Assembly (NCBI GenBank): GCA_964187785.1
Contig: OZ076409.1
Coordinates: 1,922,001 to 1,986,000, forward strand
Source of the DNA: Amphiscolops sp. MND2022
Lineage: Eukaryota
Length of the DNA: 64,000 bases
Reading direction: 5' to 3'
Part shown: positions 1-64,000 of the stretch, one piece after another
Numbering within the stretch: position 1 is the first letter of the stretch
Layout of the letters: each line of letters starts with the position of its first letter
Made by a program: the position numbers and the translations under genes
Notes under the pieces: model-generated
The model's database searches: none
Told to the model about the DNA's origin: nothing
Seen by the model: the letters and a program-made list of their open reading frames with translations, nothing else

Positions 1-57
1 GTTTGTACGGTTGTTACAGTTGACGATCCTTTGGATACGGTCCGATACCTCTTGCAT

Positions 58-536
58 CCTCGTGTCAACATGCGTGAACTTTTTAAATGTTCTTTAAAGT
101 TGCCACCATCTTTATGATGATTTTCTAAAACGTCTACGGAAACTTCCCATGCGAAAATAATTCACTCTTGTACTCGACTTCCACCAAGCTTTCTAAATTT
201 GGCGGCAATTTCAAGCCTTGAAGTTTCGCTGATTTCATGCAGACGCGGTTCTAATTTTAAATGGGCTGCGTTGCTATCGATTTTACTTCAGTTGCGTAAC
301 AAAATGCATGTTACCGCCATGTTTAGTGTGCTATTTGAGAAACGGCGAACACATCAGTTGAGTACCTGAGAAAACAAAGTCATCGTGTCTGTAATGAAGT
401 GGGTTTCCTTTTCTAATTTAATTGCAGCAATGGAAAATGCAATGTAATGTTACGAGTCTTACCACAGGAACCTCACTGAAATATCTAGGTTCTAAGACTT
501 GCAGCATACGAAAAATTCCAGCAATCTCAACTAGGG
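58..536 (-). mobile_element. Degenerate copy of the CCCTAGTTGAAA-TIR MITE family, inverted relative to 738-1291
   Basis: Reverse-complement similarity to 800-1290 (e.g. tttggcggcaattt vs aaattgccgccaaa; ctttaaagttgcca vs tggcaactttaaag). Ends in tcaactaggg. Confidence 0.6.
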
Positions 537-737
537 CCAATTCGCTAAACACTGTAAATCTCGGCCACTAGTTTGACATCATCCGATAAAACGTTTCCAT
601 TCGCATTGTTTAATATGAGTATGGATAATGCTGTTCATTGTTCCGCCGTGTCGAGCATCATTAAATGGTCAAATTCTGGATTGGAATTTGATTTGAATAG
701 TCAAATTCTGGACGGAACAGACAAACGTTACGCGGTA

Positions 738-1291
738 CCCTAGTTGAAACTGCAGGAACTTTTTACATGCTGCAGACCTGCATGCAGGGTAATTTGTTAT
801 AAAACCTAGAAAATTCAGTGAATTTCGGGTGGTAAATCATGTACAAATACACTGCATTTTCCACTCCTGCAATTAAATTTGAAAATAAATTCCACTACGT
901 TACCGACATAATCACTTTGTATTCACACCTTGTTCTCTCAACTACTCATCTGATGTGATAACTGCTCCTCAAATGGTGCGCTAAACATGACGCTAATTTA
1001 CGGTTTATTTATTATGCGACTGAAGTAAATTTGCATTAAATTGGAGGTATAACTGATAGCAACTTATTTGCTTTTAAAATTATAACTGCTGCTTAATGAA
1101 ACCTGCAAAACTTCAAGGTTTAAAATTGCCGCCAAAACTTTGATGAATCTTTCAAGCAGCTTGATAAAAGTTGAATACAACAGGTAAATATTTTCGCTTG
1201 AAAGTTTCCGTAAGAGTTTTAGAAAATCATAATGAAAGTTGCTGGCAACTTTAAAGTTTATGCAAAAAAGTTCGAGCAATTTCAACAAGGG
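738..1291 (+). mobile_element. MITE with TA flanks (Tc1/mariner-type, non-autonomous)
   Basis: TA|CCCTAGTTGAAACTGC ... GCAATTTCAACAAGGG|TA. A further partial copy lies at about 31250-31443 plus 39453-39640. Confidence 0.65.
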
Positions 1292-1368
1292 TAGTAAATT
1301 ATCGTTTTGAGTTTTCATTAGGATCTTTGGGTGCTTCTATTGCCCTCTATACCACATTGGGAAAAAGG

Positions 1369-1905
1369 AACAAGTCGAGAACGGCCAAAGTCGTCGCTAA
1401 ATCTAAGGCTCAAAATTGTGAAAAAGGGGACCCTTCGGGCTTGGTGGAACTCCAGCTGGTTGCAAAATATTTAAAAAATTGAAGGGGAGTCCTTTGGGGA
1501 CTTGGAAAAATTTCCCCAAAAAAATTTCAAAATGAGATTTTTGAACAGTGTCTCAGTGCCGAAAAATGTAAAAAGGGGGACCCTTTGGGATTTTTTGACA
1601 TCCATTGTGTTGCAAAATGTCGAAAAAAATGAAGGGGGCCCTTTGGTGCTATCCAAAATGTTTCAAAAAAAGTCGCACAGTGCCGAAAAAAGGGCAATCC
1701 TTAGTGTGATTTCGAGGTTCTGGACGTCTGTTTTGTTTTTTCTTTTCGTTTTGGACGCACTTTTGAGGTTCGAGTTGTTGGGGTTCGAAGTTGTTGAGGT
1801 TTGACGTTGTTGAACAAATGAACAAAAAAGTGGACCTTACGTGTCTAAAAAAACTACCCACTGTAAGAGTCGGGCACATTTTCTACTAAAATGCGCCAAC
1901 TAAAA
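1369..1905 (-). mobile_element. Non-autonomous Helentron/HINE-like repeat, family A
   Basis: The family has subterminal IRs AGTCGGCGCT/AGCGCCGACT followed by a short hairpin (AGACG-TTCT-CGTCT at 43023-43036) and T-rich ends, plus internal aaagggggaccc repeats. Related copies at about 42630-43040, 43680-43990, 44650-44935, 46098-46520 and 50330-50746. Confidence 0.55.
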
Positions 1906-1948
1906 ATAATCTAATTTAGTTTCCGTTTTCAATTATTTTTGCATCTAG

Positions 1949-2120
1949 AATTGTTTGAGATTCAACATCGAACAGCCCTGACTCTATTGGACATAGATTT
2001 CAACCAATCAGAATCGAGCAAGAAATGTCTCATCATCACTTTCCTTGCCTCTGACATGCTTACGGAAAATATTTCTCTCTATACGTTCACCTTCTCTTCT
2101 ATGATATACGCTTCTTGGAG
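1949..2120 (+). CDS. Host gene exon (first visible): ...KKCLIITFLASD...MIYASWR
   Basis: tctAG acceptor, open frame and GAG|GTAAAA donor. Phase 2 joins in frame to the exon at 2538. Upstream exon(s) were not identified. Confidence 0.6.
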
Positions 2121-2537
2121 GTAAAAATTGAGTAAATTAAAAAAAATACATCCTTCATCATTTTTTTCTTTTTTTTCTGGTGTGATGAATGATTTCTTTT
2201 TTTTTGGTCAGTATTTTTGAACGAAAAAAGATCAGTGGCTTTCTACATACTAAAAATCCCACTGAAGGATTCCGTTTCATTCGAGGTGTGTTCATTAATT
2301 CGGCATCGCGTCCTGTGTTTAGTTGGCGAGTTCGAACCTCAATAAAGTTGGCATTTTTTGAAGAGAAAACTTTCAAAAGTTGTAACTCCATAGCGAAGTG
2401 TAATTTTAGCTCTTTGGTCTTTTATGCGACGGTTCAAGAATTGATATTGGCATAATTTTCGGTTTTACGTTGGATCTTCAAACGATCCCGAGAGAAGTTG
2501 TAAATGCAGAAATTTACTCAATTTCAAAGGCGTCTAG

Positions 2538-2646
2538 ATATATCTTGGACAACTACAGTCAGAATCAGCACCAATTGATTAATGTTGATCTATTGGTTTA
2601 TCTGAGCGACCAATTAAATGTCAGCAAATTCCCTCCAGATTGCCAA
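2538..2646 (+). CDS. Host gene exon: YILDNY...NVDLLVY...FPPDCQ
   Basis: tctAG acceptor in phase with the previous exon. A GT donor at 2647 avoids the in-frame TAG TGA at 2665-2670. The donor position is inferred. Confidence 0.5.
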
Positions 2647-2705
2647 GTCTTTAAAGACAATAGCTAGTGATGCTTAAACAATTGTATCTATTTATCTCGG
2701 TCAAG

Positions 2706-2738
2706 ATGTTTCAAAACGACAAAAACTCAGCAAAAAAG
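2706..2738 (+). CDS. Possible host micro-exon MFQNDKNSAKK
   Basis: caAG acceptor and AAG|GT donor, phase 0/0, link the 2538 exon to the 6442 exon. An alternative frame is also open, so this is tentative. Confidence 0.3.
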
Positions 2739-3729
2739 GTCTTCTATTTTTTTTGTAAAGAAGTCGGACATTCTGATTCAAAGTTTATCATCAGTTGAAT
2801 TGCATTTAATACACACGAAAATTTTACAAGAAGCAACTATGGTGTAGTGGTTAATACATTTTGTTAGTTTTGAAAAAAATATCGTTGAAAAAAATGCGAT
2901 GCGTCTGTGATTGTTTGAACGCATTTTATCCTTAATCAGAAGCGGTTTCTTGTTGTGATGGGCCCATCAACATTGAATTGAAAACTAACACGTTTTTGGA
3001 TGCATGAAGTCACATGAGCCCATGTTGTTCCATGTGTTTAATCAGAAACCCCGGATTGAACTCCATACAAAACAAACATGTAGATCATAATAACTTTCGA
3101 AGTCTGTCCTGTTGTTTGATGATTTTAAATGATTTGTTTTTGCTTGCGTGGACCATATCATCTCTTACCGCCCAAACTGCGGCGGCGGGGGGGATAAGAC
3201 AGAAGGTTCAAATACCATTATGTCGACATCGTTTGCGTTGAAATTTTGGTCCAATAAAGTTGTTGATGTCGACATAATCCTATGCATCACATTGACTCTC
3301 AGTTAAAAGTTGCTCATTAGATTTAATAGCGGACAAAATTTGTCTTGAACGAGGGGTCTTTTTATACCAGTTTAGCTAGTTCCAAAGGTGAATTTCTGCT
3401 ATTTTGGACAATAATATCAAAAAGTTATGGTACTTTTTTTACCTGAAGTGTCCAAACAGTTGTAGAGACAATCCTCTATGTATATACCTTCATTTAATAT
3501 TTTCTTTATTAGTGAAATAATTTTATTCAAGAACAAAATGTGCTGTCGTGTTGGGGGGATTCCCAACAAGGTGTAACTGGGAGTAAATAGATGATATGGT
3601 CCGCTTGTGTTTCTTTTCATTGAATAACAGATAAATTCCAGGTGATAGATCCGTTAGTTGAACTCAATATGCTAGCAGGGTTAGAAAAGCGTTACAAATG
3701 GTAATGTAGTTTTAAACAACATTGTTTAA

Positions 3730-4587
3730 TTAGGAGTCGGAAAAAATTTTCGACTACTTATGCAATCGTGCTGTTTTTTTTTTTCTCCCGACCTTTTCAT
3801 GAAAATTTCAAATTTCTCAAAAACTGTCCATACGATTTTCACGAAATTTTGCACAGTCATTCTACACCCAAAGGGGCCCCTGCGTGTGCAAAGGCATCAA
3901 AATCGTATGGCTGGGATGTGAGAAACATAGCCAAAATTAGCCCAAAAATGGCCAAAAAACAGCCATTTTTCGACTTTTTTCGATTTTCTCAAAAACTGTC
4001 CATACGATTCGAATGAAATTTTCTACAGTTATTCTACACCAAATTAGAGTCCTATATGTGCAGTGGCATCAAAATCGTATGGCTGGGATGTGAGAAACAT
4101 AGCCAAAATTAGCCCAAAAATGGCCAAAAAACAGTCAGTTTTCGATTTTTTTTCGATTTTCTCAAAAACTGTCCATACGATTCGAATGAAATTTTCTACA
4201 GTTATTCTACACCAAATTAGAGTCCTATATGTGCAGTGGCATCAAAATCGTATGGCTGGGATGTGAGAAACATAGCCAAAATTAGCCCAAAAATGGCCAA
4301 AAAACAGTCAGTTTTCGATTTTTTTTTTCGATTTTCTCAAAAACTGTCCATACGATTCAAACGAAATTTTCTACAGTCATTCTACACCATATTATGGTCC
4401 TTTATGTGCAATTTCATTAAATTCGTATGGCTGAGATGTGCAAAACATAGACAAATTTAGCCCAAAAATGGCCAAAAAAACAGTCATTTTTCGATTTTTT
4501 CACAAACTGTTCATACGATTCGAACGAAAGCGAGTCAGAAGGAAAAAGACTTAAGCCGACTCCTTTACCGCATATGCGGCTCTGGTT
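3730..4587 (+). mobile_element. Helentron/HINE-like repeat, family B, with an internal ~173-bp tandem array
   Basis: Sub-TIRs AGGAGTCGG ... CCGACTCCT followed by the hairpin CCGCATATGCGG. The unit gcatcaaaatcgtatggctgggatgtgag recurs at about 3894, 4066 and 4239. A second copy lies at about 53200-53933. Confidence 0.6.
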
Positions 4588-6441
4588 TCACAAATGGCCG
4601 CCTTAGTCAACGTCACACTTTCTTACCAACGCCCACCGTCTCTGGGCATGCCGAGTCATGCCCTTCGACGACGTATGCCAAATCCACTCTTCCTACGCCC
4701 GCAGTCCTGAGCTTAATTATTGCCGCGTTTCTTATGAGTTTTCGGGGTGAGTTGCGGCCACGGTATTTGAAATCTATCATACGTTTCGTAATACGATCTT
4801 ACGATGATGTCACGCCAGGCGAAGTACGGAGAGTGGTACAATCAAAGCTAAAGTTTAGGCATGATTGTGCCGCGATCGATTCACGAATTGCATGGAGATT
4901 AAACCTGGGTCAGAAAATCTAACCGTGAATTTTATCGTTTGAGAATAGTTCGTTCCCTATAAAGAACTTTATTGAATCCCGTGTGAAATATCCCGTATTG
5001 AAATAGTTGCTAAAATTGACCTCAAAAAATGAGAAAAACATCCTATTTAAAATGAACGAAGTTTCTGAAGAAAAAAAGTAAACAATTTTTTAATAATCAA
5101 AGCATCACTGATTAGACGACAGTCAAAACTTTGAGTCCAGCAACGAATCGCGATGTTTTTTGAAGACGATGACTGAACAAAAGTTCCCCTACCCAGTGTT
5201 GTAAAAAATATATACATAATATTTTTACAGTGAAATGAATGTACTTTATTTTTTCGAGGGTGAAACTAAACTAGTTCTTTAGCAGATGTCTGAACTGAAA
5301 TCTTTCTGCTTGAGAAAAAGATAAGAAAGCAGAACGGAAAAAAAAGAAGAAGCAGTAGTTTTGTGAGGGTCATCGAACAATAGTATTGACCGGTTAAACC
5401 ACTGTTGTACTGGGTTTTCGATACTAAGTCACAGCATAGAACCTGAAAAACATAAACCTGAAAGTAATCTATGCTTATCACAATCAAATATATTATTTTT
5501 CATTCTGATCGTTCGAAAATCCAATTAATTAATAGTTTATGTAACTCAAAGGATAGAATTTTCACAAATAGATCATATTTCATAACTAATGCTTTGCTTT
5601 GCTCCACAAGGAAGCTTCCCGGAATTCTGCAGTCTTATGATTAAAGAATGGAACCCCTGTTAGGTAATGAAGTTTGAAATTCTTAATGATTTTGCTAATT
5701 TCTTAAAACAATTGTTAACTTTTGCAAAATAGGATAGAATTTGAAATTTCACCCGTTTTGTCTACATAGAAAATATTGTAAATTCATTTTTTGAGTCTAA
5801 AGATAAAGCAAATTTTCAAGATTGCCTTATTCACTGACTAATTACACTCGATCAGTTTGAGGTTAACAATGTGTACATGTAAAAAGATAATCAAAAATTC
5901 GAGGTCCCAGGCATATACCCAATCTCAGTAATTGTACTGAAAAAATTTCAGTGAACATTATCGATTTTTCCGGGTAAGCTCTAAGGGCGGCAAAGTCTGA
6001 CTGTTCAATCAATTGGCAGTGGTAATTTGAAGGGCAAATTTAATTTTTTTCTGGGATATGCAAAAGCTCAAAAACTTAGATCCCAAATCAAATGTTTTTC
6101 ATTACATAGAAAGAACTTCAAGGGTAATAATATCCGCAATAATTGCCATCGTTGTTTAAAAAAAAACACGATTGTACACTATGTTAATTATCACGAAATG
6201 TTTATAATAACGCATGAAATAGCGCTTGATACTCAATAGTTTTAGAGAAATTTAACACAAATTTAAACATTAATACCAAAAAGGGGTTTCATTCTTTCAT
6301 CACAAGACTATATATATAATTGGACTCTTTTTTGTCAGCAAAATAAAGATCTTTTATACTTCGAGTTTGATCCAAAAATAGATACTTCAAATTTGGTCTC
6401 AAAAAACGCAAATGGGGGAACAGAAAAAAAATCTATGAAAG

Positions 6442-6637
6442 GTTTTTTTGGCATGGCAACATACTTGTTTACATCACTGCCCTCACCAGTTGATGAATCA
6501 ATTCTTGTTTCTCCAAGATGTCAACCTACAGAGATTCATTGGCCCTTACGACTATGTAGCCAAAACAGATCCCGACACGTTTTTAACACCCGCTTTTTTT
6601 CTGTGGAAATTTCCAGAGTCCGTAGAATTCGTTGCAG
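6442..6637 (+). CDS. Host gene exon with DxD motif: ...QLMNQFLFLQDVNLQRFIGPYDYVAKTDPDTFLTP...EFVAG (copy 1)
   Basis: Strong CAG|GTAAC donor at 6637/6638, in phase with the 40415 exon. YDYxxKTDxDxFLTP is a GT-A-like motif. The 5' boundary is uncertain (6442, 6490 or 6518). Confidence 0.7.
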
Positions 6638-6695
6638 GTAACATTTTAACAATTAAATCACAAGCGGATGAAATATCCCCCTTCAAAGTAATTTT

Positions 6696-7083
6696 CGCTC
6701 TTTTCTGTACCCCCCCCCCACCATCAATTTTTTTTTCAAAATTCAACCTGGTTGAATTCGAAGTGAAGTTTTTCCCATAATAGGATTAACTTCTATTGGA
6801 ATAGTTTTCATTTGAACAAAACATTTTTCACACAATTTGACTGTGAAAATGTTGAAAATTAACCGTTTTCTGTGACTTAAAACAGGAAGTTGTTGAGTTT
6901 TCAACAAGAATGCGTGACTTCATAACTAAAAATAGCGTGAACAAAGTTGGTTCTGAATTCTAAACTGTCATACTGAGAATGAATATAAAAGTAAAGGTTT
7001 CTAATTTAGTTCTAAGTCTTTTTGTTTCAATATTTTCACAAAATATGTTTTAGAAAAAAGGTGGTGGGGGACAGAAAAGAGCC
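6696..7083 (-). mobile_element. Merlin-like MITE (GGCTCTTTTCTGT TIR, 8-bp TSD)
   Basis: TIRs gctcttttctgtacccc / ggggacagaaaagagcc with flanks GTAATTTT/GTCATTTT. Same family as 52368-52789. Confidence 0.65.
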
Positions 7084-7298
7084 GTCATTTTAATTTTAAA
7101 TCAGAGACAGTTTCGAAAAGCAACGGCGGCGAGATTTGGTTCCTCCAAATACTTGGAACATTCGGTCAACTGCAAAAGCTTCAGTTTCTCAGAAAACTTT
7201 TTTGAGATGCTATGAAAGACAGGACCTCGGTGTACGTAAAACTCAAACACGTCAACTTCCCATTATGAAAGAAGGTTTTACTTTTAACTAGGCTAGTC

Positions 7299-7464
7299 AG
7301 TAGTAATCGAATTCCCGTTCCTTATATATAAGAAAAATTTAAGCTCGTAAAACCATTAAAAAATTAATCTTTTTTCACAAAATACCAATCAAACCATCTA
7401 AAAATTAGCCTTTTTTCGCAACTAAAAATTTAACAAAATAAAAATCGATGCACAAATTTTCCAA
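7299..7464 (+). repeat. Polinton left TIR
   Basis: AGTAGTAATCGAATTCCCGTTCCTTATATATAAG... is the reverse complement of the right end. Identity decays after about 150 bp. Confidence 0.93.
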
Positions 7465-7892
7465 AGAAACATTTGTCACAAACCAAAATTGAACTAACCT
7501 CCATCGACGTATAATAGAATTATTACCACATCGTGAAGAAATAATGAATACTTACCAAATGCGTTCAAGTAGAAAACACAAGTGTCCAAATTGAAAACGA
7601 GTTTTTTTCTTCATTTTTACCCATTAAAAAATTACATATAAAAATTGATGAACTCATTTTTCAATATAGATAAATTCACGGATGCGCACAAGTGGACACC
7701 ACAACTGTTGGAAAAATTACCACCATATAAATTTCAAACAGAATTTCACGCACCAGACGGTCGTCTGACCTTGAGGTGCATTCGGAATGCACCAAAATTT
7801 CATTTTTCACTTTTCTCTCTACAGTCACAGCAAACAGCATGGCCGAAGAAATGAAACTGGCAAAGAGACTTTTTCCATTCGGACTTTCACTC

Positions 7893-8450
7893 TTAAACAT
7901 GTAGAGATTACTAATAGATCAGGAAAAAAGCCATAACTCAACGAATATTTGAGTTAGAACAAAGTATAATATACCATTGAAAAGGTCTTGACTAGGGTTA
8001 TCTATCTAGATACAATTCAAAAACCTAGACTGAAACTATACCATCTGAAACTTCGAAAAACCTGAAACCCTTAAACATGTAGAGATTATAGAAGTTCAAC
8101 ATATCACAGTGTATGATACATCATTGGAAAGGTCATAAAAAAGAAATCATAGATGGTGATTATCTCCATGATCGGACATCCTCAGCTGAAACTATACCAT
8201 CTCAAACCTGAAACCCTTAAACATGTAGAGATTATAAAAGTTCAACATATCACAGTGTATGATACATCATTGGAAAGGTCTTGAGTTGGAGATCACAGAT
8301 TTTGAATATTTTCATGATTGGGTACCCACAACTGAAACTATACCATCTCAAACCTGAAACCCTTAAACATGTAGAGATTATAAAAGTTTAAGATATTGCC
8401 ATGTGTGATACATCATTGGAAAGGTCTTGAGTTTCTGATTACAGATTATA
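7893..8450 (+). repeat. Polinton subterminal tandem array, period 146 bp
   Basis: TTAAACATGTAGAGATTA at 7893, 8071, 8217 and 8363. Each unit contains a catcattggaaaggtc-like motif. Confidence 0.85.
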
Positions 8451-8600
8451 AAAATTTTCTTAAATGAAAAATTTATCATTCAAATCTGTGGCAAATTTTA
8501 ATACCTTACCACCACAAAATTAAAATTTTTTTCACCAATTTTTTGAAAAATTATAATTGAAAAATTTTTAATTAGACTATTTTTTCTTTAATAAATAGAA

Positions 8601-11600
8601 ATGGAGAATTGTAGTATTTGTAATTTAAATTATAAAAAAGCTTTCAAGTCTGATCATCTAAAATCAGTAAAACATCTTGAAAAATTAAATCAATATTATT
8701 GTAAAAAATGTAATTTATATATGCCTATCTCAGATAAAAGTTCTCATTTAAATTCAGATGAACATAAAAACCGCATCAATAAAATATGGTGTGAAGATTG
8801 TAGTAAATATATATCTGATACAACAAGACATTTCCAACGTGAAATTCATTTACAAAACCGTCAACAAAACGGTATGCAAAGCCAGCGAAGCTGTATTACA
8901 GATTTCGGTACAGCTTTGCTGCCCTCCGGTAATGGAGTAAAAATAATTGTGAATGAAAACACATACATTAAACTGAAAATAAATCCAACTGAAAATCTTG
9001 AAAACCGTATAAAAGAATTATTAAGTAAAAGGTACTTTCCTCGATTTAAATATCAATTGAGTTATCTTGCTAAATTTTCAAAAATAATCAATGGAGAAGA
9101 AGAAGTATTTAAAAGATGGATAAAATCAGATCTAATATATAATCACACACAACAAGATACTCATAACACATTAATACAGAAATTAGATGATGAACAATTA
9201 GAAGGATCAGGTTTTGTGTTTCAAGAAATAGAAGAAGTTATATTAGGAATATATAAAGTTAATGATATTCAAGCATCTTCATATATTGAGTTACCACCAA
9301 AATATAAAAACAGCCAATCAATAAAAAATAAAAAAAATAATGATCAATTTTGTTTTCTATGGTGTATATTAGCATATTTATTTCCAGTTGAGGATAATAA
9401 AAATATAACATCGAGTTATTCAAAACATTTTGATAAATTCAACCTAGAAGGTTTAGAAATCCCTATGAAAGTCAAAGATATTCCCAAGTTTGAAAATTTA
9501 AATATTGGACTGTGTATAAATGTATTCGAACTCACTGGAACTGTACTAACACCAATCCACGTTAACAAAAATTACTTACAACCACAAATAGATTTATTAT
9601 TATATCAAAATCACTATTGTTTAATAACAAAGTTGCATTGTCTAATAAATAAAGATTCACATATGAAACATGTATGTAGAAGACGTTTAACAGCATTTAG
9701 TTCACAACCAGTTCTAATTGATCATTTGGAAAGATGTATAAAACAACAACCAACTAAAATCACATTCAGTTGGAAGGATCAGTTAAAGTTCGAAGATTAT
9801 CATATGAAAGTCCCTGTACCAATAAGAGTATATGCTGATTTTGAATGTATCAATCAACCTCAAAACACCCCCAACGTGTTATTCAAACAAATTCCAATTG
9901 CAGTAGGATATTATGTAGTTTCACCATTCGGAAATTATTACCATTCATACTTTGGAATAGATTGTACCACGTGGTTTGTAAATAGAATGTTAACTTTAGA
10001 AAAAATTGCAAATAACTATTTTAAAACAAATTTAGAATTAGAAATAACTCCTCAATAGGAAGAATCGTTTCAACCTGCAGAAGAGTGTTGGCTTTGTGAA
10101 AAGCCACTCGGTGGTGAAAAAGTTAGAGATCATGATCATCTAACAGGAAAATACAGAGGAGCAAATCATAATATATGTAACATAAATTGTAAACAAAGGT
10201 CATCAAGTTTTGTTCCTATATTTTTCCACAACTTTTCGGGGTATGATTGTCATCTTATTTTTGAAGAACTCTTAACCGAAGCATACAATCAAAATTATAA
10301 TCCAACGATAATTCCAAAATCACTGGAAAATTATGTTAGTGTACAAGTAGGTTGTTTGAGATTCTTAGATTCATACCGATTTCTTTCTTCCAGTTTAGAT
10401 AAATTAGTTAAGAGTTTAGACAATTTTCCTATCATGAAATTGGAAGGAATGAGTGATGATTTATTCAAAAAGAAATTAGCTTATCCCTATGAATACTTAA
10501 ATCTTGATAACTTTCGGGAACCATTAAATCTAACCAAAGAAGATTATTGGTCAACATTAACACAATCTTATCCATCAGATGATGATATAAAAAGAACCCA
10601 TAAATTATTTGAAAAAAATGAAAGTAAAAATGGAAGAGAATTAACAATGTTATACTTAAAAATGGATGTTCTTCAATTTGCTGATGTATTTGAAAATTTT
10701 GTGGAAAGTTCTACACGAGAATATAAAATTAATCCTTTGTACTCTTATAGTCTACCTGGTTATACATGGAAAGCAGGATTGAAGTTGACTAAAATAAAGT
10801 TAGACTATATAAAAGATACAGCGAAGCTGCCCTCCGGTAACGAATTATTACTACTACTTGAAAATAATATCCGCGGAGGAATTTCAAGTGTAATGGGTAA
10901 TAGGCATGTGCAATCTGATGAAAATAAACAAATCTTATATATTGATGCAAATATTTTGTATGGATGGGCAATGAGTCAATACCTTCCTACTGGAGACTTT
11001 AAAAAGATAAAGCTCTGTTGTGAATATGATTCTGTACTGATGAATGAAATTAAAGAAGACATTTTTAATACACCAGATGATAATGAATATGGATTTTTTA
11101 TAGAATGTGATTTAGAATATCCTGTTGAAATTAAAGAAAAAACAAAAAACTTCCCTTTTTGTCAGTATCAAACAAAAGCAGATCCAAACTTATTCTCAGG
11201 TTATATGAATAATGTAAATCAACCTAATTACAAACCAACATCAAAACTTATATGTGATGTAACCAATAAATCGAAATATATGATACATTATAGGATGTTT
11301 AAGTTTTATCTTAACCAAGGGATGAAAGTAACGAAGATACATACTATTTATAAGTTTAAACAAAGTCCATGGTTAGGTAAATATATCGATCATAATACTC
11401 AGAAACGCACAGTAGCGAAAACAAACTTTGAAAAGGATCTTTATAAATTAATGAATAATGCTTTCTTTGGGAAGACTATGGAAAATGTAAGAGATAGAAC
11501 CAATCTAGAATTCATTGATCATTCTCAAATAGATCAAATAATAAAAAGACAATCCAAGTTAAGTTTCAAAGGAATCATGGATCATTACTCTAAGTTTTGT

Positions 11601-12398
11601 GTGTACAAGTTTGATAAAGAAAAAACAGTCTTTGATAAACCAATTTATTTAGGTTTTACAGTTTTAGAACTATCAAAACTATTAATGTATGAATTTTATT
11701 ATAACAAATTACAACCATATTGGAAACAATCCATACAACTACACTACATGGACACTGATAGTTTTATTCTGAGTTTTGATACAAACCACCAAGAACTAAT
11801 AAACTTTTTACAAGAAAACAAAGATGAATTTGATTTCAGTGAATTACACAAATCTCATGAATTATATGATCCTATTAACAAGAAAGTTATAGGAAAAATG
11901 AAAATTGAAACAAGTCCAGTTTTGGTGTTAGATACCTTCACAGCATTGCGATCAAAGTCATATTCTTTTAGTTATAATAATAATATTAATAATAATAATA
12001 ACATACAAAAAGCGAAACAAAAAGGAATACAAAAAACTCCCAAATGTGGAGAATATCAGAAATCATTGTTTAATTCAGACACATCAAGTTCTACAAATAT
12101 ATCAATTAGATCTAACTTACACAACCTTACAGTTGAAAAACAACCTAAGTTGTGTTTGAATCCTTTTGACGATAAACGTTTGTATATAAATCCAATACAA
12201 AGTTTACCATGGGATAAACACACACAAAAAGGTGATTGTCCATGTAAATATTGTTTGAAATTAATTGGTTTGTATTATAAAGAATTAACCGAAAATAAAA
12301 CAGATGAAGAAATATATTGGAGTGTTTGGTATTGGAAACAAGCACTCACCCATCAACAACTTGTGAAGTTGATAAGTGATCGAGCACATGTTTTATAA
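8601..12398 (+). pseudogene. Protein-primed family B DNA polymerase (pPolB) with N-terminal zinc fingers and an endonuclease VII-like domain; one in-frame TAG at 10056-10058
   Basis: ORFs 8601-10058 and 10356-12398 share a frame and the gap is open (CWLC...VRDHDHLTGKYRG..H..CN). Motifs: YADFE, HNFSGYD, FLDSYRF, IRGG, YIDAN.LYG, KLMNNAFFGK, YMDTDS. Confidence 0.95.
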
Positions 12399-12522
12399 AA
12401 ATAATATTTAATTTTTTATTTATATTTATAATTATTATCATTTTATAAAAATAAATATATTATTTTATAAATTTATTTATCATATCAGCAAAGCTGTATT
12501 AATATATTTAAATTATATTTAT

Positions 12523-13752
12523 TCATAATAAATCAAAATGCCTTTGTCCATCACTACTGATACTTATCAGCTTGGGTGTTAGGACTAGGGCATAAGCTAT
12601 ATAATCTGCTACATTAATGGCAGCATTAAATTTGAATTCTAATCTAATAGGTTGACTCCCGATGGGGTCTTTTTGTTTGGATAAATCAAATACATAGAAA
12701 TTATAATTTGTCCTGAATTTATGCAAATCAATAAACGGATTGAGTAGATTAGTTTCACTTTTTAACAAATAGAAGTTTTCAATTTCACTGTATGCTTGAT
12801 CATATTTATCTCTATCATAATCACATTCTATTCCATCATCTGGAAATTTTTCTGATCCTATTTTACAAACAGCATTTGAAATAGGTAACCTATCAAATAT
12901 TGCATTATCATGTGTTTGTGAATCAATTTTATTTCTAGCTTGAAAAGCAACAATTACAAAAGTTGGTGTTGATTCTCCACTATTACCTAATTCAAATGTC
13001 CAATTATTATTCGTGTTAACATCTTTTCTAAATACAATCCGTTCCATGTAAAATAATTCAGTTGGATCTTTGTCTATTATTTGATCCATCACGAGTTGTT
13101 GGTTTTCCATTGATGGTGTGTAGTGTGGAATATGCCAGGAGATGTCTTTTATATTTATTTTTGCAGCATCTACACCATTGTCCATGATAATAGGATCATT
13201 ATTATTATTTCGTTTTAATGTGAGACTGTAACCCAATCCATAAGTTATTTTTTCTTGATCAGCGAATCCAAACAAGTCTTTTAGTTTTATTCTCACAAAA
13301 AAGGTTCCTTTCTCTGTCTTATTGTTAGTTAGTTCTTGTCTTCTGATAGTACTACTTTCTTCAAACCCATACATCAATTGAGAAGTTTGTTGAGTGCTAG
13401 TTAAAAGTTTAATCATTAAAGAGATGGGGTGCAAATTTTCAACTTTTTCTAGGTGTTTTCCCGAACTTGTTGTCAGCTTAGCTTCACTAAATAAAGCAAC
13501 GGGCCCAAAGTTAACTAAACTTATTTGATCACCATCTGCATATCTTGTATCATCATTTTTAAGAACTTCAAATTCTAATGATATATATGAGTTTTGTAAA
13601 CAAATATATGCATCTTCTCTTGGGAAGATGATGGAAATGTTTGAATTATTATTGTTGATTGTAGCTAAACTACTTGGACTATATTTAATAAAATCAATTT
13701 TATGAACAGGTTTATCCATAGCATATTTATTTTTCAATGAAAATAATTCCAT
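12523..13752 (-). CDS. Polinton major capsid protein (double jelly-roll)
   Basis: Intact 409-aa beta-rich ORF. The C-terminal pattern P.FVIVAFQ...FD...YVFDLSKQ...IRLEFKF is typical of Polinton MCPs. Context supports the call. Confidence 0.85.
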   Translation of the reverse strand: MELFSLKNKYAMDKPVHKIDFIKYSPSSLATINNNNSNISIIFPREDAYICLQNSYISLEFEVLKNDDTRYADGDQISLVNFGPVALFSEAKLTTSSGKHLEKVENLHPISLMIKLLTSTQQTSQLMYGFEESSTIRRQELTNNKTEKGTFFVRIKLKDLFGFADQEKITYGLGYSLTLKRNNNNDPIIMDNGVDAAKINIKDISWHIPHYTPSMENQQLVMDQIIDKDPTELFYMERIVFRKDVNTNNNWTFELGNSGESTPTFVIVAFQARNKIDSQTHDNAIFDRLPISNAVCKIGSEKFPDDGIECDYDRDKYDQAYSEIENFYLLKSETNLLNPFIDLHKFRTNYNFYVFDLSKQKDPIGSQPIRLEFKFNAAINVADYIAYALVLTPKLISISSDGQRHFDLL

Positions 13753-13813
13753 TTAAATAGGAATAAAAATTAGGATTTAAAATTTATACTGATTTTATTT
13801 TTACTTAAAATAT

Positions 13814-14335
13814 TTATCCTAAAAAAGTAAACTCAGAATTTAGTTTAGTTTTATTTGTTTTATATAGATCGTAAGTTTGTTTTAATTTGTTGTATTCATT
13901 CAGACCAATTTTATTGTCTTCTAAACATTTTGAATGTAGTTTTTGGTAGTCGTGTAGTGTTCTACCAGCAAGAGTATATTTTTTGATATTTTGTTGTTCT
14001 TTTATTTTCAGGTACTCTCCAGCAATTTTACTGATTATACATAAACCTGCACCTATACCACTTGCTATAGGTACAACAACAAGTCCAACTCCTGTGACAC
14101 TCAACGTGACACATGTTGATGATACTGCTAGTACTGAAACTCCATCAATAGATTGAATTAAACCGTTTATAATTTTATATATTTTAGATTTCTTTTTATA
14201 CTTTTTAGCTTCATGATTATAAAAATTTTGAATATCTTTTATATTTTGAATTGAATTAGTAAAACTATTTATTTCTTTTAATCTAAGATCAAGATTCTGA
14301 TCTTGTTGTAAACATGGGTACAATTTTTCACTCAT
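13814..14335 (-). CDS. Conserved Polinton membrane protein with two hydrophobic helices
   Basis: LYP.L...LRL.EI N-terminus, basic patch, Gly-rich hydrophobic hairpin (VTLSVTGVGLVVVPIASGIGAGL) and C-terminal L.D.KI...EY. Resembles from memory the ORF labelled gasderminX in adintovirus annotations. Confidence 0.65.
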   Translation of the reverse strand: MSEKLYPCLQQDQNLDLRLKEINSFTNSIQNIKDIQNFYNHEAKKYKKKSKIYKIINGLIQSIDGVSVLAVSSTCVTLSVTGVGLVVVPIASGIGAGLCIISKIAGEYLKIKEQQNIKKYTLAGRTLHDYQKLHSKCLEDNKIGLNEYNKLKQTYDLYKTNKTKLNSEFTFLG

Positions 14336-14358
14336 TTATTTTAAATAAAAACTTAATT

Positions 14359-15090
14359 TTAGTTTTCAAAAAGTATGAAATTTATCTCAGTATCGGTTAG
14401 TTTCATTCTATATTTAAGGTCAACTATATCTTTGTATTCATCTTTCTTTAAGCACTTCACGATATCTTCTCGCGTTGAATAGTCTAAGTCTGATAAATAA
14501 TACACACCATCTGATGTCTTTATTTCTGTTCCGTATTTTTCCAACAAGTATTCATCACTAAAATATAAGTACTCAATAAAGATTTGGTCTTTATTTTCAA
14601 ATGAGTCAAACAATCCTTTGTTATATAATAATTGAATAGTATCCTTGACTGCTTGATTTTTACATTTTTCCAATTCTGAAATAAGGTTTCTCTCAAAATG
14701 ATTACGTAAAATGGTTTGTTGTTCTTCCACTAACTTGGCAGCATCCAAAATAATTTCTTTCTTCTTTTCTAAAAATTTATTTTTAACATCTTGTTCTAAA
14801 TATTTCAAATTTCTTTTTATATCTTCTATACTCTTGTTAATGTCTAAGAATAACTTTGCATTGACTACGATTTGTGTTTCATCGTTGATAAATTGAATTT
14901 CTTCTATGTTTTGCAATTTACCGGAGGTGCTTTGCATATTGAACTTTTTTAATTTATCACCAAAGGTGCTTTGTAAATCATTAAGTTTTATATTAATTAA
15001 TTTGGTTTGTGGTTCAAACTCTTTTTCTAAATTCTCAATCTCATCTTTTTGTAAGCTTTCGGCACTATAACCGAATTTATGAATTGACAT
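14359..15090 (-). CDS. Polinton coiled-coil protein of unknown function (MSIHKFG N-terminus)
   Basis: 243-aa intact ORF packed between Polinton genes. Confidence 0.7.
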   Translation of the reverse strand: MSIHKFGYSAESLQKDEIENLEKEFEPQTKLINIKLNDLQSTFGDKLKKFNMQSTSGKLQNIEEIQFINDETQIVVNAKLFLDINKSIEDIKRNLKYLEQDVKNKFLEKKKEIILDAAKLVEEQQTILRNHFERNLISELEKCKNQAVKDTIQLLYNKGLFDSFENKDQIFIEYLYFSDEYLLEKYGTEIKTSDGVYYLSDLDYSTREDIVKCLKKDEYKDIVDLKYRMKLTDTEINFILFEN

Positions 15091-15107
15091 TATTTATTTA
15101 AATATAA

Positions 15108-15966
15108 TTACTCATAACGATGGAAAATATTCATACTTTCTAACGTTTTGTTGTTAGATTCAAAAGTGAATACACTTCTTAAAAGTTCTTGTTCATAATA
15201 TTTTCCTTCTATTTGTTCGTTGTTTTCATCTACTAAACCATACGTAACTGGGTTAGTTGGATTAATTTTGTGTATTTTAAAAAGTTCTCTATTCCAATTT
15301 GTTGTATAACCTTTTGAATAAATGTTCCTTTTGTCAGGAACTCTTACATAGTCTCCCACTTGAAATTTGGGTATTTTTTCATTTTTATTAATATTAATAT
15401 TGATAATTTTATTAGTATTGGTAACCATTTCAAATGGTGTCATTTTTGTTGTTCCATGGACACGATTATTATATTTTTCCATAGCAGTATCTAGATGATT
15501 CAACCAACAAGCTTTACCTTCAATATACATTGGTTTTTTTTATTAGATCTAATAATGTTCTTTTGAAGCGTTCAACAAAAACAGCTTTTAAATCTGAATT
15601 AGTTGAATAAATTTGAATTTCATTTTGATTAAGAAAATCTAAAAATGTTTTATTATAAAACTCTTTACCTCTATCTGACCAAATTTTATCAGGTTTTCTT
15701 TTTGTTTTTTCGATAAGACTTTTTAATGCAGTTGTTGTACTTTTTCCTGATTTATCTTTAAGAGGAATCGCCCATGCATATTTAGTATAGTTATCAATTA
15801 TTGTAAAAATGAACTTATAGTTTTTATTATATTTTGATAAGCTAGCCCTGTCTATCAGATCGATACTCCAACATTCATCTTTATATTGGGGAATTATTTT
15901 AATGCGATCAAACTTTTTAATTACAGGAGAGAATATTTCTTTAACAATTTCTTTCTTTTCATTCAT
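15108..15966 (-). pseudogene. Retroviral-type (rve, DDE) integrase, frameshifted in an A8 run at about 15534-15541
   Basis: WSIDLID, WSDRGKEF and VERF catalytic motifs. Continues in ORF 15108-15530 (YNNRVH...KMTP, FQVGDYVR, KGYTTNW, YYEQEL). Removing one A restores IKKPMY. Confidence 0.92.
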
Positions 15967-15980
15967 TTATTTCCCAATAA

Positions 15981-17011
15981 ATGAATAAAAAACTATATAT
16001 AGGTTTATTATGTGTAATTTTTATTATAATTTTGTGGGTGTATTGGTATTATATTAAACCTAATTATTATAAAAAATTATACCAAAAACTAAAGCAATTC
16101 AAGGGATTTAAATATTCTCATTTACAGCGAAGCTGCCCTCCGGTAACTATCAAAGAAGAAGAACAAGAACTTACTCCACCAAATACAAATACTAATTGAC
16201 AATTTTTGGTGTATGGTACTAGTGGATCAGGTAAGACTAGTTTCCTTAAGTATTATTTAGATCAAACTAAATCAAAATTTATAGTATTCGGTAGAGATGA
16301 GACTGAGTTTAAAGATAATTATATACCTTTGTTACAGTTAGAAAATATTGAAATAGAGAAACTTGCTAATAGAACTATAATTTTAGATGATGCAGGAGCA
16401 TTCAAACAACTCAGAACTAAAGTAGAAGACTTATTTCGGTTTGGTAGACACAATAATATACAAGTTATATACCTTGCTCACTATGCAAAGGATGTTCTCC
16501 CAATAGTGAGAGAGAATTGTTTTAAATTATATATCACAATAAATAATCCAGATAGTTTCATTGAAACCATAATACAAACTTATTCAATCAAAGAAGATCT
16601 CAAATGGAAACAATATCGTAGTCAGTTAGAATTTGGTGTAATTGAATTTGATACTAGATCACAAAAGTATAAAATACTCAATCAAAAGTATCAAGTAGTA
16701 TATGATACAAATAACATAAATGGAGTCCCGAGGATTATGTAAAATATGAAAGTTATTTCTTTACAGGTGAAGAATACAACAAACTCAAGGTGTTTTTAGA
16801 AGAGATGTCAGATCAAACAATTGAAATAACACCTTTTAATGTAGCTTATTATTATGTATATTATTGTAAACAAAATAAAATAAAAGTGAATGAATCTAAA
16901 ATAGACAACTACGTTGAACGCATGCAACAACCACTAATTTCAAATCAACTTAAAGAGGAATTTAGGAAAATTATAATTGATCAAGCAATCAGGTTTAGTA
17001 AAAGTAATTAA
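15981..17011 (+). pseudogene. Packaging-type (FtsK/A32-like) ATPase 1 with N-terminal transmembrane anchor; in-frame TGA at 16197 and frameshift near 16715
   Basis: ORFs 15981-16199 and 16206-16742 are in frame. Walker A GTSGSGKT, Walker B IILDD and GRH motif. The C-terminal part continues in 16790-17011. Confidence 0.8.
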
Positions 17012-17028
17012 AAAATGGGTCTGATTTC

Positions 17029-17150
17029 TTAGTAAAAAATCACTAAGCAAATTCACTAAGAGCATATATTTTTCACTAAGCAAATAAGGTTACACTTAAA
17101 ACATCATGCTCTTAGTGAATTTGCTTAGTGATTTAGTGATTTTTTACTAA
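17029..17150. repeat. Intergenic inverted repeat with ~37-bp arms built of CACTAAG units
   Basis: ttagtaaaaaatcactaagcaaattcactaagagcat (17029-17065) pairs with 17106-17150, which carries an extra 8-nt repeat. Confidence 0.85.
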
Positions 17151-17154
17151 ATGA

Positions 17155-18153
17155 ATGAAGTGTTTAATTTGTGGAAAAAGTAATGAAAAATCTGTCTGCT
17201 CCGATTGAGAGAATAAAAAAAGATGTAAAGTGTGTAATATACTGAAAACAACAAATGGTACAAATATAAATTGGTATAAACATAGAAATGGTAAATTGTA
17301 TAGTACATGTATAGAATGTTTCAATAAAAAAGTAAAATGTGAATTCTGTAATAAAGAATTAAATAAAACTTATTTATCAAAACATTTAAAAAGATGTAAT
17401 AAATTATTAGAAGATGTATCTTATTTAAATAATAATCAAATTGATGATGATAATGAAAATCAAATTGATGATGATAATAATCAAATTGATAATAATCAAA
17501 TTGATGATAATAATGAAAATCATAATAATCAAATTGATGATAATAATAATCAATTTGAAAATAATTGTAATAGGACATTGATAGTTGGCCCATCATTTTG
17601 TGGTAAGACCCATTTGTTATTAAACAAATTACAGTTAATTCGATTGGATGATAATACAAGGAAAATTCATATTATTACAAGGAGTCCGGAACAAAACAAT
17701 AAAATTAAAATAGAAGATGTTTCAGTGGAAGAAGATTTAGGTGATAAAAGTATTCAAGATTTTCAAAATTGTTGTGTTGTATTTGATGATATGTTAGACT
17801 CCAATCAGAAATTAATAGATCCATTTTTTACTAGGGGAAGACATAATGATTTAGATGTTTATTATTTATCACAGTCATACTTTGATTTACCTAAAAGAAC
17901 AATTAGAAACAATAGTAATATCATAATTTTATTTCAACAATCATTGAAAGATGTAGAACACATTTATAGAGACATAGCAGGTTTTGATATGTCTTATGAA
18001 GAATTCAAAGAATTGTGTAGAGAGGCATGGCGGGAGAGGTACAACTATTTATTAATAAATAGGTTAGAAGATAAAAATGGGAGTAGGTATAAAATTTGTA
18101 ATGAATCTAATCCGGAGTATAAAACCTTTAATCCACAAACTGATCCTTTTTAG
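17155..18153 (+). pseudogene. Packaging-type ATPase 2 with N-terminal Cys-rich zinc fingers and NQIDD(N) repeats; in-frame TGA at 17206
   Basis: MKCLICG...VCSD*ENKKRCKVC is in frame with ORF 17230-18153. Walker A GPSFCGKT, Walker B VVFDD, FTRGRH, LSQSYF and IRNN. Confidence 0.88.
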
Positions 18154-19119
18154 TAAATGCTGAAAGAATGTTTTGATGTTGATTTGTTGTAATGCATTGG
18201 TACTGTAATAATTTATCTGCAATTGCTATAATTTGTTCATTAAGCATAGGATTATCATTTCCTCCTACTTTTTCAAAATAAAGTAGTTTTAATTGATCTA
18301 CAAGCTCATCAGGATCCGATGGAAGGAAGACATACTGATTAAATCCACTTCCTAATTGGGATAGTTGATAAGGAATATGTTGATATATGTATTGATTAAT
18401 TAAATCTTTAATGAAATAATATCTCTTTGATTTTTTATCTCCATAATTTATATTATATTTCATATCTTTTAAAAAAGAATAAATTAGATTCGTATTTTGT
18501 GGTATTTTGTCTATTTGTGTATTCGTTATAAAATTTGAAAGATCCGGATCATTCAAATAATACGTGTTACCATTTTGGAATATCATTGCTGAACCTTTGA
18601 TTAATACCTGTTGAGGATCAGTAGGGTTAATTGTGAATAAATTGGAACTTCCTTCCACGGGTTATAAACTAAATTGACTTTTGTTGTTGTCATTAAGCAA
18701 ATTAGAAACTGTCTTAACGATACTAGAATCAACTTGGTTTGAGTTAACAAGATCTGTAACAATTTGATTATTACGATTTGTAATTTTATCATATTCTTGT
18801 ATTCCTTCTTTAACTGATTTATGTAATTTTTTATTAAGAGTATTACTCGATTCTTGTATTGCTCTAGTTTGGTCTTGTATTGCTTGTGTTGTAGTTTGGG
18901 TAGAATCACGTAGTGCTTGAATCTGCTTTTCAGATTCTAGCTTGGTTTGGGTTTGGCTTTTTTTCTGATTTTCAGTAACAGGTTCAAAAACTTCTTCCAT
19001 ATCATAGTGAAAGTCTTGCTTCCCTAGTTTCTCTTTTAATCTTTCAGCTTTCAAAGAAGATTTTGTTTCTGCAATTTTTTTAATTTCTCTAAATCATCTC
19101 GATTATGAATTGAATACAT
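18128..19119 (-). pseudogene. Conserved Polinton protein with C-terminal LP.DP.ELV..L.LL...GN motif; stop at 18662-18664 and frameshift near 19078
   Basis: ORFs 18662-19054 and 18128-18658 are in frame. An upstream ATG at 19119 (MYSIHNRDDL) is joined across an A-run. Confidence 0.7.
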
Positions 19120-19168
19120 AATTTATTATTCATAAAAAATAGCATTTAATTTACAGCAAGGCTGTAAA

Positions 19169-19570
19169 TCAATGAATTTCACCTAAATACAGGCCTTTTC
19201 CTTGATGAACAAATTTTATAATATCAGGAGCAGTTCCAGCTATCATTCGAGGATTTTTACTTGCTGCAGCTGTACCAATATTTGCTGCTAGCTCTAATGC
19301 TCTTCCAGGATTGTTTAAAATTTTCTTTCCGACACTCTTGGCGGCTTTTCCTATACCTCGGAAAAAGTCACCCAATCCTTCTGCTTGTATTGTTTGATCA
19401 GACACTATAAGTGATTTATTTCTTTTACAAGAGGAACAAGTACCTCTTAATAATTTAACAGCTGCTCCTGTTTTTTTATTTTGAGTAATATCTCCACGAA
19501 TATTTATGGTAGCGGAATAATGTTTTCCACCAACACAATATGAATTATTTTTAAATTTACTAAAGCTCAT
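19169..19570 (-). CDS. Small basic virion-like protein: zinc ribbon plus amphipathic helix
   Basis: YCV...C..C, GLGDFFRGIGKAAKSVGKKIL helix, terminal GKGLYL motif. Confidence 0.7.
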   Translation of the reverse strand: MSFSKFKNNSYCVGGKHYSATINIRGDITQNKKTGAAVKLLRGTCSSCKRNKSLIVSDQTIQAEGLGDFFRGIGKAAKSVGKKILNNPGRALELAANIGTAAASKNPRMIAGTAPDIIKFVHQGKGLYLGEIH

Positions 19571-19659
19571 TTATTAGAAAAAAAAATATTCATTTTTTCT
19601 TCAGCACAAACTTTCAGTTTGCAAACTTTTAGTTTGTAAACCTTTGGTTTGTATTTATA

Positions 19660-20685
19660 TTAAATCTTGATGATTTGAATTGTAAATGTTAATGTCTCCC
19701 CGTTGAAATCAACTGGATTATGGTTGGAATCTTCTAAGAAAAATTGAATACTATCTAACCTTGTTTTGTTAATTTTTTTATACAAAATAATTTTGGGTTC
19801 TTTTATAATTTTATATCCGGGAGGAGCACTAAGATTAAATGAAAATAAAATTTGTTCTCTAATCCCATTAACAATTGAACCATCTACACAATCACATTTC
19901 AGATGAACTTTGTCTGTGGTTGTTATCATAACTGGTTTTTCTGATATATGAGTTCCTTGTATATAGTGTGTATTTGTGAATCCTAGAAGTTCATTTAATT
20001 TTGAATTAAAATAAATGGGATTAGAAGTTGTTAAGACTGATTCCATTGATATTGTATTTGCTTCAATGTTGAATTCAAATTCAAAATCACTATCAGAAAG
20101 TTTTTGATTCATAATTCTATTTATATCAATTAATTCGTATACTCCTGGTGTTAATTCAATTTCAACGAAATCATTTTCAATTCCAAATTCAGGAATAATA
20201 ATTGTTTTATCTTTGTTATTTTGATTAATTTGATTAATTATTTTCTTTAGTTGATCAAAATCTTTTTTGATAAGTTTCTTATTTTTAGAATAACTATCAA
20301 TTATAAAATTATTAATTTTTTCTATACCGGAGGTGCTTTGCATATCAGAGATTTTATACAAATACTCAACATTCATTACTAATTGAGTGTCAACGTTTAA
20401 TGATTTGAGTTGTTCGTCTTTTAGAAGAATTTTAAGTTTATTGTTCTTTTCAGTAATGTTTTATACAGTGTTGTATACTTCTAAACTTGTTACTCCCATC
20501 ATCCATTGTTCTGGTAAGTCTAGTGGAATATCAAATGAAAAAGATTCTTTTTGTTTAGTCATTTTAAATTCTAAAGTTTCTTGTGGTTTGGATAAGGTAT
20601 TTTCAACAATATCCAAATTAGATTTTGCAATACTCAATAAAAGAGATTCTTTTTTATCATAGGTTACAAAATTTGATAGATCCAT
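19660..20685 (-). pseudogene. Polinton minor capsid protein (penton, single jelly-roll); in-frame TAA at 20461-20463
   Basis: ORFs 20461-20685 and 19660-20376 are in frame. C-terminus CD.VDGS.VNG...IL..F....PGYKI...P....Y...D....VDFNGE. Confidence 0.85.
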
Positions 20686-20688
20686 TTA

Positions 20689-20892
20689 TTAAGCGAAAAA
20701 TTGTTTAAATCCATTTGCAGATATCTTATTTATAAATTCTTGGTTTTGTTTTGATAATTTCTTTTTTGGATTATTTTTTTCTATTACTTTCTCATCAAAT
20801 TGATTCTCACAGCTTCGCTGGCTTTGCATATTGGTATTCATTGGTTTTTGAATAAATTTAAATTGAGCTGAATAATTATTAATTTTCTTCAT
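20689..20892 (-). CDS. Small Polinton ORF of unknown function
   Basis: 67 aa, abuts both neighbours, starts at TAAATG. Confidence 0.5.
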   Translation of the reverse strand: MKKINNYSAQFKFIQKPMNTNMQSQRSCENQFDEKVIEKNNPKKKLSKQNQEFINKISANGFKQFFA

Positions 20893-21288
20893 TTATAAAT
20901 TTTGGTAGTATAAATTTAAAACTGCATTTTTGAAGCCTATAATTTGTGTAAGATATAACACATACAAACAATAAGCTGCACAATAACTGTCGTCTTTCTG
21001 GATTTGATATTCTGAATAGATACCCTTATTAATTTGTTTTGTTATATTTAGTGGTGGTGGACAGCCATATGAATCGAAATAGTTTTGGTTTGTAAACATA
21101 ACCCAATGTGTTCCTTTAGTTGGATGTAAGTTAACTATACCACTGGTGGTTATAAATTTATCATATCTCATATATATTCCACAAGATGTGTTCATGAGTT
21201 TTAAGATTTCTTTTATTTCTACATTGGAAGTTGCTTCATTTTTTAATCCATATTTATTAACAAATTCTTTGATTGATAAATAATTCAT
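20893..21288 (-). CDS. Adenain-like cysteine protease
   Basis: GTHWV, YFDSYG and Q..Q....CAAYC catalytic motifs. Confidence 0.92.
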   Translation of the reverse strand: MNYLSIKEFVNKYGLKNEATSNVEIKEILKLMNTSCGIYMRYDKFITTSGIVNLHPTKGTHWVMFTNQNYFDSYGCPPPLNITKQINKGIYSEYQIQKDDSYCAAYCLYVLYLTQIIGFKNAVLNLYYQNL

Positions 21289-21336
21289 TTAATAGTTATT
21301 TTTCCATGATTATATCTTGGTCAATGAATTTTCCAT

Positions 21337-21502
21337 TGGAAAAACTTGTTCATTAATTTTTATTTTGTTAATTTTTCAGTTGTGAAAAAAGGCTGATTTT
21401 TAGATGGTTTGATTGGTAATTTGTGAAAAAAGATTAATTTTTTAATGGTTTTACGAGCTTAAATTTTTCTTATATATAAGGAACGGGAATTCGATTACTA
21501 CT
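21337..21502 (-). repeat. Polinton right TIR
   Basis: Ends ...GGAACGGGAATTCGATTACTACT. Confidence 0.93.
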
Positions 21503-22231
21503 AATTCCCATTATGAAAGAAGGTTTTACTTTTAACTAGGCTAGTCTAATGTTTTTAAGAAAAGTTACTTCCAAAAATTTTGGTGTTTTGGGGGGGGACA
21601 GAAAAGTGCCCTCAACACAAGAAATTTCAACACGCTTCGCACTTCATATTAACTTCAGTTCAAAGGTGAAAAATTACTCAGTATCTCTCAATAAACAAAC
21701 TAATTTGTGCCTTTGGATGATTAAGCTTCACTCTTGGTTATACCAATGCCTCGATTAATTATAACTATCAACTATTTAATAAATCAACGTGCACAACTTT
21801 CGTGAAAACTGAAACGGAAAGTTATATGAGAAGCCACTGAGAATTTCTTGCGTTGTGTCGCAGGCGGCCGCCGGTGACGGGACTATGATTACGACTTCAG
21901 AATCTGGACAAGAAGCCGCATGTATACTTCCGACATATTAAAAGTAAAACTTTTGCTTTGACTACACTATTTTAGATTGCCCTTTTGTCATGAATTGTTG
22001 CATTTAGTAATGATATTAGATTTGCAATTAGTATTAGTCTGTTAAATTTTACAATCTGAAATATGCAGATCAAGAATCAGAAGTGCTGTTTGTAACAGAT
22101 TACAAATGAGATCTAAATGCAAAAAGTTGAAGCGGATGTATAACACTGCGTAGAAGTACGGAAACTAGATCATGTGAGCTTCTGTACTTCTGCGGCAGCG
22201 ATACTTTCAAGCATATTATTACCCAATCAGA

Positions 22232-24012
22232 TACATTACCAACCAGGAAATTTACAAACAACAACCCAATTATCCCGGACGATGAATTTATGAGCCCTCC
22301 ACGAGACTATGAACATATGGACAATTGGCTCTTCAGGCCGCACGATGGGACAATCAGCCCCATATCCAGCACCTCTAGTTCAATCGGTTACTTTTCAGGA
22401 AGCGACTGGACAACAGATTCGTCCTGGATGTCTTATGATTCACTGATACATTCTAATTTCCAACCCCCCTTCTTTCCCCCATTCAGGCCGATTTCACCAC
22501 CTCTTCCCATAATGGACGTCCCTCATCAAAGCCGGGGACTGTCACAGCTGCCACAGAGAGAACGCCAGAGCAAAGAAATGGAGAAATCAACCGGGAAGAG
22601 ACGACTAAAACATCACAAACCTGAAAAGAAACAAACAACAAACAAACACTCAAGGATGTTGAATAACCCTGTAAGTGCATGAATATTAATATCTTCAGCC
22701 CAGCGCAGTACCTAAAATACATAGATATGTAAATAATTAAATAATAATAACATACAATGAGTACGATTTGTTTACAGTAATACAGCCGGCACGCTGATTG
22801 AAGACATTCCGATCAGCTACCGGCCAGCTTACTGTCTCAATAGCAAAGCAAAGTATACCTAAGCTTATTGTCCCATTAATTGACCAATCAGCGTTAAGCT
22901 CAAATTCGCAGTATTAATTCAACTACCGTGCTAAACAAACCACCAGTCGACGAAAGCTGGGACGCACGCCTGGCTGCTCGACTGAATCAACCGAAGTGCT
23001 AATATGTTTAAGTGATGTTATGTGTGAACCAAACACAAATTCAAAGCTTAGAGGAAGTTTAAATTGCGCAGTACTCAACAGTAAAGTTGGAAAACGTAAT
23101 ATTTTTATTACATGAAAGTGCGTGTGTAAATTTGTTGATCTTGATAACCGGGACAACCGCCCAGACAACCGTTCAAACAATTAGTGATGTACTAAGCTCG
23201 AATGAGTTATAAATACCGTTGTGATGGTTGTTAATCGTTTAATATACTATGTTTGTTAGCAGAGTGAAGTTTACTCTCTATAACCGCCCGATCAAGTAAT
23301 CCCAAACCCCCCCTTTTCATGTGAATGACTTGTACATTCAACCGGGCCACTCAATCTCGTATGTTTACTGTGCCCACTAGCCAGGCACACGTTTCGTAGT
23401 TAATTTGTTAAATTGCATCAATAATAATCACCGGTACATCTAAGTTGCTATTATCTTTCCCAATTTTAGTAATCCATTAATTTGTGCAGTCTCCCTTTTA
23501 TTGAATAGCCAATTTTCTGTCAAGGGAAATTTCTTTTCTTTTTCCCGCTTCAGTAGCTAGGTTCATGAATTTCAGTGCCAACTTCATCTTCGGCGTCTTG
23601 AAAAGGCGGGGAATGAAGGAGAAAGGGACGCGGAATCGGGAAGCGGCAGGAAGTGAATTCCCACTTTTCTTTTAAGTGAGTTGAAGCCGAACGCCGAGTC
23701 CCGAGGAAGTGTACCTTATTTCAATTTCCTCGCCTCGGAGAGTACGCCGAGGTGAACAAGGTGTGAATTCACGCGCGGGGTTTTCCCGCGTGTCTAGCGT
23801 AAAGTATAAATACCTGAAGCGGGATTAGGAAGGGTTAATTGTTGTTTCAATTTTTCAAGTGTACTTGGCTGTCCGTCAGGATTTACGATTCGGAATAATC
23901 ATTTTACTATTCCTTCTGTATTTAAAATTACTTTGCTTTGTAATAACGTTTGACAAATTGCTTGGAGAAGAACTAGAAGAAGTTGATCTAACTAGGAATG
24001 TAAGCTCCAACA
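22232..24012 (+). mobile_element. 3' fragment of an LTR retrotransposon (copy 1); its LTR (23614-24012) has an internal deletion
   Basis: Purine tract AAAAGGCGGGGAA precedes TGAAGGAG...CTCCAACA (imperfect terminal IR), with a TATAAATA box inside. About 344 bp shorter than the copy at 28182-28924. Includes the Ser/Pro-rich ORF 22290-22682. Confidence 0.65.
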
Positions 24013-25241
24013 GTTTCTAATTTAGTTCTGAGTCTTTTTGTTTCAATATTTTCACAAAATATGTTTTAGAAAATAGGTGGTGGGGGACAGAAAAGAGCCG
24101 TCATTTTAATTTTAAATCATAGACAGTTTCGAAAAGAAACGGCGGCGAGATTTGGTTCCTCCAAATACTTGGAACATTCGGTCAACTGCAAAAGCTTCAG
24201 TTTCTCAGAAAACTTTTTTGAGATGCTATGAAAGACAGGACCTGGGTGTACGTAAAACTCAAACACGTCAACTTCCCATTATGAAAGAAGTTCTGTTTCA
24301 TTCTGATCGTTCAAAAATCCAAATAATTAATAGTTTATGTAACTCAAAGGATAGAATTTTCACAGATAGACCTTAATTCATAACTAATGCTTTGCTTTGC
24401 TCCACAATGAAGCTTCCCGGCATTCTGCAGTCTTGTGATAAAAAAGAAAAACCCTGTTAGGTAATGAAGTTTGAAATTCTTATTGATTTTGCTAATTTCT
24501 AAAAAAACAATTGTTAACTTTTGCAAAAAAGGATAGAAGTTGAAATTTCACCCGTGTTGTCTATATAGAAAATATTGTAAATTCATTTTTTGAGTCTAAA
24601 TATAAAGCAGATTTTCAAGATGCCTTATTCACTGACTAATTACACACGATCAGTTTGAGGATAACAATGTGTACATGTAGAAAGATAATCAAAAATTCGA
24701 GGTCCCAGGCATATACCCAATCTCAGTGATTGTACTGAAAAAATTTCAGTGAAGATTATCTATTTTTCCAGGCAAGCTTTAAGGGCCTCAAAGTCTGACT
24801 GTTCAATCATTGGGCAGTGGTAATTTGAAGGGTAAATTTAAATTTTTTCTGGGATATCCAAAAGCTCAAAAACTTAGATCCCAAATCAAATGTTTTTCAT
24901 TACATAGAAAGATCTTCAAGGGTAATAATATCCGCAATAATTGCCATCGTTGTTTTAAAAAAAACACGATTGTACACTATGTTAATTATCACGAAATGTT
25001 TATAATAACGCATGAGATAGCGCTTGATACTCAATAGTTTTAGAGAAATTTAACACAAATTTAAACATTAATACCAAAAAGGGGTTTCATTCTTTCATCA
25101 CAAGACTATATATATATAATTGGACTCTTTTTTGTCAGCAAAATAAAGATCTTTTATACTTCGAGTTTGATCCAAAAATAGATACTTCAAATTTGGTCTC
25201 AAAAAACGTAAATGGGGGAACAGAAAAAAAATCTATTAAAG

Positions 25242-25437
25242 GTTTTTTTGGCTTGGCAACATACTTGTTTACATCACTGCCCTCACCAGTTGATGAATCA
25301 ATTCTTGTTTCTCCAAGATGTCAACCTACAGAGATTCATTGGCCCTTACGACTATGTAGCCAAAACAGATCCCGACACGTTTTTAACACCCGCTTTTTTT
25401 CTGTGGAAATTTCCAGAGTCCGTAGAATTCGTTGCAG
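25242..25437 (+). CDS. Duplicate of the DxD-motif host exon (copy 2)
   Basis: Identical to 6442-6637 except a synonymous GCA/GCT. Splice sites are retained. Confidence 0.65.
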
Positions 25438-26799
25438 GTAACATTTTAACAATTAAATCACAAACGGATGAAATATCCCCCTTCAAAGTAATTTTCGCGC
25501 TTTTCTGTACCCCCCCCCACCATCAATTTTTTTATTGAAATTTTTTTTTCAAAATTCAACCTGGTTGAATTCGAAGTGAAGTTTTTCCCATAATAGGATT
25601 AACTTCTATTGGAATAGTTTTCATTTGAACAAAACATTTTTCACACAATTTGACTGTGAAAATGTTGAAAATTAACCGTTTTCTGTGACTTAAAACAGGA
25701 AGTTGTTGAGTTTTCAACAAGAATGCGTGACTTCATAACTAAAAATAGCGTGAACAAAGTTGGTTCTGAATTCTAAACTGTCATACTGAGAATGAATATA
25801 AAAGTAAAGGTTTCTAATTTAGTTCTAAGTCTTTTTGTTTCAATATTTTCACAAAATATGTTTTAGAAAAAAGGTGGTGGGGGACAGAAAAGAGCCGTCA
25901 TTTTAATTTTAAATCAGAGACAGTTTCGAAAAGCAACGGCGGCGAGATTTCGTTCCTCCAAATACTTGGAACATTCGGTCAACTGCAAAAGCTTCAGTTT
26001 CTCAGATAACTTTTTTGAGATGCTATGAAAGACAGGACCTGGGTGTACGTAAGACTCAAACACGTCAACTTCCCATTATGAAAGAAGGTTTTACTTTTAA
26101 CTAGGCTAGTCTAATGATTTTAAGAAAAGTTACTTCCAAAAATTTTGGTGTTTTGGGGGGGGGGGGCAGAAAAGTGCCCTCAACACAAGAAACTTCAACA
26201 CGCTTCGCACTTCATATTAACTTCAGTTCAAAGGTGAAAAATTACTCAGTATCTCTCAATAAACAAACTAATTTGTGCCTTTGGATGATTAACCTTCACT
26301 CTTGGTTATACCAAAGCCTCGATTAATTATAACTATCAACTATTTAATAAATCAACGTGCACAACTTTCGTGAAAACTGAAACAGAAAGTTATATGAGAA
26401 GCCACTGAGAATTTCTTGCGTTGTGTCGCAGGCGGCCGCCGGTGACGGGACTATGATTACGACTTCAGAATCTGGACCAGAAGCCGCATGTATACTTCCG
26501 ACATATTAAAAGTAAAACTTTTGCTTTGACTACACTATTTTGGATTGCCCTTTTGTCATGAATTGTTGCATTTAGTAATGATACTAGATTTGCAAATAGT
26601 ATTGGTCTGTTAAATTTTACAATCTGAAATATGCAGATCAAGAACCAGAAGTGCTGTTTGTAACAGATTACAAATGAGATGTAAATGCAGAAAGTTGAAG
26701 CGGATGTATAACACTGCGTAGAAGTACGGAAACTAGATCATGTGAGCTTCTGTACTTCTGCGGCAGCGATACTTTCAAGCATATTATTACCCAATCAGA

Positions 26800-28924
26800 T
26801 ACATTACCAACCAGGAATTTTACAAACAACAACCCAGTTATCCCGGACGACGAATTTATGAGCCCTCCACGAGACTATGAACACATGGACAATTGGCTCT
26901 TCAGGCCGCACGATGGGACAATCAGCCCCATATCCAGCACCTCTAGTTCAATCGGTTACTTTTCAGGAAGCGACTGGACAACAGATTCGTCCTGGATGTC
27001 TTATGAATCACTGATACATTCTAATTTCCAACCCCCCTTCTCTTCCCCATTCAGGCCGATTTCACCACCTCTTCCCATAATGGACGTCCCTCATCAAAGC
27101 CGGAGACTGTCACAGCTGCCACAGAGAGAACGCCAGAGCAAAGAAATGGAGAAATCAACCGGAAAGAGACGACTAAAACATCACAAACCTGAAAAGAAAC
27201 AAACAACAAAAAAACACTCAAGGATGTTGAATAACCCTGTAAGTGCATGAATATTAATATCTTCAGCCCAGCGCAGTACCTAAAATACATAGATATGTAA
27301 ATAATTAAATAATAATAACATACAATGAGTACGATTTGTTTACAGTAATACAGCCGGCACGCTGATTGAAGACATTCCGATCAGCTACCGGCCAGCTCAC
27401 TGTCTCAATAGCAAAGCAAAGTATACCTAAGCTTATTGTCCTATTAATTGACCAATCAGCGTTAAGCGCAAATTCGCAGTCTTAATTCAACTACCGTGCT
27501 AAACAAACCACCAGTCGACGAAAGCTGGGACGCACGCCTGGCTGCTCGACTGAATCAACCGAAGTGCTACTATATTTAAGTGATGCTATGTGTGAACCAA
27601 ACACAAATTCAAAGCTTAGAAGAAGTTTAAATTGCGCAGTACTCAACAGTGAAGTTGGAAAACGTAATATTTTTAATACATGAAAGTGCGTGTGTAAATT
27701 TGTTGACCTTGATAACCGGGACAACCGCCCAGACAACCGTTTACACAATTAGTGATGTACTAAGCTCGAATGAGTTATAAATACCGTTGTGATGGTTGTT
27801 AATCGTTTAATATACTATGTTTGTTAGCAGAGTGAAGTTTACTCTCCATAACCGCCCGATCAAGTAATCCCAAACCCCCCCTTTTCATGTGAATGACTTG
27901 TACATTCAACCGGGCCACTCAATCTCGTATGTTTACTGTGCCCACTAGCCAGGCACACGTTTCGTAGTTAATTTGTTAAATTGCATCAATAATAATCACC
28001 GGTACATCTAAGTTGCTATTATCTTTCCCAATTTTAGTATTCCATTAATTTGTGCAGTCTCCCTTTTATTGAATAGCCAATTTTCTGTCAAGGGAAATTT
28101 CTTTTCTTTTTCCCGCTTCAGTAGCTAGGTTCATGAATTTCAGTGCCAACTTCATCTTCGGCGTCTTGAAAAGGCGGGGAATGAAGGAGAAAGGGACGCG
28201 GAATCGGGAAGCGGCAGGAAGTGAATTCCCACTTTTCTTTTAAGTGAGTTGAAGCCGAACGCCGAGCCCCGAGGAAGTGTACCTTATTTCGATTTCCCCG
28301 CCTCCGAGAGTACGCCGAGGTGAACAAGGTGTGAATTCACGCGCGGGGTTTTCCCTGCGTGTCTAGCGTAAAGTATAAATACCTGAAGCGGGATTAGGAA
28401 GGGTTAATTGTTGTTTCAATTTTTCAAGTGTACTTGGCTGTCCGTCAGGATTTACGATTCGGAATAATCATTTTACTATTCCTTCTGTATTGAAAATTAC
28501 TTTGCTTTGTAATAACGTTTGACAAATTGTTTGACTGACATTCCCATTGCGTTTAAAGCAATTTCGGTTCAATTGAAGTATTATTCCACTACCAATTTTA
28601 CAAGATGCCAGAGAGATCACCAGTCCACTAGCCAGCTAGAAGTAGAGACTGCGAGTTCGATCAATGACAAAAATACTGTGCTGTCAGAAAAAGATTTTGA
28701 AGATATCTCTAATAAGATTGAAAATAAGATTTCTAAACATCTCAGGGATACCGAACTTAATCAACGCGAAATACTAAGGTTGATTGAAAGCCTATCATCT
28801 AAGGTAGATAACTTGTCTAGCGTCAACTCTGAGCAAGGTTACTTAACCACTAGAACTGAAAACAGCGGAAACCCCACTGAAGAACTAGAAGAAGTTGATC
28901 TAACTAGGAATGTAAGCTCCAACA
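26800..28924 (+). mobile_element. 3' fragment of an LTR retrotransposon (copy 2) with full 743-bp LTR (28182-28924)
   Basis: PPT followed by TGAAGGAG...CTCCAACA. The U5 half holds a coiled-coil gag-like open frame (28519-28932). Confidence 0.7.
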
Positions 28925-30638
28925 GTTTCTAATTTAGTTCTGAGTCTTTTTGTTTCAATATTTTCACAAAATATGTTTTAGAAAATAGGTGGTGGGGGAC
29001 AGAAAAGAGCCGTCATTTTAATTTTAAATCATAGACAGTTTCGAAAAGCAACGGTGGCGAGATTTGGTTCCTCCAATCACTTGGAACATTCGGTCAACTG
29101 CAAAAGCTTCAGATTCTCAGAAAATTTTTTTGAGATGCTATGAAAGACAGGACCTGGGTGTACGTAAAACTCAAACACGTCAACTTCCCATTATGAAAGA
29201 AGGTTTTACTTTTAACTAGGCTAGTCTAATGTTTTTAAGAAAAATTACTTCCAAAAATTTTGGTGTTTTGGGGGGGGGACAGAAAAGTACCCGCAACACA
29301 AGAAATTTCAACACGCTTCGCACTTCATATTAATTTCAGTTCAAAAGTGAAAAATTACTCAGTATCTCTCAATAAACTAACTAATTTGTGCCTTTGGATG
29401 ATTTACCTTCACTCTTGGTTATACCAATGCCTCGATTAATTATAACTATCAACTATTTAATAAATCAACGTGCACAACTTTCGTGAAAACTGAAACGGAA
29501 AGTTATATGAGAAGCCACTGAGAATTTCTTTCGTTGGGTCGCAGGCGGTCGCCGGTGACGGGACTATCATTACGACTTCAGAATCTGGACCAGAAGCCGC
29601 ATGTATACTTCCGACATATTAAAACTGAAACTTTTGCTTTGACTACACTATTTTAGATTGCCCTTTTGTCAAGAATTGTTGCATTTAGTAATGATATTAG
29701 ATTTGCATTTAGTATTAGTCTGTTAAATTTTACAATCTGAAGTATGCAGATCAAGAACAAGAAGTGCTGTTTGTAACAGATTACAAATGAGATGTAAATG
29801 CAGAAAGTTGAAGCGAATGTATAACACTGCGTAGAAGTACGGAAACTAGATCAAGTGAGCTTCTGTACTTCTGCGGCAGCGATACTTTCAAGCATATTAT
29901 TACCCAATCAGAGTGCAGTATCATTATTTGCCGATTACGGACGTTTGACTGGAGAGCTTGTTGTGCAATATGAGAATAAGGCAATTGGCCAGTTCCGGTC
30001 CGATAAAGTAGTGCTTGATGAAAGTGCAATGAAGGATTAAATAATAACTAGTTTCACGCTCATGTATTATATAGATGCTTAGAAGTTCTGTTAATGTTTA
30101 TTATCTCCATTATCAATCTCCGGACCTAATCCGGCAGACAGAACATGTCAACTACTAGCTCGACAGCTTTTTTAGGTAGCATTCCCAATGTTGTAAGAAC
30201 GTGTAAATTTAACGCCTAATATTTTCATTTACTTTTTACGTTACATGCTTAGGCACGTGCCCAGTTGTGCCATTGCGCATTTTAAATATCCCGGTTGATG
30301 AAGTTAAATTGAAAGTGATGACTGTTTACGACCACGAGACATAATCCCGAATGCTTTGCTTTGAACTGAATTCCTTTAATGCACTGACATGAATGTTGTT
30401 GGTGCTATATCAAAGCAGTGCGGGTGGTCATGCGAAGACCTTAGTTGATGGGTTTGAAATGTTATTGTCAATACCCGTTCAAATATGTGAAGTATGTGAG
30501 TGTCATTCCCCTGGGGTTATAAATAGTAGTAACACTCCCAGGAAGAACACAATTATCCGAACTATGATAGTTTTCAGACCATATCCAAATACAAATTTTT
30601 CAATTGGAATTCAAATTTTTCATATCGGAGATTTTCAA

Positions 30639-31219
30639 ATGCTTACGACAAGAAAGCAGAAAAGGAAAGCAAGAAAATCTAGAGAGGCAGATATGTTGCC
30701 TGACATAGAAAACAATCACATTATGTTAGGTACCAATCACTTTGAAAGAGAAGAGAGTGATTTTAGTAACTTTGTCAGAAAACCTGAAAGTCCAAATTAC
30801 CATACTTTGGGATACGAAACAGTGATCCCAATCCACAATTTGATTCTGGAGATAATGGAACAAGGAATCTTGTCAAACACGGCCTCAATTCAAGAGGTAC
30901 CGTTTCTAGTGTCGAGTTTAGTAGGTTATCAGGAGAACTTAATCAAAGGATCACCATGGAGATGAATGGACTAATGAATAGTGTCAGTATCCAAATCCAA
31001 AGGGCTATAAGTGAAGCAATCAATGTGCAAGTGTTACCTCAAGTCCAAGCCTCGTTATGTTTGATTTCGGGCAAATGCCACAAAAGGGATGGAACGTTCC
31101 GTTCGAGAGACCAGAATACAGGTCCGAAGGAACCCTTAATCGCAAGGTCAGAAGTAGTTCAGGAAATGAGGTTCTCCGAAGCCGATTTCGTGAAGAAGAT
31201 GAAGAGGAGTCTCATGACA
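30639..31219 (+). pseudogene. Degenerate gag-like / LTR fragment (MLTTRKQKRKARKSREADML...EEESHD)
   Basis: Frameshifted coding-like stretch ending at CATGACA, like an LTR end. The 5' boundary and TSD were not found. Confidence 0.45.
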
Positions 31220-31443
31220 CTTGAATTTCTTGTGTTGAGTTTTTTGGTGTTGTTCATACTTTGTTTTCTCAACTACCCATCTGATGTGATCACCGCTTCT
31301 CAAATAGCTCGCTAAACATGACCTAATTTTTTTTACTACGTTTGCTGTTTATTACGCAACTGAAGTTATTTTGCATTAAGCTAGCAGTAAAACTGATAGC
31401 AAGTTATTTGTTTTTAAAATTATAGCTGCTGCGTAACAAATCT

Positions 31444-34400
31444 GGGTTCTTTTCTGTTTCCACCCCCCCCCCTCCATCATAATTTTTTTAAAAAATTAGT
31501 GGAAATCGTATACCAAATAGACTTGAATACAAACCAGAAAACTTCATTTTCAAATTTATTCTCAGGGTGATAGCTTAGGATTCAGGTCCAAACTTTTTTC
31601 ACGCTTTTTCCCTATGTAGTTGTCACAGTCCGCGTCCGGACTGGACAGAATTAAAAACAAACTAAAACTAATCTAGGTCACTGCTTCGCCTATACGATTG
31701 AATTTGCGTCGCGACTACGTCACTGCATTGGCGGCTAGCTAGAGTTTCATTCCAAAATGTGACGTCAGCATCTCGTCTAACTTGGCAGCTAGTCAGAAAT
31801 TCATTCCAAAATGTGACGTCAGCATCTCGTCTAACTTGGCAACTAGTTAGAAAGTATTCCAAATCAGACGACGATATGACGTCACAGCTATGGCAGCTAG
31901 CTTATTTTCATTCCAAATTTACGTCCACACAAAGTCCACTATATCGACGGACTAAGTCTAATACTAATGCGTACGTCCACGTTACGTCGCAAATCCATCA
32001 AAATAGCTGTTTTAATCCATCCAAAAAACCACATTTACGTCCACGCTACGTCCACTATATTGGAGGACTAAGTCTAATACCAAATTTACGTCCACTCTAC
32101 GTCCCAAATTTATGAAATTAGGCGTTTTAGTCAGTATTAAATTTAAAAGAAGCTTTATTTTACTACGGTAAAACTAATCGGAGCTAGAATATGAATCAAC
32201 GTCAACACTACGTCGCAATTTAACTAACCAAACCCAATGTTGAATCTACGTCGGTATTGCGTCGACTAAGATTCTATTCGAACGGAATATGGTATTTAAA
32301 CCAAAATTTTTCAGACTGACTTAAAATAACAGTGTTTTAACACTATTTAAATTGGAGAGTCACAGTTTATATTCAATTTGTGTTAATAAAGTGCAGTCTA
32401 AGCAGGTTTTTTAAATTATGCTCTTTTTACCTAATTTATTAAATTCATTGGCTGTTTGACGATGTCATGTCGTCTTTTATTGTTGCTCAAAGGTGTTGCT
32501 CTCAACTTTAATCAGATAAATAATTGTTAATTGGTGAAATATTTAATTGTTTAGCCTCATGTAAATCAGTCACTCTCTTAGCATCTCTAAATTGCCTAAA
32601 TCAAAATAATTAGGCATAATTTTCTTCAAGTAAAAATTCAAAATCAGGTATTAGTTGTTCACGGCAGCGTCATCTCGGCGTCGGTTTCTTACGAACCAAA
32701 GCAGAAAAACGGGGAAATATTTCCGGTTTGACAGACTGAAGTAATATCTACTTCCTGCTTGGGAGGAAACAAAAGGACGCCGGAATGAAATGATATGATC
32801 ATGGTTGATGACTAATACTAGATTAGAATTGCCGTGTCTTAAAAATTGACGAAATGCTGACGAAGATCAAAATTTTGCCGCAAAGATACAGGAAGTGACT
32901 AATATCTCGATGGAAATTAAAGTACGCGGGTATGAACAGAGGATGCTAGGAGGGTAAATATAGCTCGTACCTGTAAACTTATTCATTCAACTTCTGATTC
33001 AATCTGCTGTCTTGTATCAAATTCTACTTTGTTTTGTTAAAACAATTACTCTGCAAACTTCAATTCAAATGGATAAATCCGAAACTCTTTTCATCAAGAG
33101 AAGCTAGAAAATGAGAATGTCCTTCAAAAAAGCAACAAAAATAATCAGAAACGTACAGAACAACGACTCTAACCGGAGTCGTAACATGGTGACAGGAGTT
33201 TTGGACCTTTCAACAAATGTACCCAAAAAAACCTCAGCATAAACTACGTCCAAACATCGTCCCTCCACATTGTGGATGCTCTTCGCCCTGGAAATGAAAA
33301 CAAACCTACACCAATCCAACGCCAAATTGTCAAAGAAACTTCGCGAACTCGTCGACCGTGAGAATCTTGACCCAAGACGCAGCTTCACCAAAAAACGATA
33401 TTGGAATCAACAACAATTTCAAAGTGAAATTAACCCAGAAGAACGACGGCTCCGTCTACATAAAAAGACTCGCCAGAACCCATCAATCTCATAGCAGACC
33501 TCACAGACCCTCCCATTCTTCAAACCCGCAAACCAAATAATTGAGCAACATAACCCAAAAGGCAAATGGAGACTTGTTGACCTACTGATGATAAACCAGT
33601 TGAAATTCGACGACTGCAACAACCACAACTATCCCGTCAGTACATCGTCAGATGCAGTCCAACACTTGTCGAGGACATCGATTACCACAACACGTGGTTC
33701 CAAAAGCTGGCATCATGCTCTTTGGGTGATTCCAGAGACAGTTAAATTATTTCACATCCGTAAGTTTAAAAAAGTAGAATCTTCCTGATGCTGAGTTGTG
33801 CGTTAGAAAGATGACAATGGCATAGTCGCTGAAGCACACATTCCCGAGGAGACGCGTCAGAAAATCTAAGCTGTGGAAATACTGATAGAGTAGGCCACTC
33901 TGTCATAAGTATTAAACACAAAAGCTTAATGGAACGGGGAATGTAACAAACCTAAGGGTTGTTGAATATCCAGCGCGCCGGCGTCACTAATACGCACATC
34001 TCCCTCAGAGCACAAACATGAGCCTTATTATCACTTTGCACATCATGGTCTTTTAAGATCATATGGATCTGAGAATGACCGAGTTCAAAGAGCCCATAAA
34101 TACTGACGTCATCAAAACGGTGACAAAACCAAAAGTTGGCTAATTACCAACGAAATTGACGTCGGCATAACGTCGACACAAGGGTTATCAGGGTTAAGAA
34201 TTAATCCTATAACCTATAATGACGTCATCAAAGCGGTGACAAATTCAAAAGTTAGCTATGCTAACGAAATTGACGTCAGCAAAACGTTGACAACTTGGTC
34301 AAACGAATTAATTTAATTCGTGGCCAATAAAAACATGACGTTGGCAAAACGTCAACACCTGGGACTACAAAGGAATTAAAAAACAGCTTCTACCACCTCC

Positions 34401-37400
34401 CAAAGAGTGCTATACCGAACTACAGAGTGGTACCGGAAATGTCACATTCCTCTGGGAAATTGTACAACCAAAACAAGCCTCTCTTCAGTTTCGACAACCC
34501 CACGAGATATCTTCGTCCCATGAGAGTGGCCCTGTTACAGTCCGCGCCCAGCCTGGATTGTGATTGCCAAGAGGCGCAGTTTGGCCGTGATCATGGATGC
34601 ATTATGAAAACAGTTAGACTATATTACTAAACTGAAATAAACTGTGACAAGTTAAAACCAACAAAATCTAAATTATAAATAATTTCAGAACTTGAAACAT
34701 TCCGAATTAATTTCACACATTTCCGGACATACGTAGTGATGACAGTAGAATTTTAATCATTTTCCTGCAAAATACAACCGAGACAAAACATTGGAATCAC
34801 CTGTCGCAAAAAGAACGAAACTACGTCTACATTTAGAAATAAAGAAAACAAAAACAAATTGATACCCAATTGATTGACGGTAAAATACTTCCCTAACATC
34901 ATCTCTTTCATTTTATCAAGCCCCCGAGAACCATTCGTCCTATGAGAGTGGCCCTGTCACAGTCCGCGCCCGGACTGGATTGAATTAAAAACAAACTAAA
35001 ACTAATTTAGGTCACTTCTTCGCCTATACGATTGAATTTGCGTCGCGACTACGTCAATGCATTGGCGGCTAGCTAGAATTTCATTCCAAAATGTGACGTC
35101 AGCATCTCGTCTAACTTGGCAGCTAGTCAGAATATCATTCCAAAATGTGACGTCAGCATCTCGTCTAACTTGGCAACTAGCTAGAAAGTATTCCAAATCA
35201 GACGACGATATGACGTCACAGCTATGGCAGCTAGCTAATTTTCATTCCAAATTTACGTCCACACTACGTCTACTATATCGACGGACTAAGTCTAATACTA
35301 ATACGTACGTCCACGTTACGTCGCAAATCCATCAAAATAGCTGTTTTAATCCATCCAAAAAACCACATTTACGTCCACGCTACGTCCACTATAATGGAGG
35401 ACTAAGTCTAATACCAATTTTACGTCCACTCTACGTCCCAAATTTATGAAATTAGGCGTTTTAGTCAGTATTAAATTTAAAAGAAGCTTTATTTTACTAC
35501 GGTAAAACTAATCGAAGCTAGGATATGAATCAACGTCAACACTACGTCGCAATTTAATTACCCAAACCCAATGTTGAGTCCAAGTCGGTATTGCGTCGAC
35601 TAAGATTCAATTTGAACGGAATATGGTATTTAAGCCAAAATTTTTCAGACTGACTTAAAATAACAGTGTTTTAACACTATTTAAAATGGAGAGTCACAGT
35701 TTATCTTCAAATTGTGTTAATAAAGTGCAGTCTAAGCAGGTTTTTTAAATTATGCTCTTATTACCTAATTTATTAAATTCATCGGCTGTTTGACGATGTA
35801 AAGTCGTCTTTTATTGTTGCTCAAAGGTGTTGCTCTCAACTTTAATCAGATAAATAATTGTTAATTGGTCGTAACATGGTGACAGGAGTTTTGGACCTTT
35901 CAACAAATGTACCCAAAAAAACCTCAGCATAAACTACGTCCAAACATCGTCCCTCCACATTGTGGATGCTCTTCGCCCTGGAAATGAAAACAAACCTACA
36001 CCAACCCAACGCCAAATTGTCAAAGAAACTTCGCGAACTCGTCGACCGTGAGAATCTTGACCCAAGACGCAGCTTCACCAAAAAACGATATTGGAATCAA
36101 CAACAATTTCAAAGTGAAATTAACCCAGAAGAACGACGGCTCCGTCTACATAAAAAGACTCGCCAGAACCCATCAATCTCATAGCAGACCTCACAGACCC
36201 TCCCATTCTTCAAACCCGCAAACCAAATAATTGAGCAACATAACCCAAAAGGCAAATGGAGACTTGTTGACCTACTGATGATAAACCAGTTGAAATTCGA
36301 CGACTGCAACAACCACAACTATCCCGTCAGTACATCGTCAGATGCAGTCCAACACTTGTCGAGGACATCGATTACCACAACACGTGGTTCCAAAAGCTGG
36401 CATCATGCTCTTTGGGTGATTCCAGAGACAGTTAAATTATTTCACATCCGTAAGTTTAAAAAAGTAGAATCTTCCTGATGCTGAGTTGTGCGTTAGAAAG
36501 ATGACAATGGCATAGTCGCTGAAGCACACATTCCCGAGGAGACGCGTCAGAAAATCTAAGCTGTGGAAATACTGATAGAGTAGGCCACTCTGTCATAAGT
36601 ATTAAACACAAAAGCTTAATGGAACGGGGAATGTAACAAACCTAAGGGTTGTTGAATATCCAGCGCGCCGGCGTCACTAATACGCACATCTCCCTCAGAG
36701 CACAAACATGAGCCTTATTATCACTTTGCACATCATGGTCTTTTAAGATCATATGGATCTGAGAATGACCGAGTTCAAAGAGCCCATAAATACTGACGTC
36801 ATCAAAACGGTGACAAAACCAAAAGTTGGCTAATTACCAACGAAATTGACGTCGGCATAACGTCGACACAAAGGTTATCAGGGTTAAGAATTAATCCTAT
36901 AACCTATAATGACGTCATCAAAGCGGTGACAAATTCAAAAGTTAGCTATGCTAACGAAATTGACGTCAGCAAAACGTTGACAACTTGGTCAAACGAATTA
37001 ATTTAATTCGTGGCCAATAAAAACATGACGTTGGCAAAACGTCAACACCTGGGACTACAAAGGAATTAAAAAACAGCTTCTACCACCTCCCAAAGAGTGC
37101 TATACCGAACTACAGAGTGGTACCGGAAATGTCACATTCCTCTGGGAAATTGTACAACCAAAACAAGCCTCTCTTCAGTTTCGACAACCCCACGAGATAT
37201 CTTCGTCCCATGAGAGTGGCCCTGTTACAGTCCGCGCCCAGCCTGGATTGTGATTGCCAAGAGGCGCAGTTTGGCCGTGATCATGGATGCATTATGAAAA
37301 CAGTTAGACTATATTACTAAACTGAAATAAACTGTGACAAGTTAAAACCATCAAAATCTAAATTATAAATAATTTCAGAACTTGAAACATTCCGAAATAA

Positions 37401-39452
37401 TTTCACACATTTCCGGACATACGTAGTGATGACAGTAGAATTTTAATCATTTTCCTGCAAAATACAACCGAGACAAAACATTGGAATCACCTGTCGCAAA
37501 AAGAACGAAACTACGTCTACATTTAGAAATAAAGAAAACAAAAACAAATTGATACCCAATTGATTGACGGTAAAATACTTCCCTAACATCATCTCTTTCA
37601 TTTTATCAAGACCCGAGAACCATTCGTCCTATGAGAGTGGCCCTGTCACAGTCCGCGCCCGGACTGGATTGAATTAAAAACAAACTAAAACTAATTTAGG
37701 TCACTTCTTCGCCTATACGATTGAATTTGCGTCGCGACTACGTCAATGCATTGGCGGCTAGCTAGAATTTCATTCCAAAATGTGACGTCAGCATCTCGTC
37801 TAACTTGGCAGCTAGTCAGAATATCATTCCAAAATGTGACGTCAGCATCTCGTCTAACTTGGCAACTAGCTAGAAAGTATTCCAAATCAGACGACGATAT
37901 GACGTCACAGCTATGGCAGCTAGCTAATTTTCATTCCAAATTTACGTCCACACTACGTCTACTATATCGACGGACTAAGTCTAATACTAATACGTACGTC
38001 CACATTACGTCGCAAATCCATCAAAATAGCTGTTTTAATCCATCCAAAAAACCACATTTACGTCCACGCTACGTCCACTATAATGGAGGACTAAGTCTAA
38101 TACCAATTTTACGTCCACTCTACGTCCCAAATTTATGAAATTAGGCGTTTTAGTCAGTATTAAATTTAAAAGAAGCTTTATTTTACTACGGTAAAACTAA
38201 TCGAAGCTAGGATATGAATCAACGTCAACACTACGTCGCAATTTAATTAACCAAACCCAATGTTGAGTCCAAGTCGGTATTGCGTCGACTAAGATTCAAT
38301 TTGAACGGAATATGGTATTTAAGCCAAAATTTTTCAGACTGACTTAAAATAACAGTGTTTTAACACTATTTAAATTGGAGAGTCACAGTTTATCTTCAAA
38401 TTGTGTTAATAAAGTGCAGTCTAAGCAGGTTTTTTAAATTATGCTCTTATTACCTAATTTATTAAATTCATCGGCTGTTTGACGATGTAAAGTCGTCTTT
38501 TATTGTTGCTCAAAGGTGTTGCTCTCAACTTTAATCAGATAAATAATTGTTAATTGGTGAAATACTCAATTGTTTAGCCTCATGTAAATCAGTCACTCTC
38601 TTAGCATCTCTAAATTGCCTAAATCAAAATAATTAGGCATAATTTTCTTCAAGTAAAAATTCAAAATCAGGTATTAGTTGTTCACGGCAGCGTCATCTCG
38701 GCGTCGGTTTCTTACGAACCAAAGCAGAAAAACGGGGAAATATTTCCGGTTTGACAGACTGAAGTAATATCTACTTCCTGCTTGGGAGGAAACAAAAGGA
38801 CGCCGGAATGAAATGATATGATCATGGTTGATGACTAATACTAGATTAGAATTGCCGTGTCTTAAAAATTGACGAAATGCTGACGAAGATCAAAATTTTG
38901 CCGCAAAGATACAGGAAGTGACTAATATCTCGATGGAAATTAAAGTACGCGAGTATGAACAGAGGATGCTAGGAGGGTATATATAGCTCGTACCTGTAAA
39001 CTTATTCATTCAATTTCTGATTCAATCTGCTGTCTTGTATCAAATTCTACTTTGTTTTGGTAAAACAATTACTCTGCAAACTTCAATTCAAATGAATAAA
39101 TCCGAAAATCTTTTCATCAAGAGAAGCTAGAAAAGAAGAATGTCCTTCAGAAAAGCAGCAAAAATAATCAGAAGTGTACAGAACATCGACTCTAACCGGA
39201 GTCGTAACAGTAGTTACGCATTTTTGATGAAGAAATCAACAGCTTCCTGTTTTGAGTCATCGATAAACACTCAATACGAACATAATTATAGTCAAAATGT
39301 GTGAACAATGTTTTGTTCAAGCGGAAAACTACTCTAATGGAAGTTAACTTCCTGTTATGAAAGAAGGTTTTGATTTTAATTAGGCTAGTCCAAAGTTTTT
39401 GAGGAAAGTTATTTTCAAAAATTTTGGTGGTGGGGGAAAACAGAAAAGATCC
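31444..39452 (+). mobile_element. Merlin-like MITE split by the LTR element (31444-31620 and 39215-39452)
   Basis: The two halves join to match the intact copy at 52368-52789. Confidence 0.75.
31621..39209 (+). mobile_element. Non-autonomous LTR retrotransposon (LARD-like) with three LTRs: 31621-33186, 34955-35876 (shortened), 37644-39209
   Basis: TGTCAC...GTAACA ends and 5-bp TSD GTAGT (31616-31620, 39210-39214). PBS-like TGGTGACAGGAG follows LTR1 and LTR2. Two near-identical ~1.77-kb internal regions lack pol. Confidence 0.88.
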
Positions 39453-39688
39453 AAAATCTACAAAACTTCAAGGCCTAAAATTGCCGCCAAACATTTTCAA
39501 GCAGCTCAATAAAAGTTAATTACAACGGGGAAATATTTTCGCATGAAACATCCGTAAGAATTTCAGAAAATCAATAACAATAAAAGTTGCTGGCAACATT
39601 AAAGTACATGCAAAAAGTTCAAGCAGTTTCAACAAGGGTAGATCCATTTAAATACTGCCCGTGATAATTTTTCAGACTTTGAAATGTA

Positions 39689-40384
39689 CTAGGTGAACCA
39701 ACAGAACAAACGCATGAAAGTTTTCGTGTTTTCAAAATTTCAAATTATTGTCAACAAACGTTTCAAAACAACATTGAACGCAGCTGTCAATCATTCGAAT
39801 TAGCTACGTTTCTCAGAAGCGAAAAGGTTTTCACCAGAAAGCTAGACAGAAATGACTGGTCAAGCAAGGTATCTAATTATTAATATTTTTCATAATTCAA
39901 ACCATCTTCAGTTGGAGATATATGATACGGAATATGAGCTTCAATTATAATAATTGAGAGAAAAAATGAAGGGTTTTTAGTGCCTTGTTTACAAACAGTA
40001 CAATTTTGAAGACTCAATTTTTAGTTCACCTACTAGGTGAACCAAAAAACGGATTGCACAAATAATTCACACTTCAAAATTGTATAATTTGTAAACACGA
40101 CACTGAAAATCTTTCACTTTTTCTGTCAATTATCCTCTGATTAGATAATCAGATCTTCACCAAAGAATAATACGAACTTCAGAAAACGTCTAGACGTCTT
40201 TACCAGTCATTTCGTTCACACTTTTGATGTGTGAAAGTTCATTTGCTTCGAAGAAAAGTTGTCAAAGTGAATGACTGACAAGCTGAATCGCATCTTCAGT
40301 GTTGTTTTGAAACATTTGTTGACAAATATTCGAAACTTTGAAAGCTCAAAGAATTTCATGTGTTCCGTTTTTTGGTTCACCTAG
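39689..40384. mobile_element. Two adjacent MITEs with CTAGGTGAACC TIRs and TA flanks (39689-40032, 40033-40384)
   Basis: TA|CTAGGTGAACCA...TGGTTCACCTAG|TA. A third copy lies at 51346-51671. Confidence 0.75.
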
Positions 40385-40414
40385 TAACAAAAATCAGAAA
40401 TAACTGTTTTTTAG

Positions 40415-40621
40415 GCTGGGGCGCCTACTCGAATCGGGTCAACAAGAAAGTTTTGGCAAGAATGGCGAACGAGTTGGGGTGGAAAAGACGCGGTTTGAGG
40501 AATATTGGGTCAACTTGGATTGTGAAACAACATCTTTTCATACCTCTGCTCAACAAAACCGCCTTTGCAACAGATTTCGTCTTCAAAAACTGCAGAAACG
40601 ACACGAAATACCCCGAGATAG
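40415..40621 (+). CDS. Host gene exon: GWGAYSNRVNKKVLARMANELGWKRRGLRNIGSTW...YPEIG
   Basis: ttttttAG acceptor; phase 1 matches the donor at 6637/25437. G|GTCTAG donor; phase 1 matches 44037. Confidence 0.8.
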
Positions 40622-41624
40622 GTCTAGTTTTTTCAAGTCGATTATAAAATATAATTTCTTTATTTAAAAGTTCAAATATCAATGCTCAGATTACTTAAAT
40701 ACTATGTGGCCTAAAAATCAAAATTGGTAGCAAACTAAAAAATTATATTCACCTTTTTTGTGAGTATTAAAAGAAGGTTTCACATTTTGGTAGCAATTTT
40801 GGAATCTTGGCCCAAGAATCACAATAAAAACGGAATTTCGATATGTTCAATTTCACAGCGATTTGCTCGCTACTAAGTGTTCTGAAAACAAACATGAACA
40901 CATAGCTCTGAAAGATGCAGCGTTGCAAAGCATTGAACAATTTAAACACGATGAGATATTTTTCCATGCAAAAGAATCTCTTCTTTAGCACCTTTTGTAT
41001 TGTGTAATGATACAAAGATTTTCGCCTGTAACTGGTCGATACCAGGTTCTCTCTATTCACCATTTTTTGGCCTTATGCAAGTCCTTCATCCTTAAATTCA
41101 TCAGTATGATCATGGCGAAATTTTAGAGCCAAACCTTTGAAAATTTCCTAATTAAATTAAGAAAAATTATTTTTTTTCACAAGATTTCGAATTTGTTGCC
41201 CCCCTTTATTCCAATGGAGCACTTTCACTAAACCATCGGATACTGTGACTATACTGATTTACGGACTATACAAATATATTTCAGACGTTAAACTAATGTT
41301 TAGGCAAGATGATTGCTAGCTGTTAATTTTTCACTTTCAAAGATTGCCGAAAATCATATGAATTCTGACCCATATTAAGTGAAGCTAGTTTCTGCTCTAA
41401 TCGTTTACAGAAAATAAAATAGTTTTTAGCGAGGCCTCTTGGCAAAACTAGTTCCTGTTGTCATGCATGTTTCATTCAAATATTTTCATGCTTAAAAAGA
41501 ACATGGCTATTCATGGCTACAATTCGGATGAAGCCGTTTACTTAGAACAGCACCGCGTCCACCCGATTTACCGTTTTTAGTCGGCGCTTTTCTAGTGAAA
41601 AGAGCCCGACTATTACAGTGGCTA

Positions 41625-42536
41625 CCCTGTGTTCGAAGCCGCCATGGTACCCTTGCCAAGATCCATGGCAATTTCCTTGCTAGCCTTGCCAAGATCTTGC
41701 CATGATCTTGCCATGATCTTGGCAAGGATACCATGGCCATGCAAGATCGTGCAAAGGCTAACCATGATTAACCATGATCTTGGCAAGGGTTCCATGGTAT
41801 CATTAGCAAAACTTTTGGAAAATTCAGAGCTCTTGTTTTCAAATTATACCTAAAACCTAAAAGTATCTAGTATCTAAAAACTTTTTCGAACCAAAAAACA
41901 GACATATATAGGGTTAAACAGAAGACAAACTGATACTCAAGAAATTGAAGGAAAAAATGTTTTTGCTCCGACCATTTAAGTTTTTATTTTTATTGCATTC
42001 TCGAACTTCAGTAATTAGAATCCGATACCTCAATAGATAAGGTAATAGGATGATTTGCGTAATTGTAAACAAATCGTAGCTAGAAAAGTTGGTTTTCACA
42101 CCGAAATCGCAAACCCGCAAGTTGCCATAACTTGATTCGGAGTTTGCATTGTATGATAATTTATGAAGTAGTAACAATGTCGTGTTCTCAACTAACAAAA
42201 CTCGGTCAATAGGTGCATCAAATTATTGAGCAAGTTTTGGATAATATTCATTTAAAAAACTATTTTCGATCAATAAATTTTATGTCCGAAATTATTACAA
42301 TAGCTACTTCAGAAATTGCAGACGACGAGGAAATTTTGCGAAAAGAATAAATTATGCACAATTAATACCAGCTTACATGTCCTACCATGGTTATCTTGTC
42401 AAGATCTTGCCATGATCTTGACAAGCGTTCCATGTATCATGATCTGCCATGATCTTGAAAAAGGTACCATGGTTTACCATGATTTAGCAAGATTTACCAT
42501 GATCATGGCAAGCGTTCCATGGCTTCGAACACTGGG
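41625..42536. mobile_element. MITE/foldback element with CCC(A/T)GTGTTCGAAGCC TIRs and subterminal ATCTTGCCATG repeats
   Basis: TA|CCCTGTGTTCGAAGCC ... GGCTTCGAACACTGGG|TA. Confidence 0.75.
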
Positions 42537-44036
42537 TAGTTTTTTTCGTCAGACTACAATCTTCACCCTGATTGGTCCACTTTCCTTCCAACAGAAACTA
42601 CTAAAACTACTAAGGCCTAAGGCCAAGTCGGGCCAGGGAAACTTTGTGCAAAGGGTCCCCCTTTCCATTTTTTACTTTTTCAAGGAAACCTACAAAACCG
42701 GATGTCCCAAAGGGTGCCCCTTTTAATTGTTTACTTTTTTAACGTACATACAAAACCGGACGAGACTAAATGGTCCACCCTTTCGATTTTTTCGGCACTA
42801 TGAGACTTGTTTCTCAAAATTTACTAATGTCTCCAAAGGGCCCCTTCCTTTTTTTGATTTTTTGCAACTGAATGGGTGTTGAAAAAGCCCAAAGGGTCCC
42901 CCTTTTACAATTTTTGGCATTGAGTTTTTTCTAAATGATAATTTCTTGTTCTCAAAAAATGTTTTCTTTTCAGTTTTCCAAAAACTTTGCGCTTTTTGAG
43001 CCTTATATATAGCGCTAACTTTAGACGTTCTCGTCTTATTTGTCTTTCGTATCATTTCTTTCACTTGAATAATTGAATTACTAAAGAATGAGCTAACAGA
43101 ACCAATGAAAAAACAAGGCGCCCGCTAAACACCGGGATATTTTCCGTCTTGTCAAAAAAATCAGGTGGGGCGAGATTTGAACACACAACCTACTGATTGA
43201 TAGTAACTGAAATAGTCAAGTAACTAAAATAGTCAAGTAGTGGATGGAGATCGTGGAGATTTAGCTGAATTTACTACTAGTAAATTCTACTACTAGAATT
43301 TACTACTAGAATTTAGCTACTAATAGTAACTCCTTGACTATTTTAGTTATTAGTAACAATAAAAGTAGTGAAGTAGTGGTGGATGGAGATCGGAGAGATT
43401 TGGCAGAATTTAGAAAAAAAACGCAGAACAGATCTTGATTTTCCTCCCCCATCAAATGTGGGCGGTGAATAATAAAACAATAGCTCTATTTTTTTGAAAA
43501 TTGAAACAATTAGAAAATAGGCATTTGAAAAACAGTTTTTGAAGCAGTGTCGATTTTAAGGTGGAGGCTACCACTTCCAATTCGAAAAAAATTTTCTGAG
43601 TATATTCACTGCAGTCTTTCATCCGACCCCCTAGCAAAAAGTCCTGGAAACACCACCGTTATCAAGCGATTTAATAGTCCCCCCTTTCATTTTTACTTTT
43701 CCAAGGAAACCTACAAAACCGGACGGGACTAATTTTTTTCGGCACTGTGCGACTTTTTTTCGAAAGTTTTTTAATGTTCCCAAAGGGTCCCCCCTTTGAG
43801 TTTTTTGTTATTTTGCAGCAGAATGTATGTTTATAAATCAAAAATGTTCCCCCCTTTTACATTTTTCAGCACTTGCGACATTTTTCGAAAGATAAAAACA
43901 TCAAAAACTTCAAGTTTTTTTCCAAAAAAATGTTTTGCGCTTTTTGAGCCTTAGATATAGCGCCGACTTTAGACGTTCTCTTCTTGTTTTTCTAAAAGCG
44001 CCGACTAAAAATTGGTTGAAAAAACTTGGTTGAAAG

Positions 44037-44205
44037 GTCAATTCTTGGTGGATGACCCGGAGTTGGGCAGTTGGCCCCAGTGGTGGTGTCCGGTCAGCTC
44101 CATGTACGGCGGTGACCTCGCGGTTCAAGACACCTTCCCGCAGTTGACATCCGAGGTCAATCACCCCAGAAACACTCTGGACTCTCATTCCAGCAGCTTT
44201 AGAAG
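44037..44205 (+). CDS. Host gene exon: GQFLVDDPELGSWPQWWCPVSSMYGGDLAVQD...LDSHSSSFR
   Basis: GC-rich coding-like island with an aAG acceptor in phase. The 3' end is either 44155 (GT donor) or 44205 (GA donor, preferred). Confidence 0.75.
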
Positions 44206-44977
44206 GAACCATGCTTACTCATTATCATCATGATCATCTACATAATTTCAATGTAACCGCTGTTTCACAGAAAACGATAGCTGGTCAAAAAATTTAATGA
44301 ACTAAAGGTCCGTTGGACAATGTTTCTTTACCCAATTCAATCCAACCCCCCTTGCTGTGTCGACATCGCTTACTTTGAAATTTTGCTTACAATGAAATAA
44401 TTGATGTCGATATAATCCGATCTTTTATACATTAATCCATAGTTAAAAGTTGCTCATTTCATTTATGGCGGGAAAAAATGAAACAGCGGCTTTCCAATAC
44501 AATTCTAACTTGTTCGAGGGTGTTATTATGTTTATGAGACAAGTAAAAAGATGGAAGATCGGAATAGCGCTTAAAAGTCACATCAAACTTTGAACGGGAA
44601 AACCCATCCTTGTTAAGGATACAGCACTTAACACCGGATATTACGAAGGTACTTCAATAAAATCGAAAGGGGAGCATTTGAAGACAAAAAAAGTTCGAAA
44701 AAAAGTCTCACAGTGCCGAAAAAAATTGGAAAGGAGACCCTTCAGTCTCGTCAGGTTTTGTATGTTACGTTTAAAAAGTAAAAAATGAAAGGCCCTTTGC
44801 GATAGCTTAGACGCGTCTCCCAGGTATTCCTTTATTTGAACAAACTGATTAAAAATTTCGTCGCATCGAGTCATTTTTTTAAAAACGAGTAACTGTAATA
44901 TTCGGGTTCTGTTATTATTAAAAGCGCCGACTAATAAATCATAACAATTAATTTTATAAGAAGCATGGTTCGTGAAG

Positions 44978-45218
44978 TTTCTGGAGCACAAAGCATGTTC
45001 ACGCTTTTCATTCTGAAGACAAGTTCAGCAAAATGCGTCTCTATGACTCAGTCTATCGAATGTGTTCCAATGTGACGCTGCTGAACGAGTTTATGGAAAC
45101 TTCGAAGATGCTGTCAGGTTTGGGCAAATTTGCAGTCCGCATGTCTATCAGAGATTACCTCGGAAATATTTCCTTCAGTGGAGCTTTTGAATATTTTACT
45201 CGCAACGGATGTAGTTGA
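44978..45218 (+). CDS. Host gene last coding exon: FWSTKHVHAFHSEDKFSKMRLY...NGCS*
   Basis: Frame is open from just after TGA 44973 to the stop at 45218. HxHxxH...FSK motif. Confidence 0.7.
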
Positions 45219-46760
45219 AATAATTAAATTTTTTTCACACAGTATTTTCCGCCCATCAGTGAGCAAAAACATGGAACGTCTTTTCGTTGATTGGATGCTT
45301 GAACCTAAAAAGCTGAACAAACTAAATGAAAATTATTTTCACTGCAAAAATCTTGAAAGACGGAACTCTAATTTAATTATATCTAAACAATGTGTAACGT
45401 CAAGCTAACAGCTACATTCTAGAACCGGGACAATGCCCAGGTTGCCTTAGAAGAGACCAGTGTCTTATAACAACCTAAACATCAGTTTTTGGTCCCAAAA
45501 GGTCTCAGTAGGGACTTTTCCAAGACGTCGTGGAGACTCCTCATTTTAGAGCTCCGTGGCGACGTGCCGGCACACTCAAAGTCCGGACACGTCCCACAAG
45601 CACGTAAAAACGTATCCTAAGGTTCTTGCGTGTACCTACATACCTCCGAGGTCCAAAACAGGGGTTTCAGCTACAGTACATTAATTTGCAGAATCATGTA
45701 AATAACAGGCATAAAGTGGATCTAGTAGATCCAGCACCATCATTAATCTGCAAATTTCCAATAATAACAAACAGGAAATAAACAAGAAATTGCATATTTG
45801 GCTTCTTCATCTAGTTTTTCGGGTTTCTGGGATAGGCCATTGATGGGTTCTATGCCTTTTTCTTGTCTTCAGAGGCATTGTTCTCGGTGAGACGACACAA
45901 ACTGCTACTTTCGGTCCTCTGAAAGTCCTTCTGGTTCTTTATTCTTCGCTGTCGGGGATCTGTGTGTCTTTTTTGTGTCCTTTTTTTGTCTCTCTTTTTG
46001 ATTTCAAAGACCTGCAAGGTCGGCCATATTGACTCGCACACTTTCTGCTTCTTGAACGAAATTTTGCAACGTTTGCTGGACGTTACAATGAGATCTTAAC
46101 AAGCTGGGAATGGCGTAAATCGGCGCCATATCTAAGGCTCAAAAATAGCAAAAGGACTTCAAAGTGTCAAGTATTCTCTTTTACAGTACCCGGAAAACCC
46201 AAGAGAAAAGGACAATTGAAAGGACGACCCTGTGAAGACATTACAATTTTTGATGAAAAAGCCTCACATGTCAGAAAGAAACTGAAAGGGGATCCTTTTG
46301 GATTTGTTAACATCCATTGCTGCAAAACATCAAAAACTGAAGGGAGAAAATATTTTGAGGAAAAAAAATTCCAAAAAATCTCACAATGCCGAAATAACTG
46401 AAAGGGCCTTCGCTAGGCCAAATGGTTCAATTTGAAAGCATAAAATTTCGTAGAACTTTTGGAACTATTTAGGTCAACTTGTGTGGATTGAAGAAAAAAA
46501 ATTGAAAGTTCAAGCCTCAAAGTTTTGTAGGCTTCAGAAAAAATCTTCAAGAAACAGTTCTATTCTCAAATGCAACTAAGTATTTACCTATTTTACTGCC
46601 ATTTCAACACAAACAACCTTCAATCACGTTATAAACTGCGAATAAGCGCCATCTATAGCGTGCTACGTGAGAAGCGGTGATTACATCAGATGAGTAGTAT
46701 ATGAGAATACAAAGTTCGAAAACAACTTGATCGTGCCGGTAACGAAGTGAAAAGCGTGAG

Positions 46761-47303
46761 GCGACATTTGTTATCAGGCGACAAAAGTTATCAAGCGACA
46801 TTTTTATCATTTTTGAAAAAGCGACATTTGTTATCAAATTGAAAAAGCGACATTTGTTATCAAATCTAAAAAGGCGACATTTGTTATCAAATTGAAAAAG
46901 CGACATTTGTTTTCAAATCTAAAAAGGCGACATGTGTTATAATGAATTCAATAAGCTGAAAACGCGTGTCAGATTTTGTCGGAATTATTATTATAACGTA
47001 GTCAGCTATGTTCACATACCCCTAGTGCCCTAAATGCAGGAGCGAAGCGAAGCGAAGCGCAGCGACGTGCCATATGGCCATGCCTCAATGTTGCTACTTG
47101 GCGAAGGGAGCGAAGCGACCGAGCCATACAACAAATATATAAAAGACAACAGGTATAGTAGACACATTTTGATGAAGAAACCTTTTTAGATTTGATAACA
47201 AATGTCGCTTTTTCAATTTGATAACAAATGTCGCCTGTTTACATTTGATAACAAATGTCGCTTTTTCAAAAATGATAACAAATGTCGTGTGATAACAAAT
47301 GTC
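46761..47303. repeat. Inverted pair of ~21-bp tandem arrays around a GCGAA-repeat core
   Basis: (GCGACATTTGTTATCAAAT..)n at 46761-46937 and (..TTTGATAACAAATGTCGC)n at 47181-47303. Confidence 0.8.
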
Positions 47304-50300
47304 TGTAACAGCAAGCTCTGGTACAGCAATATCAACCGATTTTGCAACTTTGACATGTTCAGAAATTTTGTCAAAAATTCTAATCCGATGTGTGACGTGG
47401 CACTGAGCATGTGATTGCTCTTTTCGCTGTTTCCACGAAATTGGCAGGTACTTCGACAACAAAGAGCAAGAACGAGCAAAAACACGGGCGCGCCGCCATG
47501 ACAGAAGCCAGAGACGGCAAGAACATCCGAAAATAGACTCTTTTTGAGGTGCTAACCCCGGTTTTATCGATTTTCAGCATTATGCTACCCTATGTAGCGG
47601 AAACCGTAAAAATGAGTCTTTTCGCCTAAAGATCCTTGTTTGGTGCTTGGAGCCCCTGCGCCCCAGCTTGTAGCTGTGTGGTTTGCCATATTCGTGCCTG
47701 TTTTCATGTATTTTCAGTGATTTTGGCTGTATTCAGTAGCGCTAGCGCTAGTTTAGATCTTATTCCCCAATTTTAGATCTTATTCACATGTCACTCTGGA
47801 ACTGGAAATTTACCTTATTCTTGGCATTGTTTTTATATGCTAGTTAAGCGGTGGTCTTTAGAGAGCCAGAAAGATGCCCGTTACTATTAGCAATCAAAGA
47901 CTAGGACCGGTTGGACAGTATTCGTCGAAGCACCCGCGGCCCCGGGACGTATTTCACCCCTGGAGGCAAAATGGATCTGTGGCGATGGGCGCCTGTCCCG
48001 AGCGAATCACCCATTCCTGCAGGTTCCTCCACCTCTGTTAACGTGTTAAGCGACCGATAACTGCTTGCCGTTCCAGTCGCTTGATAAATGTCGTTGCACC
48101 GTGAAAAATGATTCCGATTTTAAATTTCAATCTTTAAACTGCAGTGTAAGCTACAATATTTACTACCGAAGCTTACTGAATTTTCTACGTTTCGAAAAAC
48201 ATTTACCCTGCATACAGGCCCATATCCTGTACAAAGATAGATTCAGCGGTCTTTACTAGTCATTACATTATGATCAGATTAAAACCCCAAAAATAGAAAA
48301 ATTTACTAAATATGTAACAAAACTGGATGAAAGCTAAACAAAACGCCCGCTGACCAGCAGGAAATTTTCCACCCCAGTGTTCTGACGATATAGGTTTGAG
48401 GCTCAAGAGTCAATGTATTAGGCAAATGCAATTAAGTTTCATGAAATTAAAGTTTTGAGACCTTTTAATTCATCTTTTCCCAATTTTTGGAATCAGTTTT
48501 AACTTGAAAACACGCTAAGTACCTAATTGTTCTGTTTTTGAACTGAGTCGATACATGTACCTAAAACATACCAAGTTTTAATGGTTTGAACAAAGACACT
48601 ACAGCCTACTGAATACGGGTGTAATAGTTAGTGAATGTTTACTCCATTCTAAGACACCAAATCGCTTGAAAAGTTTACACAAAATTGTAAAAAAAATTGA
48701 ATTTTCGGACTAATCTGTCAGTTTGAGGTTTTCTTCATACCTAATAATGAATGGAGAATTTTTCCTTTGAAAAGCGTACTAATTAGCCAATTGTTACGAT
48801 CGGAATCTATGTCCAAAAATGAAACTTTCTTCTGAAAACAACGCATAGAGAGAGCTACATATTTCAACACTGAGCCTATGATTTTTCTAATTGAAGGCAA
48901 CTTCCGAAAATTGTCCGAAATTGGGATTAGGCTTTCAAAAACAGGGAATTTTCGGAAATTTTTTACTCTTTCCGTCAATTTCGAGAAACTTATCCTTCTT
49001 TCCTAAAGAGGATCTTTGAATAGCGTACTGTTATAACCTTCAGGTCAACGGAATTCTTATTCTCCAAAAATTTCTTGAATTGAACAAACATTGGTCCTGC
49101 CAATTTGTCGAAAATGGGCATTTTTTGTACTTTTTGTTTTGGGGTATTTTTGAGGCATATTCTCAAAACAATTACAGCGATGTTTTCAAAACCCCTCCTG
49201 GATACCAGGTTTGGTGGTTGTTGGTATGAAGGTATACGTATATTATTTTGCTGCTTTTTCCAATTCCCATCCCCTAATGAAAAATTTTTAATGAAATATA
49301 CTAAAAAATAATTTGGCTTGTCATCTCGTCCTGTTGAAGCCACCAGCAACTATTCCAAAACTTTTTCAACTTGCCAAATTGATTCAAAGGGTCTTTACTT
49401 TCATATTTTGCAAACGTTTTTGAATCATAACTTTATAAAGAGGTTTTTGGACATACATTTTCTGGAATGAAAATATTGGGACGGACTAGTCAAATTCTTT
49501 TCAGAAGACGTCATTTTCATTTTTGAAGTCACCTCACTCACGAAACTTTTGAGATATGCAGAATCCAGTCAGAATCAGCCGGCAATGAAGCCCAAAAGAG
49601 ACCCCTGTTTTGGTTCTCAGTATTCTTCAATATTTACTTCCAAGAATTGATTAGCCAAGAAATGATCAGACAAGTTGAAGATCAGGAAATTGTTGCCGAA
49701 AAAAAAGTTGCCAAACTGCTTTGTATTCTGCAAGAAAATTCTTTTCTTTACAAGAATCTTGCTAGGAATTTTTATCCTGGCAAGATTCTTGGGTTTTATC
49801 CTATACCCCAAACTTTTTAAAGAATAGGCAAAATAGTGTGAACAAAGTTTGTATCTCTGGAAATTATAAACTGTCACTCTGGAAATACATTTAAAATAGC
49901 AGGATTCTCGTTTGTATTCAAATACTTTTGTTACTATAACTAATAGCAAAAACATCTTGAAAAGTGTGGGGGAAAAGGAAAAAGTTCTGATTCTTGCAAG
50001 ATGTCTGGCAGAATGTCTTGCAAGGTCTTAAGACGAGTTTGAAACTATGAATAAAATTCAAAATTCCCTTTTAATCAACCGCGTGATTTATTAAGTGAAT
50101 TTTTCCAATTTTTTCAAAGCCTCTCAAGACGTTACGTATCGGAAACAAATTAGCATGACTGATTACGAGTTAGCAGTCATGAGGTTGCCTTTTCAGTTTT
50201 TCGTCGTTGTGAGTTTGGTTGCTCTTGATCTGCGCTTCGTGTCTAGAAGTTAGCTGTGTGTTTGAGAGTTTCGCAAGCAGGAAAGGTTAGTATGTATAGT

Positions 50301-51345
50301 AGCAATGTATAGATGACCTCGTTTTTGGTCAGCGCTTCATGAAGTGAAACGCGACTATCCTTGTGGCTTTTTTGAATCCATACGAACTGGCAAAAATAGT
50401 TCTTAAAAGTTCTACAAAATTTTATGGTCCCAAATTGAATCATTTGGTCTAGCGAACTGAACCAAAAAGGTTTTTCCTGTTTTTTCGCGTAACATACAAT
50501 ACCGGGAGAGACTAAAGAGACTTTTTTTCGAAAAAAAAATCGCCAAAGGGTTCCGCTTCAAGTTTTTGATGTTTTGCAACAATGTTTAAAAATCTGAAAG
50601 GGTCCAGTTCGGTGGTTTGGGTTTTTCGAAAGTGTTTTGGAACTCTTTTGTGAGTTTGATGCTTTGAGTTTTTTTGACACTTTGATGTCCCTTTGCTATT
50701 TTCGAGCCTTAGATATGGCGCCGACCCATGCCGTTCCCGGCTTGTTACGGCTTCTATATTGAAATGAGAAGTGTTGGTATTTCAAATAGTTCAATTAATA
50801 TCAGTTTAATATCTGGTTATTTTCACTTCATAAAAGCACTTTAGTCCAATGTCTTTTTAAGTGTGTTTCAATTGCTTCAAGCCCCGAATAGGTGACTAAA
50901 ATCCTCTTAAAGTATTCTCTAATATTATCAACATCAGCATATAATCATTCAATTCATCTGAGAATGCTTCACAATTCTAAGATATTCAACAAAGATAAAT
51001 TGCTTTTTGTGTGTAAATATGCCGCCAATCTTGGCACGAATCTTTGCGTCCAGAATAATCCTGCATTTTTAGGATTACTTAAAATATTCTTTCATTTTCT
51101 TCGCGGTCAGTCAACTTTTATCATCTTGGGTGTCATCAATCTTTCATTCGAATCAATTTACGATTATTAGTTGATTATTCAGTCGTTGATTTTCGGTGCA
51201 GCTCTGTAGAGTATTTTGGAAAGTGTGAGCACTGAAACTTCGTGAGCGGGTAGCGGGTCCAAATCTGTCGGCAATCGTCAATCAATCACAAACTGACAAT
51301 TCTACACATGTGGCTTCTGAAACACAGAAATCTAGATTCTGAATA

Positions 51346-51671
51346 CTAGGTGAACCAAAAAAACGAAACGGACAAAAAATTTTATGCTCTCAAAATATTT
51401 GTCAACCAAATGTTTCAAAACAACTTTGAACGCTAAAATTCAGCTTGTCAATCGTTTGACAATTTGACAACATTGCCTTCACACATCAGAAGTGCGAACA
51501 AAGTGACGGGTAAAGAGGTCTAGATTTTCTTTAAAACTTGCTCAGTTGAAGATAAAAGCTTCGTTTTGAATGCTCGACCGAAAGTGAATGCTTAACAGCG
51601 AATTGTTTACAAATATTACTATTTTTTAACACCGAAATTTTTGTGCGTTCCGTTTTTTTTGGTTCACCTAG
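51346..51671. mobile_element. MITE with CTAGGTGAACC TIR
   Basis: Perfect TIR CTAGGTGAACCAAAAAAACG with TA flanks. Confidence 0.75.
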
Positions 51672-52367
51672 TAGAGTAAGGGGCTTCATTTCGGAACAAG
51701 CAAATACCAAAACAATAAATGTTGGGTTCGCTTCTGTTTCCACTTTCTAAATTTCTGAAAATGAATTTAACTGTTGAGATCATTCCTTTTCCCCACGCTT
51801 TTTTGGTGCTCCAAAAAATGATACCAGAACTTTTTGTCAATTGAAGTTATTCAGACAACACAAAATCAGATCGCCGCTCATTTCAATCAAACTTGTTCAG
51901 GCAAGTTGATGAATTTGCCTTTCCTCTGATTTTGTTCAAATCACTTCCGGTTTAAAAAAATGAATTTTCCAAACTGTACGTTCAAATGGATGAAAAAAGA
52001 ACGGGGAACTCAGAACATTGATTGACAGTTCCTTGTATGAATTCACATGGAGACAGACAATAGAACAGATTTATTCGAGGAAATTTTGAAAGATTTTGTT
52101 AAATGTCGTCGTTTGTTTTTTGTTTTCATTTGTCAAAATTGCCCGCTAATTAGGCCGTGAACATGCGTGACAGAAGAGCCGCACCAGTTCACAAACCAAC
52201 AGCAACTTTGCAAAACTTTTTAAAACTCAAGCAGTGACTAACGACCAGACACTCACAACCAGTGGTGAAGTGAGTTATCCGAACTATATTGAAGCCGAAC
52301 GTGGAATTTAAACCAGAGTCTCATCTTCCGTAAAGGAGTCGGAAACGTATTGAAATATTGAAAATCT

Positions 52368-52789
52368 GGCTCTTTTCTGTTTTCCCCCCACCACCAGAAA
52401 ATTTTTTGAAAAATTAGTGAAAATCTAATAACAAAAAGACTTGAATACAAATCAGAAAACTTCAAATTTACATTTATTCTTAGTGTGACAATTTAGGATT
52501 CAGATACAAACTTTGTTCACATTTTTTCAATATGTAGTCACGCATTTTTGATGAAGAAATCAACAGCTTCCTGTTTTGAGTAATCAATAAACACTTAATG
52601 CGAACATAATTATAGCCAAAAAGCGTGAACAATGTTTTGTTCAAGCAAAAAACTAATCCATTAGACGTTCCAATAGACGTTATCTTCCCATTATGAAAGA
52701 AGGTTTTACTTTTAATTAGGGTAGTCTAAAGTTTTTGAAGAAATTTACTTCCAAAAATTTTGGTGGTGGGGGGAAAACAGAAAAGAGCC
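52368..52789 (+). mobile_element. Intact Merlin-like MITE
   Basis: TIR GGCTCTTTTCTGTTTTCCCCC and perfect 8-bp TSD GAAAATCT. GG termini with an 8-bp TSD fit Merlin; hAT is not excluded. Confidence 0.8.
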
Positions 52790-53199
52790 GAAAATCTAAT
52801 TTCGTACTTTCATATTTGGACTAATTTTTGTCAGATCCCTGCCATACGATCTTGTTGTCATTGCACATATAGGACCCTGATATGGTGTTGAATGACTGTG
52901 CTAAATTTTTTAAAAAAGTTGTATGAACAGCTTTTGAAATATCTGAAATTCTCATTGAAAGGTCGGGAGCAAAAAGGTCCGGATTAATATTCACATAATT
53001 AACATCGAATAATTATGATTAATAGCAAAATGACCCTAGTAACAAACGTCCTGTAACCCCCAGGTGGCGAAGGGGAAAGAGCCGAACTGCACAGAAAACA
53101 GTAACTTAAGTATAGAGGGATTCAGAAATGAAGTTTACAGGGACACACCAAAACCAGCAGTTGAAGTCAACGGATTCGAGGTATATCGAGCTGCTTTTT

Positions 53200-53933
53200 A
53201 GGAGTCGGAAAAATCTTTCGAGTACTAATGCAATCGTTTTTTTCTCCCGACCTTTCATGAAAATTTCATCTACACTCGCCGGCAAAAGTAATGTCGCTGT
53301 AGGTTTAGCAACAGTCTCAGTTATTTTTTGAATAAAACAGGAAGTAAAATTTTGAAACCGGATATGAACAAATTTCACATACAATTTTTTCACAGAAAAT
53401 ATTATTTCATGCAAAAATTTTCCACGTTTAACTATTTCCAAACGTAACCAAATTATTGGAATGTTAAATTCTAACGTTAAGTTTTCCATTATTTCTTCTA
53501 TTTTTAATTGTTCTGTTAAAACAATTCGCCGTATCAAGTCGAAATACGATCAACATGGGGATCTGTTGAAGATCTTCCACGATCTTTTTGTTTTTTTTTC
53601 TCCCGACCTTTTCATGAAAATTTCAAGTTTCTCAAAAGCTGTTCATACGATTTTCATAAAATTTTGCACAGTCATTCTATACCCAAAGGAGCCCCTGCAT
53701 GCGCAAAGGCATCAAAGTCGTATGACTGGAACGTGAGAAACATAGCCCAATGTAGCCCAAAAATGGCCAAAAAACAGCCATTTTTCGACTTTTTTTGAAT
53801 TTCGCACGGTCATTTTCTACACCATAATATGGTCCTATGTGTGCAATTTCAATAAATTCGTATGACTGGGATTCGAGCGAGTCAGAAGGAAAAAGACCTG
53901 AGCCGACTCCTTTACCGCATATGCGGCTCTGGT
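53200..53933 (+). mobile_element. Helentron/HINE-like repeat, family B, second copy with an internal insertion
   Basis: Same ends as 3730-4587. Confidence 0.55.
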
Positions 53934-54557
53934 TTCTGTTCCTTTCACTAACTTCACTTCCCCACTTTGAAAAATTTTCCTCAAAAAAAACAGGTGTTGA
54001 GGGAGGAACAGAAAAGAACCGCAAACCACCCCGTAGCAAACGTCCCCAGGTATTGCCATCAGAAATTATTCCTTTTCCCCACGCTTTTCTAGATGATATT
54101 GTTTCAGCAATTAATTTCCTCGCAATTAAGTTTCCAATGAAACATTTCACGTAACTTCAAAATACTATTTTAATATTGAAAAGTCGTTTTAAAAACTTGT
54201 TCAGCCCACTTCCGGTTTTATTCTGATTCGCAAAAATGAATTTCGCAAAATTGTATGTGAGCGTTGAACGAAAAAAATGAAGCTATCAATTTTCTTCAGG
54301 ATCGTAATCTTTTGTTTAAAACTTGAAATTGTTTCTATTGTAATATTGAAATGACTCTTGACCTCTACTAGATGGCTAGGTTTTTTTCCTTACCCACCCC
54401 CCTCACGCGCACACTTTCAAAGAAAGTCAAACATTAGAATTATATTTGTCTTCTTGTTCTCCAAATCAAGAGTATTTCAATGACTAGTAGCTAACTCAAG
54501 ATCCCAGGTGTATCTAACTAACCTTAGATGGTGTTGGGGGGAGGGGGTATGGCTGGG

Positions 54558-54941
54558 CTATTGAGCTTGCATGGTGATGCTGATCTTGACGGCTAGCAAG
54601 GCCATGATGGCGACGAAGAACGAGTTGGCCGAGAGACCCAGGTCATAGTCTGCCCTCTCTGAACTCTCGTCCTCGGCCGGACTCTCGGATCCCTCGCCTT
54701 CGTCTTCTGGGGCGTCGGCCGGCGGAGCCCCTCCCGTGGTCGCCTTCGCATCTTTTGCTCCTTGTTCGGCACCTTCCTCCTTTTCATCGTCTTTTCCTTT
54801 TCCTTCGCCTTTTTTGTCACCCTTTTTGTCCGCATCTTTATCGCCATCTTCATCCGGCCGAACGTTGCTGATGAAAACGGCAGCGACCAGCAACAAGGAA
54901 ATCAACAGCCAGTAGTTGCTCGAATCTGGAACAAATTGCAT
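54558..54941 (-). CDS. Small secreted, possibly GPI-anchored, D/E/K/G-rich protein (127 aa)
   Basis: GC-rich single ORF with an N-terminal hydrophobic signal (YWLLISLLLVAAVFI), a charged low-complexity core and a C-terminal hydrophobic tail (FFVAIMALLAV). Confidence 0.7.
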   Translation of the reverse strand: MQFVPDSSNYWLLISLLLVAAVFISNVRPDEDGDKDADKKGDKKGEGKGKDDEKEEGAEQGAKDAKATTGGAPPADAPEDEGEGSESPAEDESSERADYDLGLSANSFFVAIMALLAVKISITMQAQ

Positions 54942-55723
54942 TCCAGACTCAAAACTGCAAAAACAAAAAAAGTTGCAACTCAAAATTGTCACTTCCAATA
55001 TCATTGAATTCACTCGTGCTTCAAAGACTCATTCAAAGACTACTACTCACCAATAACTAAGCGGCCCAATCGTGATATTGTTGAAAAAAGAAATGCAAAA
55101 TCACATCCTTGAAAAAGAAAAGAGTGAACAAGGTGTGAACTCGTAATTGATTTTTGAAAAAGTTTGACAAAAAGGTAGAATTTTTTTATTGATAAATCAC
55201 CATACAGTAATCCAGTCCTTTGATTCTGCAAAATATTTCAGCATTACTAATCACTAAGATAATTGCCCTATATTGATATATGAAATTTGAAATCCCAAAA
55301 AATTGAAATAATGATCTGAGAGATTTGCTGATGACAGTGATTCGACACAACATGCGGAAGATGTTTGGGATGTTTCGAACCCATCCTATATGAGCAATAA
55401 CTCAAGAAGAAGATGTAAATGGGTAATCAATTTGTGATAACGCTGGATGCTGGGTCTTCATCAGAGTGGTGACAAAATTTTAGCATATAGCTTTAGACAT
55501 GTTGTTCACAAAACTCCAGTCAGTTAATAATGAATATCTTCCTCGGTTTTTCAATGAAATACCAAAAGCCGATGGTTCCAACTTTACCCCTAAGACACTT
55601 CATCAAATATTATTGAACATGCAGCTATTGGTAAAAAAACATGAATCTGCTATTCAATTTGCTAACAGATGAAGAATTTTGAGGAAACACGAAGGTTCCT
55701 GGAAAATCGGATGAAAACGTTAA

Positions 55724-56119
55724 GGCTCTTTCCTGTTTTCCACCCCCCAGAATTTTTTTGAAAATCAATGAAAATCTTATATTAAAAAGACTTGACTACC
55801 AACCAGCTGCAATTTGAAATTAATCTCATTGTGACGGTTTAGGATTCAAATACAAACTTTGTTCACTCTTTTTCCGTATGTAGTCACGCTTTTTTGATGA
55901 AAAAAGCAACAGCACCCTGTTTCGAGTCATCAATAAACACTTAATATGAACATAATTATAATCAAATGCGTGAACAACGTTTTGTTCAAACAAAAAACTG
56001 TTCCAATAGGCGTTAACTTCCCGTTATGAAAAAAAGGTTTACTTTTGATTGGGCTAGTCTAAAATATTTAAGGAAACTTCTTTCAAAAAAAAGTTTCTGG
56101 GGGGGGGCAGAAACGAGCC
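55724..56119 (+). mobile_element. Diverged Merlin-like MITE
   Basis: Colinear with 52368-52789. Confidence 0.65.
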
Positions 56120-56256
56120 AACAATAAAAGCAAATGGATATCAATCAATTACCGGGCCGCAATAAGAACCGATGAAATGGAGAAATACCTGTGGAACAGT
56201 TGGATTCTAGACTCAAATATTCCCAAACAGTTGTTGTGGACAGCTTAATACAATAC

Positions 56257-59200
56257 TGTGGTAGAGCACATGCTAAAGAGAAAACAATTGTGAGAAAATA
56301 ATTAATTAACACAATTGACAAAAAATAACAACCTGCCAAATAATGTGAAAGTGGCAAAAGCAGACATATTGCCACATGTGTCAATAGCGTCAGATAATAC
56401 AGTCTTCACACATTCAGTCTTTCTATTCTTACTGTCAGTCGAGATCGTAGTCGTTAACATGGCGCTGCGAGCTGAAGACGAAAACTCCAATTCACCCCTT
56501 CCTGGACTGAATTACTTCTGGCAAGACGCAGAAAAACCCCCCGGATACGAGTGGGAACAATGGATTCAACTCTTCGAGGTTGCAACGTTGGCCAGACACT
56601 CAATTTCAGTATCTGAAGTGCTAAGGGAGGCAGACCAACAGAATCCACGAGCAGCAGCATTGATGGGAAATCTGGAGGAGATTCCTGCAAAAAGGAAAAT
56701 TGTAAGTTTACTGTACATTTCAATCGGAAAGAACGGAAGAAAAATGTTAATGGATAAATTCCCAACCATTAATATTTTGCTAATCGAACTTCGAGAACTA
56801 ATGCAGAACTGTAACGAGTGTTTCCAAATACGGCGGAACCGTACTTTAGATCGTCACGTATTCCTTTCCCGAAAGCAAAAACCATCGGAGTCGCTAAACC
56901 AGTTTTGGAACGCATTAAATGGCCTTGCGGCTAAATGCAACTTTGGCGACCAAACAGAGAGCTTAGTACATGATATTCTCGTACTAAATATGGCAAATAA
57001 ACAAGTGCAGGAGAAATTGTGCACTGAACCGAAGGAGACCCCAGCCGAAGCCTTACAATTCGCTATCGCTTTCGAAGACGGACTAAAGCGTCAAAAATCC
57101 TATGGCTACATTAATCAAGAAAGTAAAATAAAAGAAGAACCCGTCTGTGCAGTCGGCACGAGCAATTCGAGAGAATGCTGGAGGTGCGGAGCCGGAAATT
57201 TCACCCTTGATCACATCAAACGCTGTAAAGCCACAGAGGCTATGTGCAACTACTGCGGACGCAAAGGCCATTTAGAGCGTGTATGCAACCAAAAGAGAAA
57301 AGACGCTTACCAGAAAAATGGCAATTCTAAAGTAAGTGGCAGAAGAGTGCAGTTAGTCGAGCAGGACAATTCGGATTGTGAAGAAGATGAAGACTACATG
57401 GTGCTGAATGTGGAAGGCGGAAACAATGACTCAAAGCCATTCTATATGAAGGGATTCATCAATGGCAACCACTTCAAAGCCATGATAGACACGGGATCTC
57501 CTGTAACCATCTTTGCACTAGATGAGATAAAGCGAATCATGAAGAGGGAAAAGCTGCCAGTACGGCCGATGATTGAAGGCGAGCGTTACGTGGACTTTAA
57601 TGGAAAACCACTCCAACTACTGGGATATGTCTTCTGTGAATTGCAAGTGAATGATAGCTATATCCGAAAAGCCAGAATTCTAATTGCCCGAAGCGGATCA
57701 AAATCAATAATCGGCAGAGAATGGCTAACAACACTACGGTACAAGCTGGAACCAGAAAAGGGTGAGTTGGAAGTAAATTCAATAGAAAAAGAAAATGAAC
57801 TAAGTCCAGAAACCAAGCAACTAGTTAACGAATTTCCGAAATTATTCATAAGGCAAGGAAAAGTGAATAATTATCAAATAAAAATTAACTTGAAACCAGA
57901 ATCGAAAGTAACTCAACAAAAGGGAAGAAGAATTCCAATTCAGCTGCAAAAAGCGGTGGACGACGAGATTAAAAGATTGCTAAAAGAAGGCCATATCGAG
58001 AAAATTGACGAAATTAAAGATAACGTCTTTATCCAACCGACTGTAATTACAGTAAAGAAAGATCGTTCAGTAAAAATTGCGTTAGACGCACGCGCATTGA
58101 ATCAGGCAATCGATAAAGATAAATATCAAATGCCAAATCTAGATAATTTACTAGATATGGTCGCAGAAAAACTGGACACGGTTGAAGGCGAAGCATGGTT
58201 CTCGTCGGTAGATATGACGTACGCTTATGGCCAAATTCCTTTACACCAATTAACAGCGAAACAATGTAATTTTCGAATTATCGGTGGGGAATCCACCGGA
58301 ACGTACAGATTTGTTACGGGTTTTTATGGTCTGTCGGTTATGCCAACAGAATTTCAAAAAGTAATGGATAATTTATTAGCTAAATTTAGAGAAGTGTTTG
58401 TATTTATAGATGATATTTTAATTGTAACTAAGGGAACAAAGCAGAACCATTTAGACAAAGTGCGGGAAATTATGAAAACGCTGGATGAAGCAAAATTACA
58501 ATTAAAGGCGGGAAAATGCAAAATAGCAAAACAAGAAATTGAGTGGCTAGGCTTCAAAATGACAAGTCAAGGAATTTCGCCAGTAAACTCAAAAGTGCAA
58601 GGCATAACAGAAAAACTACGGCCGACAAATTTGAAAGAATTGCGATCATTCCTTGGCGCAGTAAATCAATTCAATAAATTTATACCGGACCTTGCGTCAA
58701 TTTGCTTCCCATTTAGATCTATACTAAAGAAAGACGCAAATTGGAATTGGTCAGAAGATCATGAAAAGACATTTAAAAAAGTAAACGAAGAAGTGAAAAA
58801 AGTAGCAGAATTAACGCATTTCAAAAGAAATAAGCCACTGAGAATCATATGCGATGCGAGTAAACAAGGTCTAGGGGCCGTGTTACAGCAATGTGAAGAA
58901 AACACATGGAAACCGATTGCATACGCTTCGAGATTTTTATCAGAATTAGAGTCCAAATATTCGATTAATGAATTAGAACTATTGGCGGTAGTGTGGTCAA
59001 TAGAACATTTTAAAAATTACGTGTACGGAGTCGCATTCGGAATAGTCTCAGACCACAAAGCTTTGCAAAGCGTCCTTAGACCAAATAAAGGTAACAAAAC
59101 CTTTTCAAGTCGGTTAACTAGGTGGGTGGATAGATTGTTGCCATTCGAATTTCACATTGTACATACACCGGGAAGAACATTGGGAATGGCGGACTATCTG

Positions 59201-61607
59201 TCAAGACACCCATCAAATTATGAAGGATCAGTAATTAAGGCGGAAGAACTATTCAACGATTGGTTCACGGTAAATGTAGTCAAAGAAATAACGCCACAAT
59301 TGAAGCGATTGGCAGACCGAAGCGAACCAATCAGAGAGCAGGAAAGTTTGAAAGCTAAGCAAACGTCTAAGAGCAAAGTATTGACAGTTCATTCGCCTAT
59401 GCAAACAAATAACGCACTTGAGTCAACACACGCTGCAAAGAAAGTAAGGCCAAAAATGGCAGAAAGCTCAAATTCGCCAAATTCCAAAATTAGTTCTGTA
59501 TATATTCAGGCAAATGCCGAAAACGACCGCGTTATACAAAAGGTTATTCGACTAGTCCAAAACAAAAACGCCGCAGTTATCGCCCGTTTACCCCCCCCAT
59601 GGAGGGAAAAATTTAATTCATTCTCAATCGACCAAAACGGCCTGTTATATATGGACAACAGACTAGTGATACCCAAAGACATGAGGGAGAACATGTTGCG
59701 AGCAATCCATTTCGGTCACGCCGGACGGGACGCCATGCTCAGAGAGGCCTCGGATGTATGGTGGCCACGCATCCACAGGGAAATAGTCGAAAAGGCCAGA
59801 AATTGCAATGAATGTCGCTTAACAGGTAAGAATCTAAAATGCATGAAATCACAAAACGAGTTCGGAAAGCTACCTGCAGCAAATCAGCCAAACGAAGAAA
59901 TTTCGCTAGATTTCGCAGGCCCATTTCACAACGCGAATAGTAAGAAAAAGTACTTACTGGTATCCGTAGATAATTATTCAGCATGGCCGGACGCGTTATT
60001 CTTACCAAATCCCACAACTGATAAAGTAATCGAATTTCTCCTAGAATATATTGCAAAAAACGGAATTCCGAAACGAATCAGAACTGACCCGGGAACAGCC
60101 TTCAAAAGTGAAAAATTTAAAACCTTTTGTAAAGAAAAATTCATAGATCATGTAGTTTGCCCGGTAAGAGACCATAAAGGTAACGGAAAAGTAGAGAGAA
60201 TGATTCGAACAATCAACGAAAGATTGAGAACAAATACAAAAATTTTAATCTCTAAAGATAAAAGTGGAATTTCAAATATCTTATTTGCATTAAGATCAGA
60301 AAAAGGCCCGGACCAAAAATCGGCATTTGAAAGACAAAATGGAAGAAAACCAAATACAGAAAAATCTCGAATGATAGAAAAATGTATTTTAGATCAAGAC
60401 CCTCAAATAGAAATAGAGCCCGAAGACTTTAGTGAGGAGGCGGACTCCACAATCCTGGTCAGGGAAAGAGTCCGAGGGACAAAGTTGGAAGGCGCATTCA
60501 AAAAAGTAAAGGGCCAAATCGTGGGCGAGTCGACGCATACAATAACCATTCTCCCAAAGACCGGGAAACAGATTGTATATTCAAAACGAGATGTGGCAGC
60601 AAGCGACAAAAGGGCAAGTGGCAGTAAGTCAGCGAGTAACAGCAAAGTGGTAAACAGCAACAAAACGTCAAATAACAATGAGCAAGGAGGAAGCAAAACA
60701 GCAAACAAAAGAAAGGCAAGTGAGGAAAGGGAAGAAAGGGTAAACAAGGAGCAAAGGAAAGAAAAGGAAGCCAAATCAAAAACAGCCATAACAGCTAAAA
60801 TGGGATTAATCCCACAAGGTGAGCCAACCACCAATAATGAAACTGATGTATATATAAAACAAGAAGACCCCGTCGAAGAAACAACTGAACAACCTGAAAT
60901 CGCCAACAATGAAGAAGAAGAAGAACAACCTCATTCAGACACACTGGACGAGACAACAAATTGGCCTATCAAGGGGTCAATAAAATGGGAAAAACCGCGA
61001 GCATCAACGAGAGTCACGAAGAAGCCCGACAGATGGGGCAACAATATCATGATCTCGAAGATTGAGCAAGAGTCCGTAGCTGAAGAAGAGAGTCTCCCCA
61101 GCGTAATTGAGATACCCAACCCCAAGAACATGTAAATACAACAAGTCAAATCTTGCCAAAGAAACTTTTACATTGTGTTTGTGTTATTCTAGCGGGTGAA
61201 ATAACCCAAGTGTTAATTGTTGTTTTAAACTAACTAGCCAACATTCGTATTATCCAGTTGGAAATAGTTGAAGTTTTGTTAATTCTACATATTAAACAAT
61301 TGTGTAAAAATGTGTGTTACTTAACCCAATGGCGCTACATTACGATCCTTTATAATCATGATTGTAAATTAAAAAACCCCTTCCTTTCACTTCAGTGAGG
61401 GGAGTGTGGTAGAGCACATGCTAAAGAGAAAACAATTGTGAGAAAATAATTAATTAACACAATTGACAAAAAATAACAACCTGCCAAATAATGTGAAAGT
61501 GGCAAAAGCAGACATATTGCCACATGTGTCAATAGCGTCAGATAATACAGTCTTCACACATTCAGTCTTTCTATTCTTACTGTCAGTCGAGATCGTAGTC
61601 GTTAACA
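56257..61607 (+). mobile_element. Full-length Ty3/Gypsy LTR retrotransposon, Mag/SURL-like
   Basis: Identical 203-bp LTRs (56257-56459, 61405-61607, TG...CA) and TSD AATAC. PBS TGGCGCTGCGAGC is tRNA-Ser-like; PPT is GAGGGGAG. Confidence 0.97.
56459..61135 (+). CDS. Single gag-pol polyprotein
   Basis: Two CCHC knuckles, protease DTGS, RT FIDD, RNase H DAS/ELE, integrase HHCC plus D,D,E, in the order PR-RT-RH-IN. First ATG at 56459. Confidence 0.96.
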   Translation: MALRAEDENSNSPLPGLNYFWQDAEKPPGYEWEQWIQLFEVATLARHSISVSEVLREADQQNPRAAALMGNLEEIPAKRKIVSLLYISIGKNGRKMLMDKFPTINILLIELRELMQNCNECFQIRRNRTLDRHVFLSRKQKPSESLNQFWNALNGLAAKCNFGDQTESLVHDILVLNMANKQVQEKLCTEPKETPAEALQFAIAFEDGLKRQKSYGYINQESKIKEEPVCAVGTSNSRECWRCGAGNFTLDHIKRCKATEAMCNYCGRKGHLERVCNQKRKDAYQKNGNSKVSGRRVQLVEQDNSDCEEDEDYMVLNVEGGNNDSKPFYMKGFINGNHFKAMIDTGSPVTIFALDEIKRIMKREKLPVRPMIEGERYVDFNGKPLQLLGYVFCELQVNDSYIRKARILIARSGSKSIIGREWLTTLRYKLEPEKGELEVNSIEKENELSPETKQLVNEFPKLFIRQGKVNNYQIKINLKPESKVTQQKGRRIPIQLQKAVDDEIKRLLKEGHIEKIDEIKDNVFIQPTVITVKKDRSVKIALDARALNQAIDKDKYQMPNLDNLLDMVAEKLDTVEGEAWFSSVDMTYAYGQIPLHQLTAKQCNFRIIGGESTGTYRFVTGFYGLSVMPTEFQKVMDNLLAKFREVFVFIDDILIVTKGTKQNHLDKVREIMKTLDEAKLQLKAGKCKIAKQEIEWLGFKMTSQGISPVNSKVQGITEKLRPTNLKELRSFLGAVNQFNKFIPDLASICFPFRSILKKDANWNWSEDHEKTFKKVNEEVKKVAELTHFKRNKPLRIICDASKQGLGAVLQQCEENTWKPIAYASRFLSELESKYSINELELLAVVWSIEHFKNYVYGVAFGIVSDHKALQSVLRPNKGNKTFSSRLTRWVDRLLPFEFHIVHTPGRTLGMADYLSRHPSNYEGSVIKAEELFNDWFTVNVVKEITPQLKRLADRSEPIREQESLKAKQTSKSKVLTVHSPMQTNNALESTHAAKKVRPKMAESSNSPNSKISSVYIQANAENDRVIQKVIRLVQNKNAAVIARLPPPWREKFNSFSIDQNGLLYMDNRLVIPKDMRENMLRAIHFGHAGRDAMLREASDVWWPRIHREIVEKARNCNECRLTGKNLKCMKSQNEFGKLPAANQPNEEISLDFAGPFHNANSKKKYLLVSVDNYSAWPDALFLPNPTTDKVIEFLLEYIAKNGIPKRIRTDPGTAFKSEKFKTFCKEKFIDHVVCPVRDHKGNGKVERMIRTINERLRTNTKILISKDKSGISNILFALRSEKGPDQKSAFERQNGRKPNTEKSRMIEKCILDQDPQIEIEPEDFSEEADSTILVRERVRGTKLEGAFKKVKGQIVGESTHTITILPKTGKQIVYSKRDVAASDKRASGSKSASNSKVVNSNKTSNNNEQGGSKTANKRKASEEREERVNKEQRKEKEAKSKTAITAKMGLIPQGEPTTNNETDVYIKQEDPVEETTEQPEIANNEEEEEQPHSDTLDETTNWPIKGSIKWEKPRASTRVTKKPDRWGNNIMISKIEQESVAEEESLPSVIEIPNPKNM

Positions 61608-62984
61608 AATACATTGTTGGAAAGACTTTCGCCTTACGAACACAGAAACCTCCAATTTGCTTCCGAATCACAATTACAAGTAATTGGTACACTATGGTAG
61701 CAAAAAGCGATGTACAGCTGAAAATTATATGTTATTCAGTTTGTGAAGAACTTTTCAATTTCATTCTCAACCGGAAGTGAAATCAATCACTCTTGAATTG
61801 AATATTGTTGAAAATGGTCACGCAGATGAATTCATTCGTTGTTTGCAAAATCGTTACACTTCGCGAAATGGGCTGATCATACAAAAAAATAAAAGAAAGT
61901 TGGACCTTAAATCTCAATCGACAGCTCAAACAGCTTATCATCGTTTTTTGAGAACGAACTCTATGTGGCGAAAAAACCTCCACGCAGGCCAGAAAAGTTC
62001 AGCGAAAAAGAGCAAAGACTAATTGTTCGAAGAGCGGAAAAAGACCCATAAACAACATTAAAACGAGTAAGAGTACTTCAAAAACAGTTTCTCAATGTAC
62101 TAATCGAAGAACCCTGAAGTACGGAATTGTTTGTATAAAACCTGAGAAAAAGTTCAACTTGATCAAAAAACAAAAAGACTGATCGTTGGTGCTCGAAAAT
62201 GTTGAAAAAGCCTCTTGGTTTTAATCCAGCTTCAAAATTCCACCGAAAATAGAAAAGAATTTTGGAAATTTTCGAAAGAAAAAATACTTTAAAAAAACTC
62301 AACGTGCCAAAAAAAACCAAAACGAAATAAAAAAATTCACTTTCGTAGTGAACTAATAGCGCTTTTGATGGTGCCCCCAATGATACAAGACGGGAACATC
62401 TGAAGTCGGCGCTAATTCTACGGCTCAAAAAGCGCAAAGTTGTTTAGAAAATCTGCTCAGGACGTTAATGAAAAGACAAAAACCTTCGAAACACCGAACT
62501 ATCACACTGTCAAACTTTGACTACATTCCACTTTTTTCAAATGGCAGATCGCCATACTTGCAATAAGTGGAAGTTATTCAAAAGTTTGACTGAATTACGA
62601 AGGTGTATTTTTGGACTAACTTCCACTTTTCACTAACTACGCGCCTTGACTAGTTTACAATCTTTTCCATTACGCGCGTTGACACAGCTACACCGTCCAG
62701 GCATAGACCGTCTTGACTGACTTACGCTGAGTGACCATTTTACGGAAAAAACAGATTACGCTGCGTGACTGAAATCCATTTTACCGGGATGTGTATCGTA
62801 ATGCAAAGTTTGAAAGGCCACCCTTTAGACTCGTTCGGTTTCGTATATTACATTAAAAAAGGAGAAAATTAGAGAGGGCACCCTCTTAACTACATTAGAT
62901 GCACTTTCGCTGTCCCGATTTGGATGGTACGGTAAACTTGAAGAATGTTGTTTTTTTTTCACTCGAAAATTTGCATTTTTGTTG

Positions 62985-63560
62985 TGCGTTTTGACCGGAT
63001 GGAAACTAGGCTTCTAGGAAAACGTCGTATTCTCAGACGAAATCCGTGTGCGCCTGAATAGTGACGGCGTTGTGCGGGTGTTCAGGAAAACTGACCGGCG
63101 CTTTTGCCCCAAAAACACACCAAGGACTAAGCACAGACGAAAGATCTATGATGTTTTGGAAGGCCATCAGATCATATGGCATGAAAATGCTATTTAAGTG
63201 TCCAGCAACAGCTAACAGTACGGATATTTGGAGATTTTAAAGCAACACGATCGATATTTGAGTATACCGGATTTGGTGTTCCAGCAAGACAACGCCCCAG
63301 TACACAAAAGTGAAGTTGTTCGAAACTTTCTGACCCAAAAGCAATGGAAAATGCTCGATTGGCCAGCTTACAGTCCTGACCTGAATCCTGTTGAAAATAT
63401 ATCGGCCAGTTTTTAGAAAAAGCTTGCGAGGTCAGATTGTTACCTGGGAGAATTTAGAAGAAAAAGTTATGGAAGTGTTGAACAACATAAACCCTGAAGT
63501 TGTTCGCAATTTGTACTCGTCGCATGAGAATCGCCTGGTGAAGGTAATCAAAAACCATGG
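62985..63560 (+). pseudogene. Tc1/mariner (DD34E) transposase relic
   Basis: VVFSDE near 63024, FQQDNAPVH and WPAYSPDLNPVEN. Stops and frameshifts present. Confidence 0.85.
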
Positions 63561-64000
63561 AAATTTGACGATGGTGGATATTGATTTATTGTTTCAGCAG
63601 TTGTTTCAAGTTATAATCAGTTCTGTGTTTCTTTTACGGAAATGTTGGTGTACGTAGCTTTTTCATACTATAGTGTATGTCCCCGCTGATAACATGGTAT
63701 TCAATGAAACAGTGTCGAAGTTTTTCCCAGGTGGTATGCGGAACATAAAACGTGAACAAAAAGGTGTGGAAATAAAGGCCACCAATACCGACCATTGTCC
63801 AGATAAGATCCACGTTTTGCATACGTAAAATTCCAGCTGGGTCTAAAAACTTCTACTGCAAACCCAATTCAAATTTCGAACCAGGTTGTTCTATTTGGTA
63901 TTGGAATCAACGAGTTGGAAAAAATTATGAAATTGTAAGGACTATATCAATCATTGCTGGGTGGGATCAAAACCTATTGTGGTGTGGCCATTCGCTGCGT

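Follow-up and report, generated by a model that had tools for sequence, protein, structure and literature searches.

The window analysed here, a stretch of 64,000 nucleotides from contig OZ076409.1 of Amphiscolops sp. MND2022, contains on its + strand a host gene of the DUF7164 family (glycosyltransferase-like). We mapped seven exons and six introns in this gene, one intron more than the five counted in an earlier sequence-only reading of the same DNA. An intronless paralog from the same genome (L001), near-identical to the database protein P0007, served as the reference for the intron borders, and joining the exons at the six predicted junctions gives an uninterrupted reading frame of 352 codons. 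Two of its exons, E and F, exceed the curated Pfam DUF7164 cut-off of 27 bits (42.5 and 41.8 bits, respectively), and the genome as a whole holds 26 exon-level matches to DUF7164.

Exon A (2029..2120) comprises the part that tblastn aligned to paralog residues 102-134 (P0007/L001), and its start is that of the aligned part. It is followed by intron W1 (2121..2537; 417 nt), which has GT-AG borders at the top-scoring junction, and by exon B (2538..2666), found by tblastn and open in the spliced model. For intron W2 (2667..5122) GT-AG borders are possible in frame and leave the frame open; alternative AG-AG borders at 2666-5115 are likewise in frame. Exon C (5123..5195) was placed by tblastn together with junction modelling, and the GT-AG intron W3 (5196..6489) separates it from exon D (6490..6637), identified by tblastn. 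A second copy of exon D, at 25290-25437, lies within a 1.8-kb duplication; the duplicate has 96.1% identity overall, and the exon copy shows 0 differences in 148 nt. Intron W4 (6638..40414), with GT-AG borders and a T-rich acceptor, spans 34 kb and contains a Maverick/Polinton-like element, duplications and 2.7-kb tandem repeats; an intron matching it in position and phase is present in two paralog lineages. Exons E (40415..40621; profile positions 155-213, E=4e-11) and F (44037..44205; positions 230-274, E=7e-11) were each found by both the Pfam profile and tblastn, and between them lies the GT-AG intron W5 (40622..44036), whose acceptor is the sole AG nearby. Intron W6 (44206..44977) is predicted to have GA-AG borders with an ambiguity of 4 nt. 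Its removal restores exactly the residue count of the paralogs, and neither a GT nor a GC donor is possible in frame.

Exon G (44978..45218), which includes the stop codon, was found by tblastn and covers Pfam DUF7164 profile positions 279-348. A protein search with this exon gave 11 matches, among which P0003, P0005 and P0007 are the only true relatives. The other eight were judged spurious, being long proteins (878-3105 aa) none of which matches the window; P0001, the one of the eight that was inspected, is a long repeat protein. No protein derived from a transcript of this gene came to light among the matches.

Pairing of the intron ends

Three introns of this gene carry perfect inverted repeats beside both splice sites, a different one in each, and all six arms lie exactly where the sequence-only reading had placed them: 14 nt in W1 (2125-2138 / 2511-2524), 11 nt in W5 (40626-40636 / 44016-44026) and 11 nt in W6 (44206-44216 / 44961-44971). 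We also obtained the same offsets, the left arms starting at intron positions +5, +5 and +1 and the right arms ending 13, 10 and 6 nt before the intron end, respectively. That reading had credited the two other large introns with weak pairing only. W4 is the sole one of the six window introns in which comparison of the end windows gave no pairing; W2 has perfect 10-nt arms (2666-2675 / 5100-5109) and W3 has 12-nt arms with one mismatch (5194-5205 / 6468-6479). Folding of the whole introns W1 and W6 gave the terminal helix in the centroid as well as the minimum-energy structure, and the predicted fold of W6 extends its helix into the flanking exon ends (z=-2.05). In W5 the true end pair ranked 15 of 300 when set against end-by-interior window pairs. 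Rfam and tRNA scans of the window gave no matches, indicating that no known RNA gene includes the arms. The interior of W6 contains a further perfect inverted repeat of 11 nt.

To estimate how often such arms arise by chance we drew 57,592 random pairs of 40-nt windows, 200-5000 nt apart, from the 64-kb window. Perfect inverted repeats of 11 nt or longer were present in 58 of these pairs (0.10%), those of 14 nt or longer in 7 (0.012%). At a rate of 0.10% per pair, the probability that three of six introns reach at least 11 nt is of the order of 1e-8.

The comparison was extended to a family set of 19 modelled introns, six of them from the window gene and 13 from paralogs that lie on five further chromosomes (contigs C3, C6, C8, C11 and C12); this set omits the C11k junction (paralog residues 362 to 402), both disruptions of the C3e2 paralog (a frameshift and a transposon) and the partial matches C3l and C3e. 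When the first 40 nt of each intron were compared with the last 40 nt, a perfect complement of 9 nt or more was found in 9/19 true pairs and in 3/342 mismatched pairs. Mean duplex energy was -18.0 kcal/mol for the true pairs versus -9.6 for the mismatched ones (p=8e-9). The true pair was also within the best 5% of end-by-interior window pairs from the same intron in 13 of the 19, although one of these 13 stands at exactly 5.0% and another is based on 8 comparisons only.

As controls we used 25 introns, seven from HSC70 paralogs, six from an mtHSP70-like gene and 12 from actin paralogs; six further introns, from one HSP110-like gene, an HSP70-like gene on C3 and a Wnt gene, are excluded from this set. 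End pairing was absent from the 25 (true pairs -8.7 versus -9.8 kcal/mol for 600 mismatched pairs, p=0.94), the longest perfect end complement among them was 7 nt, and family and control end-pair energies differ (p=2.8e-6). End pairing is thus a property of an intron class, seen here in the DUF7164 family and shown in one gene family only, and not the genome-wide means of defining introns that had been proposed from the window. The controls likewise reject chance matches as the source of the arms. The sequence is 65% A+T, which would favour such matches, and the extra repeat in the interior of W6 could be taken as an example of one; against this stand the empirical 11-nt match rate of 0.1% per window pair and an excess that is repeated in the paralogs and absent from the controls, and we regard chance as a negligible explanation.

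Splice signals also differ between the two sets. All 25 control introns have GT-AG borders, whereas the 19 family introns comprise 13 GT-AG, four GC-AG, one GA-AG (W6) and one GG-AG (C3j1). A G at +5 was found in 7/19 family introns versus 16/25 controls, and the pyrimidine share upstream of the acceptor was 0.54 in the family versus 0.64 in 13 HSP70 introns (p=0.049). The weakness of the signals noted earlier from the window is borne out in part. In-frame GT-AG or GC-AG is available at 17 of the 19 family junctions, and every one of the 19 introns ends in AG.

Possible origins of the paired introns

The DUF7164 family is probably horizontally acquired and intron-poor. Two of its paralogs (L001 and L002) are intronless, and intron positions are mostly paralog-specific. 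Fresh inserts of the same build also occur: in the C3e2 paralog a 9-nt direct repeat surrounds long inverted ends within an exon, and an HSC70 paralog has a 16-kb insert with a 10-nt inverted repeat and a 3-nt direct repeat at its bounds, for which we found no usable splice sites. These observations, together with the geometry of the arms, make derivation from transposons with terminal inverted repeats the better supported half of what the sequence-only reading had suggested. We give roughly an even chance to the reading that insertions bounded by terminal inverted repeats were turned into spliceosomal introns, with the repeats persisting as RNA clamps.

Under this proposal, DNA with short terminal inverted repeats would insert into an exon of a gene that at first had few introns. 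The inserts would be non-autonomous cut-and-paste transposons of several low-copy families. An insertion would persist only where a left end starting with G and a nearby downstream AG permit its in-frame removal by the spliceosome. In the pre-mRNA the arms might then pair as a helix of 9-14 bp, looping out an intron that is now stuffed with repeats and bringing its weak splice sites near each other. Derivation from transposons, removal of these introns by splicing and an aid to splicing from the helix are our inferences. Against the last of these, in half of the cases the helix would bury the donor site and so should hinder rather than help binding of U1.

Arms could be defined in 12 introns. 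Their left arms begin at positions from -1 to +7, in seven cases from -1 to +1, and their right arms stop 4-13 nt short of the acceptor. When the donor G comes from the left arm, the last base of the right arm is its complement, C, so that the AG has to come from elsewhere, and this left/right asymmetry is as predicted for the ends of an element. Target-site duplications are less clear, as the comparison of cognate with non-cognate flank matches across these 12 introns was not significant (p=0.066). Convincing direct repeats adjoin the arms in two introns only, W3, where the 8-nt stretches directly outside the arms agree at 6/8 positions, and C3f1 (5/6). Elements of the hAT type produce an 8-bp target duplication and have short inverted ends starting Y-A-R-N-G. 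The arms of W2 and W3 start with a pentamer that fits this pattern, and a search for a transposase or a sister copy by which these two introns could be recognised as hAT relics found neither.

Copy number was assessed with a search of the 1.07-Gb genome that ignores very common words and scores top candidates only. W1 with its flanks gave its self match only, so that the whole intron is single-copy by this search. The first 510 nt of W2 are single-copy, a high-copy repeat beginning near 3150; W3 has single-copy ends with repeats nested inside; and W6 has single-copy ends around a nested SINE-like repeat (44617-44937) with >4,900 candidate copies. Nested repeats in the window introns are 16-30% diverged from their other copies. 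Because the ends are single-copy, no transposon family can be named, and these are not introners in the strict sense of many near-identical copies in unrelated genes, contrary to the introner-like origin suggested earlier.

A different account would be that transposons inserted into dying or dead copies of a redundant family, that nothing is spliced and that in-frame junctions simply reflect a once continuous frame. The family does include pseudogenes: C3e2 has a frameshift and a transposon in its exon, and the C8g and C3j matches contain stops. The insert in the HSC70 paralog, without usable splice sites, and the lack of GT or GC donors in W6 and C3j1 point the same way. We nevertheless find this account improbable. 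The window gene has kept 352 codons open over six interruptions despite the divergence of the repeats nested in them, and GT-AG or GC-AG in frame at 17/19 junctions is not what it would lead one to expect. In W3, removal of the element together with its flank repeat would be out of frame, whereas GT-AG splicing is in frame. Moreover, the tandem paralogs C12a1 and C12a2, which have a clamped intron in common, show dN/dS=0.30 at dS=0.077, that is, purifying selection on this one pair. The open frame of the window gene, the identity of exon D to its copy and this ratio together make the genes look functional, in which case the inserts must be removed.

We consider it unlikely, if less so than the decay of dead copies, that the helices are RNA structures which arose and were maintained by selection as an aid to weak, expanding introns, with no transposon origin. 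Evidence for this comes from the intron at paralog position 252, common to C6h and C12a (a clade with support 96/92) and to the window gene (W4). In C6h and C12a it has the same position and phase but unrelated arms, and in the window gene it has none. It follows that not all arms are relics of the founding insertion, a point against the reading that we favour. Against this argument in turn, the only stretch common to the C6h and C12a introns is 138 nt of a repeat with >2,500 candidate copies, so that position and phase are the sole evidence of their homology. Selection would also fit the G-U pairs in the helices of C12a2, C3j1 and C6h1, the single-copy ends, and arms that are perfect around interiors filled with old nested repeats. 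Against it, point mutation is an unlikely route to perfect complements of 9-14 nt, arms starting from +1 would occlude the donor, the arms show the asymmetry of element ends, and arm mismatches have no clear G-U bias (three G-U, one A-C, five transversion). Between C12a1 and C12a2 one change was found in 18 arm positions, which equals the expectation under neutral drift and gives no evidence of constraint on the arms.

A more far-reaching reading is that of a young intron class recognised via its intron-specific terminal helix and not via splice-site sequences, in an animal whose ordinary introns are canonical. This we hold to be speculative and rather improbable. If it were true, GA-AG and GG-AG borders would be usable, arms at a homologous position could be replaced or could change in a compensatory way (as at 252 in C6h versus C12a), and RNA-structure-defined splicing or euglenid-like excision would exist in Metazoa.

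Significance and comparison with known systems

The origin of new spliceosomal introns in animals is still argued, and to our knowledge clear metazoan cases of transposons becoming introns are few, those of larvaceans being the main one. Within this one genome the DUF7164 family provides a compact series: intronless copies, copies with fresh transposons in exons, and copies whose inserts resemble settled introns, their frames being intact and under purifying selection. Should the junctions be confirmed in transcripts, it becomes testable whether short terminal helices enable weak or non-canonical sites such as GA-AG, whether selection keeps the helices, and whether this is a route by which an intron-poor family, probably of horizontal origin, acquires introns. 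Annotation is affected as well: such genes will be broken by gene finders that allow GT-AG only.

In the larvacean Fritillaria borealis, passages of a recent preprint (bioRxiv 10.1101/2025.08.15.670264) describe transposon-derived non-canonical introns in repeated families, with GT-AG at <10% of introns. The present case differs from that description in its ordinary control introns and in the single-copy ends of its introns. A search of this genome for cellulose synthase found no match, which is weak evidence against a tunicate host, and a search for HPAT was likewise negative.

A further comparison is with the nonconventional introns of euglenids, for which sections of Milanowski et al. 2016 (PMC4770533) describe a stable structure joining intron and exon ends, species- or clade-specific positions, mostly non-canonical borders and a removal thought to be non-spliceosomal; 'intermediate' introns with GT-AG borders and end pairing are described there as well. 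A comparable structure-guided excision, with the helix and not the dinucleotides setting the cut sites, would accommodate the GA-AG (W6) and GG-AG (C3j1) borders with their strong terminal helices and the predicted W6 helix that runs into both exon ends, and variable borders, end pairing and species-specific positions are euglenid features too. We judge it very unlikely here, however. Only 2/19 family introns lack a GT or GC donor, 13 GT-AG and four GC-AG being far above the expectation for arbitrary borders, and AG is kept in every case. The arm offsets are variable, in contrast to the fixed euglenid pairing of +4 to +6 with -8 to -6 given in the same source (PMC4770533), and the host is an animal, as the presence of Wnt in the genome shows, with ordinary control introns.

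Introners of Micromonas and Aureococcus and the symmetrical (stw)introns of Hypoxylaceae, as presented in parts of two publications (PMC8469720, PMC11282704), are likewise introns at new positions with terminal inverted repeats or internal symmetry, but are there described as many near-identical copies, whereas each intron studied here has its own short arms and unique sequence. For the Hypoxylaceae (stw)introns, the passages concerned give repeats of 45-55 nt and report flanking duplications as absent (PMC8469720).

Comparable too are the introners of the parasitic dinoflagellate Amoebophrya (A25/A120), which occur genome-wide with non-canonical borders dominant, according to portions of Farhat et al. 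2021 (PMC7789003). Short direct repeats are described there over the exon/intron borders (the corresponding signal here has the p=0.066 given above), as is a predicted hairpin joining the exon ends, and the arms of 9-14 nt across our family set lie within the 8-20 nt of the repeats that link Amoebophrya introner ends. In the same portions those elements are portrayed as having no family-specific repeat motifs, most being unassignable to a transposon family, and the same organisation is noted in some canonical introns (PMC7789003). Compared with that account, the introns described here belong to an animal, have GT-AG or GC-AG at 17 of 19 borders and are found in one gene family.

The host gene and its exon map

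The inverted repeats lie in a single gene on the plus strand that matches the Pfam model DUF7164, with bit scores of 42.5 for exon E and 41.8 for exon F against a cut-off of 27. For mapping its exons we used as reference L001, an intronless paralog from the same genome that is near-identical to database protein P0007. This placed exon A at ∼2029-2120, exon B at 2538-2666, exon C at 5123-5195, exon D at 6490-6637, exon E at 40415-40621, exon F at 44037-44205 and exon G at 44978-45218, separated by six introns (W1 to W6 in order), and the spliced model has an open frame of 352 codons. A feature-based look-up, which serves as a lead only, placed DUF7164 beside hydroxyproline O-arabinosyltransferase-like glycosyltransferases and found the nearest clusters most frequently in rotifers and oomycetes. 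At least a dozen copies were observed in the genome, two of them intronless, and it is possible that the family was acquired horizontally and gained introns afterwards.

The window has an A+T content of 65% and occupies C1:1922001-1986000 in a 1.07-Gb assembly. Since Wnt proteins are encoded, the genome is that of an animal; Wnt loci number only about four and score low (the best reaches 163 bits over 270 profile positions), and one of them is nearly intronless, which suggests a fast-evolving lineage. The window also holds a Ty3-type LTR retrotransposon (56257-61607) with identical LTRs of 203 nt and a single open frame of 1609 codons with domains for protease, RT, RNase H and integrase, which looks like a very recent insertion. 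A SINE-like repeat of ∼325 nt at 44617-44937, with similar pieces near 42650-43045, 43680-43990 and 1370-1690, is represented in the genome by thousands of candidate copies, about 81-84% identical to it. ARAGORN found no tRNA and Rfam gave no match over the window.

Paired intron ends in the DUF7164 family

The sequence-only reading had described perfect inverted repeats at the ends of three introns, and all three are exact: 2125-2138 with 2511-2524 in W1 (2121-2537), 40626-40636 with 44016-44026 in W5 (40622-44036), and 44206-44216 with 44961-44971 in W6 (44206-44977). The borders of the first two are those of GT-AG introns by homology, while those of W6 are the sole in-frame solution by homology, with a residue count equal to that of the paralogs; because the site offers neither a GT nor a GC donor, W6 reads GA-AG, with a positional ambiguity of 4 nt. 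Two further repeats had been missed, namely a perfect 10-nt repeat in W2 (2667-5122; arms at 2666-2675 and 5100-5109) and a 12-nt repeat with one mismatch in W3 (5196-6489). As an estimate of chance, 57,592 pairs of 40-nt windows were drawn at random from the window; 0.10% of them had a perfect complement of 11 nt or longer, and 0.012% had one of 14 nt or longer. The terminal helix is retained in both the minimum-energy and centroid folds predicted for the whole introns W1 and W6, and in W6 the predicted helix extends into the exon ends.

The 34-kb intron W4 (6638-40414) is the only one in the gene in which an end repeat is absent. It contains a Maverick/Polinton-like element (7299-21502) whose inverted ends (7299-7473 and 21327-21502) are 92.6% identical and which includes a capsid-like double-jelly-roll ORF on the minus strand (12526-13752), with several long ORFs around it. 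The start of this element is exactly where the first copy of a 1.8-kb duplication (5498-7298 and 24296-26111) that takes in exon D stops. Tandem repeats of ∼2.7 kb, with identity of up to 99.7%, occupy 31621-39209.

Run against the whole genome, the Pfam model gave 26 exon-level matches on six contigs (C1, C3, C6, C8, C11 and C12). Mapping the paralog junctions against L001 yielded a family set of 19 modelled introns, including one tandem duplicate, C12a2. When the first and last 40 nt were compared, perfect complements of 9 nt or more appeared in 9 of 19 true pairs and in 3 of 342 mismatched pairs; with the tandem duplicate removed, this length was still reached in 9 of 18 introns. Mean duplex energy was -18.0 kcal/mol for true pairs and -9.6 kcal/mol for mismatched pairs (Mann-Whitney p=8e-9; 19 introns). 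To allow for local composition, the true end pair was also compared with windows from the intron's own interior; it ranked within the best 5% in 13 of the 19.

It had also been proposed that end pairing may define introns in this genome, and as a general statement this fails, since pairing is lacking in 25 control introns: seven from HSC70 paralogs, which have one common intron position, six from an mtHSP70-like gene and 12 from actin genes, the last located by coordinates. The donors of the HSC70 and mtHSP70-like introns are consensus-like and their acceptors T-rich, and no end pairing was seen in them. Perfect end complements in the 25 controls reached at most 7 nt, and true pairs (-8.7 kcal/mol) were no more stable than 600 mismatched pairs (-9.8 kcal/mol; p=0.94). 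Family and control introns differ at p=2.8e-6. End pairing is a property of an intron class, and a genome-wide clamp is not supported.

Origin of the clamped introns

Intron positions in the DUF7164 genes are mostly specific to one paralog and two copies are intronless, so the majority of these introns are gains. The best available reading, to which we give about an even chance, is that they derive from transposons. Arms are clearly defined in 12 introns. Their left arms begin between intron positions -1 and +7 (-1 to +1 in seven), and their right arms end 4-13 nt short of the acceptor. Such asymmetry would be expected of the termini of an inserted element: the left end would provide the donor G and the right end would then close on the complementary C, which is unable to provide AG, so that the next downstream AG would be used. 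The arms of W2 and W3 begin with a pentamer that we take to fit the end pattern of hAT elements. In W3 the 8-nt flanks directly outside both arms agree at 6 of 8 positions; across the 12 introns, direct repeats in the flanks showed no significant gain in cognate over non-cognate pairs (p=0.066).

The sequence-only reading had suggested, as an alternative, that the introns are transposon-derived and introner-like. Its transposon component stands as the reading we prefer, while introners in the strict sense are ruled out, because the intron ends of the window are single-copy in the genome and only nested interior repeats are multi-copy.

Two other loci contain inserts. An exon of the DUF7164 copy C3e2 (L024) holds a transposon (locus ∼5765-6210) with inverted ends of ∼27 nt and a 9-nt direct repeat, and lies close to a frameshift; this copy is likely a pseudogene. 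An HSC70 paralog (L051/L052, C3:36747297 to 36763225) is split by a 16-kb insert bounded by a 10-nt inverted repeat, in which one position is G-U, and by a 3-nt direct repeat; the reading frames are open on either side, and the insert has no usable splice sites, there being no GT-AG pair. Both are fresh insertions of the same build as the clamped introns.

One intron, at paralog position 252, is common in position and phase to the window gene, C6h and C12a, the latter two being paralogs that form a clade (support 96/92). Its arms are unrelated between C6h and C12a and absent in the window copy, and the only sequence common to these introns is a high-copy repeat. Either an intron can acquire its arms later, or the site was hit more than once. 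An RNA structure maintained by selection, with no transposon origin, is also conceivable but unlikely in our view.

Splicing and comparison with known systems

Splicing of the family introns was judged by indirect evidence only. The window gene keeps its 352-codon model open. The borders of the family introns comprise 13 GT-AG, four GC-AG, one GA-AG and one GG-AG, and at 17 of the 19 junctions a GT-AG or GC-AG pair keeps the frame. In W3, GT-AG splicing preserves the frame, whereas excising the element with its flank repeat would shift it. Exon D shows 0 differences from its second copy across 148 nt, within a duplication that is 96.1% identical overall, and the tandem pair C12a1/C12a2, which have a clamped intron in common, give dN/dS=0.30 at dS=0.077. 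That the introns are unspliced insertions inside decaying gene copies seems to us a poor prospect, though a better one than non-spliceosomal, structure-guided excision, which we consider very improbable. We infer that the helix may aid splicing; it would bury the donor site in half of cases. The arms of C12a1 and C12a2 differ by a single change that yields a G-U pair, and one such change is also expected under neutral drift. The reach of these findings is limited to one gene family, in which splicing is predicted.

Several known intron types resemble this class. The symmetrical (stw)introns of Hypoxylaceae have repeats of 45-55 nt and form repeated families (PMC8469720), and in the animal Fritillaria borealis splice sites match transposon terminal repeats (bioRxiv 10.1101/2025.08.15.670264). 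Euglenid nonconventional and intermediate introns likewise show end pairing and clade-specific positions but, unlike the DUF7164 introns, they are described as pairing at fixed positions and lacking canonical borders (PMC4770533). The closest description we found is that of the Amoebophrya introners, which are reported to be without family-specific motifs: inverted repeats of 8-20 nt link one end of an intron to its other end, the borders carry short direct repeats, and a hairpin brings the exons together (PMC7789003).

Follow-up and report, generated by a model that had tools for sequence, protein, structure and literature searches.

Probable selfish micro-elements of 18–21 nucleotides in a Polinton family of Amphiscolops sp.

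Introduction

The spread of short non-coding hairpin repeats is a decades-old puzzle in both mitochondria and bacteria, in which the donor, the target and the enzyme have been elusive. In REP/RAYT systems a small hairpin is recognised only as single-stranded DNA and is cut in its neighbourhood. The Ssn GIY-YIG nuclease likewise recognises its NTS/SRM hairpin repeats only as single-stranded DNA and cuts beside the hairpin (PMC11893778). Mitochondrial double-hairpin elements (DHE) are known from Allomyces and fission yeasts; these reports describe GC-rich units of two adjacent hairpins supported by covariation, which are optional at each site, located mostly in intergenic regions or rRNA genes, without flanking duplication and with an unexplained mechanism (PMC10085805, PMC2800124). 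Yeast mitochondrial GC clusters (e.g., GC42) are GC-rich palindromic units in AT-rich DNA, which vary in presence, merge, shuffle and form tandem arrays; they show a target-site duplication, and intron endonucleases were proposed as their movers (PMC4478555). Palindromic elements of Rickettsia (~150 bp) are inserted in frame at tolerant sites of unrelated genes and are translated into a conserved peptide (PMC10969869). Finally, the GC/GC and CC/GG stems are the two that yield a stable mini-hairpin in DNA, whereas the corresponding hairpin in RNA is far weaker; AAA loops form no stable 7-mer mini-hairpin, and d(GCGNAGC) hairpins, which resist exonucleases, are described as structural motifs of origins and promoters and are not known to be mobile (PMC13037366).

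The window analysed here is a stretch of 64,000 nucleotides from Amphiscolops sp. MND2022 (contig OZ076409.1). An initial annotation had described GC-rich hairpin motifs in the genes of a Polinton and had offered two readings, either a minute selfish palindrome which spreads inside the virus or a signal, scattered through it, for packaging, replication or RNA processing; all of its motifs were recovered where it had placed them. The cassettes resemble DHE in each of the features named above except location and size, since they reside in a nuclear-integrated virus, mainly in protein frames, and the Polinton elements measure 12–21 nt, have a defined pyrimidine|purine (Y|R) target and are specific for a virus family. 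With the GC clusters they have in common the GC-rich palindromic build within AT-rich DNA, variable presence, merging and shuffling of units and tandem arrays, although these clusters are longer. Unlike MITEs, the cassettes have only one terminal base pair and no target-site duplication, and no transposase gene flanked by cassettes was found among the unmatched ORFs. They share a small hairpin unit with Ssn/NTS and REP/RAYT, but searches of the Polinton proteins showed no GIY-YIG or HUH gene linked to them; at host GIY-YIG loci (30 of 88 matches examined) there was no Polinton gene and one cassette-scan match in 96 kb. In a literature consisting largely of open-access papers, no description of such cassettes in a Polinton or virus was found.

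Results and Discussion

The host Polinton

The Polinton/Maverick element carrying the cassettes (7299..21502, unstranded; "family A") possesses terminal inverted repeats of 167 nt, pPolB, an rve integrase, a double jelly-roll capsid and an A32 ATPase, which are hallmarks of the group; the capsid, integrase and ATPase domains of family A were detected by profile search. Several genes of the window copy are broken. Target-site duplications were of 6 bp in 15/15 measurable sister copies; at the copy in the window, ~41 bp are duplicated instead. The predicted model of pPolB resembles phi29 polymerase. For two Polinton proteins without an assigned family the Atlas search gave no usable match. Within pPolB, at 10080..10184 (+ strand), an endonuclease VII-like (HNH) domain was recognised by a match to PHROG 423 (E=2.7e-5) and, under the cut-off, to Pfam PF02945 (E=0.0014); a 54-residue query found no endonuclease VII relative of solved structure. 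The motif occurs in families A, B and C and in 77 of 116 distant pPolBs.

Structure and distribution of the cassettes

Each cassette has the build A-[hairpin][hairpin]-T and comprises 18 or 21 nt, i.e., two abutting hairpins with loops of 3 nt, with a purine at the 5' end and a pyrimidine at the 3' end. A scan for structure only found seven intact cassettes in the Polinton (14.2 kb), with inner stems GC/GC or CC/GG, and none in the remaining 49.8 kb of the window; 40 dinucleotide shuffles gave a mean of 0.025 matches. Counting of motifs inside and outside, which had been suggested as a check, yielded 7 and 0 for CAGC-NNN-GCTG, 4 and 0 for ATGCAAAGC, and 5 and 0 for CCTCCGG. Genome-wide, exact cassette motifs numbered 87, 162 and 1122, versus 0, 0 and 5 for reversed-pattern controls. 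Sampled 17-mer matches were within Polinton DNA in 30/30 cases, and so were all of the 28 listed from a second set of 30 cassette loci; three of 30 sampled 12-mer matches fell in a host repeat outside Polintons, which counts against restriction.

Stems covary among cassettes, whereas loops vary. Of 332 copies of module a (which are not independent of each other), 310 have a Watson-Crick outer pair, in the forms C-G, T-A and A-T. GNA triloops had been claimed throughout; they hold for module c (82/89 sites), but in module a AAA is the commonest loop (55/107) and GNA is found at 29/107 sites. Module c and the 12-nt element of family B (see below) agree well with the proposed relation to d(GCGAAGC), module a less so. 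The likeness to d(GCGNAGC) mini-hairpins includes the GC/GC and CC/GG stems and the GNA loops and would extend to exonuclease resistance (PMC13037366). Standard folding of single cassettes gave only -1 to -3 kcal/mol, with z-scores near zero; nearest-neighbour folding fails to capture mini-hairpin stability.

The sister family B has its own element of 12 nt, GC-NNN-GC-NNN-GC, with GNA-type loops in 581 of 862 cases. A-type cassettes were counted 182 times in family A stretches, once in B and not in C; B-type elements 359 times in family B stretches and not in A or C. The pPolB region examined in family C contained no inserts, despite the endonuclease motif. Comparison of the families revealed no gene unique to those bearing cassettes; ORF 14359 is the most divergent between A and B (27–41% identity). 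Twelve inspected alignment rows of distant pPolBs, a weak test, had no obvious cassette peptides. Five exact 18-mer matches in IMG/VR were all without Polinton genes and near chance level, and neither the capsid query against viral contigs nor pPolB and 23-mer queries against metagenome contigs found a match.

Individual cassettes in the window

Three cassettes of 21 nt are located in pPolB, all on the + strand. For 8874..8894 (modules a+b, peptide MQSQRSC), 19/38 copies were 21 nt shorter, but with another local haplotype and no exact empty allele. The unit at 8910..8930 (module b, flipped, and c; TALLPSG) is intact in 14/39 copies, with a clean 21-nt gap in 19/38. The unit at 10818..10838 (modules b+c; TAKLPSG), before the IRGG motif, is filled in 39/39 close copies and empty in 3 loci, and other copies hold an 18-nt cassette instead; the insert would be a loop according to the predicted model (pLDDT 71). 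A conserved protein motif was excluded, since at this best site the insert is missing from 93 of the 106 homologous proteins reaching the motif. Identical DNA is present in the 5' part of the ATPase gene (16124..16144, +, 21 nt), where it is translated in a different frame (QRSCPPV), as had been pointed out before; 24/37 copies are 21 nt shorter. The remaining cassettes are on the - strand. ORF 14359-15090 contains an 18-nt cassette at 14920..14937 (modules a+c, MQSTSG; 15/39 copies 18 nt shorter, 8 of them with one identical empty allele) and an eroded one of 18 nt at 14959..14976 (LQSTFG), of which no exact empty allele was seen among the copies compared. In the penton-like gene, there is an 18-nt cassette at 20326..20343 (a+c, MQSTSG), where 3/32 copies are 18 nt and 16/32 copies 15 nt shorter and two loci show the exact empty allele; for the 21-nt cassette at 20809..20829 (a+b, MQSQRSC), in a short frame upstream of it, 14/31 copies are 21 nt shorter.

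The initial annotation had identified the correct sites; judged by the empty alleles, its limits were 1–2 nt too wide at four of them, and the copy which it gave as 14958-14975 does exist, although eroded and displaced by one position. Alignment of copies and related pPolBs, which it had recommended, demonstrated presence/absence indels of 18 or 21 nt, divisible by three, and together with the sampled copies in Polinton DNA this supports its selfish-element reading.

Rules of insertion

Among the sister copies, 126 cassette sites were counted. An exact empty allele was available for 57 of these, some within tandem arrays, and was not found for the other 69 in the copies sampled. Junctions were Y|R at 116 sites (Y|R makes up 23% of steps), and the first and last cassette bases were A and T at 111. 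No target bases were duplicated or lost; the exact empty alleles without duplicated bases include targets of the types C|A, T|G and C|G. Target, left, right and tandem junctions follow one common consensus, D-Y|R-H, with T at position -1 in 166/222. Cassettes abut another one at 16 sites and are nested inside another at 6, although cassette boundaries represent only ~0.3% of Y|R steps. Their number is 1–10 per Polinton copy, place and orientation differ among copies, and 16/34 sites are private. Both orientations occur (42 versus 36 relative to genes); modules appear in shuffled and flipped form, a single site is occupied by two types of cassette, and homogeneous tandem arrays exist. An assembly artefact or adapter was excluded by the stem covariation, by sites common to copies on different chromosomes and by cassette peptides recurring in independently deposited proteins.

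Reading frame and protein tolerance

Of 78 genic cassettes, 62 are situated at codon boundaries (expected fraction 0.42), and none of the 78 is in the capsid gene; these two biases indicate that cassettes were filtered on working proteins. Private sites have the same codon-boundary bias (39/46), so that filtering preceded integration. The frame and capsid bias of private insertions argues that, prior to integration, the Polintons multiplied under selection to keep the capsid functional, which bears on the question whether animal Polintons are real viruses. The 78 sites encode 51 different peptides of 4–7 residues, in any frame or strand; they are not conserved, in contrast to the peptide of the much longer Rickettsia elements (PMC10969869). 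Selection on proteins would retain only in-frame inserts located in loops. The in-frame cassettes mark loops in pPolB, integrase and ATPases which tolerate extra residues and would offer a natural loop-insertion scan of Polinton proteins. Micro-introns were also considered; the absence of GT-AG ends in the sequence, both orientations and the constant frame speak against them.

Possible mechanism and alternatives

The cassettes are very probably mobile selfish elements, and likely among the smallest known in DNA. It seems rather probable that a viral enzyme moves them in cis during viral replication, and they probably travel as folded single-stranded DNA through the action of a virus-encoded nuclease. 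Strand-displacement replication by pPolB would expose single strands, on which the mini-hairpins could fold; a nuclease attracted to them might cut Y|R steps on either side, and the released, exonuclease-resistant cassette might be inserted at another Y|R cut, either of the same genome or of one replicating alongside it. Uncut donors would be replicated, and cassette numbers would thereby be maintained. Since all junction types have a single consensus, entry and exit would both be accounted for by one preference in cutting. The best candidate enzyme would be the endonuclease VII domain fused into pPolB, which can be named as the specific mover only tentatively; the motif is insufficient, since it is present in family C, where the pPolB region examined has no inserts, and is widespread among distant pPolBs. 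Y-junctions are nicked by T4 endonuclease VII, whose cuts are mostly 3' of thymine (PMC10956419), a preference which may be set beside the T at -1. Abutting and nested insertions are indirect support for cleavage beside hairpins. A hydrolytic nuclease would require a separate ligase, which counts against the endonuclease VII model, and an HUH-type transesterase would better suit the precise junctions; profile searches detected no HUH or recombinase family among the Polinton proteins. The prevalent AAA loops of module a, the weak standard folding values, the sites without an exact empty allele and the lack of a gene specific to cassette-bearing families also count against the model.

Movement in a single conservative exchange, possibly through a closed mini-dumbbell, by the Polinton integrase or by a viral strand-transferase of HUH- or topoisomerase-like type that has escaped recognition, is rather unlikely. 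It would account for exact junctions without end loss and for the consensus shared by four junction types; the folded strand, as deduced from its sequence, would be a nicked dumbbell with one-base flaps, and several Polinton proteins are without assignment, with ORF 14359 diverging most between A and B. The integrase, however, yields 6-bp duplications at 15/15 measured Polinton ends and cassettes have none; a suitable transferase family was not detected, and the target preference of a+c cassettes appears symmetric. Spread without a dedicated enzyme, by template switching of pPolB at hairpins, with one cassette copied and return through 1–2 bases of microhomology, is improbable to a greater degree. 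The polymerase is presumably strand-displacing (phi29-like model), the terminal T or A of a cassette often equals the target base, and shuffled modules, the doubly occupied site and homogeneous arrays would be expected; template switching probably explains flips and array growth. With one base of microhomology, however, T|T or A|A targets should be frequent (these make up 29% of steps); 5/126 were observed, and C|G targets, without T or A match, were seen 7 times.

That the hairpins are functional signals for termination, packaging or priming, kept and scattered by the virus, is very improbable. Origins of phages and the N4 promoter contain DNA mini-hairpins (PMC13037366), and two intergenic single hairpins, nearly fixed at gene 3' ends, have constant stems and variable loops; yet the varying number, the private sites and the balanced orientation do not fit, no coding site requires a cassette, and none occurs in the family C pPolB region. 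The signal proposed earlier is accordingly unsupported for genic cassettes, which vary among copies in number, place and orientation. Still less credible is an RNA-mediated route, in which RNA would be cleaved at Y|R, re-ligated and reverse transcribed, a route put forward for the mitochondrial DHE. In its favour, RNA is labile at UpA and CpA steps. The absence of target duplication, an argument applied to the Allomyces elements (PMC2800124), is another supporting point. Against it, orientations are equal relative to genes, stems and loops obey DNA mini-hairpin rules, no reverse transcriptase was found in the Polinton, and host enzymes would not respect the borders of Polinton families.

Returning to the nuclease model, it is conceivable, if doubtful, that the 12–21-nt units form a class of minimal, lineage-specific mobile elements, maybe the smallest on record, which parasitise a eukaryotic DNA virus, co-evolve with it, and are excised from displaced strands by a polymerase-fused nuclease and re-inserted without a footprint. 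If true, this would for the first time put a name to an enzyme behind the spread of double-hairpin elements, GC clusters and in-frame palindromes, and would offer a mechanism that can be tested at the bench. An element with exact ends, a clear target rule and copies in the thousands, filled alleles as well as empty ones, is directly testable, and since the 14-kb host encodes only few candidate enzymes, the question of the mover could be approached with oligonucleotides and single domains.

Single intergenic hairpins

Two single hairpins between genes were additional to the motifs first listed, and for these the dispersed-signal reading is possible. A module-b hairpin (12486..12496, unstranded) between the converging pPolB and capsid genes is for the most part fixed among copies and is possibly a terminator or an eroded cassette. 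A single A-hairpin-T (19153..19165, unstranded; hairpin 19154-19164) just 3' of ORF 19169-19570 is a possible terminator; its length is constant in 29/33 copies, and it has a fixed stem and two loop types.

Occurrence and structure of the cassettes

The Polinton at 7299–21502, which has 167-nt inverted repeats at both ends and capsid, integrase and A32 ATPase domains, is parasitised by double mini-hairpins, a family of minimal mobile elements for which the literature search turned up no earlier description. A tiny selfish palindromic element in the virus had been proposed in the initial annotation as one of two readings; this is supported by exact empty alleles, with flanks meeting precisely, at 57 of 126 sites in 140 loci and the window (some within arrays), while for 69 sites none was present in this sample. 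All motif positions reported earlier were confirmed in the window; a scan by structure only gave seven hits inside the Polinton, zero in the other 49.8 kb and 0.025 per shuffle. Genome-wide, three patterns had 87, 162 and 1122 exact copies, versus 0, 0 and 5 for reversed controls. The first 30 loci by position of one pattern were all Polinton DNA (30/30), as were at least 28 of the first 30 of another, among the matches listed; being first by position, the loci of both samples cluster in fewer elements.

Cassettes are composed of module a (NGC-loop-GCN), module b (CAGC-loop-GCTG), which flips orientation, and module c (CC-loop-GG). Of the combinations, a+c measures 18 nt (70 sites); a+b (37 sites) and b+c (19 sites) both measure 21 nt, the latter including one spare base. 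Watson-Crick pairing (C-G, T-A or A-T) joins the outer bases of module a in 310 of 332 copies, which describes a pattern rather than a probability, since copies are related and overlapping loci were counted twice. Loop sequences are variable among cassettes: the GNA triloop described at first is found in module c (82/89 sites, read from its own end), but module a has mostly AAA (55/107) and less often GNA (29/107). The structural scan required a leading A, two adjoining hairpins with triloops and G/C inner pairs, and a closing T; the inner stems among its listed hits were solely GC/GC and CC/GG, though others were permitted. These are the two stable DNA mini-hairpin stems, the RNA counterpart being much weaker (PMC13037366); this suggests that selection acts on the single-stranded DNA form, although AAA loops do not make the stable 7-mer and standard folding energies are weak.

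Some larger arrangements were also seen. At 8883–8921 a 14-bp stem (z = -3.2) could form between two module-b hairpins in inverted orientation, separated by 17 nt. Tandem 18-nt cassettes, up to about eight and some of mixed types, occur within pPolB at two other loci (L139:3900–3990, L139:8110–8240 and L140:4570–4720). A 36-nt long form that shares the anatomy of the cassettes (an A, then a pair of triloop hairpins whose stems have 6 and 8 bp, then a T) but is unrelated to them in sequence is inserted at a T|A step in loci L247–L255; its 10 copies all occupy one site, corresponding to 18330 in the window.

Mobility and insertion sites

Forty copies of family A, to which the Polinton of the window belongs, contained 181 cassettes at 34 sites (1–10 per copy), 16 of these sites being private. 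Exact empty alleles were found for the cassettes at 8910, 14920, 16124, 20326 and 20809; the site at 10818 was occupied in 39 of 39 close copies, yet three loci have it empty, as do 93 of 106 homologous proteins, whereas 8874 and 14959 vary in length with no exact empty allele seen.

Terminal bases were A and T at 111 of 126 sites. Junction steps were T|A (71), C|A (24), T|G (14), C|G (7) and other (10); pyrimidine|purine (Y|R) steps make up 23% of the element, and their excess at cassette junctions is highly significant (P ~1e-61). Position -2 was C in just 4 of 222 cases, and the resulting pattern, D-Y|R-H, is re-formed at both junctions by the cassette's own ends. Sixteen sites abut another cassette and six are nested in one, far exceeding the 0.3% of Y|R steps that are cassette boundaries.

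Among 78 sites in gene matches (42 in one orientation, 36 in the other), 62 start at a codon boundary (target-weighted expected fraction 0.42, P ~1e-11), and none lies in the capsid gene (P ~4e-4). Private sites show the same codon-boundary bias (39/46), and the TAKLPSG insert of pPolB (residues 251–260) is placed by the predicted model, which matches phi29 polymerase, in an inter-helix loop of lowered confidence (pLDDT 71). Insertions were thus presumably filtered on working proteins before copies integrated and decayed.

A second element in family B

Three Polinton families were compared, the genome containing thousands of pPolB candidates. Family B (pPolB identity 70–75%, same gene set, different gene order) is without A-type cassettes and has instead in-frame 12-nt inserts, GC-NNN-GC-NNN-GC, in loci L176–L194 (GC 0.31 loci), L226–L237 and L256–L283. 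At 12 nt, this may be the smallest mobile unit known. The first loop is of purines and the second of pyrimidines in 379 of 431 matches, and 581 of 862 loops are GNA. Y|R steps are used at 75 of 95 sites, and the exact empty allele is the commonest shorter form at 25 of the 95. One variant has 1611 exact genome copies versus 15 in controls; 27 of 30 sampled matches were in Polintons and three in a host repeat. A-type cassettes numbered 182 in 78 family-A stretches, one in 54 family-B stretches and zero in 15 family-C loci; the corresponding counts for the B-type were 0, 359 and 0.

Family C (pPolB identity 51%; L326–L355) has no in-frame pPolB cassettes, and a fixed non-coding tract beside the gene is rich in GCGAAGC words; this tract is a possible source of modules. 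A host repeat whose inverted arms are long (46800–47290; L313–L315) also has many such words in its core, and three copies of it contain the exact family-B 12-mer.

Possible mechanisms of movement

The cassettes are very probably a mobile element, and the mechanism of their movement appears unusually tractable. Its established features are exact R...Y ends, Y|R targets, lack of duplication, two hairpins, family restriction and attraction to existing cassettes. The Polinton integrase fits poorly as the mover: all 15 sister copies that could be measured have the 6-bp duplications it leaves, and none occur at cassettes. Were template switching guided by one matching base, T|T or A|A targets should be common, as opposed to 5/126 observed. 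A host enzyme working on chromosomes is unlikely, since two families in one host genome carry separate elements; movement in cis or among co-replicating genomes is likely. A link to GIY-YIG, an idea taken from PMC11893778, was looked for in 30 of the 88 host matches, with a negative result.

On balance, a viral enzyme acting in cis is favoured. Cassette hairpins would fold on displaced strands, both Y|R boundaries would be cut, and the released piece would be joined into another Y|R cut. The cutting enzyme could perhaps be the endonuclease VII-like domain carried by pPolB (PHROG 423, E=2.7e-5), the best candidate. Its Cys-x2-Cys, Asp-His-Asp-His and Cys-Asn motif is present in families A, B and C; of 116 long, distant pPolBs, 77 have it too. 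T4 endonuclease VII is described as nicking Y-junctions and cutting chiefly 3' of thymine (PMC10956419); nuclease inserts in Polinton pPolBs are already known, with no function assigned (PMC11161782; bioRxiv 10.1101/2023.08.22.554363). Against this candidate, a ligase has to be assumed, and family C has the domain but lacks inserts in the region seen.

Comparison with known elements

Mitochondrial double-hairpin elements work alike, but differ in location (PMC10085805, PMC2800124, PMC7218506, PMC5910586). The likeness to Rickettsia palindromes and GC clusters drawn in the initial annotation holds for the way of working and fails in one defining feature of each: cassettes lack the target duplication defining GC clusters (PMC4478555) and differ from Rickettsia palindromes in size and peptide (PMC10969869). 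No description of such elements in a virus was found in the openly accessible literature searched.

State of the Polinton copy

The copy in the window lies between two directly duplicated stretches of a host repeat (7258–7298 and 21503–21546), each about 41 bp long, versus 6 bp in sister copies; uninterrupted copies of this repeat lie near 26040 and 29155. Compared with the natural longer frames, stops or frame changes (10056–10058, 15520–15539, 16197–16199, 16715–16742, 18659–18664 and 20458–20463) break pPolB, the integrase, the first ATPase, the gene at 18128–19054 and the penton-like gene. Another A32-like ATPase, which has a zinc-ribbon at its N terminus, is located at 17209–18153; in family B the corresponding part resembles a phage endonuclease profile (PHROG 2340, E=2.6e-4), and an Asn/Asp-rich repeat comes after it. 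A 146-nt unit occurs three times in tandem (8058–8495) in the variable left subterminal region. Outside the Polinton, an open frame of 1606 codons extends over 56315–61135.

Follow-up and report, generated by a model that had tools for sequence, protein, structure and literature searches.

In the available text of the sources on vaccinia-type late promoters, a TAAAT overlaps the ATG and is preceded by a T at -10 with flanking T's (PMC11980589, PMC5294985, PMC4542343). The virophages mavirus and Sputnik share the late promoter of their helper, and the excerpted account adds that mavirus is silent when integrated (PMC6428243). The yeast cytoplasmic linear plasmids pGKL1/2 use a pox-like TAAAN initiator and carry poly(A) leaders made by slippage, according to the consulted sections of PMC6211774. 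Two entomopoxvirus-associated PLVs, AHEV_PLV1 and CBEV_PLV1, have been found in occlusion bodies (PMC11296320); the available main text of that report contains none of the words promoter, motif and TAAAT. For Mavericks/Polintons, the portions of two sources at hand report neither virions nor a helper (bioRxiv 10.64898/2026.06.19.733378; PMC10328495), and our literature searches returned no published report of pox-type late promoters in Polintons.

The window, by which we mean the whole 64,000-nt stretch analysed, holds a 14,204-nt Polinton/Maverick (7299..21502; 27.5% GC) with AGTAGT termini. Its features are as follows.

7255..7298, plus strand: left copy of a 44-nt target duplication with one mismatch; right copy at 21503-21546
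7299..7465, plus strand: left terminal inverted repeat (TIR), with a TATA-like palindrome at 7321-7332
8601..12398, plus strand: DNA polymerase B of the protein-primed type (pPolB), interrupted by the stop codon 10056-10058; TAAAT at -9, T-run upstream
12523..13752, minus strand: major capsid protein (MCP), 409 aa (PF21738); TAAATG start
13814..14335, minus strand: 173-aa ORF with a hydrophobic core, no assigned function; TAAATG start
14359..15090, minus strand: 243-aa ORF, no assigned function; TAAAT at -6
15108..15966, minus strand: rve integrase, split over two frames by a break near 15520-15540 (PF00665, E=1.4e-14); TAAATG start
15959..15988, no strand assigned: back-to-back pair of TAAATG starts, integrase and ATPase 1, with 14 nt separating the two ATGs
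15981..17011, plus strand: A32-like ATPase 1 with an N-terminal hydrophobic segment; TAAATG start
17155..18153, plus strand: putative second P-loop ATPase whose N-terminus is Cys-rich, interrupted by the stop codon 17206-17208; TAAAT at -7
18128..19119, minus strand: conserved Polinton ORF, homologue of a 278-aa ORF of relative L022 (E=2e-4); TAAAT at -6
19169..19570, minus strand: 133-aa basic ORF; TAAATG start
19660..20685, minus strand: probable minor capsid protein (penton), interrupted by the stop codon 20461-20463; TAAATG start
20689..20892, minus strand: 67-aa basic ORF; TAAATG start, its TAA being the protease stop
20893..21288, minus strand: cysteine protease, 131 aa; TAAATG start with no gene upstream
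21336..21502, minus strand: right TIR, with a TATA-like palindrome at 21469-21480

With Mavericks/Polintons (Polintoviricetes), as they are characterized in the same portions of bioRxiv 10.64898/2026.06.19.733378 and PMC10328495, the element shares TIRs, pPolB, rve integrase, MCP, penton, A32 ATPase and protease. Both pPolB and integrase are broken in the window copy, and its 14.2 kb lies slightly below the usual range of about 15-20 kb. The polymerase is 34-36% identical to those of loci L001-L003 and gave no match in a Pfam search. Of 47 longer homologues of ATPase 1 (Pox_A32, PF04665), 44 have their first residue at the Met of 15981, which identifies it as a true start; the second ATPase is labelled from Walker motifs read in the sequence. 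The penton assignment, which we regard as probable, comes only from similarity to an L022 ORF (47% identity). The His, Asp, Gln and Cys columns of the protease are invariant in the alignment, and the 133-aa basic ORF is presumably a core protein. A profile of the clade's MCPs, compared by sequence with solved structures, found no match; neither did a BLAST comparison of the 67-aa ORF with the small ORF of L020, and an Atlas search with the 243-aa ORF gave no usable match. The 173-aa ORF had a feature match of 0.92 to clusters rich in Preplasmiviricota, which serves as a lead only. The element contains no gene that could be recognised as coding for an RNA polymerase or a transcription factor; a divergent transcription factor may be among its ORFs of no assigned function.

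This copy is dead, since six of its 12 genes are disrupted: besides the breaks listed, ATPase 1 has a stop at 16197-16199 and a frame change near 16715-16742, and ORF 18128..19119 has a frame change near its 5' end and a stop at 18662-18664. The TIRs are 167 nt each and 93% complementary. Polinton target duplications are typically short, about 6 bp, although the consulted sources do not count this among the defining features; the 44-nt duplication departs from this and is a property of this insertion event, the target sequence being single-copy at two paralogous sites that lack the element, near 26068 and 29183.

The original prediction listed TAAATG at eight starts (13752-, 14335-, 15966-, 15981+, 19570-, 20685-, 20892- and 21288-) and TAAAT close upstream of three more (8601+, 17155+ and 19119-). 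All are present, the latter three within 10 nt, as is a fourth, previously overlooked, at 15090-. TAAAT therefore lies within 10 nt of the start in 12/12 genes, as against 37 of 485 non-start ATGs, and TAAATG itself forms 8/12 starts as against 17/485 non-start ATGs (Fisher, 5e-9). Lack of enrichment over an AT-matched background had been named as evidence that would count against the idea; among ATGs with an upstream AT content of at least 80%, the difference persisted (8/12 versus 5/93, p=2e-6). Shuffling the same upstream 40-mers predicted 0.8 TAAATG starts where eight are seen (P=1e-7). The motif was picked post hoc, and with a 64-fold correction the exact-motif tests still give p of about 1e-4 or lower. 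Two of the starts, 17155 and 19119, are inferred in broken genes; at 17155 the ATG of the TAAATG (17151) is not in the gene's reading frame. A blind pipeline, which took the first ATG of every ORF of 100 aa or more, scored only 5/13 TAAATG in the element because 6/13 of its ORFs are internal restarts behind breaks, a proportion that nevertheless exceeds that in AT-rich control loci (27/281, p=0.008). Host-side ORFs begin with TAAATG in one case of 15.

The motif was also found in relatives of the element. In loci L020-L027, every one of the 11 ORFs that reach 100 aa begins with TAAATG, as do 11/11 hand-listed non-redundant relative starts, which are drawn from only two lineages. Altogether the motif is kept across three lineages with 41-51% capsid identity that form one clade (SH-aLRT 97; 95-100), the first tree being a quick one and its long branches leaving deep placements unsure. 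In L028, a degraded member of the clade, extra A's replace the exact TAAATG. Across 93 control loci (Polintons, PLVs, virophages and giant viruses), 58 of 987 ORFs begin with TAAATG; the AT-rich controls mentioned above are those 30 loci whose GC does not exceed 31%. The highest single locus reaches 33%, and a second batch of 49 loci gave 8/163. That TAAATG is a chance outcome of high AT content and tight packing, in an element that contains 170 TAAAT, is thus refuted by the enrichment, control-locus and relative counts, the AT-matched and shuffle controls giving p of about 1e-6 to 1e-7; we give this explanation next to no weight. The TAAATG observation is confirmed and is stronger than first noted.

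A second element, overlooked in the original prediction, is a T-tract upstream of TAAAT that peaks at -11/-10. The 10th base upstream of TAAAT is T at 18/23 starts (9/12 in the window). TT at -11/-10 occurs at 17/23 starts as compared with 27 of 158 non-start TAAAT (p=8e-8), and the window alone gives 9/12 (p=5e-5). In the divergent pair 15959..15988, each T-tract is the complement of the other gene's A-rich first codons. T occupies -3 in 8/9 starts with AA at -2/-1; in L001-L003, by comparison, -3 is A in 41/46. Scanning is poorly served by a T at -3, and a Kozak effect was rejected on this ground. A splice or trans-splice acceptor was likewise rejected for the window, where an AG lies within 12 nt of only 1/12 starts; the figure for relatives is 5/11. 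The position of the T-tract fits the vaccinia late consensus as given in the available text of PMC11980589 and PMC5294985. Back-to-back use within a few bases is a further feature shared with vaccinia, in addition to TAAAT over ATG followed by G and the T at -10. The element differs from vaccinia in that the motif stands at all genes, polymerase and integrase included, of an integrated 14-kb element that has no RNA polymerase.

Because the TAA is in frame with the ATG, TAAATG could instead be a translation signal, acting by stop-start coupling or as an in-frame stop, or else a polyadenylation signal against the next gene. The start at 20892 is a true stop-start junction, as the original prediction had cautioned, as are the protease starts of L020 and L027; 20685, which lies 3 nt behind a stop, is nearly so. 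Six of the eight window sites, however, are not junctions (gaps of 23, 61 and 89 nt, two divergent genes and one first gene), four genes retain TAAAT without an in-frame TAA, and TAG or TGA precedes only 1/12 starts. The motif is also retained inside the coding end of the upstream gene in L027 and without any junction at the L022 protease. AATAAA overlaps 8/12 window starts, which favours a polyadenylation signal, but only 1/11 relative starts. None of these signals accounts for the T-tract at -10, and we consider them a very improbable explanation. In codon-shuffle comparisons aimed at avoidance of nuclear signals, sense AATAAA numbered 46 versus 44 expected in the element but likewise 6 versus 5.8 in a nuclear Gypsy; splice-donor and T5NT counts in the element were not significantly low.

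Transcription by host nuclear Pol II would require a compact clade-specific core promoter, or the TATA-like box of the TIRs with long processed transcripts, and would make the likeness to poxviruses convergent. Both TIRs do hold the palindrome, the integrase requires the nucleus, CpG is depleted in the element (115 observed versus 155 expected), and in the related Polinton L112 the regions upstream of the genes are short and Pol II-like, with an initiator-like TCAGT within 40 nt of 4/9 starts. The family is also very large in this host, with 1502 capsid homologues in total, the best 120 at 81-97% identity; such numbers need frequent germ-line insertion, which is easier for a host-transcribed element. 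Clade members were not found in the other sequence collections searched (viral_contigs, genome_contigs and a phage collection). The original prediction had argued that the integrase and ATPase 1 starts leave Pol II promoters no room. Their 14-nt spacing within a palindrome was confirmed from the sequence; the argument itself was overstated, as promoters can sit in neighbouring coding sequence, and it is weakened further by the L112 TCAGT sites and the TIR palindromes. On the other hand, TCAGT precedes only 1/12 window starts and 0/11 relative starts, the scarcity of AG near window starts shows that the T-tracts are not general splice acceptors, T at -3 is unfavourable for scanning, and host-side ORFs rarely carry the motif, the Gypsy start having A at -3. 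We know of no Pol II counterpart to the fixed -10 T spacing, and judge Pol II transcription to be unlikely.

The strict motif is absent from other sampled Polintons (L109-L112, L121, L134 and L147), or is represented by TAAA with extra bases, as in L001-L003, where TAAA lies within 14 nt of the start in 40/46 ORFs. L130, outside the clade, begins 5/12 ORFs with TAAATG and shares with L001-L003 a style of TAAA plus an A-run and then a T-run; the PLV and virophage loci are TATA-rich. The signal thus grades into a wider Polinton promoter style. This continuum would also suit a helper among other large DNA viruses (iridovirus-, asfarvirus- or egovirus-like) with a similar AT-rich late promoter, and no poxvirus is tied to this host in the present data. 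AAAAT and TAAAT motifs are described in iridovirus promoters in the accessible part of PMC5294985, and TAAAN serves the yeast plasmids (excerpts of PMC6211774). In the same partial sources, however, the overlap of TAAAT with ATG and the T at -10 are described for poxvirus late genes, and the motifs published for iridovirus, asfarvirus, mimivirus and CroV have another sequence or another position; the pattern was also absent from our giant-virus control loci. The consulted literature gave no description of egovirus promoters. A non-pox helper seems to us distinctly unlikely.

We therefore favour, as the probable though by no means secure reading, that every gene of the element has a late promoter read by a cytoplasmic RNA polymerase of pox type, which a helper virus provides, in the manner of mavirus with its giant virus. 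The motif part of the original poxvirus-late proposal is upheld, the motif being kept in three lineages with its T-tract at the vaccinia position; the helper remains an inferred partner. Each gene of the clade would have its own promoter of about 20 nt, with a T-tract centred 10-11 nt before a TAAAT initiator, in most cases overlapping the ATG; the two-part motif itself stands at 12/12 window genes. Transcription would begin in the AAA of TAAAT, and a slipping viral RNA polymerase would add a non-templated poly(A) leader, so that the T at -3 would become an A. A co-infecting poxvirus or close relative would supply both the polymerase and the late factors. In a mavirus-like cycle, the element would integrate through its rve integrase and fall silent, to be expressed, replicated and packaged late in helper infection. 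The shortness and AT-richness of the motif, its overlap with AATAAA in the window and the TATA-like palindromes in the TIRs count against helper dependence. For pPolB we considered early signals of the pox type, both promoter and terminator, and rejected them: the early motif, found upstream of pPolB at 8553, has 21 occurrences in the element, and the gene itself contains T5NT twice.

The virophage link is one of working alike only. Mavirus shares pPolB-type replication, an rve integrase and a capsid module with the element; in the excerpts of PMC6428243, mavirus and Sputnik differ in having capsids of Lavidaviridae, hosts that are protists, helpers from the Mimiviridae and other motifs, the element having a PF21738 Polinton-type rather than a virophage-type MCP together with a pox-type motif. 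The plasmids pGKL1/2 are likewise pPolB-type replicons with a pox-like initiator, and differ, as the consulted sections of PMC6211774 describe them, in having their own RNA polymerase and an upstream ATNTGA element and in not integrating; ATNTGA is missing at 11/12 starts here. AHEV_PLV1 and CBEV_PLV1 differ in lacking a known integrase, on the available text of PMC11296320.

It has long been asked whether the Polintons of animals act as autonomous nuclear elements or rely on a helper virus. The near-universal two-part late signal in this element, probably resident in an animal's genome, and in its distant cousins suggests that infection by a pox-like virus, and not the host, turns them on; with its conservation, a late promoter of pox type points to a candidate class of helper and makes the question testable. 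Judging from our survey, promoter style may serve to group Polintons as Pol II-like, TAAA-type or strict TAAATG. More tentatively, and with doubt outweighing confidence, a whole integrase-bearing branch abundant in animal genomes may be endogenous poxvirus parasites, the promoters of this clade being late-type and those of its wider relatives (L001-L003 and L130, with A-run, T-run and TAAA) intermediate-type. Helper dependence, if true, would explain why Polinton virions have gone unseen and would point to unknown poxviruses in their hosts, and integrated copies could serve animals as an inducible antiviral defence, as mavirus does in its protist.

The Polinton occupies 14,204 nt of the window (7299-21502), with AGTAGT ends, 167-nt TIRs and a GC content of 27.5%, as against roughly 32-44% in the surrounding host DNA. 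Its 12 genes start as follows.

15966, minus strand: rve integrase
15981, plus strand: A32-like ATPase 1
17155, plus strand: ATPase 2
8601, plus strand, and 13752, 14335, 15090, 19119, 19570, 20685, 20892 and 21288, minus strand: pPolB, PF21738 capsid, probable penton, protease and five other ORFs

As read from sequence, gene content and TIRs make the element a Polinton, and its capsid shows that it is not a lavidavirus. Stops or frame changes interrupt six of the 12 genes, so this copy is inactive. The family is large: homologues of the capsid number 1502, and the top 120 are 81-97% identical and lie mostly on long contigs. The host is probably an animal, to judge from its repeat-rich DNA and from the available part of 10.64898/2026.06.19.733378, according to which animal genomes are almost always the place of such elements. 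The insertion lies in a host repeat, within one of the kb-sized dispersed and tandem duplications that make up the host DNA (21582-29570, 31589-38138). It is flanked by a 44-nt duplication with one mismatch (7255-7298 and 21503-21546), and the window also contains two paralogous sites without the insertion, each with a single copy of the 44-nt sequence. Polinton target duplications are typically short; one of 44 nt is far longer and atypical. A 146-nt unit (2.8 copies, 8058-8459) lies in the gene-free 1.1 kb between the left TIR and pPolB. ATPase 1 opens with a hydrophobic, transmembrane-like segment (15981-16199) kept in 47 homologues, which is unusual in a packaging ATPase, and ATPase 2 carries an Asn/Asp/Gln-rich tandem repeat (17427-17565) between its Cys-rich N-terminus and P-loop. 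CpG is depleted in this Polinton's coding sequence and not in that of an intact 1558-aa Gypsy gag-pol ORF (56459-61135).

The original observation, that most Polinton genes start at TAAATG, was confirmed and extended: the motif forms the start of 8/12 genes, and every one of the 12 has TAAAT no more than 10 nt away. Ten of these starts are the first ATG past the last in-frame stop; those at 17155 and 19119 were inferred from broken genes. Among non-start ATGs of the element, TAAATG occurs at 17/485 (p=5e-9 versus starts) and TAAAT within 10 nt at 37/485; where the DNA before an ATG is just as AT-rich, TAAATG occurs at 5/93 (p=2e-6), and shuffling the genes' own upstream 40-mers predicts 0.8 (P=1e-7). 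TAA precedes 44 of 1587 host-side ATGs. Chance is excluded as an explanation. A blind ORF pipeline found TAAATG at 5/13 starts; the lower figure arises because six of the 13 called starts lie inside genes, where reading resumes after a break.

Alignment of the capsids of nearer homologues yielded nine metagenome loci (L020-L028). Eight of them (L020-L027) have TAAATG at 11/11 ORFs of at least 100 aa, as do 11/11 hand-listed non-redundant starts, a list that includes small and contig-end-cut ORFs and omits three near-duplicate starts and loci L023-L025. These relatives form two lineages (L021; L020 with L022-L027), which with the window form one supported clade; capsid identities are 41-51%, and the gene order differs. 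A degraded in-clade locus, L028, has longer A-runs before ATG instead (TAAATG 0/1); its divergent integrase and capsid starts overlap within about 20 nt (L028:100-200). Every remaining locus, whether reached with a polymerase, protease or integrase query or with a distant capsid, served as a control; among them were further Polintons and PLVs as well as giant-virus contigs and virophage-like elements. With first-ATG calls, some of them wrong, and loci not fully non-redundant, TAAATG stood at 58/987 ORFs in 93 control loci (six duplicates dropped), at 27/281 in the 30 with GC up to 31%, and at no more than 33% of ORFs in any of the 86 with at least five. In a further set of 49 loci, from which two duplicates had been removed, the count was 8/163, with five of the eight in L130 (5/12). 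L115-L159, 45 loci from the genome bins of bacteria and archaea, carry Polinton-like polymerase genes and are probably mis-binned eukaryotic or viral contigs.

When the 12 window and 11 relative starts were aligned on TAAAT, T predominated at -11 (0.83), -10 (0.78) and -7 (0.70), and 13/23 had a run of five T within -22 to -3 (2.4 expected). In vaccinia late promoters, as described in the accessible portion of PMC11980589 and similarly in that of PMC5294985, TAAAT in most cases runs into the start codon, with G as the next base, and the tenth base upstream is a conserved T among other T's. The -10 position was fixed by the former paper, found after profiling: T stands there at 18/23 starts (background 0.41, p=3e-4). 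TT at -11/-10, a test picked once the profile had been seen, occurs at 17/23 starts versus 27/158 non-start TAAAT sites (p=8e-8), and at 9/12 window starts alone (p=5e-5). Where the integrase and ATPase 1 diverge, the T-tract of either gene is complementary to the A-rich first codons of its partner, so that two full promoters fit in about 40 nt. The element's putative promoters have TAAAT(G) and the upstream T, the two features that mark the poxvirus late type at the sequence level.

That TAAATG is a translation or polyadenylation signal is very improbable: true stop-start junctions occur and AATAAA overlaps 8/12 window starts, but six of the eight window TAAATG sites are not junctions, AATAAA is found at 1/11 relative starts, and the T-tract is left unexplained. 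A Kozak effect fails because the -3 base is T, versus A at 41/46 starts in the outside Polintons L001-L003.

Reading of the genes by host Pol II is unlikely. It would suit the large family and the perfect 12-nt TATA-like palindrome in each TIR (7321-7332, 21469-21480), which could be a replication melting site or a Pol II element. Polintons of the same capsid superfamily (L109-L112) follow another style (TAAATG 0/29), and L112 has compact Pol II-like starts, with TCAGT, an initiator-like motif, within 40 nt of 4/9 starts and a TATA-like site before one of these; TCAGT is found, however, at only 1/12 window and 0/11 relative starts. Tests for avoidance of nuclear signals in the element were uninformative.

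A non-pox helper virus is less likely still, though starts of the TAAA type form a gradation that takes in L001-L003 and L130, and iridoviruses are reported, in a source available in part, to have similar AT motifs. In L001-L003 and L130 an apparently A-rich stretch (-21 to -16) and a T-rich one (-14 to -8) precede TAAA within 14 nt of ATG (40/46 ORFs in L001-L003, 10/12 in L130), resembling the published layout of the vaccinia intermediate promoter. No pox early signals were supported at pPolB.

The poxvirus-late reading proposed at the outset is partly supported. It stands on motif, T spacing, conservation and specificity, all directly observed; from it we infer where transcription starts, the leader and the helper, as well as virions and a lack of expression in uninfected cells. 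In the available text of PMC4542343 and PMC6211774, poxvirus polymerase starts within the TAAAT-type element and slips there, giving a 5' poly(A) leader, and in that of PMC12917281 the TAAA bases are recognised by the viral polymerase itself. A pox-type viral polymerase would likewise initiate in the element's TAAAT and slip to produce such a leader. Among the element's genes no polymerase or transcription factor is recognisable, so the transcription machinery would be supplied by the helper. Virophages and their giant viruses have late promoters in common, and mavirus, once integrated, stays silent until an infection sets in (available part of PMC6428243); in the Polinton clade a pox-type helper would take the place of the giant virus.

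In mostly openly accessible literature we found no report of TAAAT-type promoters in animal Polintons, so that an earlier report is possible. The nearest motif-term matches, as far as their accessible text goes, concern yeast plasmids, aphid small RNAs and a nudivirus; the accessible main text of PMC11296320 contains no promoter or motif analysis, and the comparison took in the available parts of PMC10328495, PMC3061580 and 10.1101/2024.03.23.586382. Virophages already show the helper-promoter strategy; what is new, within reach of these searches, is its pox-late form and its place in integrase-bearing Polintons. The element's mode of working may resemble a lavidavirus's. On balance we favour the view that the clade consists of integrating parasites of a pox-type virus, whose integrated copies would be silent in uninfected cells and whose genes would all be expressed late.
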